Source of the DNA: Macrostomum hystrix
Lineage: Eukaryota > Animalia > Platyhelminthes
Length of the DNA: 64,000 nucleotides
Reading direction: 5' to 3'
Assembly (NCBI GenBank): GCA_950097015.1
Contig: CATNEN010000001.1
Location: forward strand, 19,034,001-19,098,000
Made by a program: the position numbers and the translations under genes. The notes under the pieces were generated by a model. That model was not told where the DNA came from. It was given only the letters and a program-made list of their open reading frames with translations, and did not search any database. This document shows, piece by piece, positions 1 through 64,000 of the stretch (position 1 is its first letter; every line of letters starts with the position of its first letter).

Positions 1-3000
1 ACTGGCCCACACAATCTACTGTCCCACACCCATCTACTGTCATCACCCGTATACTGTCCCACACCCATCTACTTTCCCACACCCATTTACTGTTCCACAC
101 CCATCTACTGTCCCACACCCAACTACTGCCCTACACAATCTACTGTCCCAAACCCATCTACTGTCTCACACTCATCTAATGTCCCACACAATTTACTGTC
201 CCACACCCATCTATAGTCCCACACCCATTTACTGTTCCACACCCATCTACTGTCCCACACCCATTTACTGCCCCACACAATTTACTGCCCCACACCAATC
301 TACTGGCCCACACAATCTACTGTCCCACACCCATTTACTGTCCCACACCCATTTACTGTCCCACACCTATCTACTGTCTCACACCCATCTACTGTCTATC
401 ACCCGTATACTGTCCCACACCCATCTACTTTCCCACTCCCATCTACTGTCCCACACCCATCTACTGTCCCACACCCATTTACTGTCCCACACCTATCTAC
501 TGTTCCACACCCATCTACTGTTCCACACCCATTTACTGCCCCACACCAATCTACTTTTCCACACCCATCTACTGTCTATCACCCGTATACTGTCCCACAC
601 CCATCTACTTTCCCACACCCATTTACTGTCCCACACCTATCTACTGTCCCACACCCATCTACTGTCTATCATCCGTATACTGTCCCACACCCATCTACTG
701 TCCCACACCCATTTACTGTCCCACACCCATTTACTGTCCCACACCCATCTACTGTCTATCACCCGTATACTGTCCCACACCCATCTACTTTCCCACTCCC
801 ATCTACTGTCCCACACCCATCTACTGTCCCACACCTATCTACTGTTCCACACCCATCTACTGTCCCACACCCATTTACTGGCCCACACAATTTACTGCCC
901 CACACCAATCTACTGGCCCACACAATCTACTTTTCCACACCCATCTACTGTCTATCACCCGTATACTGTCCCACACCCATCTACTTTCCCACACCCATCT
1001 ACTGTCCCACACCCATTTACTGTCCCACACCTATCTACTGTCCCACACCCATCTACTGTCTATCACCCGTATACTGTCCCACACCCATCTACTTTCCCAC
1101 ACCCATCTACTGTCTCACACAATCTACTGCCCCACACCCATCTACTGTCCCACACCCATTTACTGTCCCACACCCATTTACTGCCCCACACAATTTACGG
1201 CCCCACACCAATCTACTGGCCCACACAATCTACTGTCCCACACCCATTTACTGTCCCACACCCATTTACTGTCCCACACCTATCTACTGTCCCACACCCA
1301 TCTACTGTCTATCACCCGTATACTGTCCCACACCCATCTACTTTCCCACACCCATCTACTGTCTCACACAATCTACTGCCCCACACCCATCTACTGTCCC
1401 ACACCCATTTACTGTCCCACACCCATTTACTGCCCCACACAATTTACTGCCCCACACCAATCTACTGGCCCACACAATCTACTGTCCCACACCCATTTAC
1501 TGTCCCACACCCATTTACTGTCCCACACCTATCTACTGTCCCACACCCATCTACTGTCTATCACCCGTATACTGTCCCACACCCATCTACTTTCCCACAC
1601 CCATCTACTGTCTCACACAATCTACTGCCCCACACCCATCTACTGTCCCACACCCATTTACTGTCCCACACCCATTTACTGCCCCACACAATTTACTGCC
1701 CCACACCAATCTACTGGCCCACACAATCTACTGTCCCACACCCATTTACTGTCCCACACCCATTTACTGTCCCACACCTATCTACTGTCTCACACCCATC
1801 TACTGTCTATCACCCGTATACTGTCCCACACCCATCTACTTTCCCACACCCATCTACTGTCCCACATCCATTTACTGCCCCACACAATTTACTGCCCCAC
1901 ACCAATCTACTGGCCCACACAATCTACTGTCCCACACCCATCTACTGTCATCACCCGTATACTGTCCCACACCTATCTACTTTCCCACACCCATCTACTG
2001 TCCCACACCAATCTACTGTCCCACACCTATCTACTGTCCCACACCTATCTACTGCCCCACACCTATCTACTGTCCCACACCTATCTACTGTCCTACACCC
2101 ATCTACTGTCTCACACCCATCTACTGTCTCACACAATCTACTGTCCCACACCAATCTACTGTCCCACACCTATCTACTTTTCCACACCTATCTACTGTCT
2201 ATCACCCGTATACTGTCCCACACCCATCTACTTTCCCACACCAATCTACTGTCCCACACTCATCTACAGTCCCACACTCATCAACTGTCCCACACCCATC
2301 TACTGTCCCACATCCATTTACTGCTCCACACAATTTACTGCCCCACACCAATCTACTGGCCCACACAATCTACTGTCCCACACCCATCTACTGTCATCAC
2401 CCGTATACTGTCCCACACCCATCTACTTTCCCACACCCATTTACTGTTCCACACCCATCTACTGTCCCACACCCAACTACTGCCCTACACAATCTACTGT
2501 CCCAAACCCATCTACTGTCTCACACTCATCTAATGTCCCACACAATTTACTGTCCCACACCCATCTATAGTCCCACACCCATTTACTGTTCCACACCCAT
2601 CTACTGTCCCACACCCATTTACTGCCCCACACAATTTACTGCCCCACACCAATCTACTGGCCCACACAATCTACTGTCCCACACCCATTTACTGTCCCAC
2701 ACCCATTTACTGTCCCACACCTATCTACTGTCTCACACCCATCTACTGTCTATCACCCGTATACTGTCCCACACCCATCTACTTTCCCACTCCCATCTAC
2801 TGTCCCACACCCATCTACTGTCCCACACCCATTTACTGTCCCACACCTATCTACTGTTCCACACCCATCTACTGTTCCACACCCATTTACTGCCCCACAC
2901 CAATCTACTTTTCCACACCCATCTACTGTCTATCACCCGTATACTGTCCCACACCCATCTACTTTCCCACACCCATTTACTGTCCCACACCTATCTACTG

Positions 3001-4930
3001 TCCCACACCCATCTACTGTCTATCATCCGTATACTGTCCCACACCCATCTACTGTCCCACACCCATTTACTGTCCCACACCCATTTACTGTCCCACACCC
3101 ATCTACTGTCTATCACCCGTATACTGTCCCACACCCATCTACTTTCCCACTCCCATCTACTGTCCCACACCCATCTACTGTCCCACACCTATCTACTGTT
3201 CCACACCCATCTACTGTCCCACACCCATTTACTGGCCCACACAATTTACTGCCCCACACCAATCTACTGGCCCACACAATCTACTTTTCCACACCCATCT
3301 ACTGTCTATCACCCGTATACTGTCCCACACCCATCTACTTTCCCACACCCATCTACTGTCCCACACCCATTTACTGTCCCACACCTATCTACTGTCCCAC
3401 ACCCATCTACTGTCTATCACCCGTATACTGTCCCACACCCATCTACTTTCCCACACCCATCTACTGTCTCACACAATCTACTGCCCCACACCCATCTACT
3501 GTCCCACACCCATTTACTGTCCCACACCCATTTACTGCCCCACACAATTTACGGCCCCACACCAATCTACTGGCCCACACAATCTACTGTCCCACACCCA
3601 TTTACTGTCCCACACCCATTTACTGTCCCACACCTATCTACTGTCTCACACCCATCTACTGTCTATCACCCGTATACTGTCCCACACCCATCTACTTTCC
3701 CACACCCATCTACTGTCCCACATCCATTTACTGCCCCACACAATTTACTGCCCCACACCAATCTACTGGCCCACACAATCTACTGTCCCACACCCATCTA
3801 CTGTCATCACCCGTATACTGTCCCACACCCATTTACTGTCCCACACCGATCTACTGTCCCACACCCATCTAATGTCTCACACTCATCTACTGGCCCAAAC
3901 AATCTACTGTCCCACACCCATCTACTGTCATCACCCGTATACTGTCCCACACCCATCTACTTTCCCACACCCATCTACTGTCCCACACCAATCTACTGTC
4001 CCACACCTATCTACTGTCCCACACCTATCTACTGCCCCACACCTATCTACTGTCCCACACCTATCTACTGTCCTACACCCATCTACTGTCTCACACCCAT
4101 CTACTGTCTCACACAATCTACTGTCCCACACCAATCTACTGTCCCACACCCATCTACTTTCCCACACCAATCTACTGTCCCACACCCATCTACAGTCCCA
4201 CACTCATCTACTGCCCCACACCCATCTACTGTCCCACACCCATCTACTGTCTCACAGTCTACTGTCCCACACCAATCTACTGTCTCACACCTATCTACTG
4301 TCCCACACCTATCTACTGTCCCACACCTATCTACTGTCCCACACCTATCTACTGTCCCACACCTATCTACTTTCCCACACCCATCTACTGTCCCACACCC
4401 ATCTACAGTCCCACACTCATCTACTGCCCCACACCCATCTACTGTCCCACACCCATCTACTGTCTCACACAGTCTACTGTCCCACACCAATCTACTGTCC
4501 CACACCTATCTACTGTCCCACACTTATCTACTGTCCCACACCTATCTACTGTCCTACACCTATCTACTGTCTCACACCCATCTACTGTCCCACACCTATC
4601 TACTGTCCCACACCCATCTACTGTCTCACACCCATCTACTGTCTCACACAATCTACTGTCCCACACCAATCTACTGTCCCACACCTATCTACTGTCCCAC
4701 ACCTATCTACTGCCCCACACAATATTCTGTCCCACACCCATCTACTGTCCCACACCCATCTACTGTCCCACAAACATCACTGTCCCACACCCATCCACTG
4801 GCCCACACAATCTACTCTCCCACACCAATCTACTCTCCCACACAATCTACTGTCCCACACCAATCTACTCTCCCACACCTATCTACTGCCCCAGACAATA
4901 TTCTGTCCCACAGCCATCTACTGTCCGTCA
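1..4930. repeat. Satellite array, ~18-bp unit (TCTACTGTCCCACACCCA and variants) with higher-order repeats
   Basis: The unit is visible throughout. A block starting at 179 recurs at 2533 (2354-bp period), with ~240-bp sub-periods at 1141/1381/1621. The long ORFs here are artefacts of the repeat. Confidence 0.97.
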
Positions 4931-5266
4931 CCCACCCATGATGAGGCATTTGAGTCCCTAAAAACCCGGATGATGTCAACTGAAGTCCTGGCCTACCCAG
5001 TTTGTAGATGACGAGAGTGTGCGGATGGCGTCCATTAGACACTGACGCTAGTGATGGACGCATTGGGGCCTCTCTTGGTCAAATCCAGTCAGATGGTTTC
5101 GAAAGGCCAATAACATACTTCAGTAGAGCAATGAAAGAATCTGAAAAGCGATACCCCATCACTCGAAAGAACTCCTTGCCCTAGTAGATGCTATGAAGCA
5201 TTTCCGATTTTATCAAGATTTTTTTCACAAAGCCATTCTATTGTTATTAAGGCAAACTGAAGCTCA

Positions 5267-5320
5267 TTTGACGCCGCCCCCCTGACGTTTGGGGCTTGCG
5301 TATTTTGTTGTTGTTGTTGT
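5267..5320 (+). mobile_element. 54-bp retroposed 3' fragment with a (TTG)n tail
   Basis: Flanked by the 9-bp direct repeat TGAAGCTCA (5258-5266, 5321-5329). A small stem-loop precedes the microsatellite tail. Confidence 0.6.
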
Positions 5321-5400
5321 TGAAGCTCAATGAATTCTATGGCGATGGATTGAATGAGTTTCAGTTCGATATCGAACACAGAAACGGCGCGAAACATGCC

Positions 5401-5709
5401 TGTCGCGGAAAAGTGCTTATGTCCAGTAATTTTACCCTTAGTCTCTATCTATTTCTCATCGCGGCTTTAATGTGCTCATCACTCCGTTCAATTAATGTAC
5501 ACGTAGTAACTTATCGATCGCCCAACTAAATCTTGTTATTGTCAGCCATGCTCACTCAGCTGTACCCCTGTCACGACCCACCCCTCCCTTATCGGCTTAT
5601 GCCCCCCATGTTAGCGCAATAAATAAACTGTTGAAGGCCTAGAGCTTCTACTGGAGCTTGTTTACCGTCACCTAAACCATCGCTCTTACGATCTAAAAGT
5701 TTATTCACA
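5401..5709 (+). mobile_element. Solo LTR (309 bp)
   Basis: TG...CA ends, 5-bp TSD ATGCC (5396-5400, 5710-5714) and an AATAAA signal. Removing it restores KHANADSLPR in the host pol. Confidence 0.88.
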
Positions 5710-6305
5710 ATGCCAACGCTGACAGTCTGCCCAGAAGACCCGCTGAAGTAGCCGAGATTGACCAGACAAGCAACCCCATTCCCCCACACACTAACGAGAC
5801 AGAAACGCAAACAGAGCCACTTCCCGTAGTGAAAGTGAGTCAAATTGAGCAAGATTGTGATCCTTCCCGAATCATCCCATGGGCGATTCGACGGGCAAAC
5901 CAGCAAAGCTCCCTGAGGTTATGCAATTCAGAAAAGAGATTTCCGAACCCAGCAAATTGGAGTCACCCAAACCCTCTCACAATGTATCCGCACTGAGCTC
6001 CAGCATTACGCCATCGAGCCGAGATACGGAGGATATGGAATCACCAATTGTGCACAGAGTTGACAAATTATTAACTGACTACCTCCCCACCCCACTGAAG
6101 CGAGAGCAGATGATTAGTGCTCAGCATGAAGACCCATCCATTTCCACCCTGCTACAATGGAAAGAAAGCAAACTCACGCAAGCCCCACCAACCCAGAAAT
6201 CAGACCCCCAGAGTTGAAACAGCTAAGCAAGGCGTACCCAGAAATGGAATTGGAACAAGGAAGGTTAATCATTCGCGAAGGCATTAAAAATTGTACTCCC
6301 CGTGT

Positions 6306-7290
6306 TGTAGTGTCGGCATGTTTATTTTATAATGCGTATATGTCTACTTGAAGTAACATATTCGCGCACTCAACATTAATGAATATTATAATGTATGTTA
6401 AGAACAAGAACAATATATTAAGAACAAGTGGCGCGGCCGGCACCCAGGCTTTGATGAGGGTTGGGGCGGGCGGTTGACTATATAACTGACTATTGCGTTG
6501 TCATTTTGTTTCTATCGTCGTGTGTCTTTTCGCGTGTATTTTCGTGCGTCTTTCGTTGCAATCGTTGTAACGCATCCTAGTATTAGATACCGGGACAGGT
6601 AAACCCGGTCCAACTACGAGTAGCTAGTCGAAGAATACCCCACACTCAATCCCATGTCAGTAAGTAGCTTGCGCTGAGCTCGGCACGTCTGGCCAACTGC
6701 TGACGGAGTGTTAGACAGGGATTGGCAAGCACGGAAGTACTTTCCATATCGCCGACAATCATCGGTGGGACGCCGTCAATTTGACATTAGGTGTGGCACG
6801 ATAGAACTATCGTTGTGCCATAGTGCGGAAGTGCTTGCTGGTCGCCTCGGTTTCAGACTAGGGACTTTGGGTTAGGTTTTGTGTTATTCGTCTTGTTTTG
6901 TCATAGGGACTATCTGTTTGTCTAGGAGTTATTTGTGCCAATTGTCACGTTATTTCGTGAGTTCTTGTTGGTGTCCAGAGCATTTTCGAATAGAGTTCGC
7001 GTGTTCTTGTGTTGAGGCCACCGAGATTTTGTTAGTAATTTACCAGTGCGAATTGTGACTTTAATATTTAATCAAGTACAGTACCTGGCAGGGAACGGAA
7101 AGAGCGCTCACTCATAGCTTTCTCTTGTTAACTAATTAACACTTAAATATCAGCTGTTTAGCTTGGAATCCTGAATCGTCTTGTCTTCGTTATTTTCGAG
7201 TTACGGCAATAGAGTCTCTCGCAAAAAGTAGGACACCCGACCTCATTTAGGGATCTCAACGTAAAGAGAGACCTAAGTCAAAATATCACA
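6306..7290. mobile_element. Solo LTR (985 bp)
   Basis: TGTAGTG...ATCACA ends and a 4-bp TSD GTGT (6302-6305, 7291-7294). Confidence 0.78.
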
Positions 7291-7420
7291 GTGTCCCTGG
7301 ACAAGCTTGTGCTAAGCGATTTGAAAATTAAATTAAATTAAATTAAATAAAATAAAAAAGTACCTGCCTGCAAATACCTGCATGTAAAAAACACATACCT
7401 ATATAATATTTTTAATTAAA

Positions 7421-8063
7421 ATGTCAGTAGATCGATTTGGATGTGCCATCAACTTTAGTGGGGGAGCAACTATTAATGCAGAAGGAGTCACAATTACTCA
7501 AAAAGATAAAAGATATTATAAAAAGATGAAGTATATCGCGAAGTGAAGTTTATAAAAAAGATGAGGTGTATCCACGAAGCGAATTATATACTCGTGACGA
7601 GGTATACCCACAAAGTGAATTATATACTCGTGACGAGGTATACCCACAAAGTGAATTATATACTAGTGACGAGGTATACCCACAAAGCGAATTGTATACA
7701 CGTAGTGAAGTCTATCCGCGAAGCGAAGTTTATCCGAAGGAACTTGTAAATACGAGTAATAATATGGAAATTGATAGATTTCTAAAACCATTAGACCCAA
7801 ATCTTTAAGGGTTTTCTTCAGCAATTTGGGATAATGTTAATGGATCTCTAGACGCTTCATGTACATTTGTTGCTCCATCAAATAATGAAAAAAAATAATA
7901 CATTTCTTAGAAAAATATAAAGACTTATAATTTATGGTGAAAATATTACATTATTTGAGTGTGGTTGGAAAACAGTTCGGTGATGAAATTCCTGCTCACA
8001 CGTCGCCTCTTGCGAGCCTGCGGCCTTTATTTCCTTGGGGAAAACTTGATCCAATTCAAATAA
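7421..8063 (+). pseudogene. Degenerate ORF with YTxxE(V/L) repeats, possibly a virus/Polinton-like fibre protein relic
   Basis: Starts MSVDRFG at 7421. A 30-bp tandem repeat encodes YTRDEVYPQSEL. Contains stops and frameshifts, and is cut at 8063 by the candidate transposon end. Confidence 0.35.
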
Positions 8064-9005
8064 CCCGGTGGGACAGCTTTTTGGGGCGCAGGGTGGGGCG
8101 CCGTGCGCCCCGCTATACGCCTTCCCTTCCCGCCGCCTGGGCGCTGGGTGACTTTGCTATACGCCCCCGCTATACGCCCACCCGCCAATGGGGCGCAGGG
8201 TTTTATTAACATCACTTTTTCGCGGTTTTTTATCTTTTCGTGTAGTACACGTGACTTGTGGTTGCAGAAAAATATTATTTCACCTTTAACATGTCTAGTT
8301 GCTCTGAAATTTGGCAATATTGTTTGCATTATTTTCGAAATTTTCTTTCACGTATGCAAAAATAATTGGAGGAAGATTAATTCGCCATGTGCTACTATTA
8401 GTAGAAACGATAGGATACTGTTTCAGTCATATCCTATAGCTCATTCCTTCCGAAAGACCTGTACATGTAGACTGCAATTATATGACTCTGCATGACAACT
8501 TAGTGTAATAGCTAGCTAGTATATAAAACATGGTTGTTTCTAAATTTCTGTTTCCTCTACATTTATCATAGAGCATAGGGACTCAAAATTCGTCGAGATC
8601 AATCTGGATTAAAGGAGGTCCCAAAATCGATTCCGTGCCTTCCCTAGATTCCCTAGATTAGTAGGGTGAGAGGTAGATCAGTAGGGTGAGAGGGAGAGCA
8701 GGTAGGGTGAGTGGGGGATCAGGTAGGGTGAGAGGGAGAGCAGTAGGGTGAGAGGAAGTGTGGTAGTGAGATGCAGTAGAGTGAGAGGAAGTGTGGTAGT
8801 GAGATGCAGTAGAGTGAGAGGAAGTGGGGTAGTGGGATGCAGTAGAGTGAGATGAAGTGGGGTAGTGAGATGCAGTAGAGTGAGAGGAAGTGGAGTAGTG
8901 AGATGCAGTAGAGTGAGAGAAAGTGTGGTAGTGAGATGCAGTAGGTAATCCGAGTTGAATTGTATTTACAAATGTTCCCAGGTGTACAGGGAAGTCAGTT
9001 CTTTA
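8064..9005 (+). repeat. Left terminal/subterminal region
   Basis: Three GCTATACGCC motifs (8112-8180), an AGTAGGGTGAGA-type minisatellite and a ~59-bp unique segment (8947-9005). The minisatellite and unique segment are inverted at 53254-53563. Confidence 0.8.
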
Positions 9006-9033
9006 GCAGCAGGTCTACCGGCTCTGCACTGAG

Positions 9034-10944
9034 ATGCTCGCCGCCGCGGAAGCATGTATCCCCAAGAAGGTGTCCGCCAAAAATAAGCCCTATTGGGACG
9101 AAGAACTGGCCGCTGTCCGGGACGAAAGAAACCGGCTTAGGCAGAGTGGTAACGACCCAGAGACCCTGCAGGCCAAAAGTGCCGAACTTGCAAAACTCTG
9201 CGCGGAAAAGAAGGCGAAATTCTGGAAAGATTATGTCGACGAACTTCAAGAGAGCTCGGATCCCAAGAAGGTCTGGAACACCATCAAAACCCTAAGTGCG
9301 GGCAATAAAAACGAGGCACCCAACGAGATCCTCGTGATCGAAGGGAAGGAATTCCACTCGGACATGGACAAAGCCAACGCGTTCTGCCGGCACTATGCCA
9401 ACATTAGCAAGCTGAAGCATGACAAGAACGACCGCAGAACCAAAGTCCTCACCGCGAAGCGCCTAGCCGAGTACCCGAAGGGGGACCAAGATGAAGAACA
9501 AGACTTCAATTTGGGCGAGCTGAAAAGTGCCATCTCCAACATGGACGCCACCAAAAAGTGCGGGCCCGACGGCGTGGAGGTCGCCTTTTTCAAGCATCTC
9601 CCCCAGAATTGGCTCACCGCCTGGTTGCAGGTGTTCAACCGCTGCTGGCGAATTGGACACTGCCCGGGGGTCTGGAAGAAGGCCATCATTATCCCGCTGC
9701 TGAAAGATGGCAAGGATCCGCAAGAGTGTGGCAGCTACCGCCCTGTCAGCCTTACCTCGGTTTGTGTCAAGATCATGGAGCGCATGGTTCTAAACAGACT
9801 GTACTACTGGTTGGAGAAGAATAACATCATTCAACCGTGGCAAGCCGGCTTCCAACGGGGCCGCAGTTGTGAAGAACAAGTCGCACGCCTTGTCCAAGAG
9901 ATCCAGGACGGATGGGAAAAACATCCTCACTGGAAGACCATCGCCATTACCCTGGACTGCTCCAAAGCCTTCGACCGTGTGTGGAGGGCCCGGCTCATCG
10001 CGCGCCTGATGGACGAGCGTGTGCCAGGCCGTATGGTAAACTGGTTCGCCAGTTTTCTGGAAGGGCGGCAAATTGCAGTTCGCCTCGGAACTACTATTGG
10101 GAAGTGGCGACCCCTCTGCGAAGGTGTTCCGCAGGGAGCCGTCAGCTCCCCAGTCCTGTTTCTCCTGTACATTAACGATTGGAAAGACAAGATGGTCCCT
10201 AGTGTCTCCTATGGAGGCTTCGCTGACGACCTGAGCGTCTGGACCACTGGCCGCAATCTGAAGGAACTGCAAGAGCGCCTGAAGAAGGCTCTGGAGCTGA
10301 TCGAAAAATGGGCTGACAACCTGCGCATTGAGCTGAACCCCATGAAAACGGAAGTTTGCGTGTTCTCCCGTGACAAAGCGGATAGAGATTGTCGATTGGA
10401 CTTACATATCTGTGACCAAGCCATCAAACGCAGCGCGGCGATCCGCTACCTGGGTGTCTGGATTGACCAGGGGCTTCTGTTCGCTCGGCAAACCCAGGAG
10501 GCCTGCGACAAGATTGGCAAACGAACTGCCATCCTTCACGCCCTCGCCCATCGTGAATGGGGCTGGGACAGGAAGCTCCTCGCGTCCATCTATAAGGCCA
10601 TCGTGGAATCAGTGGTCTGGCATGCGGCGGCGGTCTGGATGCCCTGGCTACCCACCTGTCGGCTCGAGGACCTCGACTGTGCCCAGAGAGCGGCGCTGAG
10701 AGTAGTCACCGGCCTCCCGAAGAGAGCATCAAACGAAGCGGTCATACTCGAAGCTAATGTGACCCCCATTAGTATTGAAGCCAAAAGAAGAGCCCTGATC
10801 GCGGTGGAGAAAGCCATGCGCAGACCGACCTCGGACCCCTGGCGGCAGCTCTGCGAGCGCAAGACCAACGTCCGCCTTACCGCCAACAAAGGCCTCAGAG
10901 AGCAAGCTCGAGCCGTTGCGGAGCAGCTCCTCGACGGCCCGTGA
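9034..10944 (+). CDS. LINE reverse transcriptase (endonuclease missing; frameshifted from the RNase H part)
   Basis: Motifs GPDG, YRPVSLTS, QAGF, DCSKAFD, GVPQG, FADD and YLGV. Confidence 0.92.
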   Translation: MLAAAEACIPKKVSAKNKPYWDEELAAVRDERNRLRQSGNDPETLQAKSAELAKLCAEKKAKFWKDYVDELQESSDPKKVWNTIKTLSAGNKNEAPNEILVIEGKEFHSDMDKANAFCRHYANISKLKHDKNDRRTKVLTAKRLAEYPKGDQDEEQDFNLGELKSAISNMDATKKCGPDGVEVAFFKHLPQNWLTAWLQVFNRCWRIGHCPGVWKKAIIIPLLKDGKDPQECGSYRPVSLTSVCVKIMERMVLNRLYYWLEKNNIIQPWQAGFQRGRSCEEQVARLVQEIQDGWEKHPHWKTIAITLDCSKAFDRVWRARLIARLMDERVPGRMVNWFASFLEGRQIAVRLGTTIGKWRPLCEGVPQGAVSSPVLFLLYINDWKDKMVPSVSYGGFADDLSVWTTGRNLKELQERLKKALELIEKWADNLRIELNPMKTEVCVFSRDKADRDCRLDLHICDQAIKRSAAIRYLGVWIDQGLLFARQTQEACDKIGKRTAILHALAHREWGWDRKLLASIYKAIVESVVWHAAAVWMPWLPTCRLEDLDCAQRAALRVVTGLPKRASNEAVILEANVTPISIEAKRRALIAVEKAMRRPTSDPWRQLCERKTNVRLTANKGLREQARAVAEQLLDGP

Positions 10945-11893
10945 ACCGCTGGAATGGGCTCGTGCCCCACCGTGGCTGAATCTGACGCAAGCGAACCTAG
11001 CGCTTTTCGCCACCCTGTGTGAACCAGGCAGCCGGGAGGACGCTGTGGAGATCAAGAAAAAGGCGGCGCTCGACACGATCCGGACACGCTGCGGGACAGG
11101 AGCCCATTACTATACGGATGGCTCAGCGGCGGAGGGCACGACTAATGGCGGCGCGGCCTGGGTTTGTTTCACCTCGCCCGACTCAGAGGCGGTTGCTCGC
11201 TCTGGCCGCCAGCCAGTGGGCCGATGGTGCAGCTCCTTCGAAGCCGAACTGGTTGCCCTGGCGGCGGCGCTAGAGGACATCCGCGCGACTCAGCCCGACC
11301 AAGCCTCGATCTTCACTGACAGTCAGGCAGCCATTCGTGCCCTCTCCGCTGACCGCACCACCATGGACCCAAAGCTGGAGAACGTGAAGCGACTTGTCCG
11401 GGAAGTCCTTCAGCGCTCGCAGCTAACTATCCAATGGATCCCTGGCCACTCGGAAATTCATGGAAATAAAGTCGCCGATTTTGAAGCCAAGCAGGCCTCC
11501 CTCATGGACCAGAGCGCGGTGCCTATCTCGCAAGGGGCCGCGAAAAATCGCATTAGACGCGCGCTCAGGTATGAACCTGTCCTGACGGATCACCTGCTGG
11601 AAGTCTACAGACACCCGCTGATCCAGCACCAAGGTTGCAGGAGAGAACAGGTCTTGATCGCCCAGATCAGGTCCGGACACTGCCCGAGCTCGAGCTACTA
11701 CCAGCACCGCATTGGAGCAGTCGCGACCAGGATCTGCAGGCTCCGTGACGACCAGGTCGACCAGTTCCACGTGCTGAACTGCCCCGCTCTCGACATCACC
11801 CGGATTAACATTGGTTGCACCCTTATGGGGGACCTGGCCGATGGTCGTTTGGTGGCGCGACTTCTGGAGGCCCTGAATTGGCGCCCCCTGTAA
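10916..11893 (+). CDS. LINE RNase H + C-terminal zinc-knuckle-like region (continuation of ORF2 after a frameshift near 10935)
   Basis: Motifs YTDGS, AELVAL, IFTDSQAA, WIPGHSEIHGNKVAD, RSGH and HVLNCP. Confidence 0.88.
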   Translation: MRSSSSTAREPLEWARAPPWLNLTQANLALFATLCEPGSREDAVEIKKKAALDTIRTRCGTGAHYYTDGSAAEGTTNGGAAWVCFTSPDSEAVARSGRQPVGRWCSSFEAELVALAAALEDIRATQPDQASIFTDSQAAIRALSADRTTMDPKLENVKRLVREVLQRSQLTIQWIPGHSEIHGNKVADFEAKQASLMDQSAVPISQGAAKNRIRRALRYEPVLTDHLLEVYRHPLIQHQGCRREQVLIAQIRSGHCPSSSYYQHRIGAVATRICRLRDDQVDQFHVLNCPALDITRINIGCTLMGDLADGRLVARLLEALNWRPL

Positions 11894-11908
11894 GTCGCAC
11901 ACCGCATT

Positions 11909-12100
11909 CAACAACAACAACAGCGGCAACAACAGCAGCAGCCGCAGCCCAGCAGCCCCTGGCAGCTGCTGCCCACCACTGTGGGCCCGACCAGTGGTGC
12001 AGTCCAGTGGTGGAAGATGAAGGGAGGGGCCGGGGCGGCCACTAATTTCTCGCCGCCGAGGCCTCGGTGCCCTCCCTCCCGAGGACCGGGCAAGAAATAA
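11909..12100 (+). pseudogene. 5'-disrupted copy of the polyQ micro-ORF (paralog of 44348-44584)
   Basis: Reads QQQQ..PSSPWQLL..VQWWKMKGGAGAATNFSPPRPRCPP..KK*. The downstream 12100-12370 closely matches 44585-44855. Confidence 0.75.
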
Positions 12101-13069
12101 AAAGGTTTGTCTAAGCTACCTTTATGTGATACCTTTATTCCTCAATTCTTAATCATTAATCGTTCATTCTTTAAATAAGCGCTAGTAGTAAAATTATACC
12201 CGTTTGCATGTGTAAGTTTTCATTGACTGTGGTAAAACAAGATTTACTTTTTGCCATTATAGCACCATTTATCAAAATGCGATTGTCACACCACAATGCT
12301 AATGCAATATTACAACCTAGCAAAATTTACTCACATTCAATATGATTTTAGCCATAATGTCATACGTCGTGTCTTGTCGTGTTCATGTTTAAATTGAAAA
12401 TTGCATGAGCCATCCTCCAAGCTTTATAGCAAGTTTATCTGCTAATTTAAAGAAGCAGATAGCAACTGCGTACGAAGATAACCCCTCACTCCACCTTCAT
12501 GCTGTCCAATAACGAGCTGCTAACACACCTCGAAACCTCCCACTTCGTCATTTCAGACGCATGCATTTCATACCTGGAATGTATATTTGGAATATTTTGG
12601 AATACATCTTTGCTTGTTGTCTTCCTTTATTTCACTCATATTTATTTATTAGCTTGATGCACAGCCTAAATGTTTAGCTTCTTAGCTTTAGCTCAGCATG
12701 ATAACCAACATACGAGTATTTATCGAGCACTCCTTGCTTCGTGTTCCTGCACTTGCTTTGCTTGCCTGCTTTGCTACAATTCGTAGCTAAAGTACATTTT
12801 TTTCATTTCTACTAACATTTCTACTAAGCTGCTACTAACATTTACACTCCGACCCTTAAGCTAGCTCACCTTAAAGATTCGCATGCTTCCCATCTGATTA
12901 CAGGCAATCGTTATAGACAAAGATAAATATGTAAATTGGGTCTGAAACATTCCATATTTTTTCCAGACGTTCTCCATGAACACCTGACGCCTGGTACATG
13001 GTCAGGTGTGTCAAGAAACGGAAGCTTCGGATGACATTGATATTAGTGTATATTCTAAGACTGCTCCCC

Positions 13070-13230
13070 AGAAGTTCGAGCGTCATGAAACTGTTGCCGT
13101 ACAGTTCAGCGGCATAATAACTGTAAAATAACTGGTCGTCGAGAGAAATAAATTCGAAGATAAGTTTTTATTACTTAATAGACACAACAGGCATTTTGTA
13201 CGAGAGAAAAGCCTAAAGTGCCTTTATCAG
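13070..13230 (-). pseudogene. CACTA transposase relic
   Basis: TCATGAAACTGTTGCCGTACAGTT is shared with 32771-32794; AAELYGNSFMT here versus AAQLYGNSFMT in transposase A. Confidence 0.65.
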
Positions 13231-14474
13231 GAAACATGTATGCTCTTTTATAATTGGCTCCTTGAGCTTTCCCATTTTTAGTTCTGTAATTCACTGTTGG
13301 TCTGCTCATTCTCACTCTTCTTCAATTGCTTTGCATTTAGTACCCTGCAGCTGCAACTAATTCAGTTCTACAAAAAATTTCCGGTTCGGATGCAATCTGC
13401 CTATACTATGGCTTACATCCCACATGTATACAGATACTTAGTGTTTATTATTTTCTCCCCCTATGCATTCTTTCACACTAATTTTACACAAAATTAATCG
13501 CTCTAAATTAAGCAGCCACAGTCGGAATTATACGTTATACTAAACTGCGCACTAACTAAACTAAACTACGTTATACTATACTAAACAATAAATCAATATT
13601 CATTTTCGTTGACTCTTGCTTATCGAAATTCGAAAGTAGCTTGCTTTGCTAGCTTTTTAAACCCTTTGTGCATGTACGATATACGCCTTATAAATTGAAT
13701 TCCGCAAATGCGGAATTTCCGGATGTGGTCAAAGTGCAAATACAAAGCTCAAAGTACCTATAAACTTTAAAATCTTTGCCGATGGACAAATAGATATGCT
13801 CCAGCTGTATTTTACGCTTCACTTAGCTTGCACTTGATTACACTTCGTGACATTATTCGCACAGTAGCAATAGCGTTTCCATTTTCAATCTGTAAACTAT
13901 GTAACTGGTAAGCAGTAGCTCTAATAATTGTGTTTGGAAAAAAGGGAAATATTTGTAATAATAATTCAAGTGCTAAAAATTAATGCAGTATATCAAGGAA
14001 TAGCTAGAATAGCTACATGAATAAAATTAATATACATAGACATCGCTACCTATAAAGCGATCAATGTGCAAAATTCCCTCAAATGTGCCTTATCGAAAAT
14101 CAAGGTCCCTGTTCACAAATTTTGATTTGTGAACAAATCATTCGGCACATTCATGGGTGTTGCTGACCGGGTGGGGAGCACAGACTAATTAGATAAGGCT
14201 TTACTTCTGGGGGAGACCCATACAGTCTAGGTAGCCACGGTCAAAACTCTAAACATTCTTATCAGTTTTTTATTCTGCCGTTACCTCAGCTCTTTCGGCC
14301 TTGCAAGTTCTGTGACTATGTCAAAGAGCTCTATATGCCAACTGTTCCTAGAAGTCACTTTAATAACAAAGTAGTTTACGACAGAGGATACATAGTTATG
14401 CATATACACGGATGCAAGTTACGCAAAAAAACAAAACGAGTCATAGAAACATGTCTGTCTATCTAGTCTCGCAG

Positions 14475-15029
14475 TCATGGGTTCTTAACAAGAACGTCAC
14501 TGTCAATACTTTTACCAGCCGTGTAGTCGAACGTAAGGTCTGTGCCGGCTGAAACATATTGGGTTGTCACAAAATAAACGACGGGTCGGAGCCCCTGGTC
14601 GATGACAATGAACTTCGCTTTACAGTTGGGAGCAGTAGCAGAATGATTGAGATACCTCCCCAATCCATCGCTGTTGCTGGCGTCAACTACCCATAATTTA
14701 CTGTTAAATTTAAATTCAAATAGAAGCCAGTCAGAGTTGGGTTCAACTTCACGCCTTATCGCTTCCTGCTCGTTCAGCAGGATTCCGGCGAACTCGTCGA
14801 CATACGCACCGGCAGCTAGGTCTATTCTTGCGAAGGCGCCCAGTCCCTTCTCGCCCGCAGGTGCAACGGTGATCGCGGTGTCCGTCTTTCCGTTGATGCC
14901 CAGAACGCGTTCCGTAATATCTTTAGTGGTTGTCGGGGGACGATAATTGATGGTAGACCGGCTGAGCCTCCGAGCCGGCCTCGTCTTAACGGTTGGCACA
15001 GGCTCAGGCTGCGGGGTGTAGTTTAACAT
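14475..15029 (-). CDS. Intronless SET-domain lysine methyltransferase, PR-Set7/SET8 (KMT5A)-like, 184 aa
   Basis: Motifs KGLGAFA, DEFAG, VDAS, GRYLNHS, PNC and DLTFDY. ATG context is AAAACATG, with TATAAAA ~110 bp upstream (15136-15142 on the - strand). Confidence 0.9.
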   Translation of the reverse strand: MLNYTPQPEPVPTVKTRPARRLSRSTINYRPPTTTKDITERVLGINGKTDTAITVAPAGEKGLGAFARIDLAAGAYVDEFAGILLNEQEAIRREVEPNSDWLLFEFKFNSKLWVVDASNSDGLGRYLNHSATAPNCKAKFIVIDQGLRPVVYFVTTQYVSAGTDLTFDYTAGKSIDSDVLVKNP

Positions 15030-15340
15030 GTTTTAATTTGTTTTCTCATCCGTCTAAATCGAAATCTCCCCTTTAGAATCTAAATTCCCCAAAGAGAGAC
15101 AATTACGCAAAGAGAAACTTGGGCTCCTAAATCAATTTTATACAGCCACACCAATCGCTATTAATTGACGTACCTCTAATCCACATACGGCTAGGGCGAT
15201 GCGAAGCGATTGATCCACGCGTAATTCGCCCTCTTCCTCGCTGTCGGTGAAGGACAAATCGACGTTTCAGATGGGTTCAACTTCAGGGACGGCGCGGTTT
15301 TTAGTCTGGAAAATTGTGGTGCATAATTTTAATTTATCAA

Positions 15341-15557
15341 ACCTCTCACTCCACCTCTCACTCTACTTCTCACTCTTCCTCTCACTCTACTTCTCACTCC
15401 ACCTTTCACTCTACCTGTCACTCCACCTTTCACTCTACCTGTCACTCTTCTTCTCACTCTACCTCTCACTCTTTCTCCCACTCCACCTCTCACTCTTCCT
15501 CTCACTCCACCCTTCACTCCACCTCTGACTCTCCCTCTTTCTCCCACTCCACCTCTC
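15341..15557. repeat. 12-bp CTCACTCCACCT-type minisatellite (continues at 19400-19478 after a LINE insertion)
   Basis: Tandem units on both sides of the LINE. Confidence 0.9.
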
Positions 15558-18500
15558 TTGACTTACTTGACTTAGCTGCAGGGGGCATCTTCCCGGATGC
15601 AGCGGGGAGGCGTTGCCGCCCATTCCGCTAGCCCCTGGCGACCACGGGCAACTAAAGCTGCGGTGTCGCGCAGGGGGATCCGGTGGTGCCGGCGTCCGCA
15701 GCGCGGTCCTCCACCGGAGAGTCCAGGAGGTGGAGGGTTGCTCGCCCGGTGGCCCTCAGGTATCGGACGAGCTGGCAGATGTTCTCAGGCCTGAAAACGT
15801 CGGGGAGATCCGGGTTTGGGCCGAGATAGGTGAGCCTGTCCTGAGTGAAGGCGGGGCAGTCGCAAATAAAATGCTCTGCATCCTCAACATAGGAGAGGCA
15901 GAAGGGGCATTCCTCACTGCGGATTTTGCCTTGCAGGAAGCGGTGCCTGGCGAAACAGCCATGGCCAGAGAGGGCCATGGTAACTGCCCTGATGTCCTTG
16001 CGGTTCAGTCCAAGCAAGGCTTTGCGAAGGGCAGTGGAGGGACAAGGGACAGCAGCGCGAGACTGCCGACAATCGGCGGTATTGATCCATCTGTCCTTGT
16101 GCTTTGAGGCCACCCACGGGTTAATCCGAGTGTTGACGACGGCGGTAGGGGTGGAGACCACAGGCACGGGGCCAAAAAGCGAACCCGTCGAACCGGCCTT
16201 GGCGAGGCTGTCGGCCAATTCGTTACCAGGGTGGCCAGAGTGCCCTGGAATCCACCTTAGGGACACCTTGTTGTGGGTCCCTAAGGGGTTGAGTTGCTGC
16301 GCAGTCGAGGACTGTGCGCGAGCAGGTGTGCGTGCGTCCAAGGGCATGGATCGCCGCCTGGCTGTCCGAGTGGAGGAAGATTTCTGCTCCGTGGACGTTT
16401 TGGTTGATCAGCTCCAGGGCGCAGGAGCTGATGGCGAGAACTTCGTTCTGGAAAACGGTAGAGTTTATGCCGGTGTGCTGGGAGAAGGTCGCCACAGTTT
16501 TCCCTCCGGACATAATGCAGTAGCCGAAACCAGAGACCGAGTTGATTTGCGTCGGTGAACGTACTTCCTGGCGAGGCGGAATGCTGGTTTTGAATTTTTG
16601 CGGTGGGCACAGCGTCGACGGGATTCCGTCGGAGAGAATTTTGAGACCTCCTGCTGCGTCCAAGTCCCGTAGGCTGAGGTCACCATGGGGCTGGAGGTTC
16701 CGCTTGCTGAAGGCAAGTTGCTTTCGGATGGAGATGCCCGCGTCCAGAAGACGACGAGCCGTCTTCATCGCCTCCCCCTTGATAAAAAGATCTAAAGGGG
16801 GAAGGTCCAGGAAGGCATTCATGCCAGCGAAGGGAGTGGAGGGTGCCGCACTCATGATGGCTCGACAAGCACGGCCCTGCACCTTGTTTAGGGCCACCAG
16901 GACCCCTTTGGTCTCCAGGGCACTATTCCAGATGAAGCCGGCAAAAGAGATGGCCGGTCTTACAATGGTAGTGTAAATCCACCAAAGACGGCGGGGGGTG
17001 AGGCCCCAGGTAGCGCCGAAGGCTCTGCGGATCTGCGCGAGCGTCGCAAGAGCTTTGCGGGTTTTGAATTTGACGTGAGGTGTCCAGCTCAACCTGTGGT
17101 CGAGGATGACACCTAAGCATCTGGTTTGCTTCTCCATGGCGATGGGTTTGTCATAGAGAAGGAGAGGCTCAATCCTCCAGTTTCGTTTGCTCGTGAACAT
17201 AATGGCGACGGTCTTGGACTCAGAGACTTTGAGGCCGCAGCCATTGGCCCAGCGCTCGGCACGGTGGATGAAAGCTTGCAAAAGGTCTCTAAGGACCGGG
17301 GGAGACGGTCCGGCCACGGTGGCGGTGACGTCGTCAGCATAGCCGATTTTTTGGACCGGGTCCGGGTCAGGGCTGCAGAGCAGCTCGTCCATGACAAGGT
17401 TCCAAAGGATCGGACTGAGAACGCCACCCTGCGGGCCTCCCTTCTGGACATTCACAGAACGGGAGTGGCCAAGCCGGTGCGAGGTGGCAGTTCGGTGAGA
17501 GATCATATACATGATCCAGCGGGTGAGGTGCTCGTACGTAGCCCGGCGTTCCAGGGCTCGCCTAAAGGCTCCGAAAAGCACATTGTCGAAGGCACCATCA
17601 ATGTCGAGGAAAAGCGAGAGAGCAAAACCGGTGCCAAGCACGGCGCGCTCCAGCTTGTCGACAATGACATGCAGAGCACCTTCGATGGAACGTCCAGATC
17701 GAAAAGCGTGCTGGTTGGCGGAGAGCGGGGAGTTCCTCAGCTCAACGTGAAGGAGGCGCCAAAGAACAAGCCTTTCAAGCAGCTTAAGAAAGAAGGATGT
17801 TAAGCTGATGGGGCGGAAGGCTTTGGTGGAGTGGTAGTCTCCCTTCCCAGGTTTGGGGATGAAGACGATAGTGGCTACCTGCCAAGACCTGGGTACGTAC
17901 CCGAGGGTGATACAGGCCTTGAACAGGTTGCAAAGGAGGCCGAGGAACCTGTCATTTTTCACAGGAGGGTTCCTTGCGCCGGAGGGTTCCAAGCGCTGGG
18001 TTCCACCAGGGAGCGGATTTTTTGCCTTTGTAGGCTTTAAGGGGGCAAGAGGTTTCATGAGCTGTCAAGATGGTCATGCTGAGTAGATCAGCCAGATCGT
18101 CCACTTCTTGACAGGTGGCAGGAACAACGGATTCTAACTGGTTGGTCTGGCGCTTCACGGATTCCGCAAAGGCCGTCCAGTCAGTATTCCGGGCGTTCCT
18201 TTTCCACAGAATACCAGGCTTGGAGTAGGAGCTTAGCAACCGGAAACGAATGAAGCGATGGTCAGACAGAGATTCCTCTTCGTCCCACACCTGCCAGTTC
18301 CTAATCAGAGGGATCAGGCCCTGAGAGGCGAGGGTGGCGTCAAGGACCTCCGTCCATCGCCCATTGTCAAAGGTGGGTGTGCCACCCGAGTTGCAGAACT
18401 CAATATCGGTGGTGCAGATGTAGGCAAGGAGATCCTCGCCTCTGCAGTTTGAGGTAACACTGCCCCAGTGGGTGTGGTGGGCATTTATGTCGCCTGCCAC

Positions 18501-19399
18501 CAGCAGCTCAAAGTCGCGGTCTGAGCAGTAGTCCACGAGGGAAGTGAGAGGTCTGGTCTATACCAAGCTTTGAGATCGGTAGTCGCGAACACAGCAGCCC
18601 TGGGGTTTTGGGTCATGAAAAAACTGTCAAAACCTGCAGGAATGTTCGGAATCTTACCTTTCTTCGTCCAGGGCTCTTGGAGGAGGATGATGCCCGGTTT
18701 TTCGAAGTCCACCACACGCGCCAGGTTGGTCGAGGCCGCGATGCAGTGGTGCAGGTTCAGCTGCAGGAAGCTCACCCAGGAGGGGCGGTCCGTGCGGCTA
18801 TCTGCTGGCCTACGGCGAGTTGTTCAGGAGCGATTCCTCGTCCTCGCCGGTGTTTTGCCCGAGCTCCATCGGTTCCTCCTGAATCGGATCCAGAGCTGAG
18901 GCCGGGGCTGCCGCAACAGCGGCGTCCGTATCCTCAGCCCGGTTTTCCGCTGGGGGTTCCGATGAAACATTGGGCCGGGTGATGCTGCGGTGGCGTCCAC
19001 TGTTGGGGTCCGACAGCTGTCTGGCGCGCTGAGTCAGGCCAGTACGGATGGTGTTGCGGGCGGGTTTCCGGCCCTTACCACGTCCGCCTGTCGTTGCGGC
19101 TCGCGCGGCTTTGCCCCTGATAGGGTCCGCATCCTCGGGTGGTCGTGACGACCAGGAGTCTGTGTTCCAGGGCGCAGGGGCCCGGCAGAGCTCTGGTTCG
19201 TCCGTTTCCGCTTTTCCGGGGGCGGCGGGCGAGTGGCGTCGGACTCGAAGCTGAAAATCTGCATTCGAATGAGGCCTGCACTGATGTAGGACATGTCTGG
19301 GCAGCGGAGCATCCAGCTGTCCGACAATCCTAGGATGGCCGTGAAACCGTCTCCACTAGGTCTGGTGATGGTTTCATGAACCACGACACCGTTTGCTGG
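15558..19399 (-). mobile_element. Non-LTR retrotransposon (LOA/Lian-like, APE-RT-RNase H), 5'-truncated in ORF1, frameshifted
   Basis: 13-bp TSD CACTCCACCTCTC (15545-15557, 19400-19412) and a 3' tail TAAGTCAAGTAAGTCAA on the - strand. Confidence 0.9.
15652..18775 (-). pseudogene. LINE ORF2 (APE endonuclease, RT, RNase H, Cys/His motif) broken into four ORFs
   Basis: Motifs [71 protein letters not shown] and CPFC..H..C. Confidence 0.9.
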
Positions 19400-19869
19400 C
19401 ACTCCACCTCTCACTCTTCCTCTCACTCCACCTTTCACTGCACCTCTCACTCTTTCTCTCACACCACCTCTCACCCTACTTAAGTTTAACATAACAGACA
19501 TAGACTGGGCCTACATGCAAGGACTAAACTCTCACTCAACGTCTCAGTGCGTAATAACATGTAAGACGTGACTGAACTGTGCTAGACAATAGTAAAAGAA
19601 TAAAGCAGGTGTAAAAATAGCTGTGAGTTGCTGCTTCTGATGCATCTGATGCACCGCATCTCACCTTACTGAGGGCGATGCGCGCTTCAAACAAATTTTT
19701 AAACTGGGCCCGAATGTGCCCGCACCTTCGCAGTCGGATCTGTTTCTGCTTCTGTGATGACAATGAATCGCAAAAGAATTTCATGTGCGCTGAAAATGAA
19801 TGTCAATGTTAATATTTCGGAGCTTAAAAACTCGCAATTTAACGGCTGCCTAACGAGGTTATAAGCACC

Positions 19870-20210
19870 CCCGGTGTAAAAAGCATCGTCGAAAAGACGT
19901 CTTTTCGACGCCTACGGTCCGATCTAACCCTATGACAGCTCAGCTAAAAAAATCGAGTTAGCTGCTGAAAACGTCTTAAGAGGTCTTGATTTCAGTTATA
20001 AATGCATTTAAAAGATGAAAAAAGGTGTACTTCGTACAGTCCGATTTTAGTCCGAAAATGGCCGACGCGTCGACCGGCTCCAAAATGGTCCGATTTGAGT
20101 CCGAAAAAGGCCGACGAGAAGGACGATGTTCCAAAAAAAATTACTCGTGAGTTAGCTGCTAAAAACGTCTTAAAAGGCCTTGATTTCAGTTCTAAATACA
20201 TTTAAAAGAT
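19870..20210 (+). repeat. Second CACTA-like left end with ~194-bp tandem subterminal repeats (continues at 27858-28090)
   Basis: Begins CCCGGTG, the same 7 nt as 8064. Perfect palindrome at 19887-19910. Repeated GTCCG motifs, with AGTTAGCTGCT..AAACGTC units at ~19956, ~20150 and ~27980. Confidence 0.6.
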
Positions 20211-21936
20211 TTGCATAATTATTAGAATAAACTTTAATCATGACCCCTGGCACACCCAGCTTGTTTTTGCTCGAAATTTATCCCTACCCGGGCCCTAATG
20301 CCCTCGCCCCACATAACGATTAAGACGAAAATCCCTGCGTAATCCGAAATCAGAGTTTGGCCGAATCTAGCCTGTATGAACATTATGTGTGTTAGCGGTC
20401 AATATCATTAAGTTTCATCGTTTCCCTTGCCTAATTTCAGAGACCTCGTGCCGCCGCCTGGCCCTAAGATTACGTTTGCGATCTGTAAGTCGCCGCAGCT
20501 TAATCCCTACAACTTACCCTTACTTAGCCACCGTTTGACATTCCAACCCGTAGGATCCCGTTTGAAAGAAAAACTTCCCGGAGTAAAAAAAACCTGAATC
20601 CCTACATCTGCACCGCCCTCCTACGGCTGCGGCCATAGTTACCTGATTACCATTCCTGATATATTATCCTACTTTATTCTACTGTCCAATTCTCATCCTA
20701 AAAATTCGTTCTCCCGCCACAGCTCTGGAACTGGTGCCCGGCCAAGAGGCGGCCTTCGGCGCCCTGCTGGGCAAATTCTTGATCGGCCCGAGCGGCCTCG
20801 CTATGGCAGCCGGCCTGCTAGCAGCCGCGGGCGTGCTCTGGCTTGCCCACCGGCACTAGCTGAAGCTGAGCAAAGATGGATCTACTGACACCCGACGACG
20901 GAGTGCCTGAACTATTAAGTGCCAGTTTGGTGCTCTTTGTACATAATGTATGCTAGTTTTCTTTTTTCTCCTTTTCTCATCTTTTTTATGGTTAGTGCGA
21001 TGAAAAGAAAAATATATATTCAGGCTGTCCCAATGGTGCGCGATTCTTACACGACCTCTGTCGTTAGATTCTTCCCTTCCTTCTAAAAGAACTTATGCTA
21101 CTCATACTAAGAAGAGCTCCAATTGAAAAGACAACGCGTCACCTGAGCTTGCCCACTAAAGTTCACCTCCTTGCCAATAGTAAGTTTTAATCTGGCCCGA
21201 AAGCATATAACATTATTCTTACTTAGGTGCCCGCAGTTCCATTGACTCATCCCAGTCGTAAACAACCACGTTCCCTGACTAAGTGCCCTTTCATTCTTCC
21301 TGCATTCCCGTGAGAAAAAAAAGACCACTACTTGACAACTCGCTAACCCTCTGAGCCAATGAGAACGCTCCCCTTAAGTCCTATCGTATGCCCGATCGGT
21401 TCCTTGTTTTATGACAAGGCTACCCTTTGTCTTCATCAAACATAGAAGAGCCCAACATACCACCCCGCTCACTTTAGCGGGTTGGTATCCCTCCTAAAAT
21501 AGAAATTGTCCCGAGATGCACCCCACAGACCCACCCGAAGCAAAAAGGATAAAGAAGGGTGCCATTCACAATGTGGTGCGAATAATGCTAAATGTTTGAG
21601 AAGAAGAAGGTGCACTTCCTAGTTTGCTACAATTATTGAAAACATCTCATGCGAAAATCGTACAAGGGGAATTTCACCCCATTACGTATGTTTTTGTGGT
21701 TTTGGCTAGATTATAATAATATTTAGGCAGAATTTTGGCGCCAAGATGGCTTTAATGAAAGAGGAAAACACAACAATACGAGAAAGAGTGCGCGGTGCGA
21801 AAAGTTATTAAAGGGGAGAAGAAAAAGGAAAAGGACAAAGGGGGGGGGGGAAACAGAGGACAGGGGCCTATTGGATAGGGATCCTATTGATACAGTTCTG
21901 CGGTCACCGCCTCAATTGATCCTACCTTGCGTTTTC

Positions 21937-22518
21937 CTACTCTTCTGTTTCCTCCTTGACGGGCGTGCTTTCTGCTGGACCCTCGCTAACTTCTTCACCT
22001 TCCATCTCTCTCACCATGTGGCCGAGCGTGCTGTCCCCGGGCGGTGGCTCTTCGGCGACGCGATGTCCGTGGAGCCATTCACGCCAGTCCGGGTCTGCCG
22101 CTGACCGCAGGGTGATCTCTGGCATCCCGATCCGGCGCATGACCAGCTGGTGCTCCAACTCTTCCTGTCCTGGGATCCTTTTGGCTTGCAGCCAGGACGC
22201 GAGCTCATCGGGGATGGTGATGCTCCAATCCTCTGGCGGGCTGTACTCCATCCACCGCAGGTTCCAAGGGAGGTTTGCTTCGTCTTCTCCCCTAGGCGGC
22301 AGAGGATCCCGCTCCTCGCACCACGCCTGGGCCAGCCACCTAGATTCCGCCAGCTGGCAGGCAAGGGCTAGGTCAACGCCTGCTTGGGCCGCTCGTCCTA
22401 ACATGGGTAACAGCCACAGGCGGACCATCAGCCAGGTCCTCTTCCCTGCCAGTTCGCGGCGATAGTCCGTGACGGCCACTTCTAGCCACCACGCCAGAAC
22501 GGTGCCAAAACTTGCCAT
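21937..22518 (-). CDS. Trp-rich accessory ORF of unknown function (~193 aa from the Met at 22518)
   Basis: Open, GC-rich frame directly 3' of the protease, with a hydrophobic N-terminus and an acidic tail. No recognisable domain. Confidence 0.5.
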   Translation of the reverse strand: MASFGTVLAWWLEVAVTDYRRELAGKRTWLMVRLWLLPMLGRAAQAGVDLALACQLAESRWLAQAWCEERDPLPPRGEDEANLPWNLRWMEYSPPEDWSITIPDELASWLQAKRIPGQEELEHQLVMRRIGMPEITLRSAADPDWREWLHGHRVAEEPPPGDSTLGHMVREMEGEEVSEGPAESTPVKEETEE

Positions 22519-22656
22519 GTCTTCCGCTAGAAATGGAATATCTATCCTAAGAATGAAATGAATGTCTCCCCTACACGCGGCTCTCCCTCTAAATAGTAGC
22601 AAAAAGGGGGGGGTGAAGGGGGGAGAAAAAATGGGAAGGGAGGAAGTTCCTCGACC

Positions 22657-23202
22657 CTAGAGAGCAGGCCTCCGCCTGAGCGAGAAAGGGATGGATTGGC
22701 TGTAGATAATTAGGTTTCGCGAGTCAAAATCGAGAATGGCGTGATGGTGAGCCAACCAGGAAGCGCCTAGCAGGGGAGAGCAGTCGCCCTCGACCACAAG
22801 GAATAGAGTATCCAGTGCTTCGGCGCCAACCTGTAATTTGATTCTGACTTGCGCGAGTGCAACAATTGGTGTGCCATTGTAAGCAATTAGTGAAAATTGA
22901 GGGGGTTCGAATGGGAGCTGTCGGATGATTGATGATAGCGAGTCCGGGAGCACATTGACCATAGATCCAGTGTCGATCAACAGGTCAAGGGGTGTCCCGT
23001 CCACCTCTAAGGCGACCCATACCTCGCTAAGCTTCTCGGAGCGGTTGGGGCGGGTGCGCACTCGGGTGGGGACTCGGCCGAGTGAATTCACTCGGACTTC
23101 GAAGATGGAGGCACTGACGGGGGGGCCTCGATCGCCCGGGCTGCCAGAGGCGCCTCCGGATAACTGAGCTGCCTCCAGTCGGCGGCCCCACTCCCGTTTC
23201 CC
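22657..23202 (-). CDS. Retropepsin aspartic protease, -1 frame relative to gag
   Basis: LLIDTGS and PLLGASWL motifs. Slippery heptamer GGGAAAC at 23196-23202 (- strand). Clean stop at 22657. Confidence 0.88.
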   Translation of the reverse strand, partial: GKREWGRRLEAAQLSGGASGSPGDRGPPVSASIFEVRVNSLGRVPTRVRTRPNRSEKLSEVWVALEVDGTPLDLLIDTGSMVNVLPDSLSSIIRQLPFEPPQFSLIAYNGTPIVALAQVRIKLQVGAEALDTLFLVVEGDCSPLLGASWLAHHHAILDFDSRNLIIYSQSIPFSLRRRPAL

Positions 23203-24164
23203 GAAGCTGCGCCTTCGCGGTGCCTTCGCCGCGCCCACGGCTTCTCCTGCCTGTGGTGCCAGTGGTGTCCTGTGGTGTGCGGACAAGGAGGCAGGACCGG
23301 GGCCGGCTTCGGCTCTCGCAGCTGCCGCGTGACTTCCGCGAGCTGCTCGGTGACTCTGGCCAGCTCCTGTGCCAGCTGTTGCTGATCCTTGCGGACCGCC
23401 TGGATCTCGCTGGAGCATCCCTGCCCCTCATCCGGCTCGGCTCTCACCTGCCGCACTCGGCGACGCGGATCCCGTTCAGCTGCCATCTCAAATGCCTGAG
23501 TGGCGGCGCGCAGCTCGGCAGCGGCCTCCTCCATGGTCGCGAAGTCCAGTCGCATGATCGGGGCCAGTACCTCCGGGGGGGCCGTAATGCCTTCAAGAAA
23601 AGAAGCCAGAAGGGCCTGTTCAAAGGGCGCGCCTCGACCATTAGGATTCACCTGGGTGGCGGCGGACCGCAGGCGGTCGGCGAAGGAGGCGTACGACTCA
23701 TCTCGGGCCTGCTTAAGGTTCCGCCCGCTGAGGAGCCGGGCATAAGACGTACAGGCGCCGCAGAGGGCCTCGGTTAGGTCCTGGACAAATCGCAAGTAAG
23801 TCCCGCAGCGCGGTAGACTCATAGCCTGCGTTAGCGGCTCGCCGCCTAAATGAGCTAGGAGGGTTAGAATTCGTTCCTCCTCGGTCTCTAGGCCCTCGGC
23901 CTCAATCTTGAGGTTGAACCGGCGCAGCCAGCGCGGGAAGGAATCCTTCGGAGAGTCATAAGGCTCAATTGCCACCTTCACCCGGTGATTCCGGGGGCGG
24001 CGCACCTCTAGTCGCTCTAGCAGGGAGGCTAGGCGCTCGACTGGGTCAGCATTTTGGCCTGCTGCGGCCGCAGGCGGTTCGGCGCGCGCTGCAGCTGCAG
24101 CGCGGCCTCTCGGTGGGCGGGCATTGCCAACGGCCTCCACCACCTCATCCTCCTGGTCAGACAT
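23088..24164 (-). CDS. Ty3/Gypsy Gag
   Basis: IEPYD..FPRWLRRF, LAHLGGEP, KQARDESYASFADRL (MHR-like) and FLEGI, then a coiled coil. ATG at 24164. Confidence 0.85.
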   Translation of the reverse strand: MSDQEDEVVEAVGNARPPRGRAAAAARAEPPAAAAGQNADPVERLASLLERLEVRRPRNHRVKVAIEPYDSPKDSFPRWLRRFNLKIEAEGLETEEERILTLLAHLGGEPLTQAMSLPRCGTYLRFVQDLTEALCGACTSYARLLSGRNLKQARDESYASFADRLRSAATQVNPNGRGAPFEQALLASFLEGITAPPEVLAPIMRLDFATMEEAAAELRAATQAFEMAAERDPRRRVRQVRAEPDEGQGCSSEIQAVRKDQQQLAQELARVTEQLAEVTRQLREPKPAPVLPPCPHTTGHHWHHRQEKPWARRRHREGAASGNGSGAADWRQLSYPEAPLAARAIEAPPSVPPSSKSE

Positions 24165-24633
24165 GTTGCCCACAGAGGAAATGAGGATTTTGCGAGTTTG
24201 AGGGGGTGTCGCTAATGCAATAATAAAGTGAGAACGGTAGGCTAAGCGGGATTCTGCACACGACAGAGGCCGTGGCGAACTGAGCAATTGAGAAGCCGGC
24301 TGAGTTGTCGCCTGGCAAAAATCAAAAAAGAAATCCCGGCCCTAATGAACAAACACTGCGATGCAGCGGCCGATAAAGCGAGGAAAAGTAACTGATAGGA
24401 GAGAGAAAGGCCTGGGGCCCTGGCTAGCTCTGCTTCCGGCTCGGCTTCCGACAACTGCATGCGCGCACTCGAAATTGGGACATAGGAGTCTAGGTTTTAA
24501 CCAGCGCTCATTCTGCAACCCTATAGCGAACTGTTACACTACAGGTACGGCGGGCCAGTACTGCCGTAGGCAGCGCCTGCAGCAGCCTATCGCCCTACCT
24601 TGGAAAGTACACGACTTCAATAAGTTACTCAAA

Positions 24634-25177
24634 GAAGGCTAATCCCCGATTCGCTCAGAGGGCCCTTAATTCCCGGGGGGATGGCCGGGGGCTCACCTCC
24701 GCGATTTACAAGGCTGGGAAGTCTAGGTATTTCCCCTCTGGAGCCTCGCTTCGGCTTAGGAGTCCGTAGGGCTAAAGCCCGGTTACTGCGTTTAGACTAC
24801 CCTTCAGAGAGCTTCTTAGAAAAGGACGTGCCGACCGATTTCTAGCCTATCCCCAAGGTCGGCAGTTTCAGGGCGCGGGCACGGGTGTCGTTAGACTCCC
24901 TCAGGGTCCCGACCCTTAACTATTCCGCCCCTAAGTTAGACTTAGTCAAAGTTACGTGGCACCTTCAGAATCAGGTACATGAAAGCGGGCCTTGCGCGAC
25001 GCCCAAGGAAAGGCTAATCCCCGATTCGCTCAGAGGGCCCTTAATTCCCGGGGGGATGGCCGGGGGCTCACCTCCGCGATTTACAAGGCTGGGAAGCCCA
25101 GGTATTTCTCATCTGGAGCCTCGCTTCGGCTTAAGAGTCCGTGGCTAAAGCCCGGTTACTGCGTTTAGACTACCCTT
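24634..25177. repeat. ~170-bp direct duplication in the Gypsy 5' leader (24634-24803 / 25010-25177)
   Basis: Near-identical AAGGCTAATCCCCGATTCG...TAGACTACCCTT copies. Confidence 0.9.
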
Positions 25178-25526
25178 GCCCGGAACAGTCGAGCAGGAAA
25201 ACCCCGCAGACAGTCCCCAACTCCTGCAGTAGCCACATAACCCGAAGACACTCTAGCATGAAGTCCGCTCACACAGCCTACTCATAGTAGAAAGTCACTA
25301 ATCAGAATTTTGGAAACTCTAACAAAAGCCTAAATTAAATTGAAATCAAATTGCGACTGTTTGAAAATTAAATGACAGCCACTAGAACTGAGATTCACTC
25401 TTTAGAGATAAGATTTCGGCATACGGAAAATGAAATCTAGAAGGAGCCCTTTCGGCTAGCTACCACAGAAATCTGCAGCGCTAAACTAACAATTGAAATT
25501 TCAAGTTCGTTTCGCGCCCTTTCTAG

Positions 25527-25544
25527 ATCCCACCGCTGCCACCA
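25527..25544 (-). promoter_or_regulatory. Primer-binding site, tRNA-Leu
   Basis: TGGTGGCAGCGGTGGGAT, 2 nt after the CA end of the LTR. Confidence 0.88.
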
Positions 25545-25546
25545 TT

Positions 25547-27857
25547 TGAAGTGGGTGGGCCTTTTATAAGCGCTGACCTGCACTCATGAGAATAGGTTTC
25601 TAGGGCGGGCGACAGAGTCGACTTAATGACCGCTTAGCTGCTCGCGAGATTTCGCGGAAAGAGAGATGAGATGAAGGGAGGTTCAGCGGATGCAGGGAGT
25701 GGTCCTATCGGCCTCAGGCTGGCCAGTCCCACTCGTCCCATAGGCCACAGGCGTGACAGCCGTGCCTACCCCAAGCAATGCTCGAAACCGGCTAAAAGTC
25801 TGAGAAGAGGGTCGGACTGCCCGGAATCGGGCAGGGCAGGGCTAACCAGTCTACTGCCATCAGTAGCATGTAAGGAACTGACTCCTAACCTTGGTAGCGG
25901 TGGTCGAAACGGCCCAGGCTCTTGTCACAGAAATGCGGAAAGGCTATTGGCAAAGCGGAAAATGATCTCAGGTAGCGCCACCACCCAATGCGCCTACGTT
26001 GCCACCGCAGACATTTGGGAACTTGGGTCCCCGGAGTACACAGCTCCTAGTTTATCACGCAGATCTAGACAAGCCGAAAAATAGGGCATTCTGCAACTTC
26101 CGTTTTAGACTGGGGTGAGAGCCCCAGAATGGATCGAGACCCGCCTCAAAAGGGGATTCCTGAATTCGCGCTACAGGGGTCTAGAAAGGTGGTACTCAGA
26201 ACTCGAATGAAAATCCATAGCCGGAATCCTACTCATGAAACATCAGGCACATTCTTTACATTAGACTGCAGCCTACACATTAGGTAACTAACAAATCCGA
26301 ATCTGTGTGAGATGAGGAAATCAGAGGCAGGAGAGATTAGACAGAACACTGGCTGAGTGGTTACGCAAGCGCAAGATTATTAGATCATCACTCTCGCTCC
26401 CGTGGCGGCAGTCGCGAAAGGGGAAAAGGGGAAAACTCCATTGGAAAGGGAGTTCGAACGTACACCTTGAACCCGCCGGAGAGGAAGAAGGAAAGCCCGC
26501 CAAGGATTCCCCCGACCTCCTAGGAAGAAATGCACGTCCTACACTCCGCATTTTGCTCGCGAACCCCTAGCTCCTTATTACTCTTATGCGCGCTTACAGT
26601 TGCCTTCCTGCCGCAGCCTTCGGCTCGGCATCACCAGAACCCGCCCCCCTTGGCGATTAGCCACTCATGATAGAGGGCTGTCTAACGATAAAATAAAAGC
26701 GAAAGAGAGACATAGTAAAAGAATTAGGTTGATGTTAAAAATTAGCCCAATAAGTTAAAGGTGCTTTAGATTAGATGGTTTATTAGGCTGGAAACTTCCC
26801 TAACTTCCCTCCCACTAAGTGCCGCCTAACTAAAAGTAAATTGTCCCTTAGGATTAACAATAACAAACCGCTGCGCGGATTACTTAGCTGAATCTCGTTT
26901 GGCCGCGTGCTGCAGTCCCGTTGTTCTCGGGGAGAAAGGATGGGCAAAACAGTATGGCAGAGAAAGGAAACTTCTGCGAGTTGGCAGGGGCCAACACACT
27001 GGGAGCTCAGAGGCTCAATTTAGAGCTCACCTAAAGAGGTGGCTTGCGCTTAGGGAATGGAAGCCGGCAATTGGCCTGTACTATCTGCTCGGAGCTCAAG
27101 GCTCAAGGGTCTAAGCCCTACGTGGGTCCGGAATAGTGCTCTGGGTCCGGTGGGAGTCCGGCCCGGCAAGGAAATAGGTCCGGGAAAAGGAGAGGAAAGG
27201 TAGGTCTCCCGGAAAGGTCCTTTTTAGGGGCAGCGCAGCGCGCCTTCTTAAATAGTCCTGCAGCACGCCAACCCCGACATCCATCAAAGCAACCCACATT
27301 CGCGCCAGCCTGTCAACGGGGAATCGAAGCGGCGATGGCCGCCCCGATTACCCAATGAACCGACGGCGGGAAACGACAGATGTTCTGCTCGAACAGCCGT
27401 CGGCAGTCGGCCAATGATTGTTACTCCGCCAGGACAATGGGAAGCGCAGGCGCCGACCTGCCTACATTGACATTTACGTGTATCTAAAGGAGGGAGGTCA
27501 TAAAGTCGAGCTGGGCTCGAATACTGTAAAGAAGTGGGGACATGAAGAATTAATGATCACTCATAATGCCCGAGTGATTCCCAATATCTGATCGCGGTTT
27601 GGAGGGGAATTATGACCTAAACTATTCATACAATAAAGCTGTGGCCGCGATTAGTCATTCCTACAGGGGTCTAGACAGATCCAGGGAGAGGGGATTCGAC
27701 GGCTACTTAATTCACCGCCGCCCCAAACCCGGCCCTAAGATTAATGATCGTGTTTGCGGCCAGCTGCTATGAGGGTCGCAATTATTAGGTACTTAAAAAT
27801 TTGAAAAATTATGCTGGCTCACACTCCCACTCGATTCCCGCAGCACACTCCACATCA
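25547..27857 (-). repeat. 5' LTR (2311 bp)
   Basis: TGATGTGG...CCACTTCA on the - strand (imperfect inverted termini), bounded by the TSD and the PBS. Confidence 0.8.
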
Positions 27858-29793
27858 AGATGAAAAAATGTGTAATTCGCACAGTCCGAAATTAGTCCGC
27901 AAAAGGCCGACGCGTCCGCGGTCCGTTTTGAGTCCTCAATAGGGCGACGAGGAGGACGATGTTCCATAAAAAAATTCTTAAGTTAGCTGCTGAAAACGTC
28001 ATAAAAGGCTTTATTTTCCGTTACTTATGCATTTAAAAGATGAAAAATTGTGTAATTCCAACAGTCCGATTCCAGTCCGCAAAAGGACATTTTTTGATCT
28101 ACTGTACAGAACCTAACATGCTTGAAATACTACTCGTATTTAAACGTTAGTAGTGCAGCAAGTTAAATGTTTGGTTTGTATAATCGTAATATTTAGTTTT
28201 TAGATATAAATTATTTACTATACATATACTTACTGTTTTACTGATCAGTGAGAGCTAGGAAATAAAGTTTGTGTGCATCAGTGAAACAATTTACGAGTAT
28301 ATAGTGGAATCATCAAAATATTCTGAGCGTGTATACAATTCGATCTTCTGGTCGGCCATGCATATTCCGGCTGTCTGCAGTAAACCGCTCAATAGCCGTA
28401 TAAAATTATTGATACTGCGGCAACTGCTTTAATTGAATTACATCTCGAATAGCTATGTATTTAGGAGTATATAGAATAGGTTGAAATCGCATAATTGAGA
28501 TGGTCCGTTTTCCGTCCGATTTGAGTCCGTAAAAAGGCGACGTGAATGTAAAATTTAACAAACACATGTATTTTGACCGCAGGCAATAAAAAGTTTTGTC
28601 GCAGAAGAAGCCAGTTGCACTAAACTTAATAAGAAGTTAGAATCAATTTTTAGTTTCAAATTGCAGCTTAAAAACGAAAGAATGGCCTGAGCAAAGTTTT
28701 TGAAAGCGCATGCACTGCAAACTTTCACTTTGAACTGACCGGATCCTCAATTAATTAGCTATTATGTACGTGAGAATTCTCGATTCGATCAACGAATTCT
28801 CAAAACCTATTCACAGTAAGACACTAAAATTCATTAGACAAGACAAAGTTAATATAGATATCAAACTCGCCATCACTTTGTGGTTTATATATAAGTTTAT
28901 AATTAAGTGAAAGTCTATTTGATCAGCAATGTCAGTGTAGCTTAGTTAGGATATATTATAAAGCTACAGGAATATTTTTTACAAAAAAGAGTGTTATTTT
29001 AAAGCGCATAGTGTATATTTACTTTAATTTAGCAAAAAATACATATTTTTGCAACTATAATGAATTGTACCATGTGAGGCTTAAATGTCTATATACTATA
29101 TAGCAAGGTTACAACTCCTATTTTCTGCTCTAGATACTTCAAGTCTAACTTCTGTTTATTCTTGGGCTTTCACAAGTGCCTATTTTATTGAAACAGTGAA
29201 AGAAAGAAACTGTTATATAGCTATGATATGAGAACTAATTGTCATGAAAAATGTATTATTACTTATTAGCTGGTTTAGGTATGTGGCATGCAGTTTTGGT
29301 CATGCTTAGGCATTAAGAAACAAAGATCTGTCAGTTAACAGTGAGCTATAGTCAATCATGCCTTACATAATCTTGGATGGCAGCAGCATTCAGGCTAGCT
29401 CTTGTTGGCCAAGCACCAGATACAGTAGAAGTTCCAGTAAGCTCTCGTACATGCAGATTGAGAATCTTGCCATTCCTTAACCTGTTTGAAAAGGATAAGG
29501 TGGTTAAGAGAGTTGTTGGTTAGCTTGTTGGTTTTAAATGTATTAAACAGAGCAGAAAAATAAATAACATAGCACATATATTATATATAGGCTAAGTAAT
29601 TAATATAATTTATTATACCTATCCGGCCATTTGTGCAGTATGGTCAAGAGCACAGCCACAGCTATTGTGCAGCATACGCTCGAATCTAAAGGCTGCACAT
29701 GGCTGTTCCCCATGGACTAAGGGATGCCAGACCCACCTTAAGTTCAAATAGCTAATATTGGTACCCATTTTACAGCTAGCTCGGATAAACAGA

Positions 29794-30186
29794 GGGGCGG
29801 ATAGCTCGGTCTGTAAGGTGTCGGACTCTGGATCAGATGGTCCTGGGTTCAATTCCCGACCTAGTCTAGAACTATTCGTGCAGCCTTTGGCAAGCTGCTT
29901 TGCCCTGATGTGCACACAGTCTACTCAGCTGCAAATGAGTACCGATATTTCGTCGGGGAATAATAATTCCGGCTGGCGTGAAATAAGGCAGTTCTGTGCG
30001 GCAATTCAGTGGGTTTGGATGCTGCCGATATGTTTGGAAAAAATAAATTCCATTGTTGACACGCGGCTGTCAACCGGTGTCCGAGAGGGCCGGGGAGTAC
30101 ATTAGGTGTGCAGTCCCCACCTGCTAGTGTGCTTGACACACAACACCTGCACTGGCCCTTGTGTCTAGTGTCATTATTATTATTAT
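29794..30186 (+). mobile_element. tRNA-derived SINE
   Basis: A-box-like TAGCTCGGTCTG, B-box GGTTCAATTCC and an (ATT)n tail. Confidence 0.8.
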
Positions 30187-30192
30187 TTTACA

Positions 30193-30520
30193 GCTGGGTT
30201 GTAGCCCAGCAGTTAGAGCGTCAGACTCGCATCTTGAAGGTTGATGGTTCAATTCCTGACTCCTGTTTCTTTAAGAAACAATTTGAAATTTGTGTCTCTA
30301 AGATAGGCAATTAACTCTGAATTGCTTCAGTTCAGCTAGCTATTATATGGGTACCAGTATTAGCTGTGGTAACTTATAGTGGGTGTAGCCTACCCCCAGT
30401 CGATGGACTGTACTGGCTGTAGTCCATAGCCGTACACAGTCTTCAGATGCGCCGCACAATAGTTGCAGCTGCGCTGTCGGCTACACATCTGGCCCATAGT
30501 GACAGTTGCAATTAGTTAAT
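30193..30520 (+). mobile_element. tRNA-derived SINE (second family)
   Basis: TAGCCCAGCAGTTAGAGC and GGTTCAATTCC boxes. The body is homologous to 30790-30995 and 33275-33512. Confidence 0.8.
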
Positions 30521-30789
30521 GGATTATTACTAATTTTATAACAGGGTGAAATGAAGCAAGCAAGTTACGCCTCTTGCCAAAGGGCATAAGTTGTACCAGT
30601 AGAGTTAGGAATCAAACCCCCACCCTAATTCTCCCCTGCCTCATCTATCCTACGTCTAATCCCTGCCCTTTCTCAGATTCCTACATTTAATACAGCCGTC
30701 GTCTTTTAGGTTCTGTAAGTGGCCCACTGGCTCATTGCCGACCCCTAGCTGCTAAATACCAGACCAAATAACTCAAGTATACACTGGGG

Positions 30790-30995
30790 TCACTGGCTAG
30801 ATTTGCAGCCGACAGCACAGCGGAGCTATTGCGCGGCTCATCTGAAGACTGCGTACAGCTGTACAGTCCATGGACTGGGGGGACACCACACCCACCTTCA
30901 ATTATCCCAGCGAATGCTGGTACCATTTAACAGCTGGGTGAACTAAAGCAATGCAGAGTTAATTAAGTGTCTTGCTAAAGGACCCAAATTGTCTC
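30790..30995 (-). mobile_element. Partial SINE, inverted relative to 30193-30520
   Basis: Shared body sequence (CATCTGAAGACTG, TGGTACC, CAGAGTTAA). Confidence 0.75.
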
Positions 30996-32297
30996 ACATG
31001 AATGCAGCAGACCAAATAACCCTAGCTAGTACCAACAGCTAGCAATAGCTAGTGAATGCTATAATTTTTATGACACTTTAGGGTCTGACATACAGAGGTA
31101 GTATATATGTTTAGTAAGTTTTTAAGTTAAAAAATACATGCATAGTACCTTTTTAGACAAACTGAACCTGTACACATGTATTATTTAAACCAATGGCTCA
31201 AAATTAATTTGAGTTACAATTGATAGTAGCTATCAATTTTGGGTTAGGTGTTTAGTATTTCACAAAAGGATCATGATTAGTCAAGCCCTTACTATGTGAC
31301 CAGCAGTTCTCAGATGCACTGATGTAAGGAAAGCAGTTGCTATAGGTAGTACTGCCTTAAGCCAGTCAAAAATGCCACCATTCCAGCTAGTGTGATAAGT
31401 ACCTGTTCAATAATGTTGAATATTTTAATAGCTGAAAAACTTATTACTATTAGCCATTTAAATTAGTCTGATAAAAAATGTTCGAGCTACAATTAAAACT
31501 AGTAACTCACCAGTCAGCCGAATTTATTTAATAGAACACTCTTGCCGAAACCTAGTCTTGTTTCGTCTGTCTTTGAATTTCTTTTATTTGTTTAATTCCT
31601 TGGAGATTCTTTTGATTCTTTGGAGCACAGACCAAATGGATAAGATAAGGCTTTCCTTCTGTCTGTGGTGGGGAGACCAGTCATCAGTTTATCAGTTTTT
31701 ATTTGAGCTGCTCCTTCCTCTTTTGGCCGTTCAAGTCCTGTGACTATGCAGAAGAGCTCTACTAGCTAGATGTTTACCGTTTCTATGAGTCACTTCAATT
31801 AATGGGAATTAAGTGATTCTGGAAGCATGCTTGTTGCTAAACACGCGTACAATAAAAGCAATTACGAAGATAATGACACGCTTTCGAATGCCTTATAATA
31901 TTAAATTCGATTTAAGAATTTCGTAAAAATGTGCGAAAGAACAAAGTTTTGGCATTAAAGTGTCAACGCGTTCTTCAGGCAACAAACGGCAAGAAAAATG
32001 GACTCCTGTTATCGGAGACCACACACCGCCTCAAATAAACCTTATCGCTTATCATTCCCGGTATTTATTTTGCTATTCGGACTTTGCTGCTCAATATCTT
32101 AGTCTTGTCTCTGATCCGTACGTTTGAGTTCATACAGTGAGTTTATACTTCTGAGTTACATACGAGTTTATGCTTGCAACTCTGGGAGTATACAGTTTTT
32201 TACATTTGTACATTTTTATGTCTGTAGTCAAATCGATGCAAAACATTAACAGTCAAAATTACATTTGCTGACAAGGGTGGAACAGAATGCGATTCCA

Positions 32298-35029
32298 CTA
32301 ATCAACACCAGAGAGAGGAATCACCAGCCATGCCTTTCCGGTCTTGCGCGGGAACAGAAAGCACTTCCTGTGGGGAGTGCCAGTAACAAAAGATCGTGTT
32401 TTACAATAGACTCCGATACCCAGTTTTGAGGACGGATATGGATAGTCATACAAGTCCTTTTGCAGCGACAGAATATTGCCAGTTACTTGGTCACCAAGAA
32501 CAGAAGTAATCCGAACAACTGAGCCATTCACGATGCAACAGTTGTCGGGCATCTTAACAGAGTACTTAATGGGCTGAATTGGGTTGCTGACTAGTAAGTC
32601 GCGAAGTGAAAGCATTTGATTTAGCAAGTAAGATGATACAAAGCGCGTTACTCGAAGGCGACCCTTTAAGTGAGAGAGGTAGTTCTCATATGGAAAGGCC
32701 GAAAAGTTGGACACACTTCCACGTTGCCTCGCGTATTGAAACAAGTGCAAAAGAACGTGAGCATTGTGAGTCATGAAACTGTTGCCGTACAGTTGAGCTG
32801 CGTCATACACAAAAAGTTTCATGGCAGATTCAGCGGCATCAAGAAGTTCAGGCTGTGGGCTATCAGAGCAAAGAACAAAACAGGCAAAGTGAAATAGAAG
32901 AAAATGCCTGTACAACTCTGTTGGCAGAAATTTGCGAAAAAAATACAATGTCCACGTGCGGAACTCGCTGGCTTTGAAATGTCCTTGTTCTCGGTCGATT
33001 CTCCGAGGGCGTCTTTGGAAATTTGTCGGTGTATATAGCGCACGTGATTCGGCAAAATCAGAAAGAGCGGAAACTTGATCCGGCCTAATTTTGCGCCGCC
33101 GTCCGTCATCCACCGCAAAGAGGAAGGTGAAAAGACGCCTAGCGACGCCTAGAAAGAGCAGGTGCATTGGCTCCGGTGGGCAAGCATCAGGTAGTTGCAA
33201 GCCTGGCAGTGACAGGAGCGGACTTGGTTCATGCCGCTGGTTGGATTCCCTGTAGTTGTTGGCGATAAAGACTAGTAATAATAATAATTGATTACACCTG
33301 CCCCAATCGACAGCACAGCCGCAGCTAATGCGCGGCGCATCTGAAGGCTGCGTACGGCTGCTCAGTCCATGGACTGGGGGGACGCCACACCCACCTTCAA
33401 TTACCCCAGCTAATGCTGGTACCTATTTAACAGCTGGGTGAACCGAAGCACTGCAGAGTTAAGAGTCTTGCTAAAGGACACAAATTGTTTCAGTGGAGTC
33501 GGGAATCGAACTATTGTATATTATTGTATATTGAATATTGTATATTTATATTGTATATAGTAAGTATGTGAATAATTGTTGAGATTTATAAGGATAGACA
33601 TATAGACAGTATGAATCGGAATCACATTTCTTTAGTTGCCATATCCTGATACAACCATTTGAACATTTATATGATAACTGATTCACGTATTAAGACAACG
33701 TCAGGTCAGGTTCGTAGACATGTAAAAAACATGTCATATATCCTGCCATGTAGGCGTATACAGATGTATAAGCTGGTATACAAAATTCGCAAAAGCACAC
33801 ACACATACACACAACCCCATGCACACACATGCACCTATTAAAACGATAATCCTCAGCTGTGCGACACTCTCCGACTTCGACAGGGTAGACTATTCGCCGG
33901 TCGACCGTCTGGGCTACCATTCTGCAGTAGGGGCAGCCGTGATGTGCGTTGTGGCCCAAAGTTGCGGTAATGAAGGACCGCGCTGGCGTGTCGCAAATGA
34001 ACGTGATGTTCCTGATGTGGATTAGCACCCCATTAACTTCGACAAAGTCGGTCTTGAAGGACTGCAGCTCCTTGATAAAGTCGGCCAGGTACTCGGTAAG
34101 AGGTGGTTTACCCAACCCAGCATACACAGCAACAGGAAGTGGGCGACAGAACCTCGAAAACTTAACGATAATAGGCCATGCCGCGTAATTTGACGAATTG
34201 TAAATCGGCATTCCGTCAATACCAACATCAATGTCCAGTTCCAACCTTGCTCTGTCATTCTGGGTGGCTTCCGGATTTCCAAGATCCAACATGCCGCCGC
34301 GAATCAGGAACGCCAGGTTCGAAGCAATACCGATGTAGGAGAAGTGTCCACTACCCATGGTGTACTTTTGTATTTGTACTGCTTCAGCCGAAGGTTCTTT
34401 GCGCAGACGGTGCACTGTTCTTGCGACCGGCAGGCCTCGGCAGACTAGAGCATTGAGCAGGAACTGCATCGCTCGATGTGAGATGTTGTAACGAACGAAG
34501 AATATTAGAAGCTCCTCATTCAGGCTCTCCAATGATGGCTTTGCTGTTTGGCCTGGGTCCCCATCTTCCGCATCTGTTGACAAGTGATCGGCGTAGTCGA
34601 ACTCATCAGCCTCACTTTCGTCGAAAGCCTCGTTAATAGCTGATAAATGCATGGGGTCACAGGCATTGACACCGGCACTGGTAGAATCAGGCCGCGAATC
34701 CTCAGGTGGAATGAGGCTTGCGCCATCTGCATGGGAAGATGCAACCTCCTGATTGAAAATAAAGAGGAAAAAAAGAAGACGATGAAACTGTGCATAAAAT
34801 TCGAGGCAATCAATCAAACCTATCACCCTGTCAATCCTGCCTGTCTGCCCCACCCTCGTCAAATTTCTTCACAAACTTGCATGAAACTTAAATAGAAACT
34901 CAATAAAAATTGAAAACTCACTTGGTCCATTTCAACATCACTGTCCGCAAAGTCAAGTAGGTTCTTTGTGAACCAATTTTGAAACTTTCGTCGTTGGTTC
35001 GTGTCGCCTTTAGTCCGTCTTTTAGACAT
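32298..35029 (-). CDS. CACTA/EnSpm-type DDE transposase A, 3 exons (35029-34922, 34748-33835, 33249-32298), 657 aa
   Basis: GT-AG joins keep the frame. Motifs IDGMP..WP, FICDTPAR, GHNAHHGCPYC, MHLLFLGV, FKASEFR, HNAHVLLH and FSAFPYEN. Confidence 0.85.
33275..33512 (-). mobile_element. SINE inside intron 2 of transposase A
   Basis: B-box GTTCGATTCC, the same body as 30193-30520, and an (ATT)n tail. Confidence 0.8.
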
Positions 35030-35164
35030 TTTGTGAGTAAGTGATGGTTATCAAAGGCTAATAGATGGGATATATTGAAAATAAAATTGCTGTAAATTAA
35101 CCCGGGAAAATAATATTACTATAGCCTAGAAGTCTGTAAATTATAATTCACTAATTTACTACAA

Positions 35165-35410
35165 TTGCTAGTTTACTTGCCTTTGTCGAGACTCGAGTCG
35201 AGTTGGCTCAGCTCGGCTCGCTCGGCTCGGCTCAAGCCGGTTCGGCTCGCTCTTGGCTCGGATTGGCTCTGTCGGATTCCGCGCGGCGCGGGCACGTTTT
35301 CATTGGCTTGTGTCCAATAAATCTTTGAGAAGGCGGGGACCCACCTGTGGCATATCTGCACGTATGGCTCATATATAAATAGATAATCAATCGTTGTTGA
35401 GCAATTTTAT
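35165..35410. promoter_or_regulatory. Divergent promoter between transposase A and the 35485 gene
   Basis: CCAAT/ATTGG boxes, a GGCGGGG GC-box and TATATAAA at ~35372. Conserved at 38022-38215. Confidence 0.7.
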
Positions 35411-35484
35411 AGTTGCAACTTCTCCCACCAGATCACTAAAACTCCCTCAACTAACTTCCTTCAACCTTCCTTCAACAAACAAAA

Positions 35485-35928
35485 ATGAATAACAACAGCA
35501 GCGACAGCAACAGCATCGACAGCAGCCAATGCCATGTCCATGGCCTTGATGTCCACAATGAGTTCCACTTTCATTTGTTCCCGGCACCGTTCCGGGCTAA
35601 CATTCTGGCCAATGCCGCCACCAAACTGGATGAGGCCATCCAGTCGTGCCTCGTCGCTGCGGAAGAGATGGCGGCGACAGTGGCCTGGACGCCCGCACGG
35701 CGCCGGGCACAGGACGCGCTGAATGAAGCGACGCGTCGTGTGAATCTGGCCATGATTCGGATGGCCAGAGCTCGCCGCATAGCGGCGGGCCTGGACCCAT
35801 ATGTGAGTAGTCGCTTTTGAATATTATTACTATTAGAATATTTATTAACGCATCTGATCTGATAACCGAGCTAAATAAGCTAAATGAAACTGAAACCCAT
35901 ATTTATATCGCAGCCGGGCGTCCTGTGA
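35485..35928 (+). CDS. Orphan 110-aa protein, 2 exons (35485-35802, 35914-35928)
   Basis: ATG context AAAAATG downstream of a TATA box, GTGAGT donor and CAG acceptor, AATAAA at ~36057. A His-rich N-terminal patch precedes an Ala/Arg-rich helix. Confidence 0.6.
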
Positions 35929-36139
35929 ATCGCTGCAGGGCAGCAGATCGGCTGACCGGGACCGGCTGACTGACTGGCGCCAATAATTTATAAATAACTG
36001 TATCAATGTTGTGTTCAATATTTATGTACAAATACGCACGCGCACATTTTTAAATAAATAAATCTTTAAAAAATACTTTTACACAAAAAATACACAAGCC
36101 ATAATTTTCCAACGTCGCCTTCACTTTTTGTGTGCCACT

Positions 36140-36500
36140 GGCACGGTTGGATTTCCGTAGTTGTTGACTTGACAATAAGGAATAGTTTTGTATATACATA
36201 GTATTAGTATGTGAAACCTTATTGAGAAATCAAAGGACAGTTATACCAGTCTGAATCGGAATCATAGTTCTTAAATTGCCATATTACGATACACCGAATT
36301 GCAGCTTTATATTATTACTGATTAACGTAATAAAACAAGGTCAGGTTCGTAGACATGAAAATCACATTTTATAATCCTGCATGTATGCGTACATGTTATG
36401 TGTAAGCAGGCATAAAAAATTACGTATTACGCTCTCGAACATCATTAGTCCTTCCTTGTCATACATTTCGCTTGCCGCAGTAACTGCAGTGACCATCTAT
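36140..36500 (-). pseudogene. Degenerate copy of the transposase A exon2/intron2/exon3 region
   Basis: GGTTGGATTTCCGTAGTTGTTG matches 33240-33262, intron homology to 33590-33780, and an HCSYC remnant. Confidence 0.6.
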
Positions 36501-36583
36501 TAGCTACTTTGATTGAGAAGTGAGAATTGACTATATACCGCTGTCTTTTAATTCACTCCTTCAATTTCACAACTCTATACCTG

Positions 36584-37213
36584 TGATGTGCTGTAGACTG
36601 CCGAGCAGCCTCCAGGCAATCGGAGAGTCAGGCTGTTCTAGGTCTGTGGGAGGGCTAGGGTTGGTAGTTAGTGTTTCCCGTGCACTGTCACCTCCGCTCG
36701 CCACCCCCTCCGCTCTCTCTCTTTCCAGCTCTGTCTGCGCACTGAGTCACATTGCACACCATGGTGCAATCGCTTAAGTTCGGAAGAAGACTGGCAAAAC
36801 AACGCTCAAATGCTCCTACTATAAGTAGAGCACAGTCCGACGAATCCTTGAGATTGTGTTAGTGTCATGGTAGCACTATTTCTTTATATTGATGGCACTT
36901 TCTTGTCTCCAGTCTTCATGCTTCTTGAGCCCTCGGGGTCTCAAACATCTGCTAATTTATTGCGAAGCTAAGACCGTATACTGCGTTTAGAAGCAGAGTG
37001 TACCGTCTGTTTCAGTGCAGAGTGCTAAGACTTAGGAATCATAGATTGATTCAATCACAGACCGAGGAAACTTAGCAATTGAAGCCTGACTACCGGATTG
37101 TTCCTCTGCTAGGAAGCATCTGCGTGTGAGGCCGGTAAAATCTCCTCTCTGAATCCAGTGTCCTGTCTTGGTCATTTACCAATTGTGTGTGCCACGCTAC
37201 CACAGGTACAACA
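36584..37213 (+). mobile_element. Solo LTR (630 bp)
   Basis: TGATGTG...GTACAACA ends and TSD CCTG (36580-36583, 37214-37217). Confidence 0.8.
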
Positions 37214-37239
37214 CCTGTCTTATGTCGATTCTCATCCCT

Positions 37240-37525
37240 ATCTCATTTCTAATCTCTCATCTGTCTCATCACTCATCTCTCAACTGTCTCATCACTCATC
37301 TTCCAACTGTCTCATCTCTCAACTGTCTCATCACTCATCTCTCAACTGTCTCATTACTCATCTCTCAACTGTCTCATCACTCATCTCTCAACTGTCTCAT
37401 CACTCATCTTCCAACTGTCTTATCTCTTAACTGTCTCATCACTTATCATCTTCCAACTGTCTCTTCTCTCAACTGCAGTCTCACCCATCTTATTCACACT
37501 GTCTCATCCCTCATCTCTCAATTGT
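37240..37525. repeat. ~22-bp minisatellite (CTCATCTCTCAACTGTCTCATCA-like)
   Basis: Tandem units visible. Confidence 0.9.
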
Positions 37526-38021
37526 CATTAGTTGTTGCAAAGTTGCAGTACTTTACTTGCAGCTTGCCTCTTAAAATATTGTCTTTATAGTTCGAAATAA
37601 AAGAGTAGTGCGCACGAGTCGTACAAATCGTTTATATGAGAGACGGTTACAAGACAGCATACATTGTTGATAACGCATCCCAAATTATTTAGCTATTTAG
37701 TTAAAAAATACACATGAAAGAAATTAATTCTGTTGTCAGCTGCTGTAGGCTCAGCATATGCATAGTAGGCGTGTCTAGCAAGTCTAGTAATCATGAGTTC
37801 TGAGTTCTGACCGGCAGATTGTAATGATATCATTGCAACGATTGCTAGATAAGCTAGACTATCATGCATATTGTAATAATTGCATCGCAACGGAAAAAGA
37901 GAATCACCATCAACGCTAGTAGATGGTGATCAACGATATTAAAACGCAAACTACAGTAAATATGCCCGGTAAATTACAGATACTTACAATTACAAATTAC
38001 AATTAATTTAATTACTACAAA

Positions 38022-38215
38022 AGCTAGTTTGCCTTTGTCGAGTCATTCGCTCGAGCCGTTCGCTATTGGCTCGGCTCGCTCCAACCGGATTGGCTCTGTC
38101 GGATTCCGCGCTTTTGCATTGGCGCTTGTCCAGTAAAGCTTTGAGAAGGCGGGGTCCCAACGGAGCATATCTGCACGTACGTAGCTCGTATATCAATCTT
38201 TGTTGAGCAAGTTTT
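38022..38215. promoter_or_regulatory. Second copy of the divergent promoter
   Basis: GGATTGGCTCTGTCGGATTCCGCGC, CTTTGAGAAGGCGGGG and GCATATCTGCACGTA are shared with 35165-35410. Confidence 0.75.
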
Positions 38216-38285
38216 TAGTCTCTAGAAAATTTCTAGCTACTTAATCTCTCAAATTCTAATATTGAAGCTATTATAAAAGCTTAAA

Positions 38286-38630
38286 ATGCAGTCCAATCGC
38301 TATATTGTATTTTTCTCTAATGATGGTGAAATTTTAGAAGTAGATGAGACAGAGATTATGCTTGGTGAATACCAGGATTTTGACTGGGCCAGCATGGAGC
38401 CTTCGGAACTGTACTCAGCTACGAGAATTGAGGTGAGGGCAGAGTACAGTGGCGAATGGTATGACGCCGTTCTCCTCCAGGTGGTCACTGACCCAGAAGT
38501 GGACAGCACGCCAACCGTCCTTCACCTGCGGAGAATGCGCACCATCAAGAAGAAAAGTGTGGACTCGCTGCTGAAGGCCGTTTGTCGGGTGAATGCCGGG
38601 CGCCACCGAAGCCGATTGGGAGCCATTCAG
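38286..38630 (+). pseudogene. Exon 1 of a CACTA ORF2 paralog (115 codons); exon 2 not found
   Basis: Aligns with 48213-48554 (IVF..D..(I/L)E(I/V), A.Y.G..Y.A..LQV) and has the same phase-0 donor. Confidence 0.7.
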
Positions 38631-38690
38631 GTAGGACATTACAACTTGTACTATAACAGATTGAGTTTGTCAATAAGCAGAATAGCTGCC

Positions 38691-39044
38691 TGTGATGGCC
38701 AGGACTGCAGACCCTCAGTCTGCACGCCTGGCCGGGAACTTTGACTGCACAAAACTAACTGTGTCCTGTCTGCTTGCACTCAGTGTGGGGGCCACTGACT
38801 GACTCATGGGCGCTGTACGCTTCTTAACTGACTGCGCACCGAGTTTCCCGTTGTACGTTCACATGCCTTTCCCTGTGCTTGTTGTAGCCTGCTTTGTCAT
38901 AGGCCCAGAGCCCTCAAATATAATGTTGAGCCTGACTGGTTGAGCTCCACACACTCTTCTGTTCCTCCTTTTCTGTCTGCTCCCAGTGAGAGCCGAGACA
39001 CTTGAAATTGGAGTTCGTTTTGACTTCTAACACAAGTCATTACA
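38691..39044. mobile_element. Solo LTR (354 bp)
   Basis: TGTGATG...CATTACA ends and a 5-bp TSD CTGCC (38686-38690, 39045-39049). Confidence 0.82.
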
Positions 39045-39159
39045 CTGCCTATCATCACATTTACTTCTAAAATTAAAACAGAACATTACTACCTCGGAGA
39101 GCGAGAGGGAAGCTTCCGAGGCCATAAATCAGAGGAATGTGGGCTCCAAAGCAGCTCCT

Positions 39160-39667
39160 CGAGTGGAAATCATTTGAAATCATGAAACCAACTCAGTCGT
39201 GTAGGAAATCATTTCTATATTGATTTTCAATTGAATCCCACTCGATAAAGTGTGCTCAAATCTATTGGGACACCGATGACAGCCATATACTGCTGACATA
39301 GTCACAGTCAAGATAAAATTTTCTAGGTGACTTTCCAGGTTAATAAGTTCGAGTGGAAATCATTTGAAATCATGAAACCAACTCAGTCGTGTAGGAAATC
39401 ATTTCTATATTGATTTTTAATTTAATCCGACTCGATAAAGTGTGCTCAAATCTATTGGGACACCGACGACAGCCATATACTGCTGACATAGTCAGAGTTA
39501 AGATAAAATTTTCTAGCTGACTTTCCAGGTTAATACGTAAGTCATAATACGTAATACGTAATACAGGTAAGTCAGTTCTTTAAAATGGCATGAGCAAGTC
39601 AGAAAGAGATCAAAGAAAAGAATTGATCGACAGTGAAAGCATTTAAATTTTTTGTTTCGCATTAGTT
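39160..39667 (+). repeat. Internal left-end-type subterminal block: two 190-bp tandem units plus a unique segment
   Basis: Inverted copy of 53564-53890 and 53161-53275. Confidence 0.9.
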
Positions 39668-39789
39668 GATTTCTAATGCGGCGACATCGGAACTGACTCT
39701 CGTAGGTACCAGTTAAGTTTGGCATGCTTATAGTCACTCTTTAACTGAGCATATTTTGATTTATTTATTTAATGATTTGTATTCAACAC

Positions 39790-40640
39790 AACAACAATGA
39801 TACAACATTGATACGATACAACGATACAATGATACAACGATACAATGATACAACAATATATAAAAATTTAAAGCTCAGTTTAATGACAATTATCCCAGAT
39901 CCTCAGTTTGGTTACAATCCCAGATCCTCTGTTTGGTGACAATCCCAGATCCTCAGTTTGGGACAATCCCAGATTGGTGATAATCCCCCAGATAAAAAGT
40001 TTCAAACAATGAAATGAACTAAGCATTGATACAACACTGATACAACACAACAACAATGATACATTGATACGATACAACGATACAATGATACAACAATATA
40101 TAAAAATTTAAAGCTCAGTTTAATGACAATTATCCCAGATCCTCAGTTTGGTGACTATCCCAGAACCTCTGTTTGGTGACAATCCCAGATCCTCTGTTTG
40201 GGACAATCCCAGATCCTCAGTTTGGTGACAATCCCAGATCCTCAGTTTGGGACAATCCCAGATCCTCAGTTTAATGACAATTATCCCAGATCCTCAGTTT
40301 GGTGACAATCCCAGATTCTTAGTTTCGTGACAATCCCAGATCCTCAGTTTGGTGACAATCCCAGATCCTCAGTTTAATGACAATTATCCCAGATCCTCAG
40401 TTTGGTGACAATCCCAGATCCTCAGTTTGGTGACAACCCCAGATTCTCAGTTTCGTGACAACCCCAGATCCTCAGTTTCGGGACAATCCTAGATCCTCAG
40501 TTTAATGACAATTATTCCAGATCCTCAGTTTGGTGACAATCCCAGATCCTCAGTTTGGTGACAATCCCAGATTCTCAGTTTCGTGACAATCCCAGATCCT
40601 CAGTTTCGTGACAATCCCAGATCCTCAGTTTGGGGACAAT
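39790..40640. repeat. GATACAAC repeats and a 23-24-bp minisatellite (GACAATCCCAGATCCTCAGTTTGGT-like)
   Basis: Tandem units visible. Confidence 0.92.
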
Positions 40641-40729
40641 CAGTCCATGACAACTAAATAAAAAAACGACGAAACTAATTCACTAAGTTGACTTATGCTG
40701 GAATGCCGGATGCTGTTGCCAGGGGCCGG

Positions 40730-41098
40730 TTACCAAGGACGCCACACAGGCTGGGCTCCCTCCTGGTCCATCGACTGGCTAGATTCTTCGTCAGTAGACA
40801 AAGCCGACACCGTTGATGAGGCCGAAGACTTGCAGCAGAAGCTCATGGCCGTAGATTGAGTCTTGGCTGAGCCATTCAGCAGCAGCTCCACAGTCAGCTC
40901 CAGGATGTCGGCCTTCTCTAGGCGCTTAATCCGGTACGGTTTTATCACCTTGTTGGCCTGCAGCAGCTCTTTGAGTCTGTCCAAGCTGGCATTATTTCTG
41001 GCTCTGCGCTGCTGCTCCATCACCTGCTTGCTGATTCTCCTATGCTCCATCAACTCTACTGGGCGCGTGGTTTGTGTTTTTTTAATTCGGAGCTCCAT
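40730..41098 (-). CDS. Intronless HES/Hairy-E(spl)-family bHLH repressor, no Orange domain, C-terminal WRPW, 122 aa
   Basis: RRISKQVMEQQRRARNNASLDRLKELL..RLEKADILELTV and VWRPW*. TATAAAA at 41132-41138 (- strand). Confidence 0.92.
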   Translation of the reverse strand: MELRIKKTQTTRPVELMEHRRISKQVMEQQRRARNNASLDRLKELLQANKVIKPYRIKRLEKADILELTVELLLNGSAKTQSTAMSFCCKSSASSTVSALSTDEESSQSMDQEGAQPVWRPW

Positions 41099-41206
41099 CG
41101 AAATTTCGAAATCGACCGGCCGAGTTTATAATTTTATAAGTACCCCTGCACCGCCAACCCCCTGTTTCCTTTCCTCTATCCCCGCTTCACTCGTGAAATG
41201 AATTCT

Positions 41207-41231
41207 GTTCCAGAATGTTCTAGAATGTTCT
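41207..41231. promoter_or_regulatory. Heat-shock element (five alternating nGAAn units) upstream of the HES gene
   Basis: TTC-CA-GAA-TG-TTC-TA-GAA-TG-TTC at exact 5-bp spacing, ~70 bp upstream of the TATA box. Confidence 0.8.
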
Positions 41232-42823
41232 GCAGTTTTAGCTGTCATGTTCAGCCTAGATTCTCCCAAATGTGCCTTATCTAAAAACAAACCTCATAAG
41301 CAAACAATATAGATGATCTTCGTTGCAACGAGCGTGTGAAAAGAAAAAATGACTGTCAACACAGGTGGACAGGCGGCTTATTCTGAAGTTCTGACGGGCT
41401 TTAAGTTCTCTGAGTCGTTGTTCCCTTTGAGAAAACAAACTTCAGAATTTTTAGATAAGGGTCAGCATGGCGTAACCCAGTCCATGGACTGAACACTTCT
41501 GCAGCCAGCAGCTTGATCTTCGTAAAAATATTTTGTTTTATAAAATTAAAAAGCGAGAAAACCAAAACCGAATTGATATTTAGAACTGCAGCAGCATTAC
41601 ACAGTTGTAGTTAGAATTTTCATAATGTACAGCGCTAATTTCCTACGGCATTGTCAGTCTTGACGCCACTTTGGCTTAACAACAGCCAGTGAAAAAGTGT
41701 TTTTGTCCTTCAAAAAGCCAGTCACACAGCAATAGTTAGAAAATCATAAAAATATTTCATATATCACATACTTCTCAAACGTAGAATTTGAGAATTCACA
41801 TTTATTTTGGCTTGAGCAAATCACTTTTTAAGCTGCAATGCACTGCAAACCTTTGTTTTCACTTTCACTTTCACTTCTCCGGTAATCTAATGCAAGTGTG
41901 AAATTTCAAACCGATAAACATAAGTTTACACTGAAATTAATTAGACAAGACGAAATAAATACAAAGACTCATGAGATTTTTTCCTGCCATTTCTTCACGA
42001 AACATAGCTGGAAAGTTTATTTTGCAAAGCTAATTATTATTATTATTAGTATTATAGCATTTAATTGCTAGGAATTTCAGCCATGTCATAATTATTTGAG
42101 TTGGCATTTGTATTTAGAGTATGTTATATGAATACAGCAGCAAAGTGTGTTCTTATGAAGTTTGTGTATAGGTTCTGAAATATTTATGCACTGTAGCTAC
42201 AGTTTTTACAGAAGGCACATTTTTACCATTTTACCTTTAAGTCTCTTATAGCAGCTCAAGTTCTGTGTTTATCTATATTAGCAAATTTTGAAATGTCAAC
42301 TAGGGATAAAAAGAGGGCCTCAGTTTAATCAATATTCATAAAGGCATTCAGAACAAGATTAGTTTATTCACACTTAAGTCAATCATGTCTTTTTGGTTGG
42401 CACTCAACAGGCTGTTGTTGATTGTTGGCCATTCAGCTTCAACACCAGACTCATATTCTTGGGACTCCTTGTCCTGTTAGATAGGCTCTCCTTGTCCTGT
42501 TAGGTGTGAGAGGTGAGACAGTTGGTTTGCTGTTTGTATTTAGATCTATAGCTAGGCAAGAAGGGGCAGAAGGCTGATAAGAGCTTATAAAGGAAAGTTA
42601 GCTATATTAGGTTAAATAGGACCACAATTGAGGTAATTATACATGGCTGGTATGAACTGTGTATGGGGCTTGAGCATAAATGTACAAGATCTGATAGCTC
42701 AAGTGTACACTCTAGTACATCAGATAACTCAGTAAAGATAAATAGCAATGCCACAATTCTAGCTAGTGTTATAAAGACCTGGGGAAAATAGTGTTCATAA
42801 ATAAATAGTCACTAGCTAGAGGA

Positions 42824-43810
42824 ATTTCATAAACAGCAGTTTCAAGGCAAACAACTGCTCATGCAGTATCAAAACCAATAGCTCAAGGCAAACTGCTGTG
42901 CGTGCATTATCAAAACTGAGAGCTCAAGCAACCAGCAATTGTGTGTTGGGTATCTTGGGCTGGGTTGGGCTAACACTGAGAAATGATTATGTACTCAAGC
43001 ACTTACCATAGCCTTTAATCATATGTGATTAGTTCTCATATGCCCTTAGCTATACCATGAGAGTGAAGACAACCAGAAGCCACAATTCCAGCTAGTGAGC
43101 CAGTGTGATAAAGACCTGGTAAAATAAAGTTGATAAATAAATAGTCATTATAAGGAAATTTCATAGCAAAACTGTACCAGACCAAATAACTCTAGTGTAC
43201 ACTAGGATCACTTATATTGCTTGTAGAAACAAGAAGAGAAGAGGAGAAAAAAGGACAGGAGAGAAGAGGAGAGGAAAGAAGAGCAGAGGAAAGGAGGGGA
43301 GAGGGGGAGAGGAGAGAAGAGGAGGGGGAGAGGAGAGGAGAAGAGGAGGGGGAGAGGAGAGGAGAAGAGGAGGGGGAGAGGAGAGGAGAAGAGGAGAGGA
43401 GAGAATTTCATAAACAGCAGTTTCAAGGCAAACTACTGCTCATGCAGTATCAAAACCAATAGCTCAAGGCAAACTACTGTGCATGCATTATCAAAACTAA
43501 GAGCTCAAGCAACCAGCAATTGTGTGTTGGGTATCTTGGGCTGGGTTGGGCTAACACCAAAATGATTATGTACTCAAGCACTTACCATAGCCTTTAATCA
43601 TATGTGATTAGTTCTCATATGCCCTTAGCTATGCCATGAGAGTGAAGACAGCCAGATGCCACAATTCCAGCTAGTGAGCCAGTGTGATAAAGACCTGGTA
43701 AAATAAAGTTGATAAATAAATAGTCATTATAAGGAAATTTCATAGCAAAGTTATTTACCTGTACCAGACCAAATAACTCTAGTGTACATTGGGATCAATT
43801 GTTATTGCTT
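42824..43810. repeat. ~400-bp direct duplication (42824-43222 / 43406-43810) separated by a GA-rich tract
   Basis: Near-identical copies starting ATTTCATAAACAGCAGTTTCAAGG. Confidence 0.9.
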
Positions 43811-44347
43811 TGCAGGAGCTAACCAACAATTTAGCAAATCTAAATTGGGTATCTAGCAAACACTTTACAACAAATGATTAGCCAAGCCTTACCAGTTCTC
43901 AGATGCCAGCCTGAAGATAGCAAGCAAAGCCACCATTCCAGCTTGTGTGATAAGGACCTGTTAAGATGTACTACACCTCACTACAGTTTGCTAAGATTTT
44001 ACCATCATTTTAACTGCTTTCATTTTCTTGAATCCTTAATTCCTTTCAGGCTCTTCAATTATTTGAATTATTTGAATTTCACTTCTCCTTTAAGCTTTCA
44101 GCTGAAATGCCTCTGGCATCATCCATGAGCAATGAGCTGTAGCTCAGGAGCATTGAGCTAAAAGCTAGGTTTCTCTAGCTAGTGAAACCAAGCCATACAC
44201 TTTTACCATCCTTTTAACAACCTTAAATCCATTTGAACATTTTAAACACCCTTTGATACACTTATTTTACTCTTATTCACTTCTACTTTTGCTTTACCTT
44301 TACTTTTACTTATTTACTTTTCAATTTTCAGACTTTTAGGCTTGAAT

Positions 44348-44369
44348 ATGGATCGTGATAAAGAGGCAA

Positions 44370-44403
<34 letters not shown>

Positions 44404-44584
44404 ACAGCAGCAGCAACAGCAGCAGAAGCAGCAACAGCAGCAGCCCAGCAGCCCGTGGCAGCTGCTACTCACCATGGTGGACAACATGAAGGTCCAGTGG
44501 TGGAAGGAAAAGGGAGGGGCCGGGGCGGCCACCAACTTTACGCCACCCAGGCCCCGGTGCCCTCCCCCAGCAGCAAAAAAATAA
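44348..44584 (+). CDS. PolyQ micro-protein (78 aa), function unknown
   Basis: Open ATG..TAA frame after a pyrimidine tract and AG; the stop overlaps AATAAA. Paralog at 11909-12100 with a frame-preserving indel. Confidence 0.5.
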
Positions 44585-45375
44585 AGGTTTGTCTAAGCTA
44601 CCTATATGTGATACCTTTATTCCTTAATTCTTAATCCTTAATCGTTAATTCTTTAAATAAGCGCTATAGTAGTAAAATTATACCCGTTTGCAGGTGTAAG
44701 TTTTCATTGACTCTGGTAAAACATTTACTTTTAGCCATTACAGCAACCATTTATCAAAATGCGATTGTCACACTGCAATGCTAATGCAATATTACAACGT
44801 AGCAAAATGTACTCACATTCAATATGATTGTAGCCATAATGTCATGTCGTGTCTTAGCATAAGCATATAGCCTATGCTCTTGAGAACATTTCGGAATTAT
44901 GATGTGGTGTTGATTACCCGAGACTAGTTTTTTATAATTTCCTTTGCTTATTATGGCCAAGTGATATCACTTGTTTATTTAATTATGCTTGCTGCTGAAG
45001 AACCAAGTCGAAGCCACTATCGCATGTAAAATATTGGTTTAAAAAGAATGTCGAAAAGAACAGTGCAGGTACTTGCTACGGTGCTAGGTGCTAGGTGTGT
45101 GGGCATGTGGAAAGTAATTTATTGTTTTTTCTGTCTATTTTTCAGATGTAATGATGCGGGAGTTTATCATGACACAATTGTATGAACAGGATAAATTGTA
45201 TGTCTCATATATACAGCTTAGCCAAGACAAACGATTTGTAATTTTTTTGTGCTTTTTGTACAATTTTAAGATGCGATGATGCCAAAAGTAATGGAGTATA
45301 CATTCACCCAGTTCTGTGAACGGGATAATTTTTTTATGTCCAGTAACATGTATGTCTGTAACAAAAAGCAAAAAT

Positions 45376-45445
45376 CCTGACTAGTTGAGTTGGCAAATAA
45401 CAGTTACAGGCCTGTAACTGTTATTTGCCAACTCAGCTAGTCAGG
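45376..45445. repeat. 70-bp spacerless palindrome (one mismatch)
   Basis: CCTGACTAGTTGAGTTGGCAAATAACAGTTACAGG|CCTGTAACTGTTATTTGCCAACTCAGCTAGTCAGG. Confidence 0.95.
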
Positions 45446-45881
45446 GGACACTTGTCTTATCTGCTTCGAATTTCCATAGAATAGTGGATTTTAAGTTGCT
45501 ACCTTGCCCCACCCCAGAGGCAAGTCAAGTCAAAGTTAAGGGTAAACAAAGTAACCTATTTCTTATTGCACGCCAGACCAAACGCCCTTCAGCTTATCTC
45601 CGTCTGTTGTGGTCCCTGGTCGGCTCGTCTGAGTTGCAAGCGAATTTGGGAAGCAGAAAATCGGCGGCCGTTTTGTCAACATAGGTGGGTGGATTCGGCC
45701 TAGGGCTCAAGTTCCCACACTATTTGCTCCTTATCTCTCCTCACGTCGATAAGGGCGCAAACCTGTCCTGAACAATTTGCAAAGTTTCCTGTTTGCTAAA
45801 CCCAAATCCAAGTTTAGAGTTGTGTAGAGTAGATAAGAAAATTTATGAACATGTGGCACTCGTAGAAGGGGATAAACAAGG

Positions 45882-47869
45882 CTAGCTTTCCTGTCCCGTT
45901 AGCGGAATGACGTAAAAAAAGTCGTCATTTTGGGTCGGTCTACTAAGAGCTTTCGGAAGCAGCCAACATTTTTGCCCTGGGCGGCCAGTTGCGATTTCGG
46001 ATGTTAGGCGGTAAACTCCAATCCTAAGTGCCAGAGAGTCGTAAGGATAGTTGTAGACATTGTCGAATTCCTGGAGCACTCTGCCACTTACCATGCCGTC
46101 CGGTTTGACTTCATCAATATGAATGCATGTCGTCCCAACGAAGCAGCAATTGTCACCCTTCTTCGTGCTGAATTCTATAGTTGTTTCTGCTGGCTGGCTG
46201 AGGTACATATTTCGTACTTGTAGTACTTGACAAACTGAATGAGCGGCGACATGCCTGGTGACTTTGACCCTTCTCTTGATTGCTCCCAGATAGCTTTCGA
46301 ATGGAAATGTACTAAAATTATTTAAGTTACCTAGCCTTCTAAAAAACTGGTCGAGGTGAAGAAGTGCATGAATATTGTAGCTAATTGATTTTTGGCCAAA
46401 TATCTTTGACATCTGTTCGACGAATACCTCGATGCAGCTTTTCGCAGAATCCCATAGATTAGCATACCTTTCCGTGGAATAGCAGTATAGGGCGAAGTGC
46501 AGTAGGAGAAAAGTTTTGTAAAACTGTTCCTTAACATATCCCTTAAAAATTATTGGTCCCAGGTAAAGAATAATTTTTCTGAACTCTGTCGCCTTAAAAT
46601 GGTTAAGACACTTATCTATGCGGCGAGGTCTTCTCTGGAAATTAGACGGAGTCCAGCTGGCAATACCGGCAATGATGTCCGACAAAGACTTCATATTCCT
46701 GCGACTAAAGCGGCAGCCTCCTTCTCCAAAATACAAGTGCATTAACTTCCTTACTGCTCCCAGACAAACGGCATGTTGAAAATCCAGAGGAAAACAGTTG
46801 ACGAAGTCAATGTTGGGCAGGTCCAACAGTGGTGACTTGATGACCGCTCCTGTGGCGTCTTTTTTCTGGTTGTTCTCTACTAGGGATCGGTACGCTTCCC
46901 CACATCTATTCTGGCCAGCAGTTACGGAAAATGTCACTCTGCCTTCAGCACGCAAGCCCACAGCTCGACAGTAACTGCATCCTAAGTAGCTTGTGACCCA
47001 GAGTGCACATTAAAAAACTGCGGGCAGGGGTGTCGCAGACAAAATAAATAGTGGAGAACATGATGCTGATTTTCTCACTGATTTTGACTGGACCAGACAG
47101 AAAGCTTTTTGCCTCTTGGCAAAACTGTTGCAGGTACTCCTGTACTGGTGGCTTTCCAGTGCCGGCCCAAACAGCCACTGGAAAAGGCTTAGCGAATGCG
47201 GATTTAATTTTCATTAGGAGTGGCCATAGACTAATCGTACTGGATCGATAGAGGGGAAGTCCGTCACTGTTTAGAAATGCGTCGAACTTGTAACACTTGG
47301 TTGAACCTTCATGCAGCAAATTTTCTGGTCGCAGTGTCAACAAATTCTTCGAAAGTAGTTGCTGCAGATTCTCCAGAATAGAAATATAGCGAAAGTGCCC
47401 GTCTCCAATGGCCACCAAGTCACCAGTAGGACAGTTTTCTCTGGCCAGGCGTTCAAATGTTTTGTAAGTTTTTGTGACAGGCAAACCAATGTCGCGTAAA
47501 CCCGCAAGTAGGAAAGCCATGGCGTCACGGGGAATGTTGTATGTAGAAAAGAACAAAACAAGGAGTGCCTGTAGCCTTACCTCCAAGGGCCGATTGTCTT
47601 CATCCTTTTCGCTGTCCATGTCGTCATCGCTTTGAGTTTCCTGCTCAAACTCGTCGAATTCTACCCTACTAAAATATTCTTCCGTCTCCATGTCCACATC
47701 GCCTTGACTTGCCGACTGCCCTCCACTGCCCTCCACTGCCCTCCACTGCCGACTGCCCACTGGCTGAGGGGACACTGCTGGGCCTCTCACTCTCAGCTTC
47801 TTCTCTAAACATGGCCAACAAGCTCTTGTTTGTCTCTCTCCTAATACTCCTGCTCGACATGCCATGCAT
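45882..47869 (-). pseudogene. CACTA/EnSpm-type transposase B, intronless, frameshift near 46991
   Basis: Motifs NSDGLP..LWP, FVCDTPAR, LGH|SYLGCSYC (frame jump), DFQHAVCLG, FKATEFR, YNIHALLH and FSTFPFES. Confidence 0.88.
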
Positions 47870-48212
47870 GTTTTGTCTTAGTCTTAGTCTTGGGCTTAAT
47901 ATTAGTATTAGTCTTAGTCTCAGTATTAGTCTTAGTCGCAGACTCAGTCTTAGTATTAGTCGTAGTCTTAGTCTCTCTTTTAACGCACTTTTAACTGCTG
48001 CAATACGAATATTCGGAAGCTATTCGGCGCCAATGGCACAATCGGTAGCTATCGGTGGTTGAGGATTTTTCATAACTAACCAATGAGCGCGCGACGAGCC
48101 TTCCCACTGTCTGGGCCGTGCAGTTTGATCTGACATATATTAAAGCTCTAGCTTATCTTTACACTCCCCTAACCTCCTGTCGTTCTCAAAGTTTCAAACT
48201 TTTGAAGCAACC

Positions 48213-50309
48213 ATGAAGTTCTTGATCGTATTCGAGGCCGACAGGCAGGTTATCGAAATTGAGGAAAGTGATTTAGTTGAATGTGAAAAGTTGAAAAGTC
48301 TGACAGTAACTGAGTTGTCACTGTTAAGAGACAGTGAAGAGAGGTGGCACTGCACGGCCAAATATGCAGGCTGTGTCTACGCTGCTGAAGTCCTCCAGGT
48401 ATACATGGATGACACTCTGGAGCCACCCAGCCTAAGCTTTGTCCGCAAGCTGATTCAGAAGAAACGGACAATTGTCGAAATAATTCGGCAATTGAAACCG
48501 AGGGTGCTCAACGCTGAAGATATGCGGCGGGCGCGACGCGATTTTCAGTGTGTTGTAAGTTACATTTTTTCTGTTTAAAAGTCTCATCCTAGATTCTCAT
48601 CCTAGATTCTCATTCATCGATTATCTTAAATTCTAATCCTAGATTATCATTCTAGATTATCATTCTAGATTCTCATCCTAGATTTTAATCCATCGATTAT
48701 CCATCGATTATCTTAGATTCTCATCCTTGATTCTGATCCTAGATTCTCATCATCAAGAACCCTCATATATTTTGCTGTTTAAAAGTCACGTTATTCATTT
48801 TTAGTTACATTCTGTTTTGTCTGTCCACTGTCTCTTTTTCTCCATCTCCATACGCACACATCTACCTATCTTACCTATCTACCTATCTCTATCTACCTAT
48901 CGAATCTCAATAAATCGATAATGAATAATCAATCACTAACAACGATTATCCACCAAAATTGGATTATCTAATTACAATCACTATTATTGATAATCAATCA
49001 ATATTGATAATCATCCAATGCCAGTAACCCCAACCTTTTCCTGACTTATTTATCCTCCAACTTATCCGACCTAACAGGACGTATCCACTGGTTCTGCGTC
49101 CGACACCGACGGCTTTTTTGGATGTTCGGAGGAGCCAGTTGAATCTGAAGCGCCGATTCTAAAGCTGCCCTACGTAGACGTGCCGTCTACTGTCGCAAAG
49201 CTGGTGCCACTGCCGTCTACGATTCCGAAATCTGCGTCCACAGCATCTGCAAAAGCCGCGGCAGCTAAGGCGGCAGCTGCAAAGGCAGCAGCGGAAGCAG
49301 AGGCAGCAGCGGAAGCAGAGGCAACAGCGGAAGCAGCAGAAGCAGCGGAAGCAGAGGCAGCAGCGGTGGAAGCAGAGGCAGATACAGAAGCAGCGAAAGC
49401 AGACGATGCCGAGGTGACTTCAGCAGTTTTCCGAAACATCCCGGGCATCTCCATCACACGACTGGAGCAGCAAATACAGTCGGAGGTGGATTTCCCATTA
49501 GGAAGCAATCGCGGCCTTCTGTACATCGCCCTGCTCGCATTGCGCGAGAGTACCCAAGCGAATAAGAAGATGGAAGCCAGACAGGAGAAACTAGCCAACG
49601 AGCTGGCCTCCGTTAAGGAGGAAGTGCAGCAACTGCGCCTGTCGATAGCGAAAGACCAGCAGCCAGTGCAACAGCTCCAGTTATGGCCCTTCGACTCTTG
49701 GGAGACGTATGTCCACTACGCGGAAAACACGCCTGCAGAGTGGACTTACCAGTTAAAACAAGCCCTGCCCAACCTAAAAACGGCGACTGTCGCAGCCACC
49801 TTCCGCTCGTGGTTAGACACCTGCTTGACTTCAGAGATGCAGATTAAGGTTAATTACAGCGGTGTAGGCCTTCGCGCAAAATGCATCCAGACGGAGTCGT
49901 AACGCGGTTGTCCGACACGGAACTTGGGTTCAGGAGCGTCCTTTTGCGACATGTCCAGAATGCCGCCACCAGCATCTACGGCCCGACTATCACAGTGGAC
50001 GCCGTCGAATGGATGACGGCCACGTTCGTCGGTAGCCGCATCGTCGACATGCTCCATCGAGCCAAGGACCGCCGAGGAGCCAGACCGCATCGACGCCTGT
50101 CAGTTTCAGGTCCAGGGTCATCTGCCACGAGTTCGCCAGCCGTCGCCCCGCCAGCCGGCGGTAAAAGACCTGGCTCGCAGCTCAGTCATGCCTCGCAAAA
50201 AAGGCATTCTTTGCAGCCGCATCACAGTCGAGCAGCTCCAACTGAGCTGTTGGAGTGCTCCGATGAGGAGGCTGATTGCCTGATGAGCTACATGACTGAG
50301 GAGGACTAA
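48213..50309 (+). CDS. CACTA ORF2, DUF4806/BEN-like DNA-binding protein; exons 48213-48554 and 49078-50309, frameshift at the A-run near 49880
   Basis: In-frame GTAAGT/CTAACAG splice, Ala/Glu linker, coiled coil, then WPF..VNYSG..LHRAKDRRGAR. Divergent from transposase B. Confidence 0.75.
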
Positions 50310-50639
50310 GTCCCAGGTCCCTACCAGTTGCGGGACCTGGTTGATTTGTTATAAAAGATAAGTAGCGTTTGAATTTCATGTCTTTCATAGTCATATCTTA
50401 TAATGGAACAAAAACACAGAAGCATCTTGTCTTTTGCATCAATTACATAATGAATAATTTTTTCCAGTTCTACCATTGTGCCGGGACGTCTACCGGTTGC
50501 GGGACCTGGTTGACTGGCCATAAAAGATAAGTAGCGTTTGAATTTCATGTCTCCAATGTTTAATCTTATGCTCGATCTTGTATTTCAACTCATTCTGAAT
50601 CTCATGTTTGATCTTATGCTCAATCTCATATTTCCGCTT

Positions 50640-51160
50640 ATTAAGAATCTTTGCTTCATCTCGTTTACAATCTCAAATCTTATGTACCTCAATCCATATA
50701 CATCTCATATCTCATATCTTTGCTTCATCTCGTTTACAATCTCAAATCTAATGTACCTCAATCCATATACATCTCATATCTCATATCTTTGCTTCATCTC
50801 GTTTACAATCTCAAATCTAATGTACCTCAATCCATATACATCTGGATTCTATCTCACTCGATCTCTATTCTCTGCATTGATGTACATGTGTATGTAAACA
50901 TGTAATTTTACAGTAAACCTTGCACATACAACTAGTCGTGCATACTTTCCAATTTCTCCAGCAAACCAGTCAGCCGGTTACGCGACGACATGGTCGACTG
51001 GCGGAGGTGGCATGACAGGGACAACTGGCGCAGGTGGCATGACAGGGACAACTGGCGCAGGTGGCATGACAGGGACGACTGGCGGAGTTGGCACAACTAG
51101 GACGACTGACTGGCGCGCAGGTGGCTTGACAGGGACGACTGGCAGAGCTGACAGGGACAA
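50640..51160. repeat. 69-bp tandem repeat (50640-50845) and 27-bp tandem repeat (50995-51160)
   Basis: Units visible. Confidence 0.85.
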
Positions 51161-51223
51161 AATGTGGACTAATTTTCGTGCTTTGTATTTACTTAAAAAC
51201 GTATACCGTACTGTCTTTGCATG

Positions 51224-52078
51224 TGTAGTGAGCCGTAGCTTAGGTGGCTCCCTTTTCCCGGCACTGAGTGGCTGTCCGGCCCGCCCTCTCTGGCGCTGTC
51301 CGGTCTGCCCTATTTGTCCTCCCTTTCCCACGGCAGCGCTTGCACTTAGAGTGTGTTGTCTCCCCCAGGGATGAGTCATCACCTCTTTGTCCCGCGCTGG
51401 CCAGTCCCTTTCTTTGTGTGTGCGTTTGTCTGCACTCAGTCAGCGCATGATTCTCCTCATGTGACTGGCCTCTCTCTTTGTCTCCTAAAGTGCACGTAAA
51501 CATGTTTACTGCACTTGGGGCTTTGATTATGGGACAGGAGCCTACGTAGGAGTGACGTTTTGGCGCCACTGACGTCAGTTGCTATTTTTAGAAATCACGT
51601 GAGCCCATCACGTGCTTTCTAACGTAGCACTGACCCTATGGGAGGCCCCTGCCTATAAAAGAAAGGCCCCGCTCCTCTGGTTCTCTAACCCTTCTATCCC
51701 TTGTTTAAACCTTCTCTTGATAACCGTCGTTCTTAACTTGTTCTCTGTGCCATCAGTGTCTAAGTTTCCTACTTCAGTCTCTGCATGTGACTGCTCGTAA
51801 GCTCAGTTCTGGCTAAGTCCCGAAACTAACTTAGCCTTCCACCCCACCATCCGAGCTACGCAGGACACTGACAGCCTGTAATTGCAACTGGAACTCTGCA
51901 CTGTGTGCTTCTCGAGACTTTGTGACTTCGTTTCTTTCGGGCCAAGGATCCTTCACCTCACCGAAGGCAGAAGTCCTGACGCCCTGGTGGCAGCGCTACT
52001 ACTACACTACCTGATATTCTTGGACTTCATATTGGAGTCCGCCGGATCCTCATTGTTAGCAGGACGACCGGTACAACA
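51224..52078 (+). mobile_element. Solo LTR (855 bp)
   Basis: TGTAGTG...GTACAACA ends, TSD CATG and TATAAAA at ~51654. An empty-site duplicate lies at 52624-52687. Confidence 0.92.
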
Positions 52079-52099
52079 CATGATGACACTCTAAGTCTA

Positions 52100-52615
52100 A
52101 AACTCTCTCTCTCCACCATCTCTCTATATCTCACCATCTCTCTCCATCTCTCTAAATCTCTCTATCTCTCTCTATATCGCTCTATCTCTCTCTATATCTC
52201 TCCATCTCTCTCTAAATCTCTCCATCTCTCTAAATCTCTTTATCTCTCTCTAAATCTCTCCATTTCTCTCTAAATCTCTCCATCTCTCTCTAAATCTCTT
52301 CATCTCTCTCCATCTCTCTAAATCTCACCATCTCTCTCTATCTCTCTAAATCTCTTTATCTCTCTCTAAATCTCTCCCTCTCTCTAAATCTCTTCATCTC
52401 TCTCTAAATCTCTCCACCTCTCTAAATCTCACTATCTCGTTCCATCTCTCTCTAAATCTCTTCATCTCTTTCCACCTCTCTCTAAATCTCTCCATCTCTC
52501 TCTAAATCTCACCTCTCTCTATATCTCACTATCTCTCTCTATATCTCACCTCTTTCTAAATCTCACCATATCTCTCTATATCTCTCCATCTCTCTCCATG
52601 TCTCTCTATATCTAA
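52100..52615. repeat. CT-rich degenerate microsatellite
   Basis: (TCTCTCTAAA/TCTCTCCA)n. Confidence 0.92.
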
Positions 52616-53160
52616 TTGTATATCTTTGTATTTACTTAAAAACGTATACCGTACTGTCTTTGCATGATGTCACTCTCAGTCTAAAACATTGCAATATAAA
52701 TGATGTCTGTAGTTTCGTTACTCTTCTTTTTAATCATGGCTTTTCCCTTTCTGAATGCGCTTTATAACATGTTTCATATGCATATTCAGCATATTCAGGA
52801 ATAATGCTGCTCTGTGCGACCGATTCGCTTTGAAATTGATAAAAAATCTGTACCTTTAGCTGCGTCAAAAGTATTCAATGAGACTAGAAGAGACATATTC
52901 GTAAACCATTTATAGCGGTGACGAATAGAAAATTTACATGAGCATGTTCAATTTTATTTATTTAAAGTGATTGACGCTTTATATATACGGCGTGCATACA
53001 ACAAAATGAAACATACGTATGAAAAGTACATGGTCAGGAGGGAGGGGGCAGCGTGGCGAGCGGAGCTGCTGGGGCAGGAGCGGAGCTGCTGGGCAGGAGC
53101 GGAGCTACTGGGCAGGAGCGGAGCTGCTGGGCAGGAGCGGAGCTGCTGGGGCAGGAGCGG

Positions 53161-54224
53161 AACTAATGCGAAACTAAAAATTTAAATTCTTTTATTTGAT
53201 CTCTCTCTGACTTATCATGTCATTAAAGGCATTAATAAAATTAATTAAAACTTTAAATAACTGACTTCCCTGTACACCTGGGAACATTCGCAAATACAAC
53301 TCAACTCGGATTCCTGCGAAATCTACTGCATCTAACTACCACACTTCCTCTCACCCTACTGCTCTCCCTCTCACTCTACTGATCTCCCTCTCACCCTACT
53401 GCTCTCACTCTCACCCTACTGCTCTCCCTCTCACCCTACTGCTCTCCCTCTCACCCTACTGCTCTCCCTCTCACCCTACTGATCTCCCTCTCACCCTACT
53501 GCTCTCACTCTCACCCTACTGCTCTCCCTCTCACCCTACTGCTCTCCCTCTCACGCTACTGCTCGGTGTCCCAATAGATTTGAGCACAGTTTATCGAGTG
53601 GGATTCAATTGAAAATCAATCTAGAAATGATTTCCTACACGACTGAGTTGGTTTCATGATTTCAAATGATTTCCACTCGAACTTATTAACCTGGAAAGTC
53701 ACCTAGAAAATTTTATATTGACTCTGACTATGTCAGTACACTATATGGCTGTCGTCGGTGTCCCAATAGATTTGAGCAGTTTATCGAGTGGGATTCAATT
53801 GAAAATCAATCTAGAAATGATTTCCTACACGACTGAGTTGGTTTCATGATTTCAAATGATTTCCACTCGAACTTATTAACCTGGAAAGTCAAAGCTTAAA
53901 AAATACAGCGCAGCCTACTAACAGTAGACTTTGAGGATATGCCCCGAATTTAATTTACCCTTCTCACCCACCTCCCACCGGCGGGATCCCACCGGTTTGG
54001 CTATACGCCCCGCCGGCGGGGCGCTTGGCCAAACCGTACGCCTCCCCACCGGCACCCGGCGGGAGGGCGCATAGTGGGGCGTACAGAGGGGCGCATAGTA
54101 AATGCACCTAACGGCCGTGGACTAGCCGGCCCCAGCTCACGGTAAAAATTAGACGGCTAGCCCAGGTCACCTCACCGTGCCATGAGTCCGGCTAGACGAG
54201 TGCAGCTCATGAGCTCCCTGTGGG
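53161..54224 (-). repeat. Right subterminal/terminal region
   Basis: Inverted homology to 8660-9005 and 39160-39667. Motif clusters CTATACGCC/GGCGCATAG, TCCCACCGG and CTAGCC. Ends TCCCTGTGGG. Confidence 0.75.
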
Positions 54225-56814
54225 AACGTGAAGCGTGGGAACCCCATGATGAAGCGTGGTTGGCTGGGAGGGGTTGTTTACGCGAACTTGGGAACGAACT
54301 AGACGATGGTGCCATACATCCCTATTTGAGCGGGGGACAAAGGGGAACGAACTGTTTTTCCTCTTCCCACCAAAACTCGAATAGTAAAGAGCTCGTCGAG
54401 TCAAAACTTCAAATCTAATTCTATATCCTATACTAGCTAGAATTGTTAAATAGAAACCTTTTTTATTAGCTCAAATAAGAACTGACAGGTAAGCCAAGTT
54501 TAGGTGCCCATGTCGGTTTAATATTTTCGTATTTGTAATAATGTATTGTAAGAGTTTGTGGCATGTCAAAATCAATCCATATTTGTTATTTGACCCATGT
54601 CAGTTTAATATTTTCGTATTTGTAATAATGTATTGTAAGAGTTTGTGGCATGTCAAAATCAATCCATATTTGTTACTGCTGTATAATAATCTACATAGTT
54701 GGAAATTGAAATTGCTGGTATTATAAATATTACTATCAATATTAATAGTAGTGATAGCTCATTAATGCTGCCTGCTAATCAAGCTTTTCATGCAGATCTA
54801 AACAGTGGCATACATAGCCTAGAAATCCATTCCAGGGGTCATTACTGTCTCGGGTGTTACGGCAAGCTCATGCTGATAATTTTCGCTAATTTTTGGTGCT
54901 CAGAATTCTGGTAATTCTAATGGGGCTCCAACCCCTCAGCCACATAGATCGTCACAGCGTCACCTATCCTATATGCAGAGGATAGGCCACCCTCTCCCAT
55001 TCAAATGCACGCTCTCCTATTTCCCCTGTGTTAGGCAGATTTCTGGTAACCCATATGTTACCAGTAATGTTACCAGTATGTTACCGGTAACCCAACATAT
55101 CAAGGTGTCAAATCTTAGATAGTCCAACTCTTAATCAGTGCACCCACACCTGCAGCCCGGAGAAATATGTAACATGCCCTGTGGCCTGTGACTATGACCT
55201 GTTAAGAGTGCCTTCAAGGAAGTGAATATTTCAGTCAAACCAATAAAGAAAAGTTGCGACACAGACTACTAGATGAGGAGTAGTATCAACTGTCAGTCGT
55301 TCTCACTCTGCATCTGGCGCAGGAGAAAAGGGGAATGACGGAGAGATCGGGAGAGAGCAGATGAAAAAAGCACTGTGGAAAGCGGCAGAATTTGAATGTA
55401 ATTGAAAGTTAGAAACAGGAACAGCCTCTATTTGTCAAAGTCAGTGTGTTAAATATAAGGAAAATGCCTGACCATAGCGGGCATGTCTCCTCGAGGCTGA
55501 TGCAGCAGAGGAGAATCTGAGAATCACATGGAATCGAGTCCTCGTTTAATTATTGGTATTAGCATGTAGCATTAATAGAATGGGACCATATAGAGCCAAA
55601 ACACATGTTTATAAAAAATGAGGGCCATTGCATTTGAATTCACATTGAACTGTAACTTTCACAAAAGCAATCAATATTTTTATAGATATTAACTCACACG
55701 CTCGTCCAAAGAGTCGAGCTGCAGGCTGATAGTAGCTAGCTCTGAGAGCAAAAGTATTGCAGTAACTTGAGGCTTGCCTAGAACCAGACAATGGCAGTTT
55801 GACAGCATAGACCTAGTCGTCCATTAGAGTCCATAATGTTGACAAGCGAACAGTCAGGCAGCAAGCAAGGCAGGCTGGAAATGTTTGTGGAAAATGTATT
55901 AATAATATCAATATTTAGTGCAAAAACTGAAAACCATGATTAAACTGTGATTACCTCTTTAAAAGTTGAAAAAACTCAAAGCTTGTGAAATGTGTGCAGC
56001 ATGTGTTTTGACTAGGGCCTGTTAAGAGTACCTTCAAGGAAATGAATATATCAGTCCCACTGGTAGCTATAGAATACTTAAATAGCTGTTCCAAGACCAA
56101 AAAATTCACCATGACCATGCTAAATAATTCCTGAAGAAAAAGTTTCAAAGTAGAACTAATTTTCAAGTTAAGAATTCGAAATTGTATTTCATGAATTTTT
56201 TATGCTTTTTCCTATTAATAGCAATGGTGACATGTTACAGTTTTGGATTTTCTAACTTGACCATTTTGTGGCCCTATAATATGGTATTACTTGACATGCC
56301 TATAGACTCCAAAAATATATAGTTTGCCAATGAAGAGTAGGTAAATAGTTCATGTGACAGACATGTGATTTACATATTGCTAAAAACTTAATTTTAGATG
56401 GGACCTACTAGCGGCAATGAATTTCTTCGAAAGAAAGGCTGTGCTAGTAAGTGTTTTATATACAGTAAGACTTAAAGGAATTGGGCATTTCTGCACCTAC
56501 TAACTTGGTTTTTGTTCAGAATTGTACAGCTGACTGGAAAAAAAGAAAAGGGCAGCTTTCTTAGTTTTCTAAAAAATTGGTGACTGCCTTAAAAACTTGG
56601 TAAATATGCTTTCATGGATAATGCTGGTTTGGGTATTAATTTTTCATTTTTTTATTTAAACAGTTAATTCAGTAATGGTGTTGTTCTCTCCCCCAAGGTC
56701 AAGGGGAGATTAACTTAAGCATGGCCTCACTTTTAATTCTGCAGTTCTGGACAAAAGCCTAGTAGTGGAAATCTTGTTTAAATATTTTTACTATCACATA
56801 CCTCTTCATTTCAG

Positions 56815-57950
56815 CTTGGACTTCAGCATTGCTAGAGAAGTATAGGGGTCTAAGTATAGCAAAAAAAGAACGACTAAGAAAAGCTGCTAAAAATCGACCT
56901 CGCCCAATTGAAAGAATCATTCAGGACTTGGACAAACATAAAGAAACTTACATTGTTATTAGAATTACTGAACATGACAGAGCCAGTTATTACTGTTCTA
57001 AAGATGTCACTGGCACTTTGAGTGGACAGGTCCAAGAAGCATGTAGTTCTATTGTTGATTTTATAAGAGCAGATAAGCAAGCGCAACACAGGCTTCAAAA
57101 TTTGCAGCAGCTTCCTCAAACAGAAGGAAAGTTTGAAGAAATTATTAAAAAGGGTGTTGTCTACATGCGCAAAGAGCTTAGTAAAATAGCTAAGGACGCT
57201 TATGAAAGGGCAGGCAACTCTGGTGCAATTCAATGGGCACTTATAGCTTCTGATTTAGCTACAGGTCAGAAGAAAGGGCCAGGACGTTTTATTCCCAACT
57301 TCTCTTCACCCCATAATCTTAACCAACAGCAATGTGTTGCACAATTTCAGGCAATTTCTGATCATGGTGAAGTAAAATTTTGGTCTCATTCAGAATGGAA
57401 TGAGAGAAATGTAGCACCTACAATTAGCACAGAAGGTACTCTGGCAAACCAAAATCAAGCATTGCTTGTTGGCATGCAAGGTACTAGTGCAAATGGTAAT
57501 GATTCTGCAATAGTGGCTACACAGCAAAATGACTATGCTGCTGAGGCTGAGATAAGCCTCAATGAAGAATGTAGTCAAAGTGCAGAAGCATCACAAAGTA
57601 ATGTCAATGATATTACCAGTCTCAACATTACTACTTCAAATATCAATAGTATTGACAATTTATTCCAAAATCCAGATGCTTATTTAGAAGACATTCATTT
57701 GCAGCAACTTAGAAGTTCTCAAAATCAAGTAATACATAGTCACCTACGTCTTGCTCAGTTTTCGCAGAATTATTACCCAGGTATGTTATTGCCACAAGAA
57801 ATACAGATATCTGAGTCTCAAGTACCTCCTCAGGTACCTTTACAATTTTCATTACCAAGTCTGTCACATATGACACAGCAAAGTGCTGCTGAAGAACATG
57901 TTATCTCACAACAGCCAAACAGTAGGACAGTCCATCTTTTTCCTAGATAG
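56815..57950 (+). CDS. Large terminal exon of an unknown gene (basic N-terminal part, Q/S/N-rich tail); small upstream exons likely at ~56398-56446 and ~56520-56599
   Basis: 373-aa ORF preceded by a TTTCAG acceptor, with GT-AG-bounded segments upstream. No domain recognised. Confidence 0.6.
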
Positions 57951-58673
57951 ACTAGACTGCAAATTGTTAAATAAAACAGTTCAGTATATTGCACTTTATA
58001 GATAAGTCTTAAAAATTGACCAAAGCTCTGAATACCTTGCACTCTAAATCTATGGGCACTTCTGGAAACCTTCTCGCTTGGCAAAAATGGATAAAAATAT
58101 AGGTAGATTCAGCTGTCAACTCACTATTTAAATCTGAGATCCATATTTGCCATCTGGTGTGCCTGATAATCTTTTGTATACAGTTATTTTGCTACTATAC
58201 AAGGTGATAACCTTTATTCTAGCATTATAAAAATGTTTACAATAGAGAGCCAATTCTAGTTAAAAATTACCAATATATATTATGTTTTACATATAAATAT
58301 TTATTCAATCCTTAAACTGAAGGAATTCCTCTAGCCAAATAGGGTTGTAACTGTAACATTTATTCCAATAAAAACATATAATAGCTAAATTTAAGCTAAG
58401 AAATTAGTTTCTTCATATAGGACTAGCTACTTCTGTTCTGTCCTCTTCAAAAGAGACTTTAATTTTTTAAAGATTCGCATAGGGCATATCTATAGCTATG
58501 CTATAGCAAATGTTTACAAGAAACTCACATAGATAATTCACACAAATGATATATGTGATCCTACATTAGTACTACTGTTTGTTGTATCAACACTTCCTTG
58601 AATCATGTTTGTTAATTTCCAAGAAACATAATTTGCGTGATTAACGAGTTTGGCAATACATAAATAATTTCAG

Positions 58674-59822
58674 GCATCAAAGAAAAAATCAAGTGGACGA
58701 AAGAAGGGTCGGGCCGACGCCCGTCCCTTGCGGGCCCCGCCCCGCCCCCCGCCACCGCCAACGCCGCCACCATCGCCGCCACCGTCCGGGCTTCATATGC
58801 CCGGGTGGCCGGTGCTCCCCCCCCGATCCCGACCCAGCCTGCCCCTGCCCCAGTCCGCCCTCTTCTCCCCGCCCAACCCAACCTTCCAGCCCGCCCCATC
58901 CCTCCTCAACCCAACCCAGGCCCACAACCCACCCTTACGACCCCTGCCCCAGTCGGCCAACCCCCCGTCCAGCCCGCCCCATCCCTCCTCAACCCAACCC
59001 AGGCCCACAACCCACCCTTACCACCCCTGCCCCAGTCGGCCAACCCCCCGTCCAGCCCGCCCCATCCCTCCTCAACCCAACCCAGGCCCACAACCCACCC
59101 TTACCACCCCTGCCCCAGTCGGCCAACCCCCCCGTCCAGCCCGTCCCATCCCTCCCCAACCCAACCCAGGCCCAGCCCACCCTTCCCCCCGTTCCCACCA
59201 GCAGCAGCATAGTCGCCGCGGCCGCCCTCATCATCGGGGAGGCCGCAAGTGGCGTAATTGGAAGGCTAATGTGAGTTTCTGTGCCTTTATATAGTGTTGT
59301 TGACAAAGACCCTCCTAACTCTATAAATTAATTCTTCAGTGCAGTCAATAGCAGAAATATGCATTTATTCGTTGATTCGGGGTTTTGGGATTTACAGCTT
59401 TAATCCCAGATCCCAAGTCCTTCTCTGATCCACAAAGCCTTCTCCAAAATCCCACTTCTTCAGTTATTGACTTTATCATGCAATCATCCCCGTTCATTAG
59501 TTATCCTATTTCATGAGTTATCCCCGTTACTCAGTTATACAGGATTGTACTAACAACCGTCCTTCGTCCTTGCTCTATATTTTTCTTTTAAAAATTTGCA
59601 GAGAGACAGCGTGCGAGCCTACCTGCTCCTGATGGAGCAGGTAAAGCTCCGGAGTCTGTCCGCCTATTGCCGAGGGTGAGTAAATTTTTTGTCAGATTCA
59701 CAGCTAACGATGGAATCAATTCAATTGCCAGAAGGCCTTGTATTTTGCAGAAATATCGGTTTCATGCCGCCCTGGCATTGGGGCCCGGGCGGGCCGCCAG
59801 GAGGCGGCGGGATCGCTTTCTG
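58674..59822 (+). CDS. Spliced basic, proline-rich protein of unknown function (exons 58674-59270, 59602-59675, 59751-59822; incomplete)
   Basis: Three GTGAGT donors and CAG acceptors join in frame: ASKKKSSGRKK...GGRKWRNWKAN|RDSVRAYLLLMEQVKLR..|NIGFMPPWHWGPGG. Confidence 0.55.
58830..59180. repeat. 83-bp C-rich tandem repeat
   Basis: CCAGCCCGCCCCATCCCTCCTCAACCCAACCCAGGCCCAC units. Confidence 0.9.
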
Positions 59823-60099
59823 GTGAGTTCTGGGGAAGCAAAAATTTGGAAAAGTCGGTCCAGCCAAAAAATAAATACGCTATTTTCTGTCTATGTGTGC
59901 CTGATCCTGTCTATCTGCCCTGCCCCTGTGTAAATCGGGCAATTTTATTGGCCACAAGTCTTAGAAAAAAGGAAGATATCAGCTCCGCTTCCAGTCCAAA
60001 TTTTAATTTTAGAATGTGAATAGCAATTAAGCCGCCCCGAGTTATTCAGTTATTAAAAAATTCGTCACTAACTAAATTCGTCACTTCATCAGATATCCC

Positions 60100-60310
60100 C
60101 TTAAGCAGCTATCCCCTTTCACCAGTTATCCCCCATCTACAGTTATCCCATATCGGCAGAAATCCCATTTCATCAGATAGCCCACTTCAGGAGTAATCCC
60201 ACTTAACCTGTTATCTTACTTCAGCAGTTATCTAACTTCATCAGTAATTCAACTTCTGCAGTTTTCCCAGTGCAGCAGTTATCCCACTTCAGCAGTTATC
60301 CCACATCAGG
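60100..60310. repeat. ~17-bp degenerate repeat (CAGCAGTTATCCCACTT)
   Basis: Units visible. Confidence 0.75.
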
Positions 60311-61289
60311 GGTAGCAGGGGCCATCAGATTAGCGAGTTTAAAAAATATGTTTATCCAGACGCAAATGTATTTTATCTTCAAGGGCAATAAATTTCGAAG
60401 GTCCCAGCGAAAAAAGTAAATTTCTATGTGCATCCGTTTAAAAAAGACATCGCTTAGAAAAGTGGCCTTTAATAAAATTTACAGTCTTTAAGTGTCGCGA
60501 CCTTCTACTCTAGTAGTCCTTGCAAATAACTACTAATTTTGACTACTAACTAAACTTTTCCGTTTAGCTTCCAGTGCAGATGCTGCTATATAGGGGTCCT
60601 TTGACTAAACCCTTCTCACACCGAGCCAAACTAACGGCCGTTTAATTTATCGATCCTTCCAAACCAAAAATATTTGTCAGTCATTTAACACCCACCCCAT
60701 TCCCAAAACCCCATATTCGCGTGCGATTCGCTGTGATTCATTTAATGACACCCACCCCATTTCCCAAACCCCATAATCGCGTGTCCTCTCTGTCTTGAGG
60801 CTCCTGGCTTGCCTATTATGGTGTCCTGCATATCACACCATCTATTTAACACAAGACCAGAACAAAGACGCTCGTTCAGTCTCGACTCTCAAACTAATTT
60901 TGTCATTAGACAGTGGACTTGTTGATTCTACTAAGAAAGAAATTGTTTATCGAATCTAATAAACTTCAGTACATCTTTATTTTTATAACGTTGAGATTTG
61001 CAAAGACTATCTGAGATTCAGAAAAAGAGAAGAACTCTGAAAAGAACATATTCTCATCGCATTCTCCCTAACTCTCCTCTTTATTAAAGACCAAGGAACA
61101 ACTAAACATCATTATTTCGTTTCTTTTACTAAAAATGGCTAATTTTGTTGACTATATTATTGACTATTTTCGTATTGTGGATTGTTTATATTGTTCATTG
61201 TTTAATTCGGGCAGACAGGAGGGAGTGAGGGGCGGAGAGGAGAGAATTGAGATCATGGGATTGGAAAGGGGATCGTGGGATTGGAAAGT

Positions 61290-61475
61290 GGTCAGTGCCC
61301 TCCTTGCTAGAGAGGGGTCAGTGCCCTCCCTGCTAGAGAGGGGTCAGTGCCCTCCCTGCTAGAGGGGCCAGTTCCCTCCCTGCTAGAGTGATCAGTGCCC
61401 TCCCTGCTAGAGTGATCAGTGCCCTCCCTGCTAGAGGGGTCAGTGCCCCCATGTTATAGAGGGGACCAGTGCCCT
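61290..61475. repeat. ~22-bp minisatellite (CAGTGCCCTCCCTGCTAGAG)
   Basis: Units visible. Confidence 0.85.
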
Positions 61476-63849
61476 CAGGCAAGCAGGCAGGCAGGCAGGT
61501 AGGCAGACAGACAGGTAGACAGACAGGACAGGAGCAGATATCTACCCCATACTTTACTTGTATGGCTTACTAAATCTAGCCCAAATCTACCAAACCCAAC
61601 CCCAACCCCACCCAATGCAGCCTCCTCTCCACTCCACCCTAGCTCTCCACCCTCTAAGCTTCTACTCTTCTACTTACACTTCCACTTCTTCCATGTGTTC
61701 ATGAGCCATGACCCATGTGCTCAAATCTCTATCTGGCCTACAAGATAGAAATGGTTACCAACCCTGTCCTAATAGGTCAGTGTCCATAGATCTTATATTC
61801 CCTAGATAACCTACTCCCCATTCAAGCAATGTGAAAAATGTGATCCCACCAAAAACATTTTATAAACCTGACCATGTCCATGCTCACTCAGAGCTCAAGT
61901 TCAGTAGCTATGAGACATAGGCAGTTATTTTTGTTTGGATGGCATTAAAAAGATGTAGCAGAAATTTCTTTTGTTGCCAATGTTTCCTACCTGTGTGAGC
62001 TATGCTCAATAGTAAATAGATGGTGCCAGAGTATTAAACTCATGTAGCTGCTGTATGAGGAGCTGCGCCACCCAAGTGCCACAGGGCCACAGGGATCCTT
62101 TTCCCTTCCTCCAATTCCTATTCACTCATATTCCTATCCTTCTAGCCTACACATAATTGTAGTCTATACTTTGACAGCACTTCATATGGCACCACAGAAC
62201 ATTAAACAACATTAGCACTTGGCATTTTTTTCAAGTCTCTTATTGTTTCTTTGCATGGGGCGTAGGTATATTTACTAGGCATACTCTTGCTATAAAATGC
62301 AACATGTAAAATGAATATTTACATAAAATACTGGCAATTTTCTCTCAAGCTACTGAGCTTACACCAAATTAGAAATACATTGGGTCTAGGGGCACACAAA
62401 AGTCCCTAGAGTGCTACATCTAGGTAATAAAGATCCATGGATTTGTCAATGATTAGAATAGTTATAACGTGTTACATGACACTCATAAAACAAAGTCATA
62501 CACAGTCATAGACAGTTACAGATGACAGATGTTAGACTTTGGTTCCAATTTTCTTATTTCTTCCCCTCATCCTATTAGATCTTTCATCTAAAAGCACAAT
62601 TCTTTTAAATCTGTGACCTATGAAGTGGGTGCAAATTGGCAAGTATACCATACTGACCATACCATTTTTGGAATTGAATATACAATAGTCAATTAGTTTA
62701 CTTTGGATTACATATTCCACTAATTATCAATTCAATCATAGAATAAAGCCCTGCGGAATTTTTTAGGGCTACAGAAAAAAGGCCAAACTGCAATGGCAAC
62801 ACTAGTCCTTGATCCTAGGCTCCCAGCTCAGATCCCATATCCCAGTAGTTGCTTGGAAATCTTAATAAGAATTTATATTCCTGGGTCTTAATTTTATTTA
62901 GAATAATACATTGCTTCTATACAATTATGACGAGTGGCCAGCCAATAAGCTATGCGTATAGACCCACTATACAGTTTTTTTATTCTAATATTAAGACTTA
63001 TTAAGATAAACATAAATTCTGTAGCCTATGTAAAAAGGCTTGGATAGCTCACTATTTATAATACACTGAAACTTATAGGGGGCCTACTCTTAGAGGTCTA
63101 CATTATAATACATAAATGGAATGTGGGTGCATTTATTTAGTGATGATCATAGCAGGTCACATATTAGCTATGAGCCAAGCTGACAAGTAAGGACAGTGGC
63201 ACTGGGTTGAGAGCAGTAGATTCATATTGTTTGAGTTGAATGCTTCGACTGTGCAAGTCAAACATAAAACAAACAACAGACTCATACTGCCTCCCCAAGC
63301 CTGTGATTAGCAGTAACAGTTGTCCAGCTCTGCACATTACTTTATATTGTATTCTGCTAAATTTCAATATTCTCCGCTTTCACATTATGCCTCGCTTTTA
63401 TACCGTGAAACAAGCAATTTATAACTTGACGTACCCTTGTCTTCATATAAATTGACCGCGAAACGTTAATTTAAATGGTCCCTCATAACATACGGTGTAG
63501 AAACCATCTTTCCTAGAAAGCAAGTCGTTTCATAACGTAACTGTTGTTGCTCGGTCGTATAAAATCTCTCTTTAATTATATGACTTTCCGATGCTCATTT
63601 AAATGGGCTAACTCTTCCACAGAGCATGTCTTACAACACATTATTGTTATTGCTCACTTAAATTTTCTCCTTTGGGGAAACTGTCAACTTTCATTGCCTC
63701 CCAATCATAATACTAATTTTCAAAATTATTCCTTTAATCCTACTTCTAAGTTGGAATTCTATTTTCCTAATTGAAATTTACTCGTAATTTTAAATTGCAT
63801 TTAATGCATTAAATGCAAAATTACAGAAGATGGTGGATGCTCCGCCGCA

Positions 63850-63882
<33 letters not shown>

Positions 63883-64000
63883 GCGTGTCGCGGAGCGAAG
63901 ATTGGTTAGACTGAGACGCCTAAGATCAGGCAATCTTCGGCTGAATGTGCGGACTTAAAATATTAGAATATTATACATAGTTGAATATTTATAGTTGATT

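Follow-up and report, generated by a model that had tools for sequence, protein, structure and literature searches.

The window (the whole 64,000-nucleotide stretch of Macrostomum hystrix contig CATNEN010000001.1 that was analysed) holds, between positions 8064 and 54224, two transposase genes, a gene for a SET-domain protein, a gene for a small bHLH protein ending in WRPW, a 110-aa ORF and a CAG-rich ORF, together with two terminal arms and a series of nested repeats (Table 1). The initial annotation had taken this region to be a single giant CACTA/EnSpm transposon carrying chromatin and transcription regulators as cargo. At the level of a family found at many loci with different flanks that reading stands, while an intact 46-kb unit at this locus does not. 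The HES-WRPW, 110-aa and polyQ (CAG-rich) ORFs that it listed are present as ORFs, and TATA motifs indeed precede the Hes-like and SET genes.

Table 1. Features of the window copy and its right flank
Feature	Position	Strand	Remarks
A-type terminal arm	8064..9005	+	12-bp TIR CCCGGTGGGACA; three CTATACGCC motifs; 33-bp tandem array 8655-8970
5'-truncated non-LTR retroelement	9006..11908	+	RVT_1 E=3.8e-36, RNase_H E=2.7e-15; no endonuclease
Internal family-1 segment	11909..15568	-	CAG-rich 11909-12375, then 12375-13472, SET ORF, 12-nt array 15319-15568
SET ORF	14478-15032	-	184 aa; Pfam SET E=1e-12; TATAAAA at 15135-15141, ~110 nt upstream of ATG
Non-LTR retrotransposon, repeat family D3	15569..19501	-	ORF1, EEP endonuclease (Exo_endo_phos_2 E=3.9e-16), RVT_1 E=7.8e-30, RNase H
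Remnant of SET-to-transposase spacer	19502..19869		19593-19872 matches at 80-82%
Repeat X, 4.1 kb	19870-20210 + 27858-31617		at least 15 copies at 92-99%; sharp end at 31617
Gag-protease retroelement, 7.65 kb	20211-27857		splits repeat X; gag-asp_proteas E=5.4e-5, below Pfam cutoff
Family-2 module with transposase 2	31622..39159	-	91-94% nt in at least 8 loci; homology stops at 39159/39160
Transposase 2 gene	32301-34868	-	ORF pieces 33693-34868 and 32301-33422
Hes module	39160..44855	-	190-bp units 39159-39538, 25-bp array 39883-40653, Hes ORF, GA-rich duplicated 410-bp segment, CAG-rich ORF
bHLH-WRPW (Hes-like) ORF	40730-41098	-	122 aa; Pfam HLH E=4.6e-9; HES-1 E=1.2e-9; terminal WRPW; TATAAA ~40 nt upstream of ATG
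CAG-rich ORF	44348-44584	+
0.85-kb segment	44856..45701		no match in copies A-F
Transposase 1 segment	45702..53253	-	98.4% to copy A; beyond transposase: + strand ORFs, 27-nt repeats, TC-rich array
Transposase 1 gene	45885-47877	-	frameshifted
110-aa ORF	49570-49902	+
B-type terminal arm	53254..54104	+	20-bp array, two 190-bp units, CTAT(A/G)CGCC motifs; without final 10 bp TCCCACCGGG of TIR
Repeat family Z, first 120 bp	54105..54224	+	outside the element; contains the right end first proposed

The two transposase genes, listed as CACTA-type in the initial annotation, are paralogous (40-57% identical by tblastx), and both carry the CMC signature D, D, C2C, H3H, E as defined in PMC12730594. DG..WP, CDTPA, C2C, H3H and FP(F/Y)E occur in both genes: in transposase 1 the motifs read DG..WP, CDTPA, CSYC, HALLH and FPFE, and in transposase 2 the residues and motifs are D218, D293, CPYC, HVLLH and FPYE. 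They also agree with motif I of PMC1636069, and DG...WP is a motif of the Transposase_21 region. The CMC motif columns are invariant or nearly so across 38 homologs. Transposase 1 is frameshifted in the window near 46985-47000, leaving ORFs of 310 and 375 aa, and elsewhere forms an intact single ORF and exon of 665-689 aa. Transposase 2 consists of two ORF pieces ~270 nt apart, the gap being possibly an intron, and is present in at least 9 copies at 96-99% amino acid identity. Against Pfam, transposase 2 reached DUF4218 (PF13960) at a sub-threshold E of 1.9e-4 to 2.8e-4, and among the 38 homologs DUF4218 was found in four and Transposase_21 (PF02992) in one, below the curated cutoffs; one homolog carries a precomputed PF02992, and no other family was matched. 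The closest proteins are those of Macrostomum lignano named 'DUF4218 / Transposase domain-containing', and 4574 homologs were counted. The two ORF2 genes of the initial annotation did not hold up as a paralogous pair beside the transposases: no conserved ORF that could be a TnpA-like second gene is common to both modules, although a divergent protein could escape such detection, and a Pfam search of the neighbouring ORFs, including those on the + strand, gave no match.

The left end proposed at 8064 is a true terminus with a 12-bp TIR, CCCGGTGGGACA, at which the family shows a sharp boundary in more than 10 loci whose flanks differ from one another. This 12-mer has 82 matches in the genome, compared with 12 for the control, and 51 of the 82 lie on one contig that makes up 12.5% of the genome. 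In other family copies the opposite end is its perfect inverse, canonical copies finishing in ...AAATGTCCCACCGGG, and both ends were found in more than 13 copies. Thirteen of 17 end pairs are flanked by a 2-bp TSD, where 1/16 is expected by chance, and a matching TSD is absent from the other four. The TIR is 12 bp long in the family and 20 bp in one subfamily; TIR-bounded copies measure 9-44 kb, and mini-derivatives of 70, 144 and 561 bp retain both ends. Copy A, for instance, is 26.7 kb long with the TSD AC, and copies A and B are colinear with window positions 8064-8900, 39159-44855, 12093-13058 and 45702-53161. The subterminal features first noticed were likewise confirmed: CTAT(A/G)CGCC occurs six times (0.43 expected), only at 8113-8178 and 54001-54098, and 8655-9005 is homologous to 53254-53564 in inverted orientation at 78-93%. 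The family has the short CCC-start TIRs, the 2-bp TSD and the subterminal motifs on both arms that are looked for in CMC elements. We consider it probable, at roughly 80%, that these are genuine DNA transposons of large size that move by cut and paste and belong to the CACTA/EnSpm-Mirage-Chapaev (CMC) group, in the animal 'CCC' form, and that 8064-54104 in the window is a decayed, chimeric and heavily nested copy.

Nested unrelated repeats account for ~18.5 of the 46 kb (~40%). The truncated retroelement at the left coincides with a break in the element that hosts it, the arm homology of other copies ending at 9005, and the D3 retrotransposon has the same 12-nt array on both sides. In the copies at C1:17.82 Mb and 19.407 Mb, the counterpart of 19593-19872 separates SET from transposase 1. 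Repeat X is itself interrupted, since at other loci 20210 is joined directly to 27858, and the gag-protease retroelement that splits it is also present in copy D. Around these insertions, 11909-13472 recurs in copies A, B, D and F, and the Hes module aligns colinearly, at 95-96%, with copies A, B and D. In the window copy, a SET module of family 1 and a transposase module of family 2 are combined with a second stretch of family 1, which runs from Hes through transposase 1 to the B arm, and there is a sharp breakpoint between the two subfamilies at 39159/39160.

This composite order could also be explained by two separate elements, both truncated and arranged head to tail, that were never one transposition unit, the first running from the A end through SET to transposase 2 with its far end lost, and the second from the 190-bp units through Hes and transposase 1 to the B arm with its near end lost. 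The breakpoint itself, the origin of the two modules from two subfamilies and the duplication of the CAG-rich segment (11909-12375 versus 44405-44855, 86%) would all fit such an arrangement, as would the position of the 190-bp units in other copies, 250-450 bp from a terminus. However, there is no terminus-like sequence at the junction, and the outcome would be indistinguishable if recombination between nested repeats had rearranged one element, so we regard the chances of this explanation as evenly balanced.

The decayed CMC copy carries two accessory genes that recur across copies of the family. The SET ORF is intact in at least 14 copies, 71-100% identical, with a second subfamily at 80%. 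It lies just downstream of the transposase on the same strand across copies, the order from transposase 1 to SET recurring at C1:14.18, 17.82 and 19.41 Mb. Its best solved matches are the SET domains of KMT2D and SETD8/KMT5A (E 1e-10 to 1e-12), and since SETD8 (3e-10) and KMT2D (5e-12) score similarly, the gene is a SET gene, as had been claimed, that may or may not be of the SET8 type. Intact versions of the bHLH-WRPW ORF number at least 15, with amino acid identities of 95-100%. Nine of 13 TIR-bounded copies enclose this ORF, which lies close to the A end and has the orientation of the transposase. No Orange domain was found in it by Pfam, the Hairy-type proline of the basic region is replaced, and judged by its sequence the protein is Hes-like and not a full HES member.

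The initial annotation saw in these genes a possible anti-silencing or self-regulation kit. They may instead be passengers without a role that were captured once and copied along, and that look intact since the copies are young. The loss of the Hairy-type proline and the existence of family copies without Hes or SET agree with this, and constraint on Hes does not follow from the data, because dN/dS is ~1 among four young copies. On the other hand, Hes persists also in those short copies, 9-17 kb long, that are non-autonomous, and the SET reading frame stays open across lineages 71-96% identical, including the 80% subfamily, with the catalytic motifs GxG, NHS and FDY kept. The differences between SET paralogs also favour synonymous and third-position sites, seven of the 12 listed being synonymous, in a list that comprises only those 12 sites. 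We hold the passenger explanation to be somewhat doubtful.

The idea that Hes and SET simply belong to the host, as ordinary genes or segmental duplicates of such genes in a repeat-rich region, is very improbable by comparison. In its favour, both have TATA-like promoters of their own and complete ORFs, and the copies are concentrated on one contig; but many of the intact copies are enclosed by perfect TIRs that have 2-bp TSDs and flanks unrelated to one another, their position and strand with respect to the transposase and the A arm are constant, and the nearest other SET and Hes paralogs in the genome are only 32-45% identical. Other loci that hold Hes or SET between the family's ends, with different flanks, do exist, along the lines of the search that the initial annotation had suggested, and neither gene is single-copy. 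Because of these many intact copies, many of them TIR-bounded with different flanks, Hes and SET are transposon-borne and not single-copy host genes.

At its right side the window copy is incomplete. The B arm ends in ...AAATG at 54104, 10 bp before its terminus, and the B-arm match of other family copies runs only to 54094/54104. The sequence from 54105 to 55300 belongs to repeat Z, which has more than 15 copies at 91-100%, all starting at the 54104/54105 junction, and the missing 10-mer TCCCACCGGG was not found in the 280 kb past 54104. The right end placed at 54224 with an 'AA' TSD thus falls inside repeat Z, and neither a right TIR nor a flanking TSD was found at the window copy. That one intact 46-kb element spans 8064 to 54224, with a CCC...GGG TIR, an AA TSD and all enclosed genes its own, is hardly credible: its left end is correct, the family makes 2-bp TSDs and TCCCTGTGGG followed by AA at 54215-54226 agrees with the canonical end at 7/10 positions, but the sequence from 54105 onward is repeat Z, other copies end in TCCCACCGGG 10 bp past 54104, the two LINE-like elements, the gag-protease retroelement and repeat X each have boundaries of their own, as independent repeats, and the coordinates of repeat Z elsewhere do not show the B arm always preceding it. 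Because the right TIR is missing, transposase 1 is frameshifted, ~40% consists of later insertions and the modules are chimeric, the decayed CMC copy is immobile as it stands. For annotation, a dead, composite copy of this kind should not serve as the reference element.

For the mobile members of the family, it can be envisioned that the transposase would bind the TIR and the subterminal repeats, excise the whole unit and reinsert it, the cut being staggered by 2 bp. Retention of the accessory proteins would be due to a benefit for the element. Most likely they would modulate chromatin or transcription, either at the element itself or in the cells in which it is mobile, with the WRPW motif predicted to recruit Groucho and the SET domain predicted to methylate lysine. 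A broader proposal, which we put forward tentatively, is that macrostomid-type flatworm genomes may harbor an active giant CMC lineage with a Groucho-recruiting mini-Hes and a stand-alone SET in its own gene set, and a sister family Z with a third SET type, whose proteins would set chromatin or transcription in the elements' favour, as an animal counterpart of the fungal TET/JBP- and oomycete SET-carrying transposons. Should the Hes-like and SET proteins indeed serve the element, we would have a family of animal DNA transposons with its own transcriptional repressor and histone-type methyltransferase, and transposon-encoded epigenetic counter-measures would extend to metazoans, beyond fungi, oomycetes and plants, in a tractable system, as some relatives are transgenic laboratory flatworms. 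Apart from this, units of 20-40 kb are within the reach of CMC transposases, as the family shows, and the concentration of copies on one contig bears on local hopping or on the evolution of repeat-rich chromosomes.

Plant En/Spm (CACTA) elements have CACTA termini, 3-bp TSDs and a second gene, TnpA, produced by alternative splicing. Like the present family, they have a DDE transposase of the CMC type, arrays of subterminal repeats, a large size and many derivatives with internal deletions, whereas the present family has CCC termini, a 2-bp TSD and no TnpA counterpart that we could find. Unusually large EnSpm elements with extra ORFs occur in another host, the likeness being one of size and extra ORFs. 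In animals, CACTA-like elements begin with CCC and generate TSDs of 2 bp (PMC1636069), and the TRC elements (SmTRC1, with relatives in Tribolium and Aedes) similarly have CCC TIRs, 2-bp TSDs, internal tandem repeats and the DG...WP motif, the host of SmTRC1, Schistosoma mansoni, being also a flatworm. SmTRC1, however, is ~4.7 kb long with a 54-bp TIR and no cargo reported (PMC1636069), compared with the 12-bp (or 20-bp) TIR, 9-44 kb and Hes-like and SET genes described here.

SET- and TET-carrying transposons are already known in oomycetes and fungi. Fungal DNA transposons (KDZ, Plavaka, EnSpm and others, some of them CMC(T)) encode TET/JBP dioxygenases proposed to counter silencing (PMC12730594), and are alike in having an epigenetic enzyme as an accessory gene; there, however, it is a DNA dioxygenase in another kingdom, with no transcription-factor gene reported, and here a SET lysine methyltransferase. 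Genes for SET histone methyltransferases occur in the HarbingerS and MuDR families of Phytophthora (Kojima and Jurka 2014, as cited in PMC12730594), which, as far as that citation goes, similarly place a stand-alone SET inside a cut-and-paste transposon, though with other transposase superfamilies and an oomycete host. In ESM-feature space, the 184-aa SET ORF falls next to clusters of SET-only proteins 150-190 aa long, the small stand-alone SET proteins found in giant viruses, bacteria and protists, which we take as a lead only.

The stretch that the initial annotation had read as a ~46-kb giant CACTA/EnSpm element carrying SET and HES genes (window 8064-54224) holds a copy of a true transposon family. 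In the 220-Mb animal assembly (42 contigs) there are 82 matches to the terminal 12-mer and 12 to a reversed control sequence, and a perfect 12-bp terminal inverted repeat (TIR) was present in all 17 plus/minus end pairs examined. Identical 2-bp flanks, for which chance would give 1 in 16 per pair, border 13/17 of these pairs, the target-site duplications (TSDs) being TT, AC, TA (four times), TG, GG, GT, TC, AA, CT and AG. The TIR-bounded copies, whose structures were for the most part deduced from match coordinates alone, measure 9.3, 11.5, 15.8, 16.5, 17.4, 22.4, 23.4, 24.2, 26.7, 33.3, 34.3, 37.4 and 43.8 kb. Among them are C1:14180058-14203495, C1:19372164-19416013, C1:9009410-9036087, C1:3506459-3543857, C1:17794322-17803647, C1:27086569-27103949, C33:5132352-5165673 and C38:21951122-21966876. 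The subterminal ends fall into at least four types (A to D), found in varied combinations; in one case a left and a right variant have a 20-bp TIR in common. Three mini-derivatives consist of two family ends only, two of them with matching 2-bp TSDs, and would suit as natural substrates for transposition assays. Contig C1, which holds the window (C1:19034001-19098000) and makes up 12.5% of the assembly, contains 51 of the 82 terminal 12-mers and likewise nearly all the Hes, SET and transposase copies, a clustering that points to local hopping or to a chromosome rich in repeats.

The two transposase genes that had been proposed are indeed paralogs of the CACTA/EnSpm-Mirage-Chapaev (CMC) type, 40-57% identical to each other. 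Both carry DG...WP, CDTPA, C-x2-C, H-x3-H and FP(F/Y)E in the same order, and 38 homologs, taken from a family of 4574 proteins, show little or no variation at these columns. The motifs agree with the C(2)C / H(3-4)H signature of the CMC(-Transib) clade (PMC12730594) and with motif I as defined in the Transposase_21 region of animal CACTA-like elements, a group in which the Schistosoma, Tribolium and Aedes elements have CCC-starting TIRs and 2-bp duplications (PMC1636069). With the genes searched piece by piece, each piece taken separately, the only Pfam matches were DUF4218 and Transposase_21, always under the curated cutoffs, and the closest public proteins were from the flatworm Macrostomum lignano (55-80% identity), which suggests that the genome is of macrostomid type. 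From these features we assign the family to CMC, as an animal element of CCC type, with moderate to high confidence. Intact copies of transposase 1 elsewhere are single ORFs of 665-689 aa. Transposase 2 lies in two ORF pieces ~270 nt apart, and since its other copies repeat this arrangement, the gap may be an intron. Copies of family 2, the subfamily with transposase 2, lie near C1:15.90, 18.15 and 18.58 Mb. The N-terminus of transposase 1 (window 47877-47780) opens with a CxxC...CxxC pair (CMAC ... CWPC) that may be a zinc-finger DNA-binding head. The ORF2 genes of the initial annotation, or a TnpA-like counterpart, gained no backing from tblastx between the regions beside both transposases, which gave nothing, and 20 further ORFs matched no Pfam family except for low-complexity noise.

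The cargo genes, in turn, recur with the family ends at many loci. The SET methyltransferase gene keeps its GxG, NHS and FDY motifs. At least 14 loci have it intact (71-100% identity), among them a second SET subfamily, at ~80%, that always follows transposase 2. In family 1, which combines transposase 1 with the Hes and SET modules, three loci repeat the order transposase 1, 2-3.5 kb, then SET on one strand (C1:14.18, 17.82 and 19.41 Mb); the copy at C1:19372164-19416013 (TSD TA) contains both Hes and SET along with a transposase ORF of 642 aa. The supposed HES-WRPW repressor has a HES-1-like bHLH (E=1.2e-9) and a C-terminal WRPW but no Orange domain. At least 15 loci hold an intact ORF for it, with 95-100% amino acid identity, and the ORF lies, by coordinates, inside 9 of 13 TIR-bounded copies, short non-autonomous ones included, a few kb from one terminus and ~5-6 kb from the A end (the type beginning at window 8064) where that end is present. 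Elsewhere in the genome the nearest other paralogs are 43-44% identical for Hes and 32-45% for SET. The two are therefore not single-copy genes syntenic with host orthologs, nor are the ends unique to this locus. No SET homolog was found at E<=1e-5 in a 5.8-billion-protein index, by a word-based, length-limited search that is not proof of absence. TATAAA motifs stand upstream of both the SET and the Hes-like ORFs, in line with promoters of their own, and the window also contains the 110-aa orphan ORF and the CAG-rich ORF described as a polyQ micro-ORF. Sequence comparison gives limited evidence of selective constraint: the dN/dS among four young Hes copies, with 4-10 differences, is ~1 and uninformative, and among 12 SET paralog differences listed from four contig data sets, 7 are synonymous and 8 in third position (p ~0.02). 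The element may make use of both genes.

A red alga is reported to have large EnSpm elements with additional ORFs (PMC6431247); TET/JBP genes are known from several fungal transposon lineages and SET genes from HarbingerS and MuDR of Phytophthora (PMC12730594). Our literature search found no paper tying a DNA transposon to a WRPW protein, and the family therefore adds a new form to a known kind, a CMC lineage in an animal that carries SET together with a mini-Hes repressor.

Features of the window copy, mini-derivatives and repeat Z pairs (window positions unless a contig is named)
Feature	Position	Strand	Remark
Retroelement, RT-RNase H	9006-11908		1st piece after A arm; 5'-truncated
Family-1 segment	11909-15568		2nd piece; with SET
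SET ORF	14478-15032	minus	Pfam SET, 1e-12
Retrotransposon, EEP-RT-RNase H	15569-19501		3rd piece; full, within 12-nt array
Spacer remnant	19502-19869		4th piece
Repeat X	19870-20210 + 27858-31617		5th piece; interrupted by retroelement
Gag-protease retroelement	20211-27857		splits repeat X
Family-2 transposase module	31622-39159		6th piece
Transposase 2	32301-34868	minus	
190-bp + 25-bp arrays, Hes, CAG-rich ORF, transposase 1, B arm	past 39159/39160		7th piece
Hes-like ORF	40730-41098	minus	122 aa; bHLH + WRPW
Transposase 1	45885-47877	minus	
70-bp mini-derivative	C37:487885-487954		two family ends only
144-bp mini-derivative	C24:1973458-1973601		two family ends only
561-bp mini-derivative	C1:8066369-8066929		two family ends only
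Repeat Z inverted pair	C25:9637800/9669429		
Repeat Z inverted pair	C26:1249527/1280868		
Repeat Z inverted pair	C7:10975971/11007876		

The two ends of the window copy fared differently. On the left, CCCGGTGGGACA at 8064 is the start of matching in more than 10 other loci with unrelated flanks. The CTAT(A/G)CGCC clusters also hold (6 in 64 kb against 0.43 expected, all within 120 bp of the proposed ends), as does the inverted subterminal homology between 8655-9005 and 53254-53564, made of 33-bp and 20-bp tandem units. On the right, other copies match the B arm, the arm opposite (53254-54104), only as far as 54094/54104, after which they terminate in TCCCACCGGG, which inverts the left terminus exactly. 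Across the genome, more than 15 copies of the unrelated repeat Z, at 91-100%, all begin at 54104/54105; the end proposed at 54224, CCCTGTGGG followed by AA, therefore lies 120 bp inside repeat Z, where the supposed AA duplication arises by chance. Because this flank is another repeat, the empty-site junction predicted from it is meaningless. Simple displacement of the right terminus by a nested insertion was rejected, as the missing terminal 10-mer does not occur beyond repeat Z over the next 280 kb of C1, in a search that covered 19.04-19.37 Mb; the terminus has been lost. The left flank is itself repetitive: a ~0.9-kb sequence at 6420-7290, lying ~0.8-1 kb beyond the left end, shares 93% identity with sequence equally far outside the left end of another copy at C1:12.39 Mb.

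Unrelated nested repeats make up ~18.5 kb of the window copy. Copy A (C1:9009410-9036087), another member of the family, is colinear with window 8064-8900, 39159-44855, 12309-12897, 45702-48400 and 49241-53161. In the window copy there is a sharp breakpoint at 39159/39160, and the first 470 bp of the SET-bearing segment duplicate 44405-44855 at 86%. For what remains after the nested repeats, we lean slightly towards two truncated elements lying side by side; a single rearranged element is the somewhat less favoured reading.

The nested gag-protease retroelement includes a 2.19-kb unit with fixed ends (25668-27857), which stands alone three times in copy A (20214-22405, 24708-26895 and 29163-30000 of that stretch) and at least twice in copy F, and could be a non-autonomous derivative that targets this element by preference. 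Tandem arrays of the GAGTGAGAGG type (8655-8970, 15319-15568, 19372-19501 and 53322-53564; 33-, 12- and 20-bp units) occupy both arms and flank the second LINE-like element on either side. Each of the two LINE-like insertions is within such an array or borders on one, which may likewise reflect a target preference.

Repeat Z starts exactly at 54105, fills the window to 64000 and extends past it. Its copies elsewhere have a ~100-bp inverted partner ~31.5 kb away, and ~8 kb inside the pairs are 184-aa SET ORFs of a third family, with 33% identity to the window SET. Repeat Z has the look of a further family of giant elements that carry SET. Four tandem 83-bp units at 58882-59216 encode a proline-rich stretch in overlapping repeat Z ORFs. 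At the other side of the window, positions 1-5000 are a satellite of ~21-bp units (CCCACACCCATCTACTGT-like) with an extreme GC skew of -0.76, which yields spurious long ORFs.

What the first reader, a model, noticed from the sequence alone, without database searches (positions are those of the whole stretch)
14475..15029. Transposon-borne SET8-like enzyme with both lysine-channel tyrosines replaced by Phe
Seen: DEFAG and LTFDY where SET8/PR-Set7 has VEYHG and LLYDY; GxG, RYLNHS and the last invariant Tyr are kept. The gene is intronless with a minimal N-terminus. Known: human SET8 Y245 and Y334 hold the lysine amine, and Y334F (the Phe/Tyr switch) converts it from a mono- to a di-methyltransferase. 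Inference: this may have altered product specificity (H4K20me2/3 or a non-histone target), or be a catalytically weak decoy.
Basis: partly seen in the sequence, partly recalled or inferred. Interest (0 to 1): 0.8.

Follow-up and report, generated by a model that had tools for sequence, protein, structure and literature searches.

The report
Transposon-linked SET8 copy lacking active-site tyrosines
A repeated animal gene derived from the histone-marking enzyme SET8 has phenylalanine in place of both tyrosines that hold SET8 to a single methyl group, so intact copies likely add further methyls to already marked histone H4, but this copy stops just before a conserved tryptophan and is likely crippled.

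Summary
The ORF at 14475-15029(-) is an intronless 184-aa SET protein. F80 aligns to SET8 Y245 and F167 to Y334, residue for residue with the solved Y245F and Y334F mutants. SET8 descent is supported by trees, fold search and the kept nucleosome arginine anchor (R20/R24 = R188/R192). F167 is common (49 of 156 related domains); F80 is rare (1 of 156); both together 0 of 156, although 9 of 85 distant metagenomic SETs have both. A third tyrosine (Y271) is Leu. And this copy's TGA is Trp in nearly all other contigs, so it loses the SET8-type PWL tail and is likely crippled. The gene is multi-copy with an approximately 85% paralog and sits among CACTA-derived fragments, but no element ends enclose it; the adjacent LINE is a later insertion. 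By analogy with EZH2 Y641F and Suv4-20h2 S161A, intact copies likely are weak enzymes that need pre-methylated H4K20 (0.4); a decoy role is the main rival. SET cargo in transposons is known. This scan earlier noted a SET with an unusual active site in a CACTA element elsewhere in this genome (unchecked).

The parts
14475..15029 (-). SET8-derived SET-domain ORF, 184 aa, intronless
14958..14972 (-). Codons R20-R24 (RRLSR): match to the SET8 arginine anchor R188/R192 that binds the nucleosome acidic patch
   Evidence: query 20 = 7D1Z residue 188; ungapped PARRLSR/PVRRSSR, weak E-value for this half alone; PMC7893823 passages; R[RK]xxR at this place in 22 of 28 PWL-tailed relatives long enough to score
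14838..14846 (-). GxG cofactor motif (G62-L63-G64, preceded by K61)
14790..14792 (-). F80 (TTC) at the SET8 Y245 position
   Evidence: no variant listed here in near-identical copies
14724..14726 (-). L102 (CTT) at the SET8 Y271 position, a third lost aromatic
   Evidence: Y or F in 153 of 156, L in 0; no variant listed
14640..14657 (-). RYLNHS cofactor-binding motif
14529..14531 (-). F167 (TTC) at the Phe/Tyr switch, SET8 Y334
   Evidence: also F in the two closest relatives P0047 and P0003
14523..14525 (-). Invariant Tyr Y169 (SET8 Y336) kept
14463..14477 (-). Premature TGA (14475-14477) at the codon that is Trp in other copies, followed by three in-frame codons and TAG; the SET8-type PWL ending is lost in this copy
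   Evidence: variant depth 991 of 1076 in X1; all of the depth in X2, X3, X4; PWL tail of SET8
15136..15142 (-). TATA-like TATAAAA about 110 nt upstream of the ATG (consensus match only)
   Evidence: read from sequence; not tested against chance
14269..14274 (-). AATAAA about 200 nt downstream of the stop, inside a segment shared with the flank of a CACTA-like transposase
14259..14346 (.). Segment 74% identical to 31689-31774, which lies 3' of the CACTA-like transposase at 32298-34652
13082..13119 (-). 38-nt remnant, 89% identical to transposase coding sequence 32770-32807
11909..12375 (+). 470-nt segment 86% identical to 44405-44855, which lies about 1 kb 3' of the second CACTA-like transposase
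15332..15560 (-). 3' half of a 12-nt-repeat ORF encoding an Arg/Gly/Val-rich peptide, directly upstream of the SET gene
   Evidence: (D6)
15560..19400 (-). LINE (endonuclease-like, RT, RNase H; frameshifted) inserted into the 12-nt repeat; a later insertion, not the carrier (ends approximate)
   Evidence: loose ends of other contigs at 15594 and 19401
19396..19501 (-). 5' half of the Arg/Gly/Val-rich repeat ORF

Best explanation
This is a SET8-derived gene, present in several copies and likely carried as cargo by CACTA-type DNA transposons, whose intact members likely dock on nucleosomes like SET8 but, lacking both lysine-channel hydroxyls, would add methyl groups only to already methylated H4K20, while the copy in this window has an early stop and is likely crippled. 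Shown: SET8 ancestry, the Phe residues at the Y245 and Y334 sites, kept GxG/RxxNH/final Tyr, several copies, the stop. Inferred: docking on the H2A/H2B acidic patch through R20/R24; H4K20 as target; poor activity on unmethylated lysine and slow me1/me2 to me2/me3 conversion, because a hydrophobic channel cannot orient a bare amine but holds a methylated one; dependence on host SET8 for the first methyl; loss of cofactor binding in this copy because the Trp of the PWL tail is missing.
For: Alignment to the solved mutants. Query + P0047 + P0003 form a clade (100/99) on the SET8-like side of a 100/99 split from H3 methyltransferases; grouping with the SET1-type pair rejected, p-AU 0.012 (same picture). 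Top five Foldseek hits are SET8. Arginine anchor aligned (PMC7893823 passages). Analogies: EZH2 Y641F prefers me2 substrate, G9a Y1067F and SET7/9 Y245A become trimethylases (PMC3914023, PMC3868588 passages); Suv4-20h2 S161A, with Phe at the switch, methylates only dimethyl peptide at reduced activity (PMC3874154 passages). Copies: 15 contigs on 211 nt in X1; an about 85% paralog without gaps over 576 nt. Among near-identical copies 4 of 5 listed changes are synonymous (P about 0.01-0.03). Stepwise history: P0003 has Y/F. The post-SET segment completes the cofactor site in SET enzymes (PMC3868588 passage).
Against: No activity data. The same Tyr-to-Phe change in yeast Set1 (Y967F) lowers di- and trimethylation instead of raising it (PMC3585878 passages). 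L102 removes another conserved aromatic (0 of 156) and K/R63 is Leu, so catalysis may be very weak. The selection signal rests on five changes. Whether the 85% paralog keeps F80 is unknown: one search did not lay it and one search showed 40 of 818 variant rows. Structure scores do not separate SET8 from MLL cleanly (VIA Z 14.7 vs 13.8, tied) and the best sequence hit in PDB is KMT2D. No terminal repeats or linked intact transposase enclose the gene. More H4K20me3, a silencing mark, is not an obvious benefit to a transposon.
Confidence: 0.4

Rival explanations
1. Intact copies are catalytically dead or nearly so and act as decoys: they sit on the acidic patch and H4 tail (or hold methylated K20 in the hydrophobic channel) and keep host SET8/Suv4-20 away. 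Less H4K20 methylation could ease silencing, or favour homologous repair of the excision gap, which restores the donor copy.
For: Three channel or cofactor tyrosines are lost (F80, L102, F167) while the nucleosome anchor is kept. Set1 Y967F and Y993A reduce activity (PMC3585878 passages). H4K20 state steers 53BP1 versus BRCA1-BARD1 (10.1101/2023.11.22.567520, start of abstract in listing).
Against: All cofactor motifs are intact and the other copies keep the tail Trp, which a pure decoy would not need. Loss of these hydroxyls leaves activity on methylated substrate in EZH2 and Suv4-20h2 (PMC3914023, PMC3874154 passages).
Confidence: 0.25
2. The whole family is passively copied, decaying cargo; the Phe and Leu changes are drift after capture and have no function.
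For: This copy has a nonsense change, and the four window-private changes listed are one synonymous, two amino-acid changes and the stop. The neighbourhood is rearranged transposon debris with LINE insertions. Long end branch (0.53).
Against: The 85% paralog aligns over 576 nt with no gap in X1; 4 of 5 changes among near copies are synonymous; every SET motif survives although the protein is only about 40-52% identical to its nearest relatives; Tyr-to-Phe at both sites are the conservative changes.
Confidence: 0.2
3. It is an active multi-methyltransferase for another substrate: a transposon protein (transposase, or the basic Arg/Gly-rich peptide encoded next door) or another histone lysine.
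For: The substrate-side residues have diverged (SET8 C270 is Trp, Y274 is Glu). Small SET proteins in metagenomes have Phe at both sites (9 of 85 loci), so the combination is tolerated in enzymes that are not H4K20-specific.
Against: The acidic-patch anchor and the RE pair matching SET8 R258/E259 are kept. The neighbouring basic peptide has few lysines.
Confidence: 0.15

Closest known systems
SET8 / PR-Set7 / KMT5A (H4K20 monomethyltransferase; PDB 1ZKK, 3F9W, 3F9Z, 7D1Z)
   Same: SET fold, no Cys post-SET, arginine anchor, GxG, RxxNH, final Tyr, PWL-type tail in other copies; 29-30% identity.
   Different: Phe at Y245 and Y334, Leu at Y271; no long N-terminal regulatory region; intronless and multi-copy; tail truncated in this copy.
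Macrostomum lignano BOX15_Mlig014918g1/g2 (P0047) and unnamed P0003
   Same: Nearest relatives, one clade 100/99; both have Phe at the switch and a PWL tail.
   Different: P0047 is a 94-aa annotation that lacks the Y245 region; P0003 keeps Tyr there and has an N-terminal Cys/His-rich extension.
EZH2 Y641F, G9a Y1067F, Suv4-20h2 S161A (mutant enzymes lacking the first channel hydroxyl)
   Same: Loss of the hydroxyl at the Y245-equivalent site on a background with Phe at the switch (Phe191 in Suv4-20h2 from PMC3874154; EZH2 F724 as the switch residue is recalled).
   Different: These are cancer or laboratory mutants of other subfamilies; here the state is natural and in a SET8 lineage, and activity is untested.
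SET-carrying transposons: HarbingerS and MuDR of Phytophthora, proto-Helentron-Pi; SET genes of adomaviruses
   Same: A captured, intronless SET gene in a mobile element (PMC12730594, PMC4067079, 10.1101/341131; passages).
   Different: The Helentron SET is Clr4-like and the hosts are oomycetes; here an animal SET8 derivative beside CACTA-like fragments. Viral SET folds match less well than SET8 (24-25% identity).

Membership tests
SET domain superfamily | Pfam SET above cut-off, GxG, RxxNH and final Tyr | tested here: met
SET8/KMT5A lineage | Groups with SET8-like proteins apart from H3 methyltransferases | tested here: met
   (100/99; labels set by tail motif, a few named)
SET8/KMT5A lineage | N-terminal arginine anchor R188/R192 | tested here: met
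   (sequence match only)
SET8/KMT5A lineage | C-terminal PWL tail, no Cys post-SET | tested here: not met
   Stop before the Trp in this copy; Trp codon in other copies
SET8/KMT5A monomethylase | Tyr at 245 and Tyr at 334 | tested here: not met
   F80, F167
SET8/KMT5A monomethylase | Methylates nucleosomal H4K20 | not testable with these tools
   needs an assay
CACTA/EnSpm cargo gene | Lies between paired terminal inverted repeats with a 2-3 bp target duplication | tested here: inconclusive
   No pair enclosing the gene; region rearranged, no genome held
CACTA/EnSpm cargo gene | Linked to the element's transposase or internal sequence | tested here: inconclusive
   Three fragments shared with transposase or its flanks within 2.6 kb; nearest transposase ORF is 17 kb away; its family rests on a sub-cut-off DUF4218 hit and recalled motifs
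CACTA/EnSpm cargo gene | Multiple copies | tested here: met
   Several contig variants at about 85% and 96-100%; depth not used as copy number
LINE-encoded gene | ORF inside the LINE ends | tested here: not met
   The LINE ends about 530 nt upstream of the ATG and splits the repeat ORF
Endogenous DNA virus (adomavirus/Polinton-type) gene | Closer to viral SETs, or capsid/polymerase genes nearby | tested here: inconclusive
   No close viral relative; no such Pfam hit among 40 ORFs scanned

The most novel reading that the evidence does not exclude
Large CACTA transposons of this flatworm lineage captured SET8 and retuned it in two steps (switch Phe, then Y245 Phe) into a natural counterpart of the lymphoma mutant EZH2 Y641F: a selfish H4K20 'finishing' enzyme that relies on host SET8 for the first methyl and writes H4K20me2/3 on nucleosomes, converging on Suv4-20 output from a SET8 scaffold.
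Probability: 0.25. Interest if true: 0.75.

Novelty: new variant of a known kind. Interest (0 to 1): 0.45.

Why it matters
SET8 is known as a strict monomethylase, and the double loss of its channel tyrosines is absent from all 49 SET8-type relatives scored here. A natural version would test directly whether a SET8 scaffold can become a sequential me2/me3 writer, and would show a transposon family manipulating H4K20, the mark that governs silencing, replication licensing and break-repair choice. The window copy itself is the wrong one to assay; the value lies in its intact sisters.

Tried and rejected
No genome is held, so copies could not be listed or read in full. Word-based protein searches found no close relative: none at near length, six distant ones with an alignment, none among longer proteins (weak evidence). 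Sequencing runs: no RNA holder listed; nothing is concluded on expression. The second read-laying, aimed at F80 in the 85% paralog, did not pick up the paralog contigs. Search for terminal inverted repeats around the gene gave none. Viral contigs gave only 28-32% matches; the ESM Atlas gave only generic SET clusters. LINE as carrier: rejected. KMT2/MLL ancestry suggested by the top phmmer hit: rejected by the AU test, with the group chosen after seeing the first tree. The structure model is modest (pLDDT 64, eight sequences; residues 12-50 and 172-184 under 50), so nothing is drawn from its tail. The two primary SET8 papers were not held. The Crypton paper has no mention of SET cargo. Paper searches found no description of a natural double-Phe SET8 or of SET8 cargo in flatworm transposons; the library lacks most subscription journals, Repbase Reports and was not searched in supplements.

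Full report
Observation. The window holds one SET ORF, 14475-15029 on the minus strand, 184 aa, with an in-frame stop two codons before the ATG and a Pfam SET match at E 1e-12. HMMER aligns DEFAG to VEFHG of the solved SET8 Y245F mutant and LTFDY to LLFDY of the Y334F mutant. GLG (62-64), RYLNHS (125-130) and Y169 are intact.

How unusual. I aligned 156 domains from the 150 best of 1940 hits; partial hits such as P0002 and P0047 were dropped by a coverage filter. Phe at the switch is common: 49 of 156, and 12 of the 49 with a SET8-type PWL tail. Phe at the Y245 site occurs in 1 of 156 and 0 of 49; both together in 0 of 156. The pair is not unique among SET proteins: 9 of 85 metagenomic and viral loci have it (the seed patterns favoured FDY, so this is no frequency). 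The five of these nine that I translated are small proteins with a Cys-type post-SET, not SET8.

Ancestry. The best PDB sequence hit is KMT2D, narrowly ahead of SET8, so descent needed a test. In a 35-row tree the query forms a clade with P0047 and P0003 (100/99) on the SET8-like side of a 100/99 split from H3 methyltransferases; forcing it with the SET1-type pair is rejected (p-AU 0.012; the 77-row quick tree agrees; group labels came from tail motifs, with a few names). The top five Foldseek hits are SET8; VIA-align ranks SET8 first (Z 14.7, rmsd 2.9, 128 aligned) but MLL3 ties within 1. The short N-terminus is not featureless: R20 and R24 align with SET8 R188 and R192, the arginine anchor needed for nucleosome binding and H4K20 methylation (PMC7893823, passages); 22 of 28 scorable PWL-tailed relatives have the motif there. 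P0047 is annotated in Macrostomum lignano at two loci, so the host is likely a related flatworm. P0003 has Tyr at the first site and Phe at the switch, P0047 has Phe at the switch: the switch change is likely older and F80 later.

Copies, and the state of this one. Four of eight listed runs were laid (two studies; X1 may be the source sample). They hold copies about 96-97% identical and a paralog about 85% identical: 89 differences and no gap over 576 nt in X1, 88 differences and 2 gaps in X3, 54 in 357 nt in X2. X1 has 15 contigs on a 211-nt stretch. At 14475 nearly all contigs read C: 991 of 1076 depth units in X1 and all in X2, X3, X4. That makes the window's TGA a Trp codon elsewhere, followed by three codons and a TAG, the PWL-type ending of SET8 (W349 by the numbering). 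The post-SET segment completes the cofactor site in SET enzymes (PMC3868588, passage); that W349 stacks on the cofactor adenine is recalled. This copy is thus likely crippled. The listed window-private changes are one synonymous, two amino-acid changes and the stop (only 40 of 818 rows were shown). Among near-identical copies, 4 of 5 listed changes are synonymous, against 20-26% expected (P about 0.01-0.03): a small hint of purifying selection. No variant is listed at the F80 or L102 codons in near-identical copies. The paralog's state at F80 is unknown.

Is it transposon-borne? The LINE upstream is inserted into a 12-nt repeat ORF whose halves lie at 19396-19501 and 15332-15560, and other contigs leave the window at its ends; it is not the carrier. 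Downstream of the gene lie three pieces shared with the two CACTA-like transposase regions of the window: 14259-14346 (74%), 13082-13119 (89%, transposase coding) and 11909-12375 (86%). No terminal repeats enclose the gene. The transposase label rests on a sub-cut-off DUF4218 hit and recalled motifs. An earlier unreviewed note describes a 23.4-kb CACTA element with a SET of unusual active site 432 kb away in this genome (e1-10590211); it prompted the CACTA search, but a look-up by sequence did not link it to this protein and I could not check it. I put carriage by CACTA-type elements at about 0.65.

Mechanism. Shown: fold, motifs, anchor. Inferred from analogues: Tyr-to-Phe at the switch makes SETD8 a dimethylase, and loss of the first tyrosine turns G9a and SET7/9 into trimethylases (PMC3868588, passages). 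EZH2 Y641F gains efficiency on me2 and loses it on unmethylated lysine (PMC3914023, passages). Suv4-20h2 S161A, with Phe at the switch, acts only on dimethyl peptide and more weakly (PMC3874154, passages). The best reading is a weak, nucleosome-docking enzyme that extends H4K20 methylation begun by host SET8 (0.4). Against it: Set1 Y967F loses di- and trimethylation and Y993A is impaired (PMC3585878, passages), L102 may cripple catalysis, and a silencing mark is not an obvious gain for a transposon. Hence the decoy (0.25), neutral decay (0.2) and other-substrate (0.15) rivals. The primary SET8 mutant papers were not held.

Novelty. SET cargo is known from HarbingerS and MuDR (PMC12730594, passages), a proto-Helentron (PMC4067079, passages) and adomaviruses (10.1101/341131, passages); enlarged multi-ORF CACTA elements are known (PMC6431247, passage). 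Searches found no natural double-Phe SET8; the library is incomplete and supplements were not read. Verdict: a real, unusual active site in a SET8-derived repeated gene; a new variant of a known kind; this copy likely dead; function untested. Interest 0.45.

Noticed in passing
window 39159-39538 and 53563-53891: Long inverted repeats (93-98%) flank about 14.7 kb holding an intronless HES-type bHLH gene ending in WRPW (40730-41098), a CACTA-like transposase (45882-47865) and plus-strand ORFs (48213-50309); possibly one element with a transcription-factor cargo.
   Followed up: partly
window 19396-19501 and 15332-15560 (-): Arg/Gly/Val-rich ORF built from a 12-nt repeat, with many VRGG/VKGG units, split by a LINE, just upstream of the SET gene; protamine-like, and the xGG units recall viral core-protein cleavage motifs (untested; no Pfam hit).
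   Followed up: partly
window 19866-20222: CAC-starting sequence with a 24-nt palindrome (19887-19910) and 194-nt-spaced direct repeats, 78% like 27857-28086; may be an EnSpm-type terminus, but no partner in the window.
   Followed up: partly
window 14284-14350 (-) and 31690-31770 (-): The shared segment begins after an AG in both places and reads as a short similar peptide on the minus strand; may be a terminal exon of a spliced element gene.
   Followed up: no
window 44343-44584 and 11909-12100 (+): PolyQ-encoding terminal-exon-like segment with AATAAA, in two copies; the LINE at 8655-11900 ends in the second copy's repeat.
   Followed up: no
window 32298-34868 and 45882-47877 (-): Two related transposases (38-39% identical), each in two frames; plus-strand ORFs 38286 and 48213 are also related (25%).
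   Followed up: partly
window 22657-24164 (-): Gag-like and aspartic-protease ORFs of an LTR retrotransposon.
   Followed up: no
window 1-5000: Tandem array of 17-18-nt units with an apparent 2354-nt duplication (ORFs at 179 and 2533 start identically).
   Followed up: no
proteins P0001, P0004, P0008, P0012, P0020, P0035: A clade of SET8-derived domains, in fish where named, with RxxND[DE] in place of RxxNH, multi-copy or repeated within long ORFs, some with MYM/TRASH zinc fingers; possibly another mobile SET8 family. P0035 has Phe at the Y245 site.
   Followed up: no
L005, L029, L037, L039, L068, L069, L071, L077, L081: Small SET proteins in metagenomic and viral contigs with Phe at both channel positions.
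   Followed up: partly
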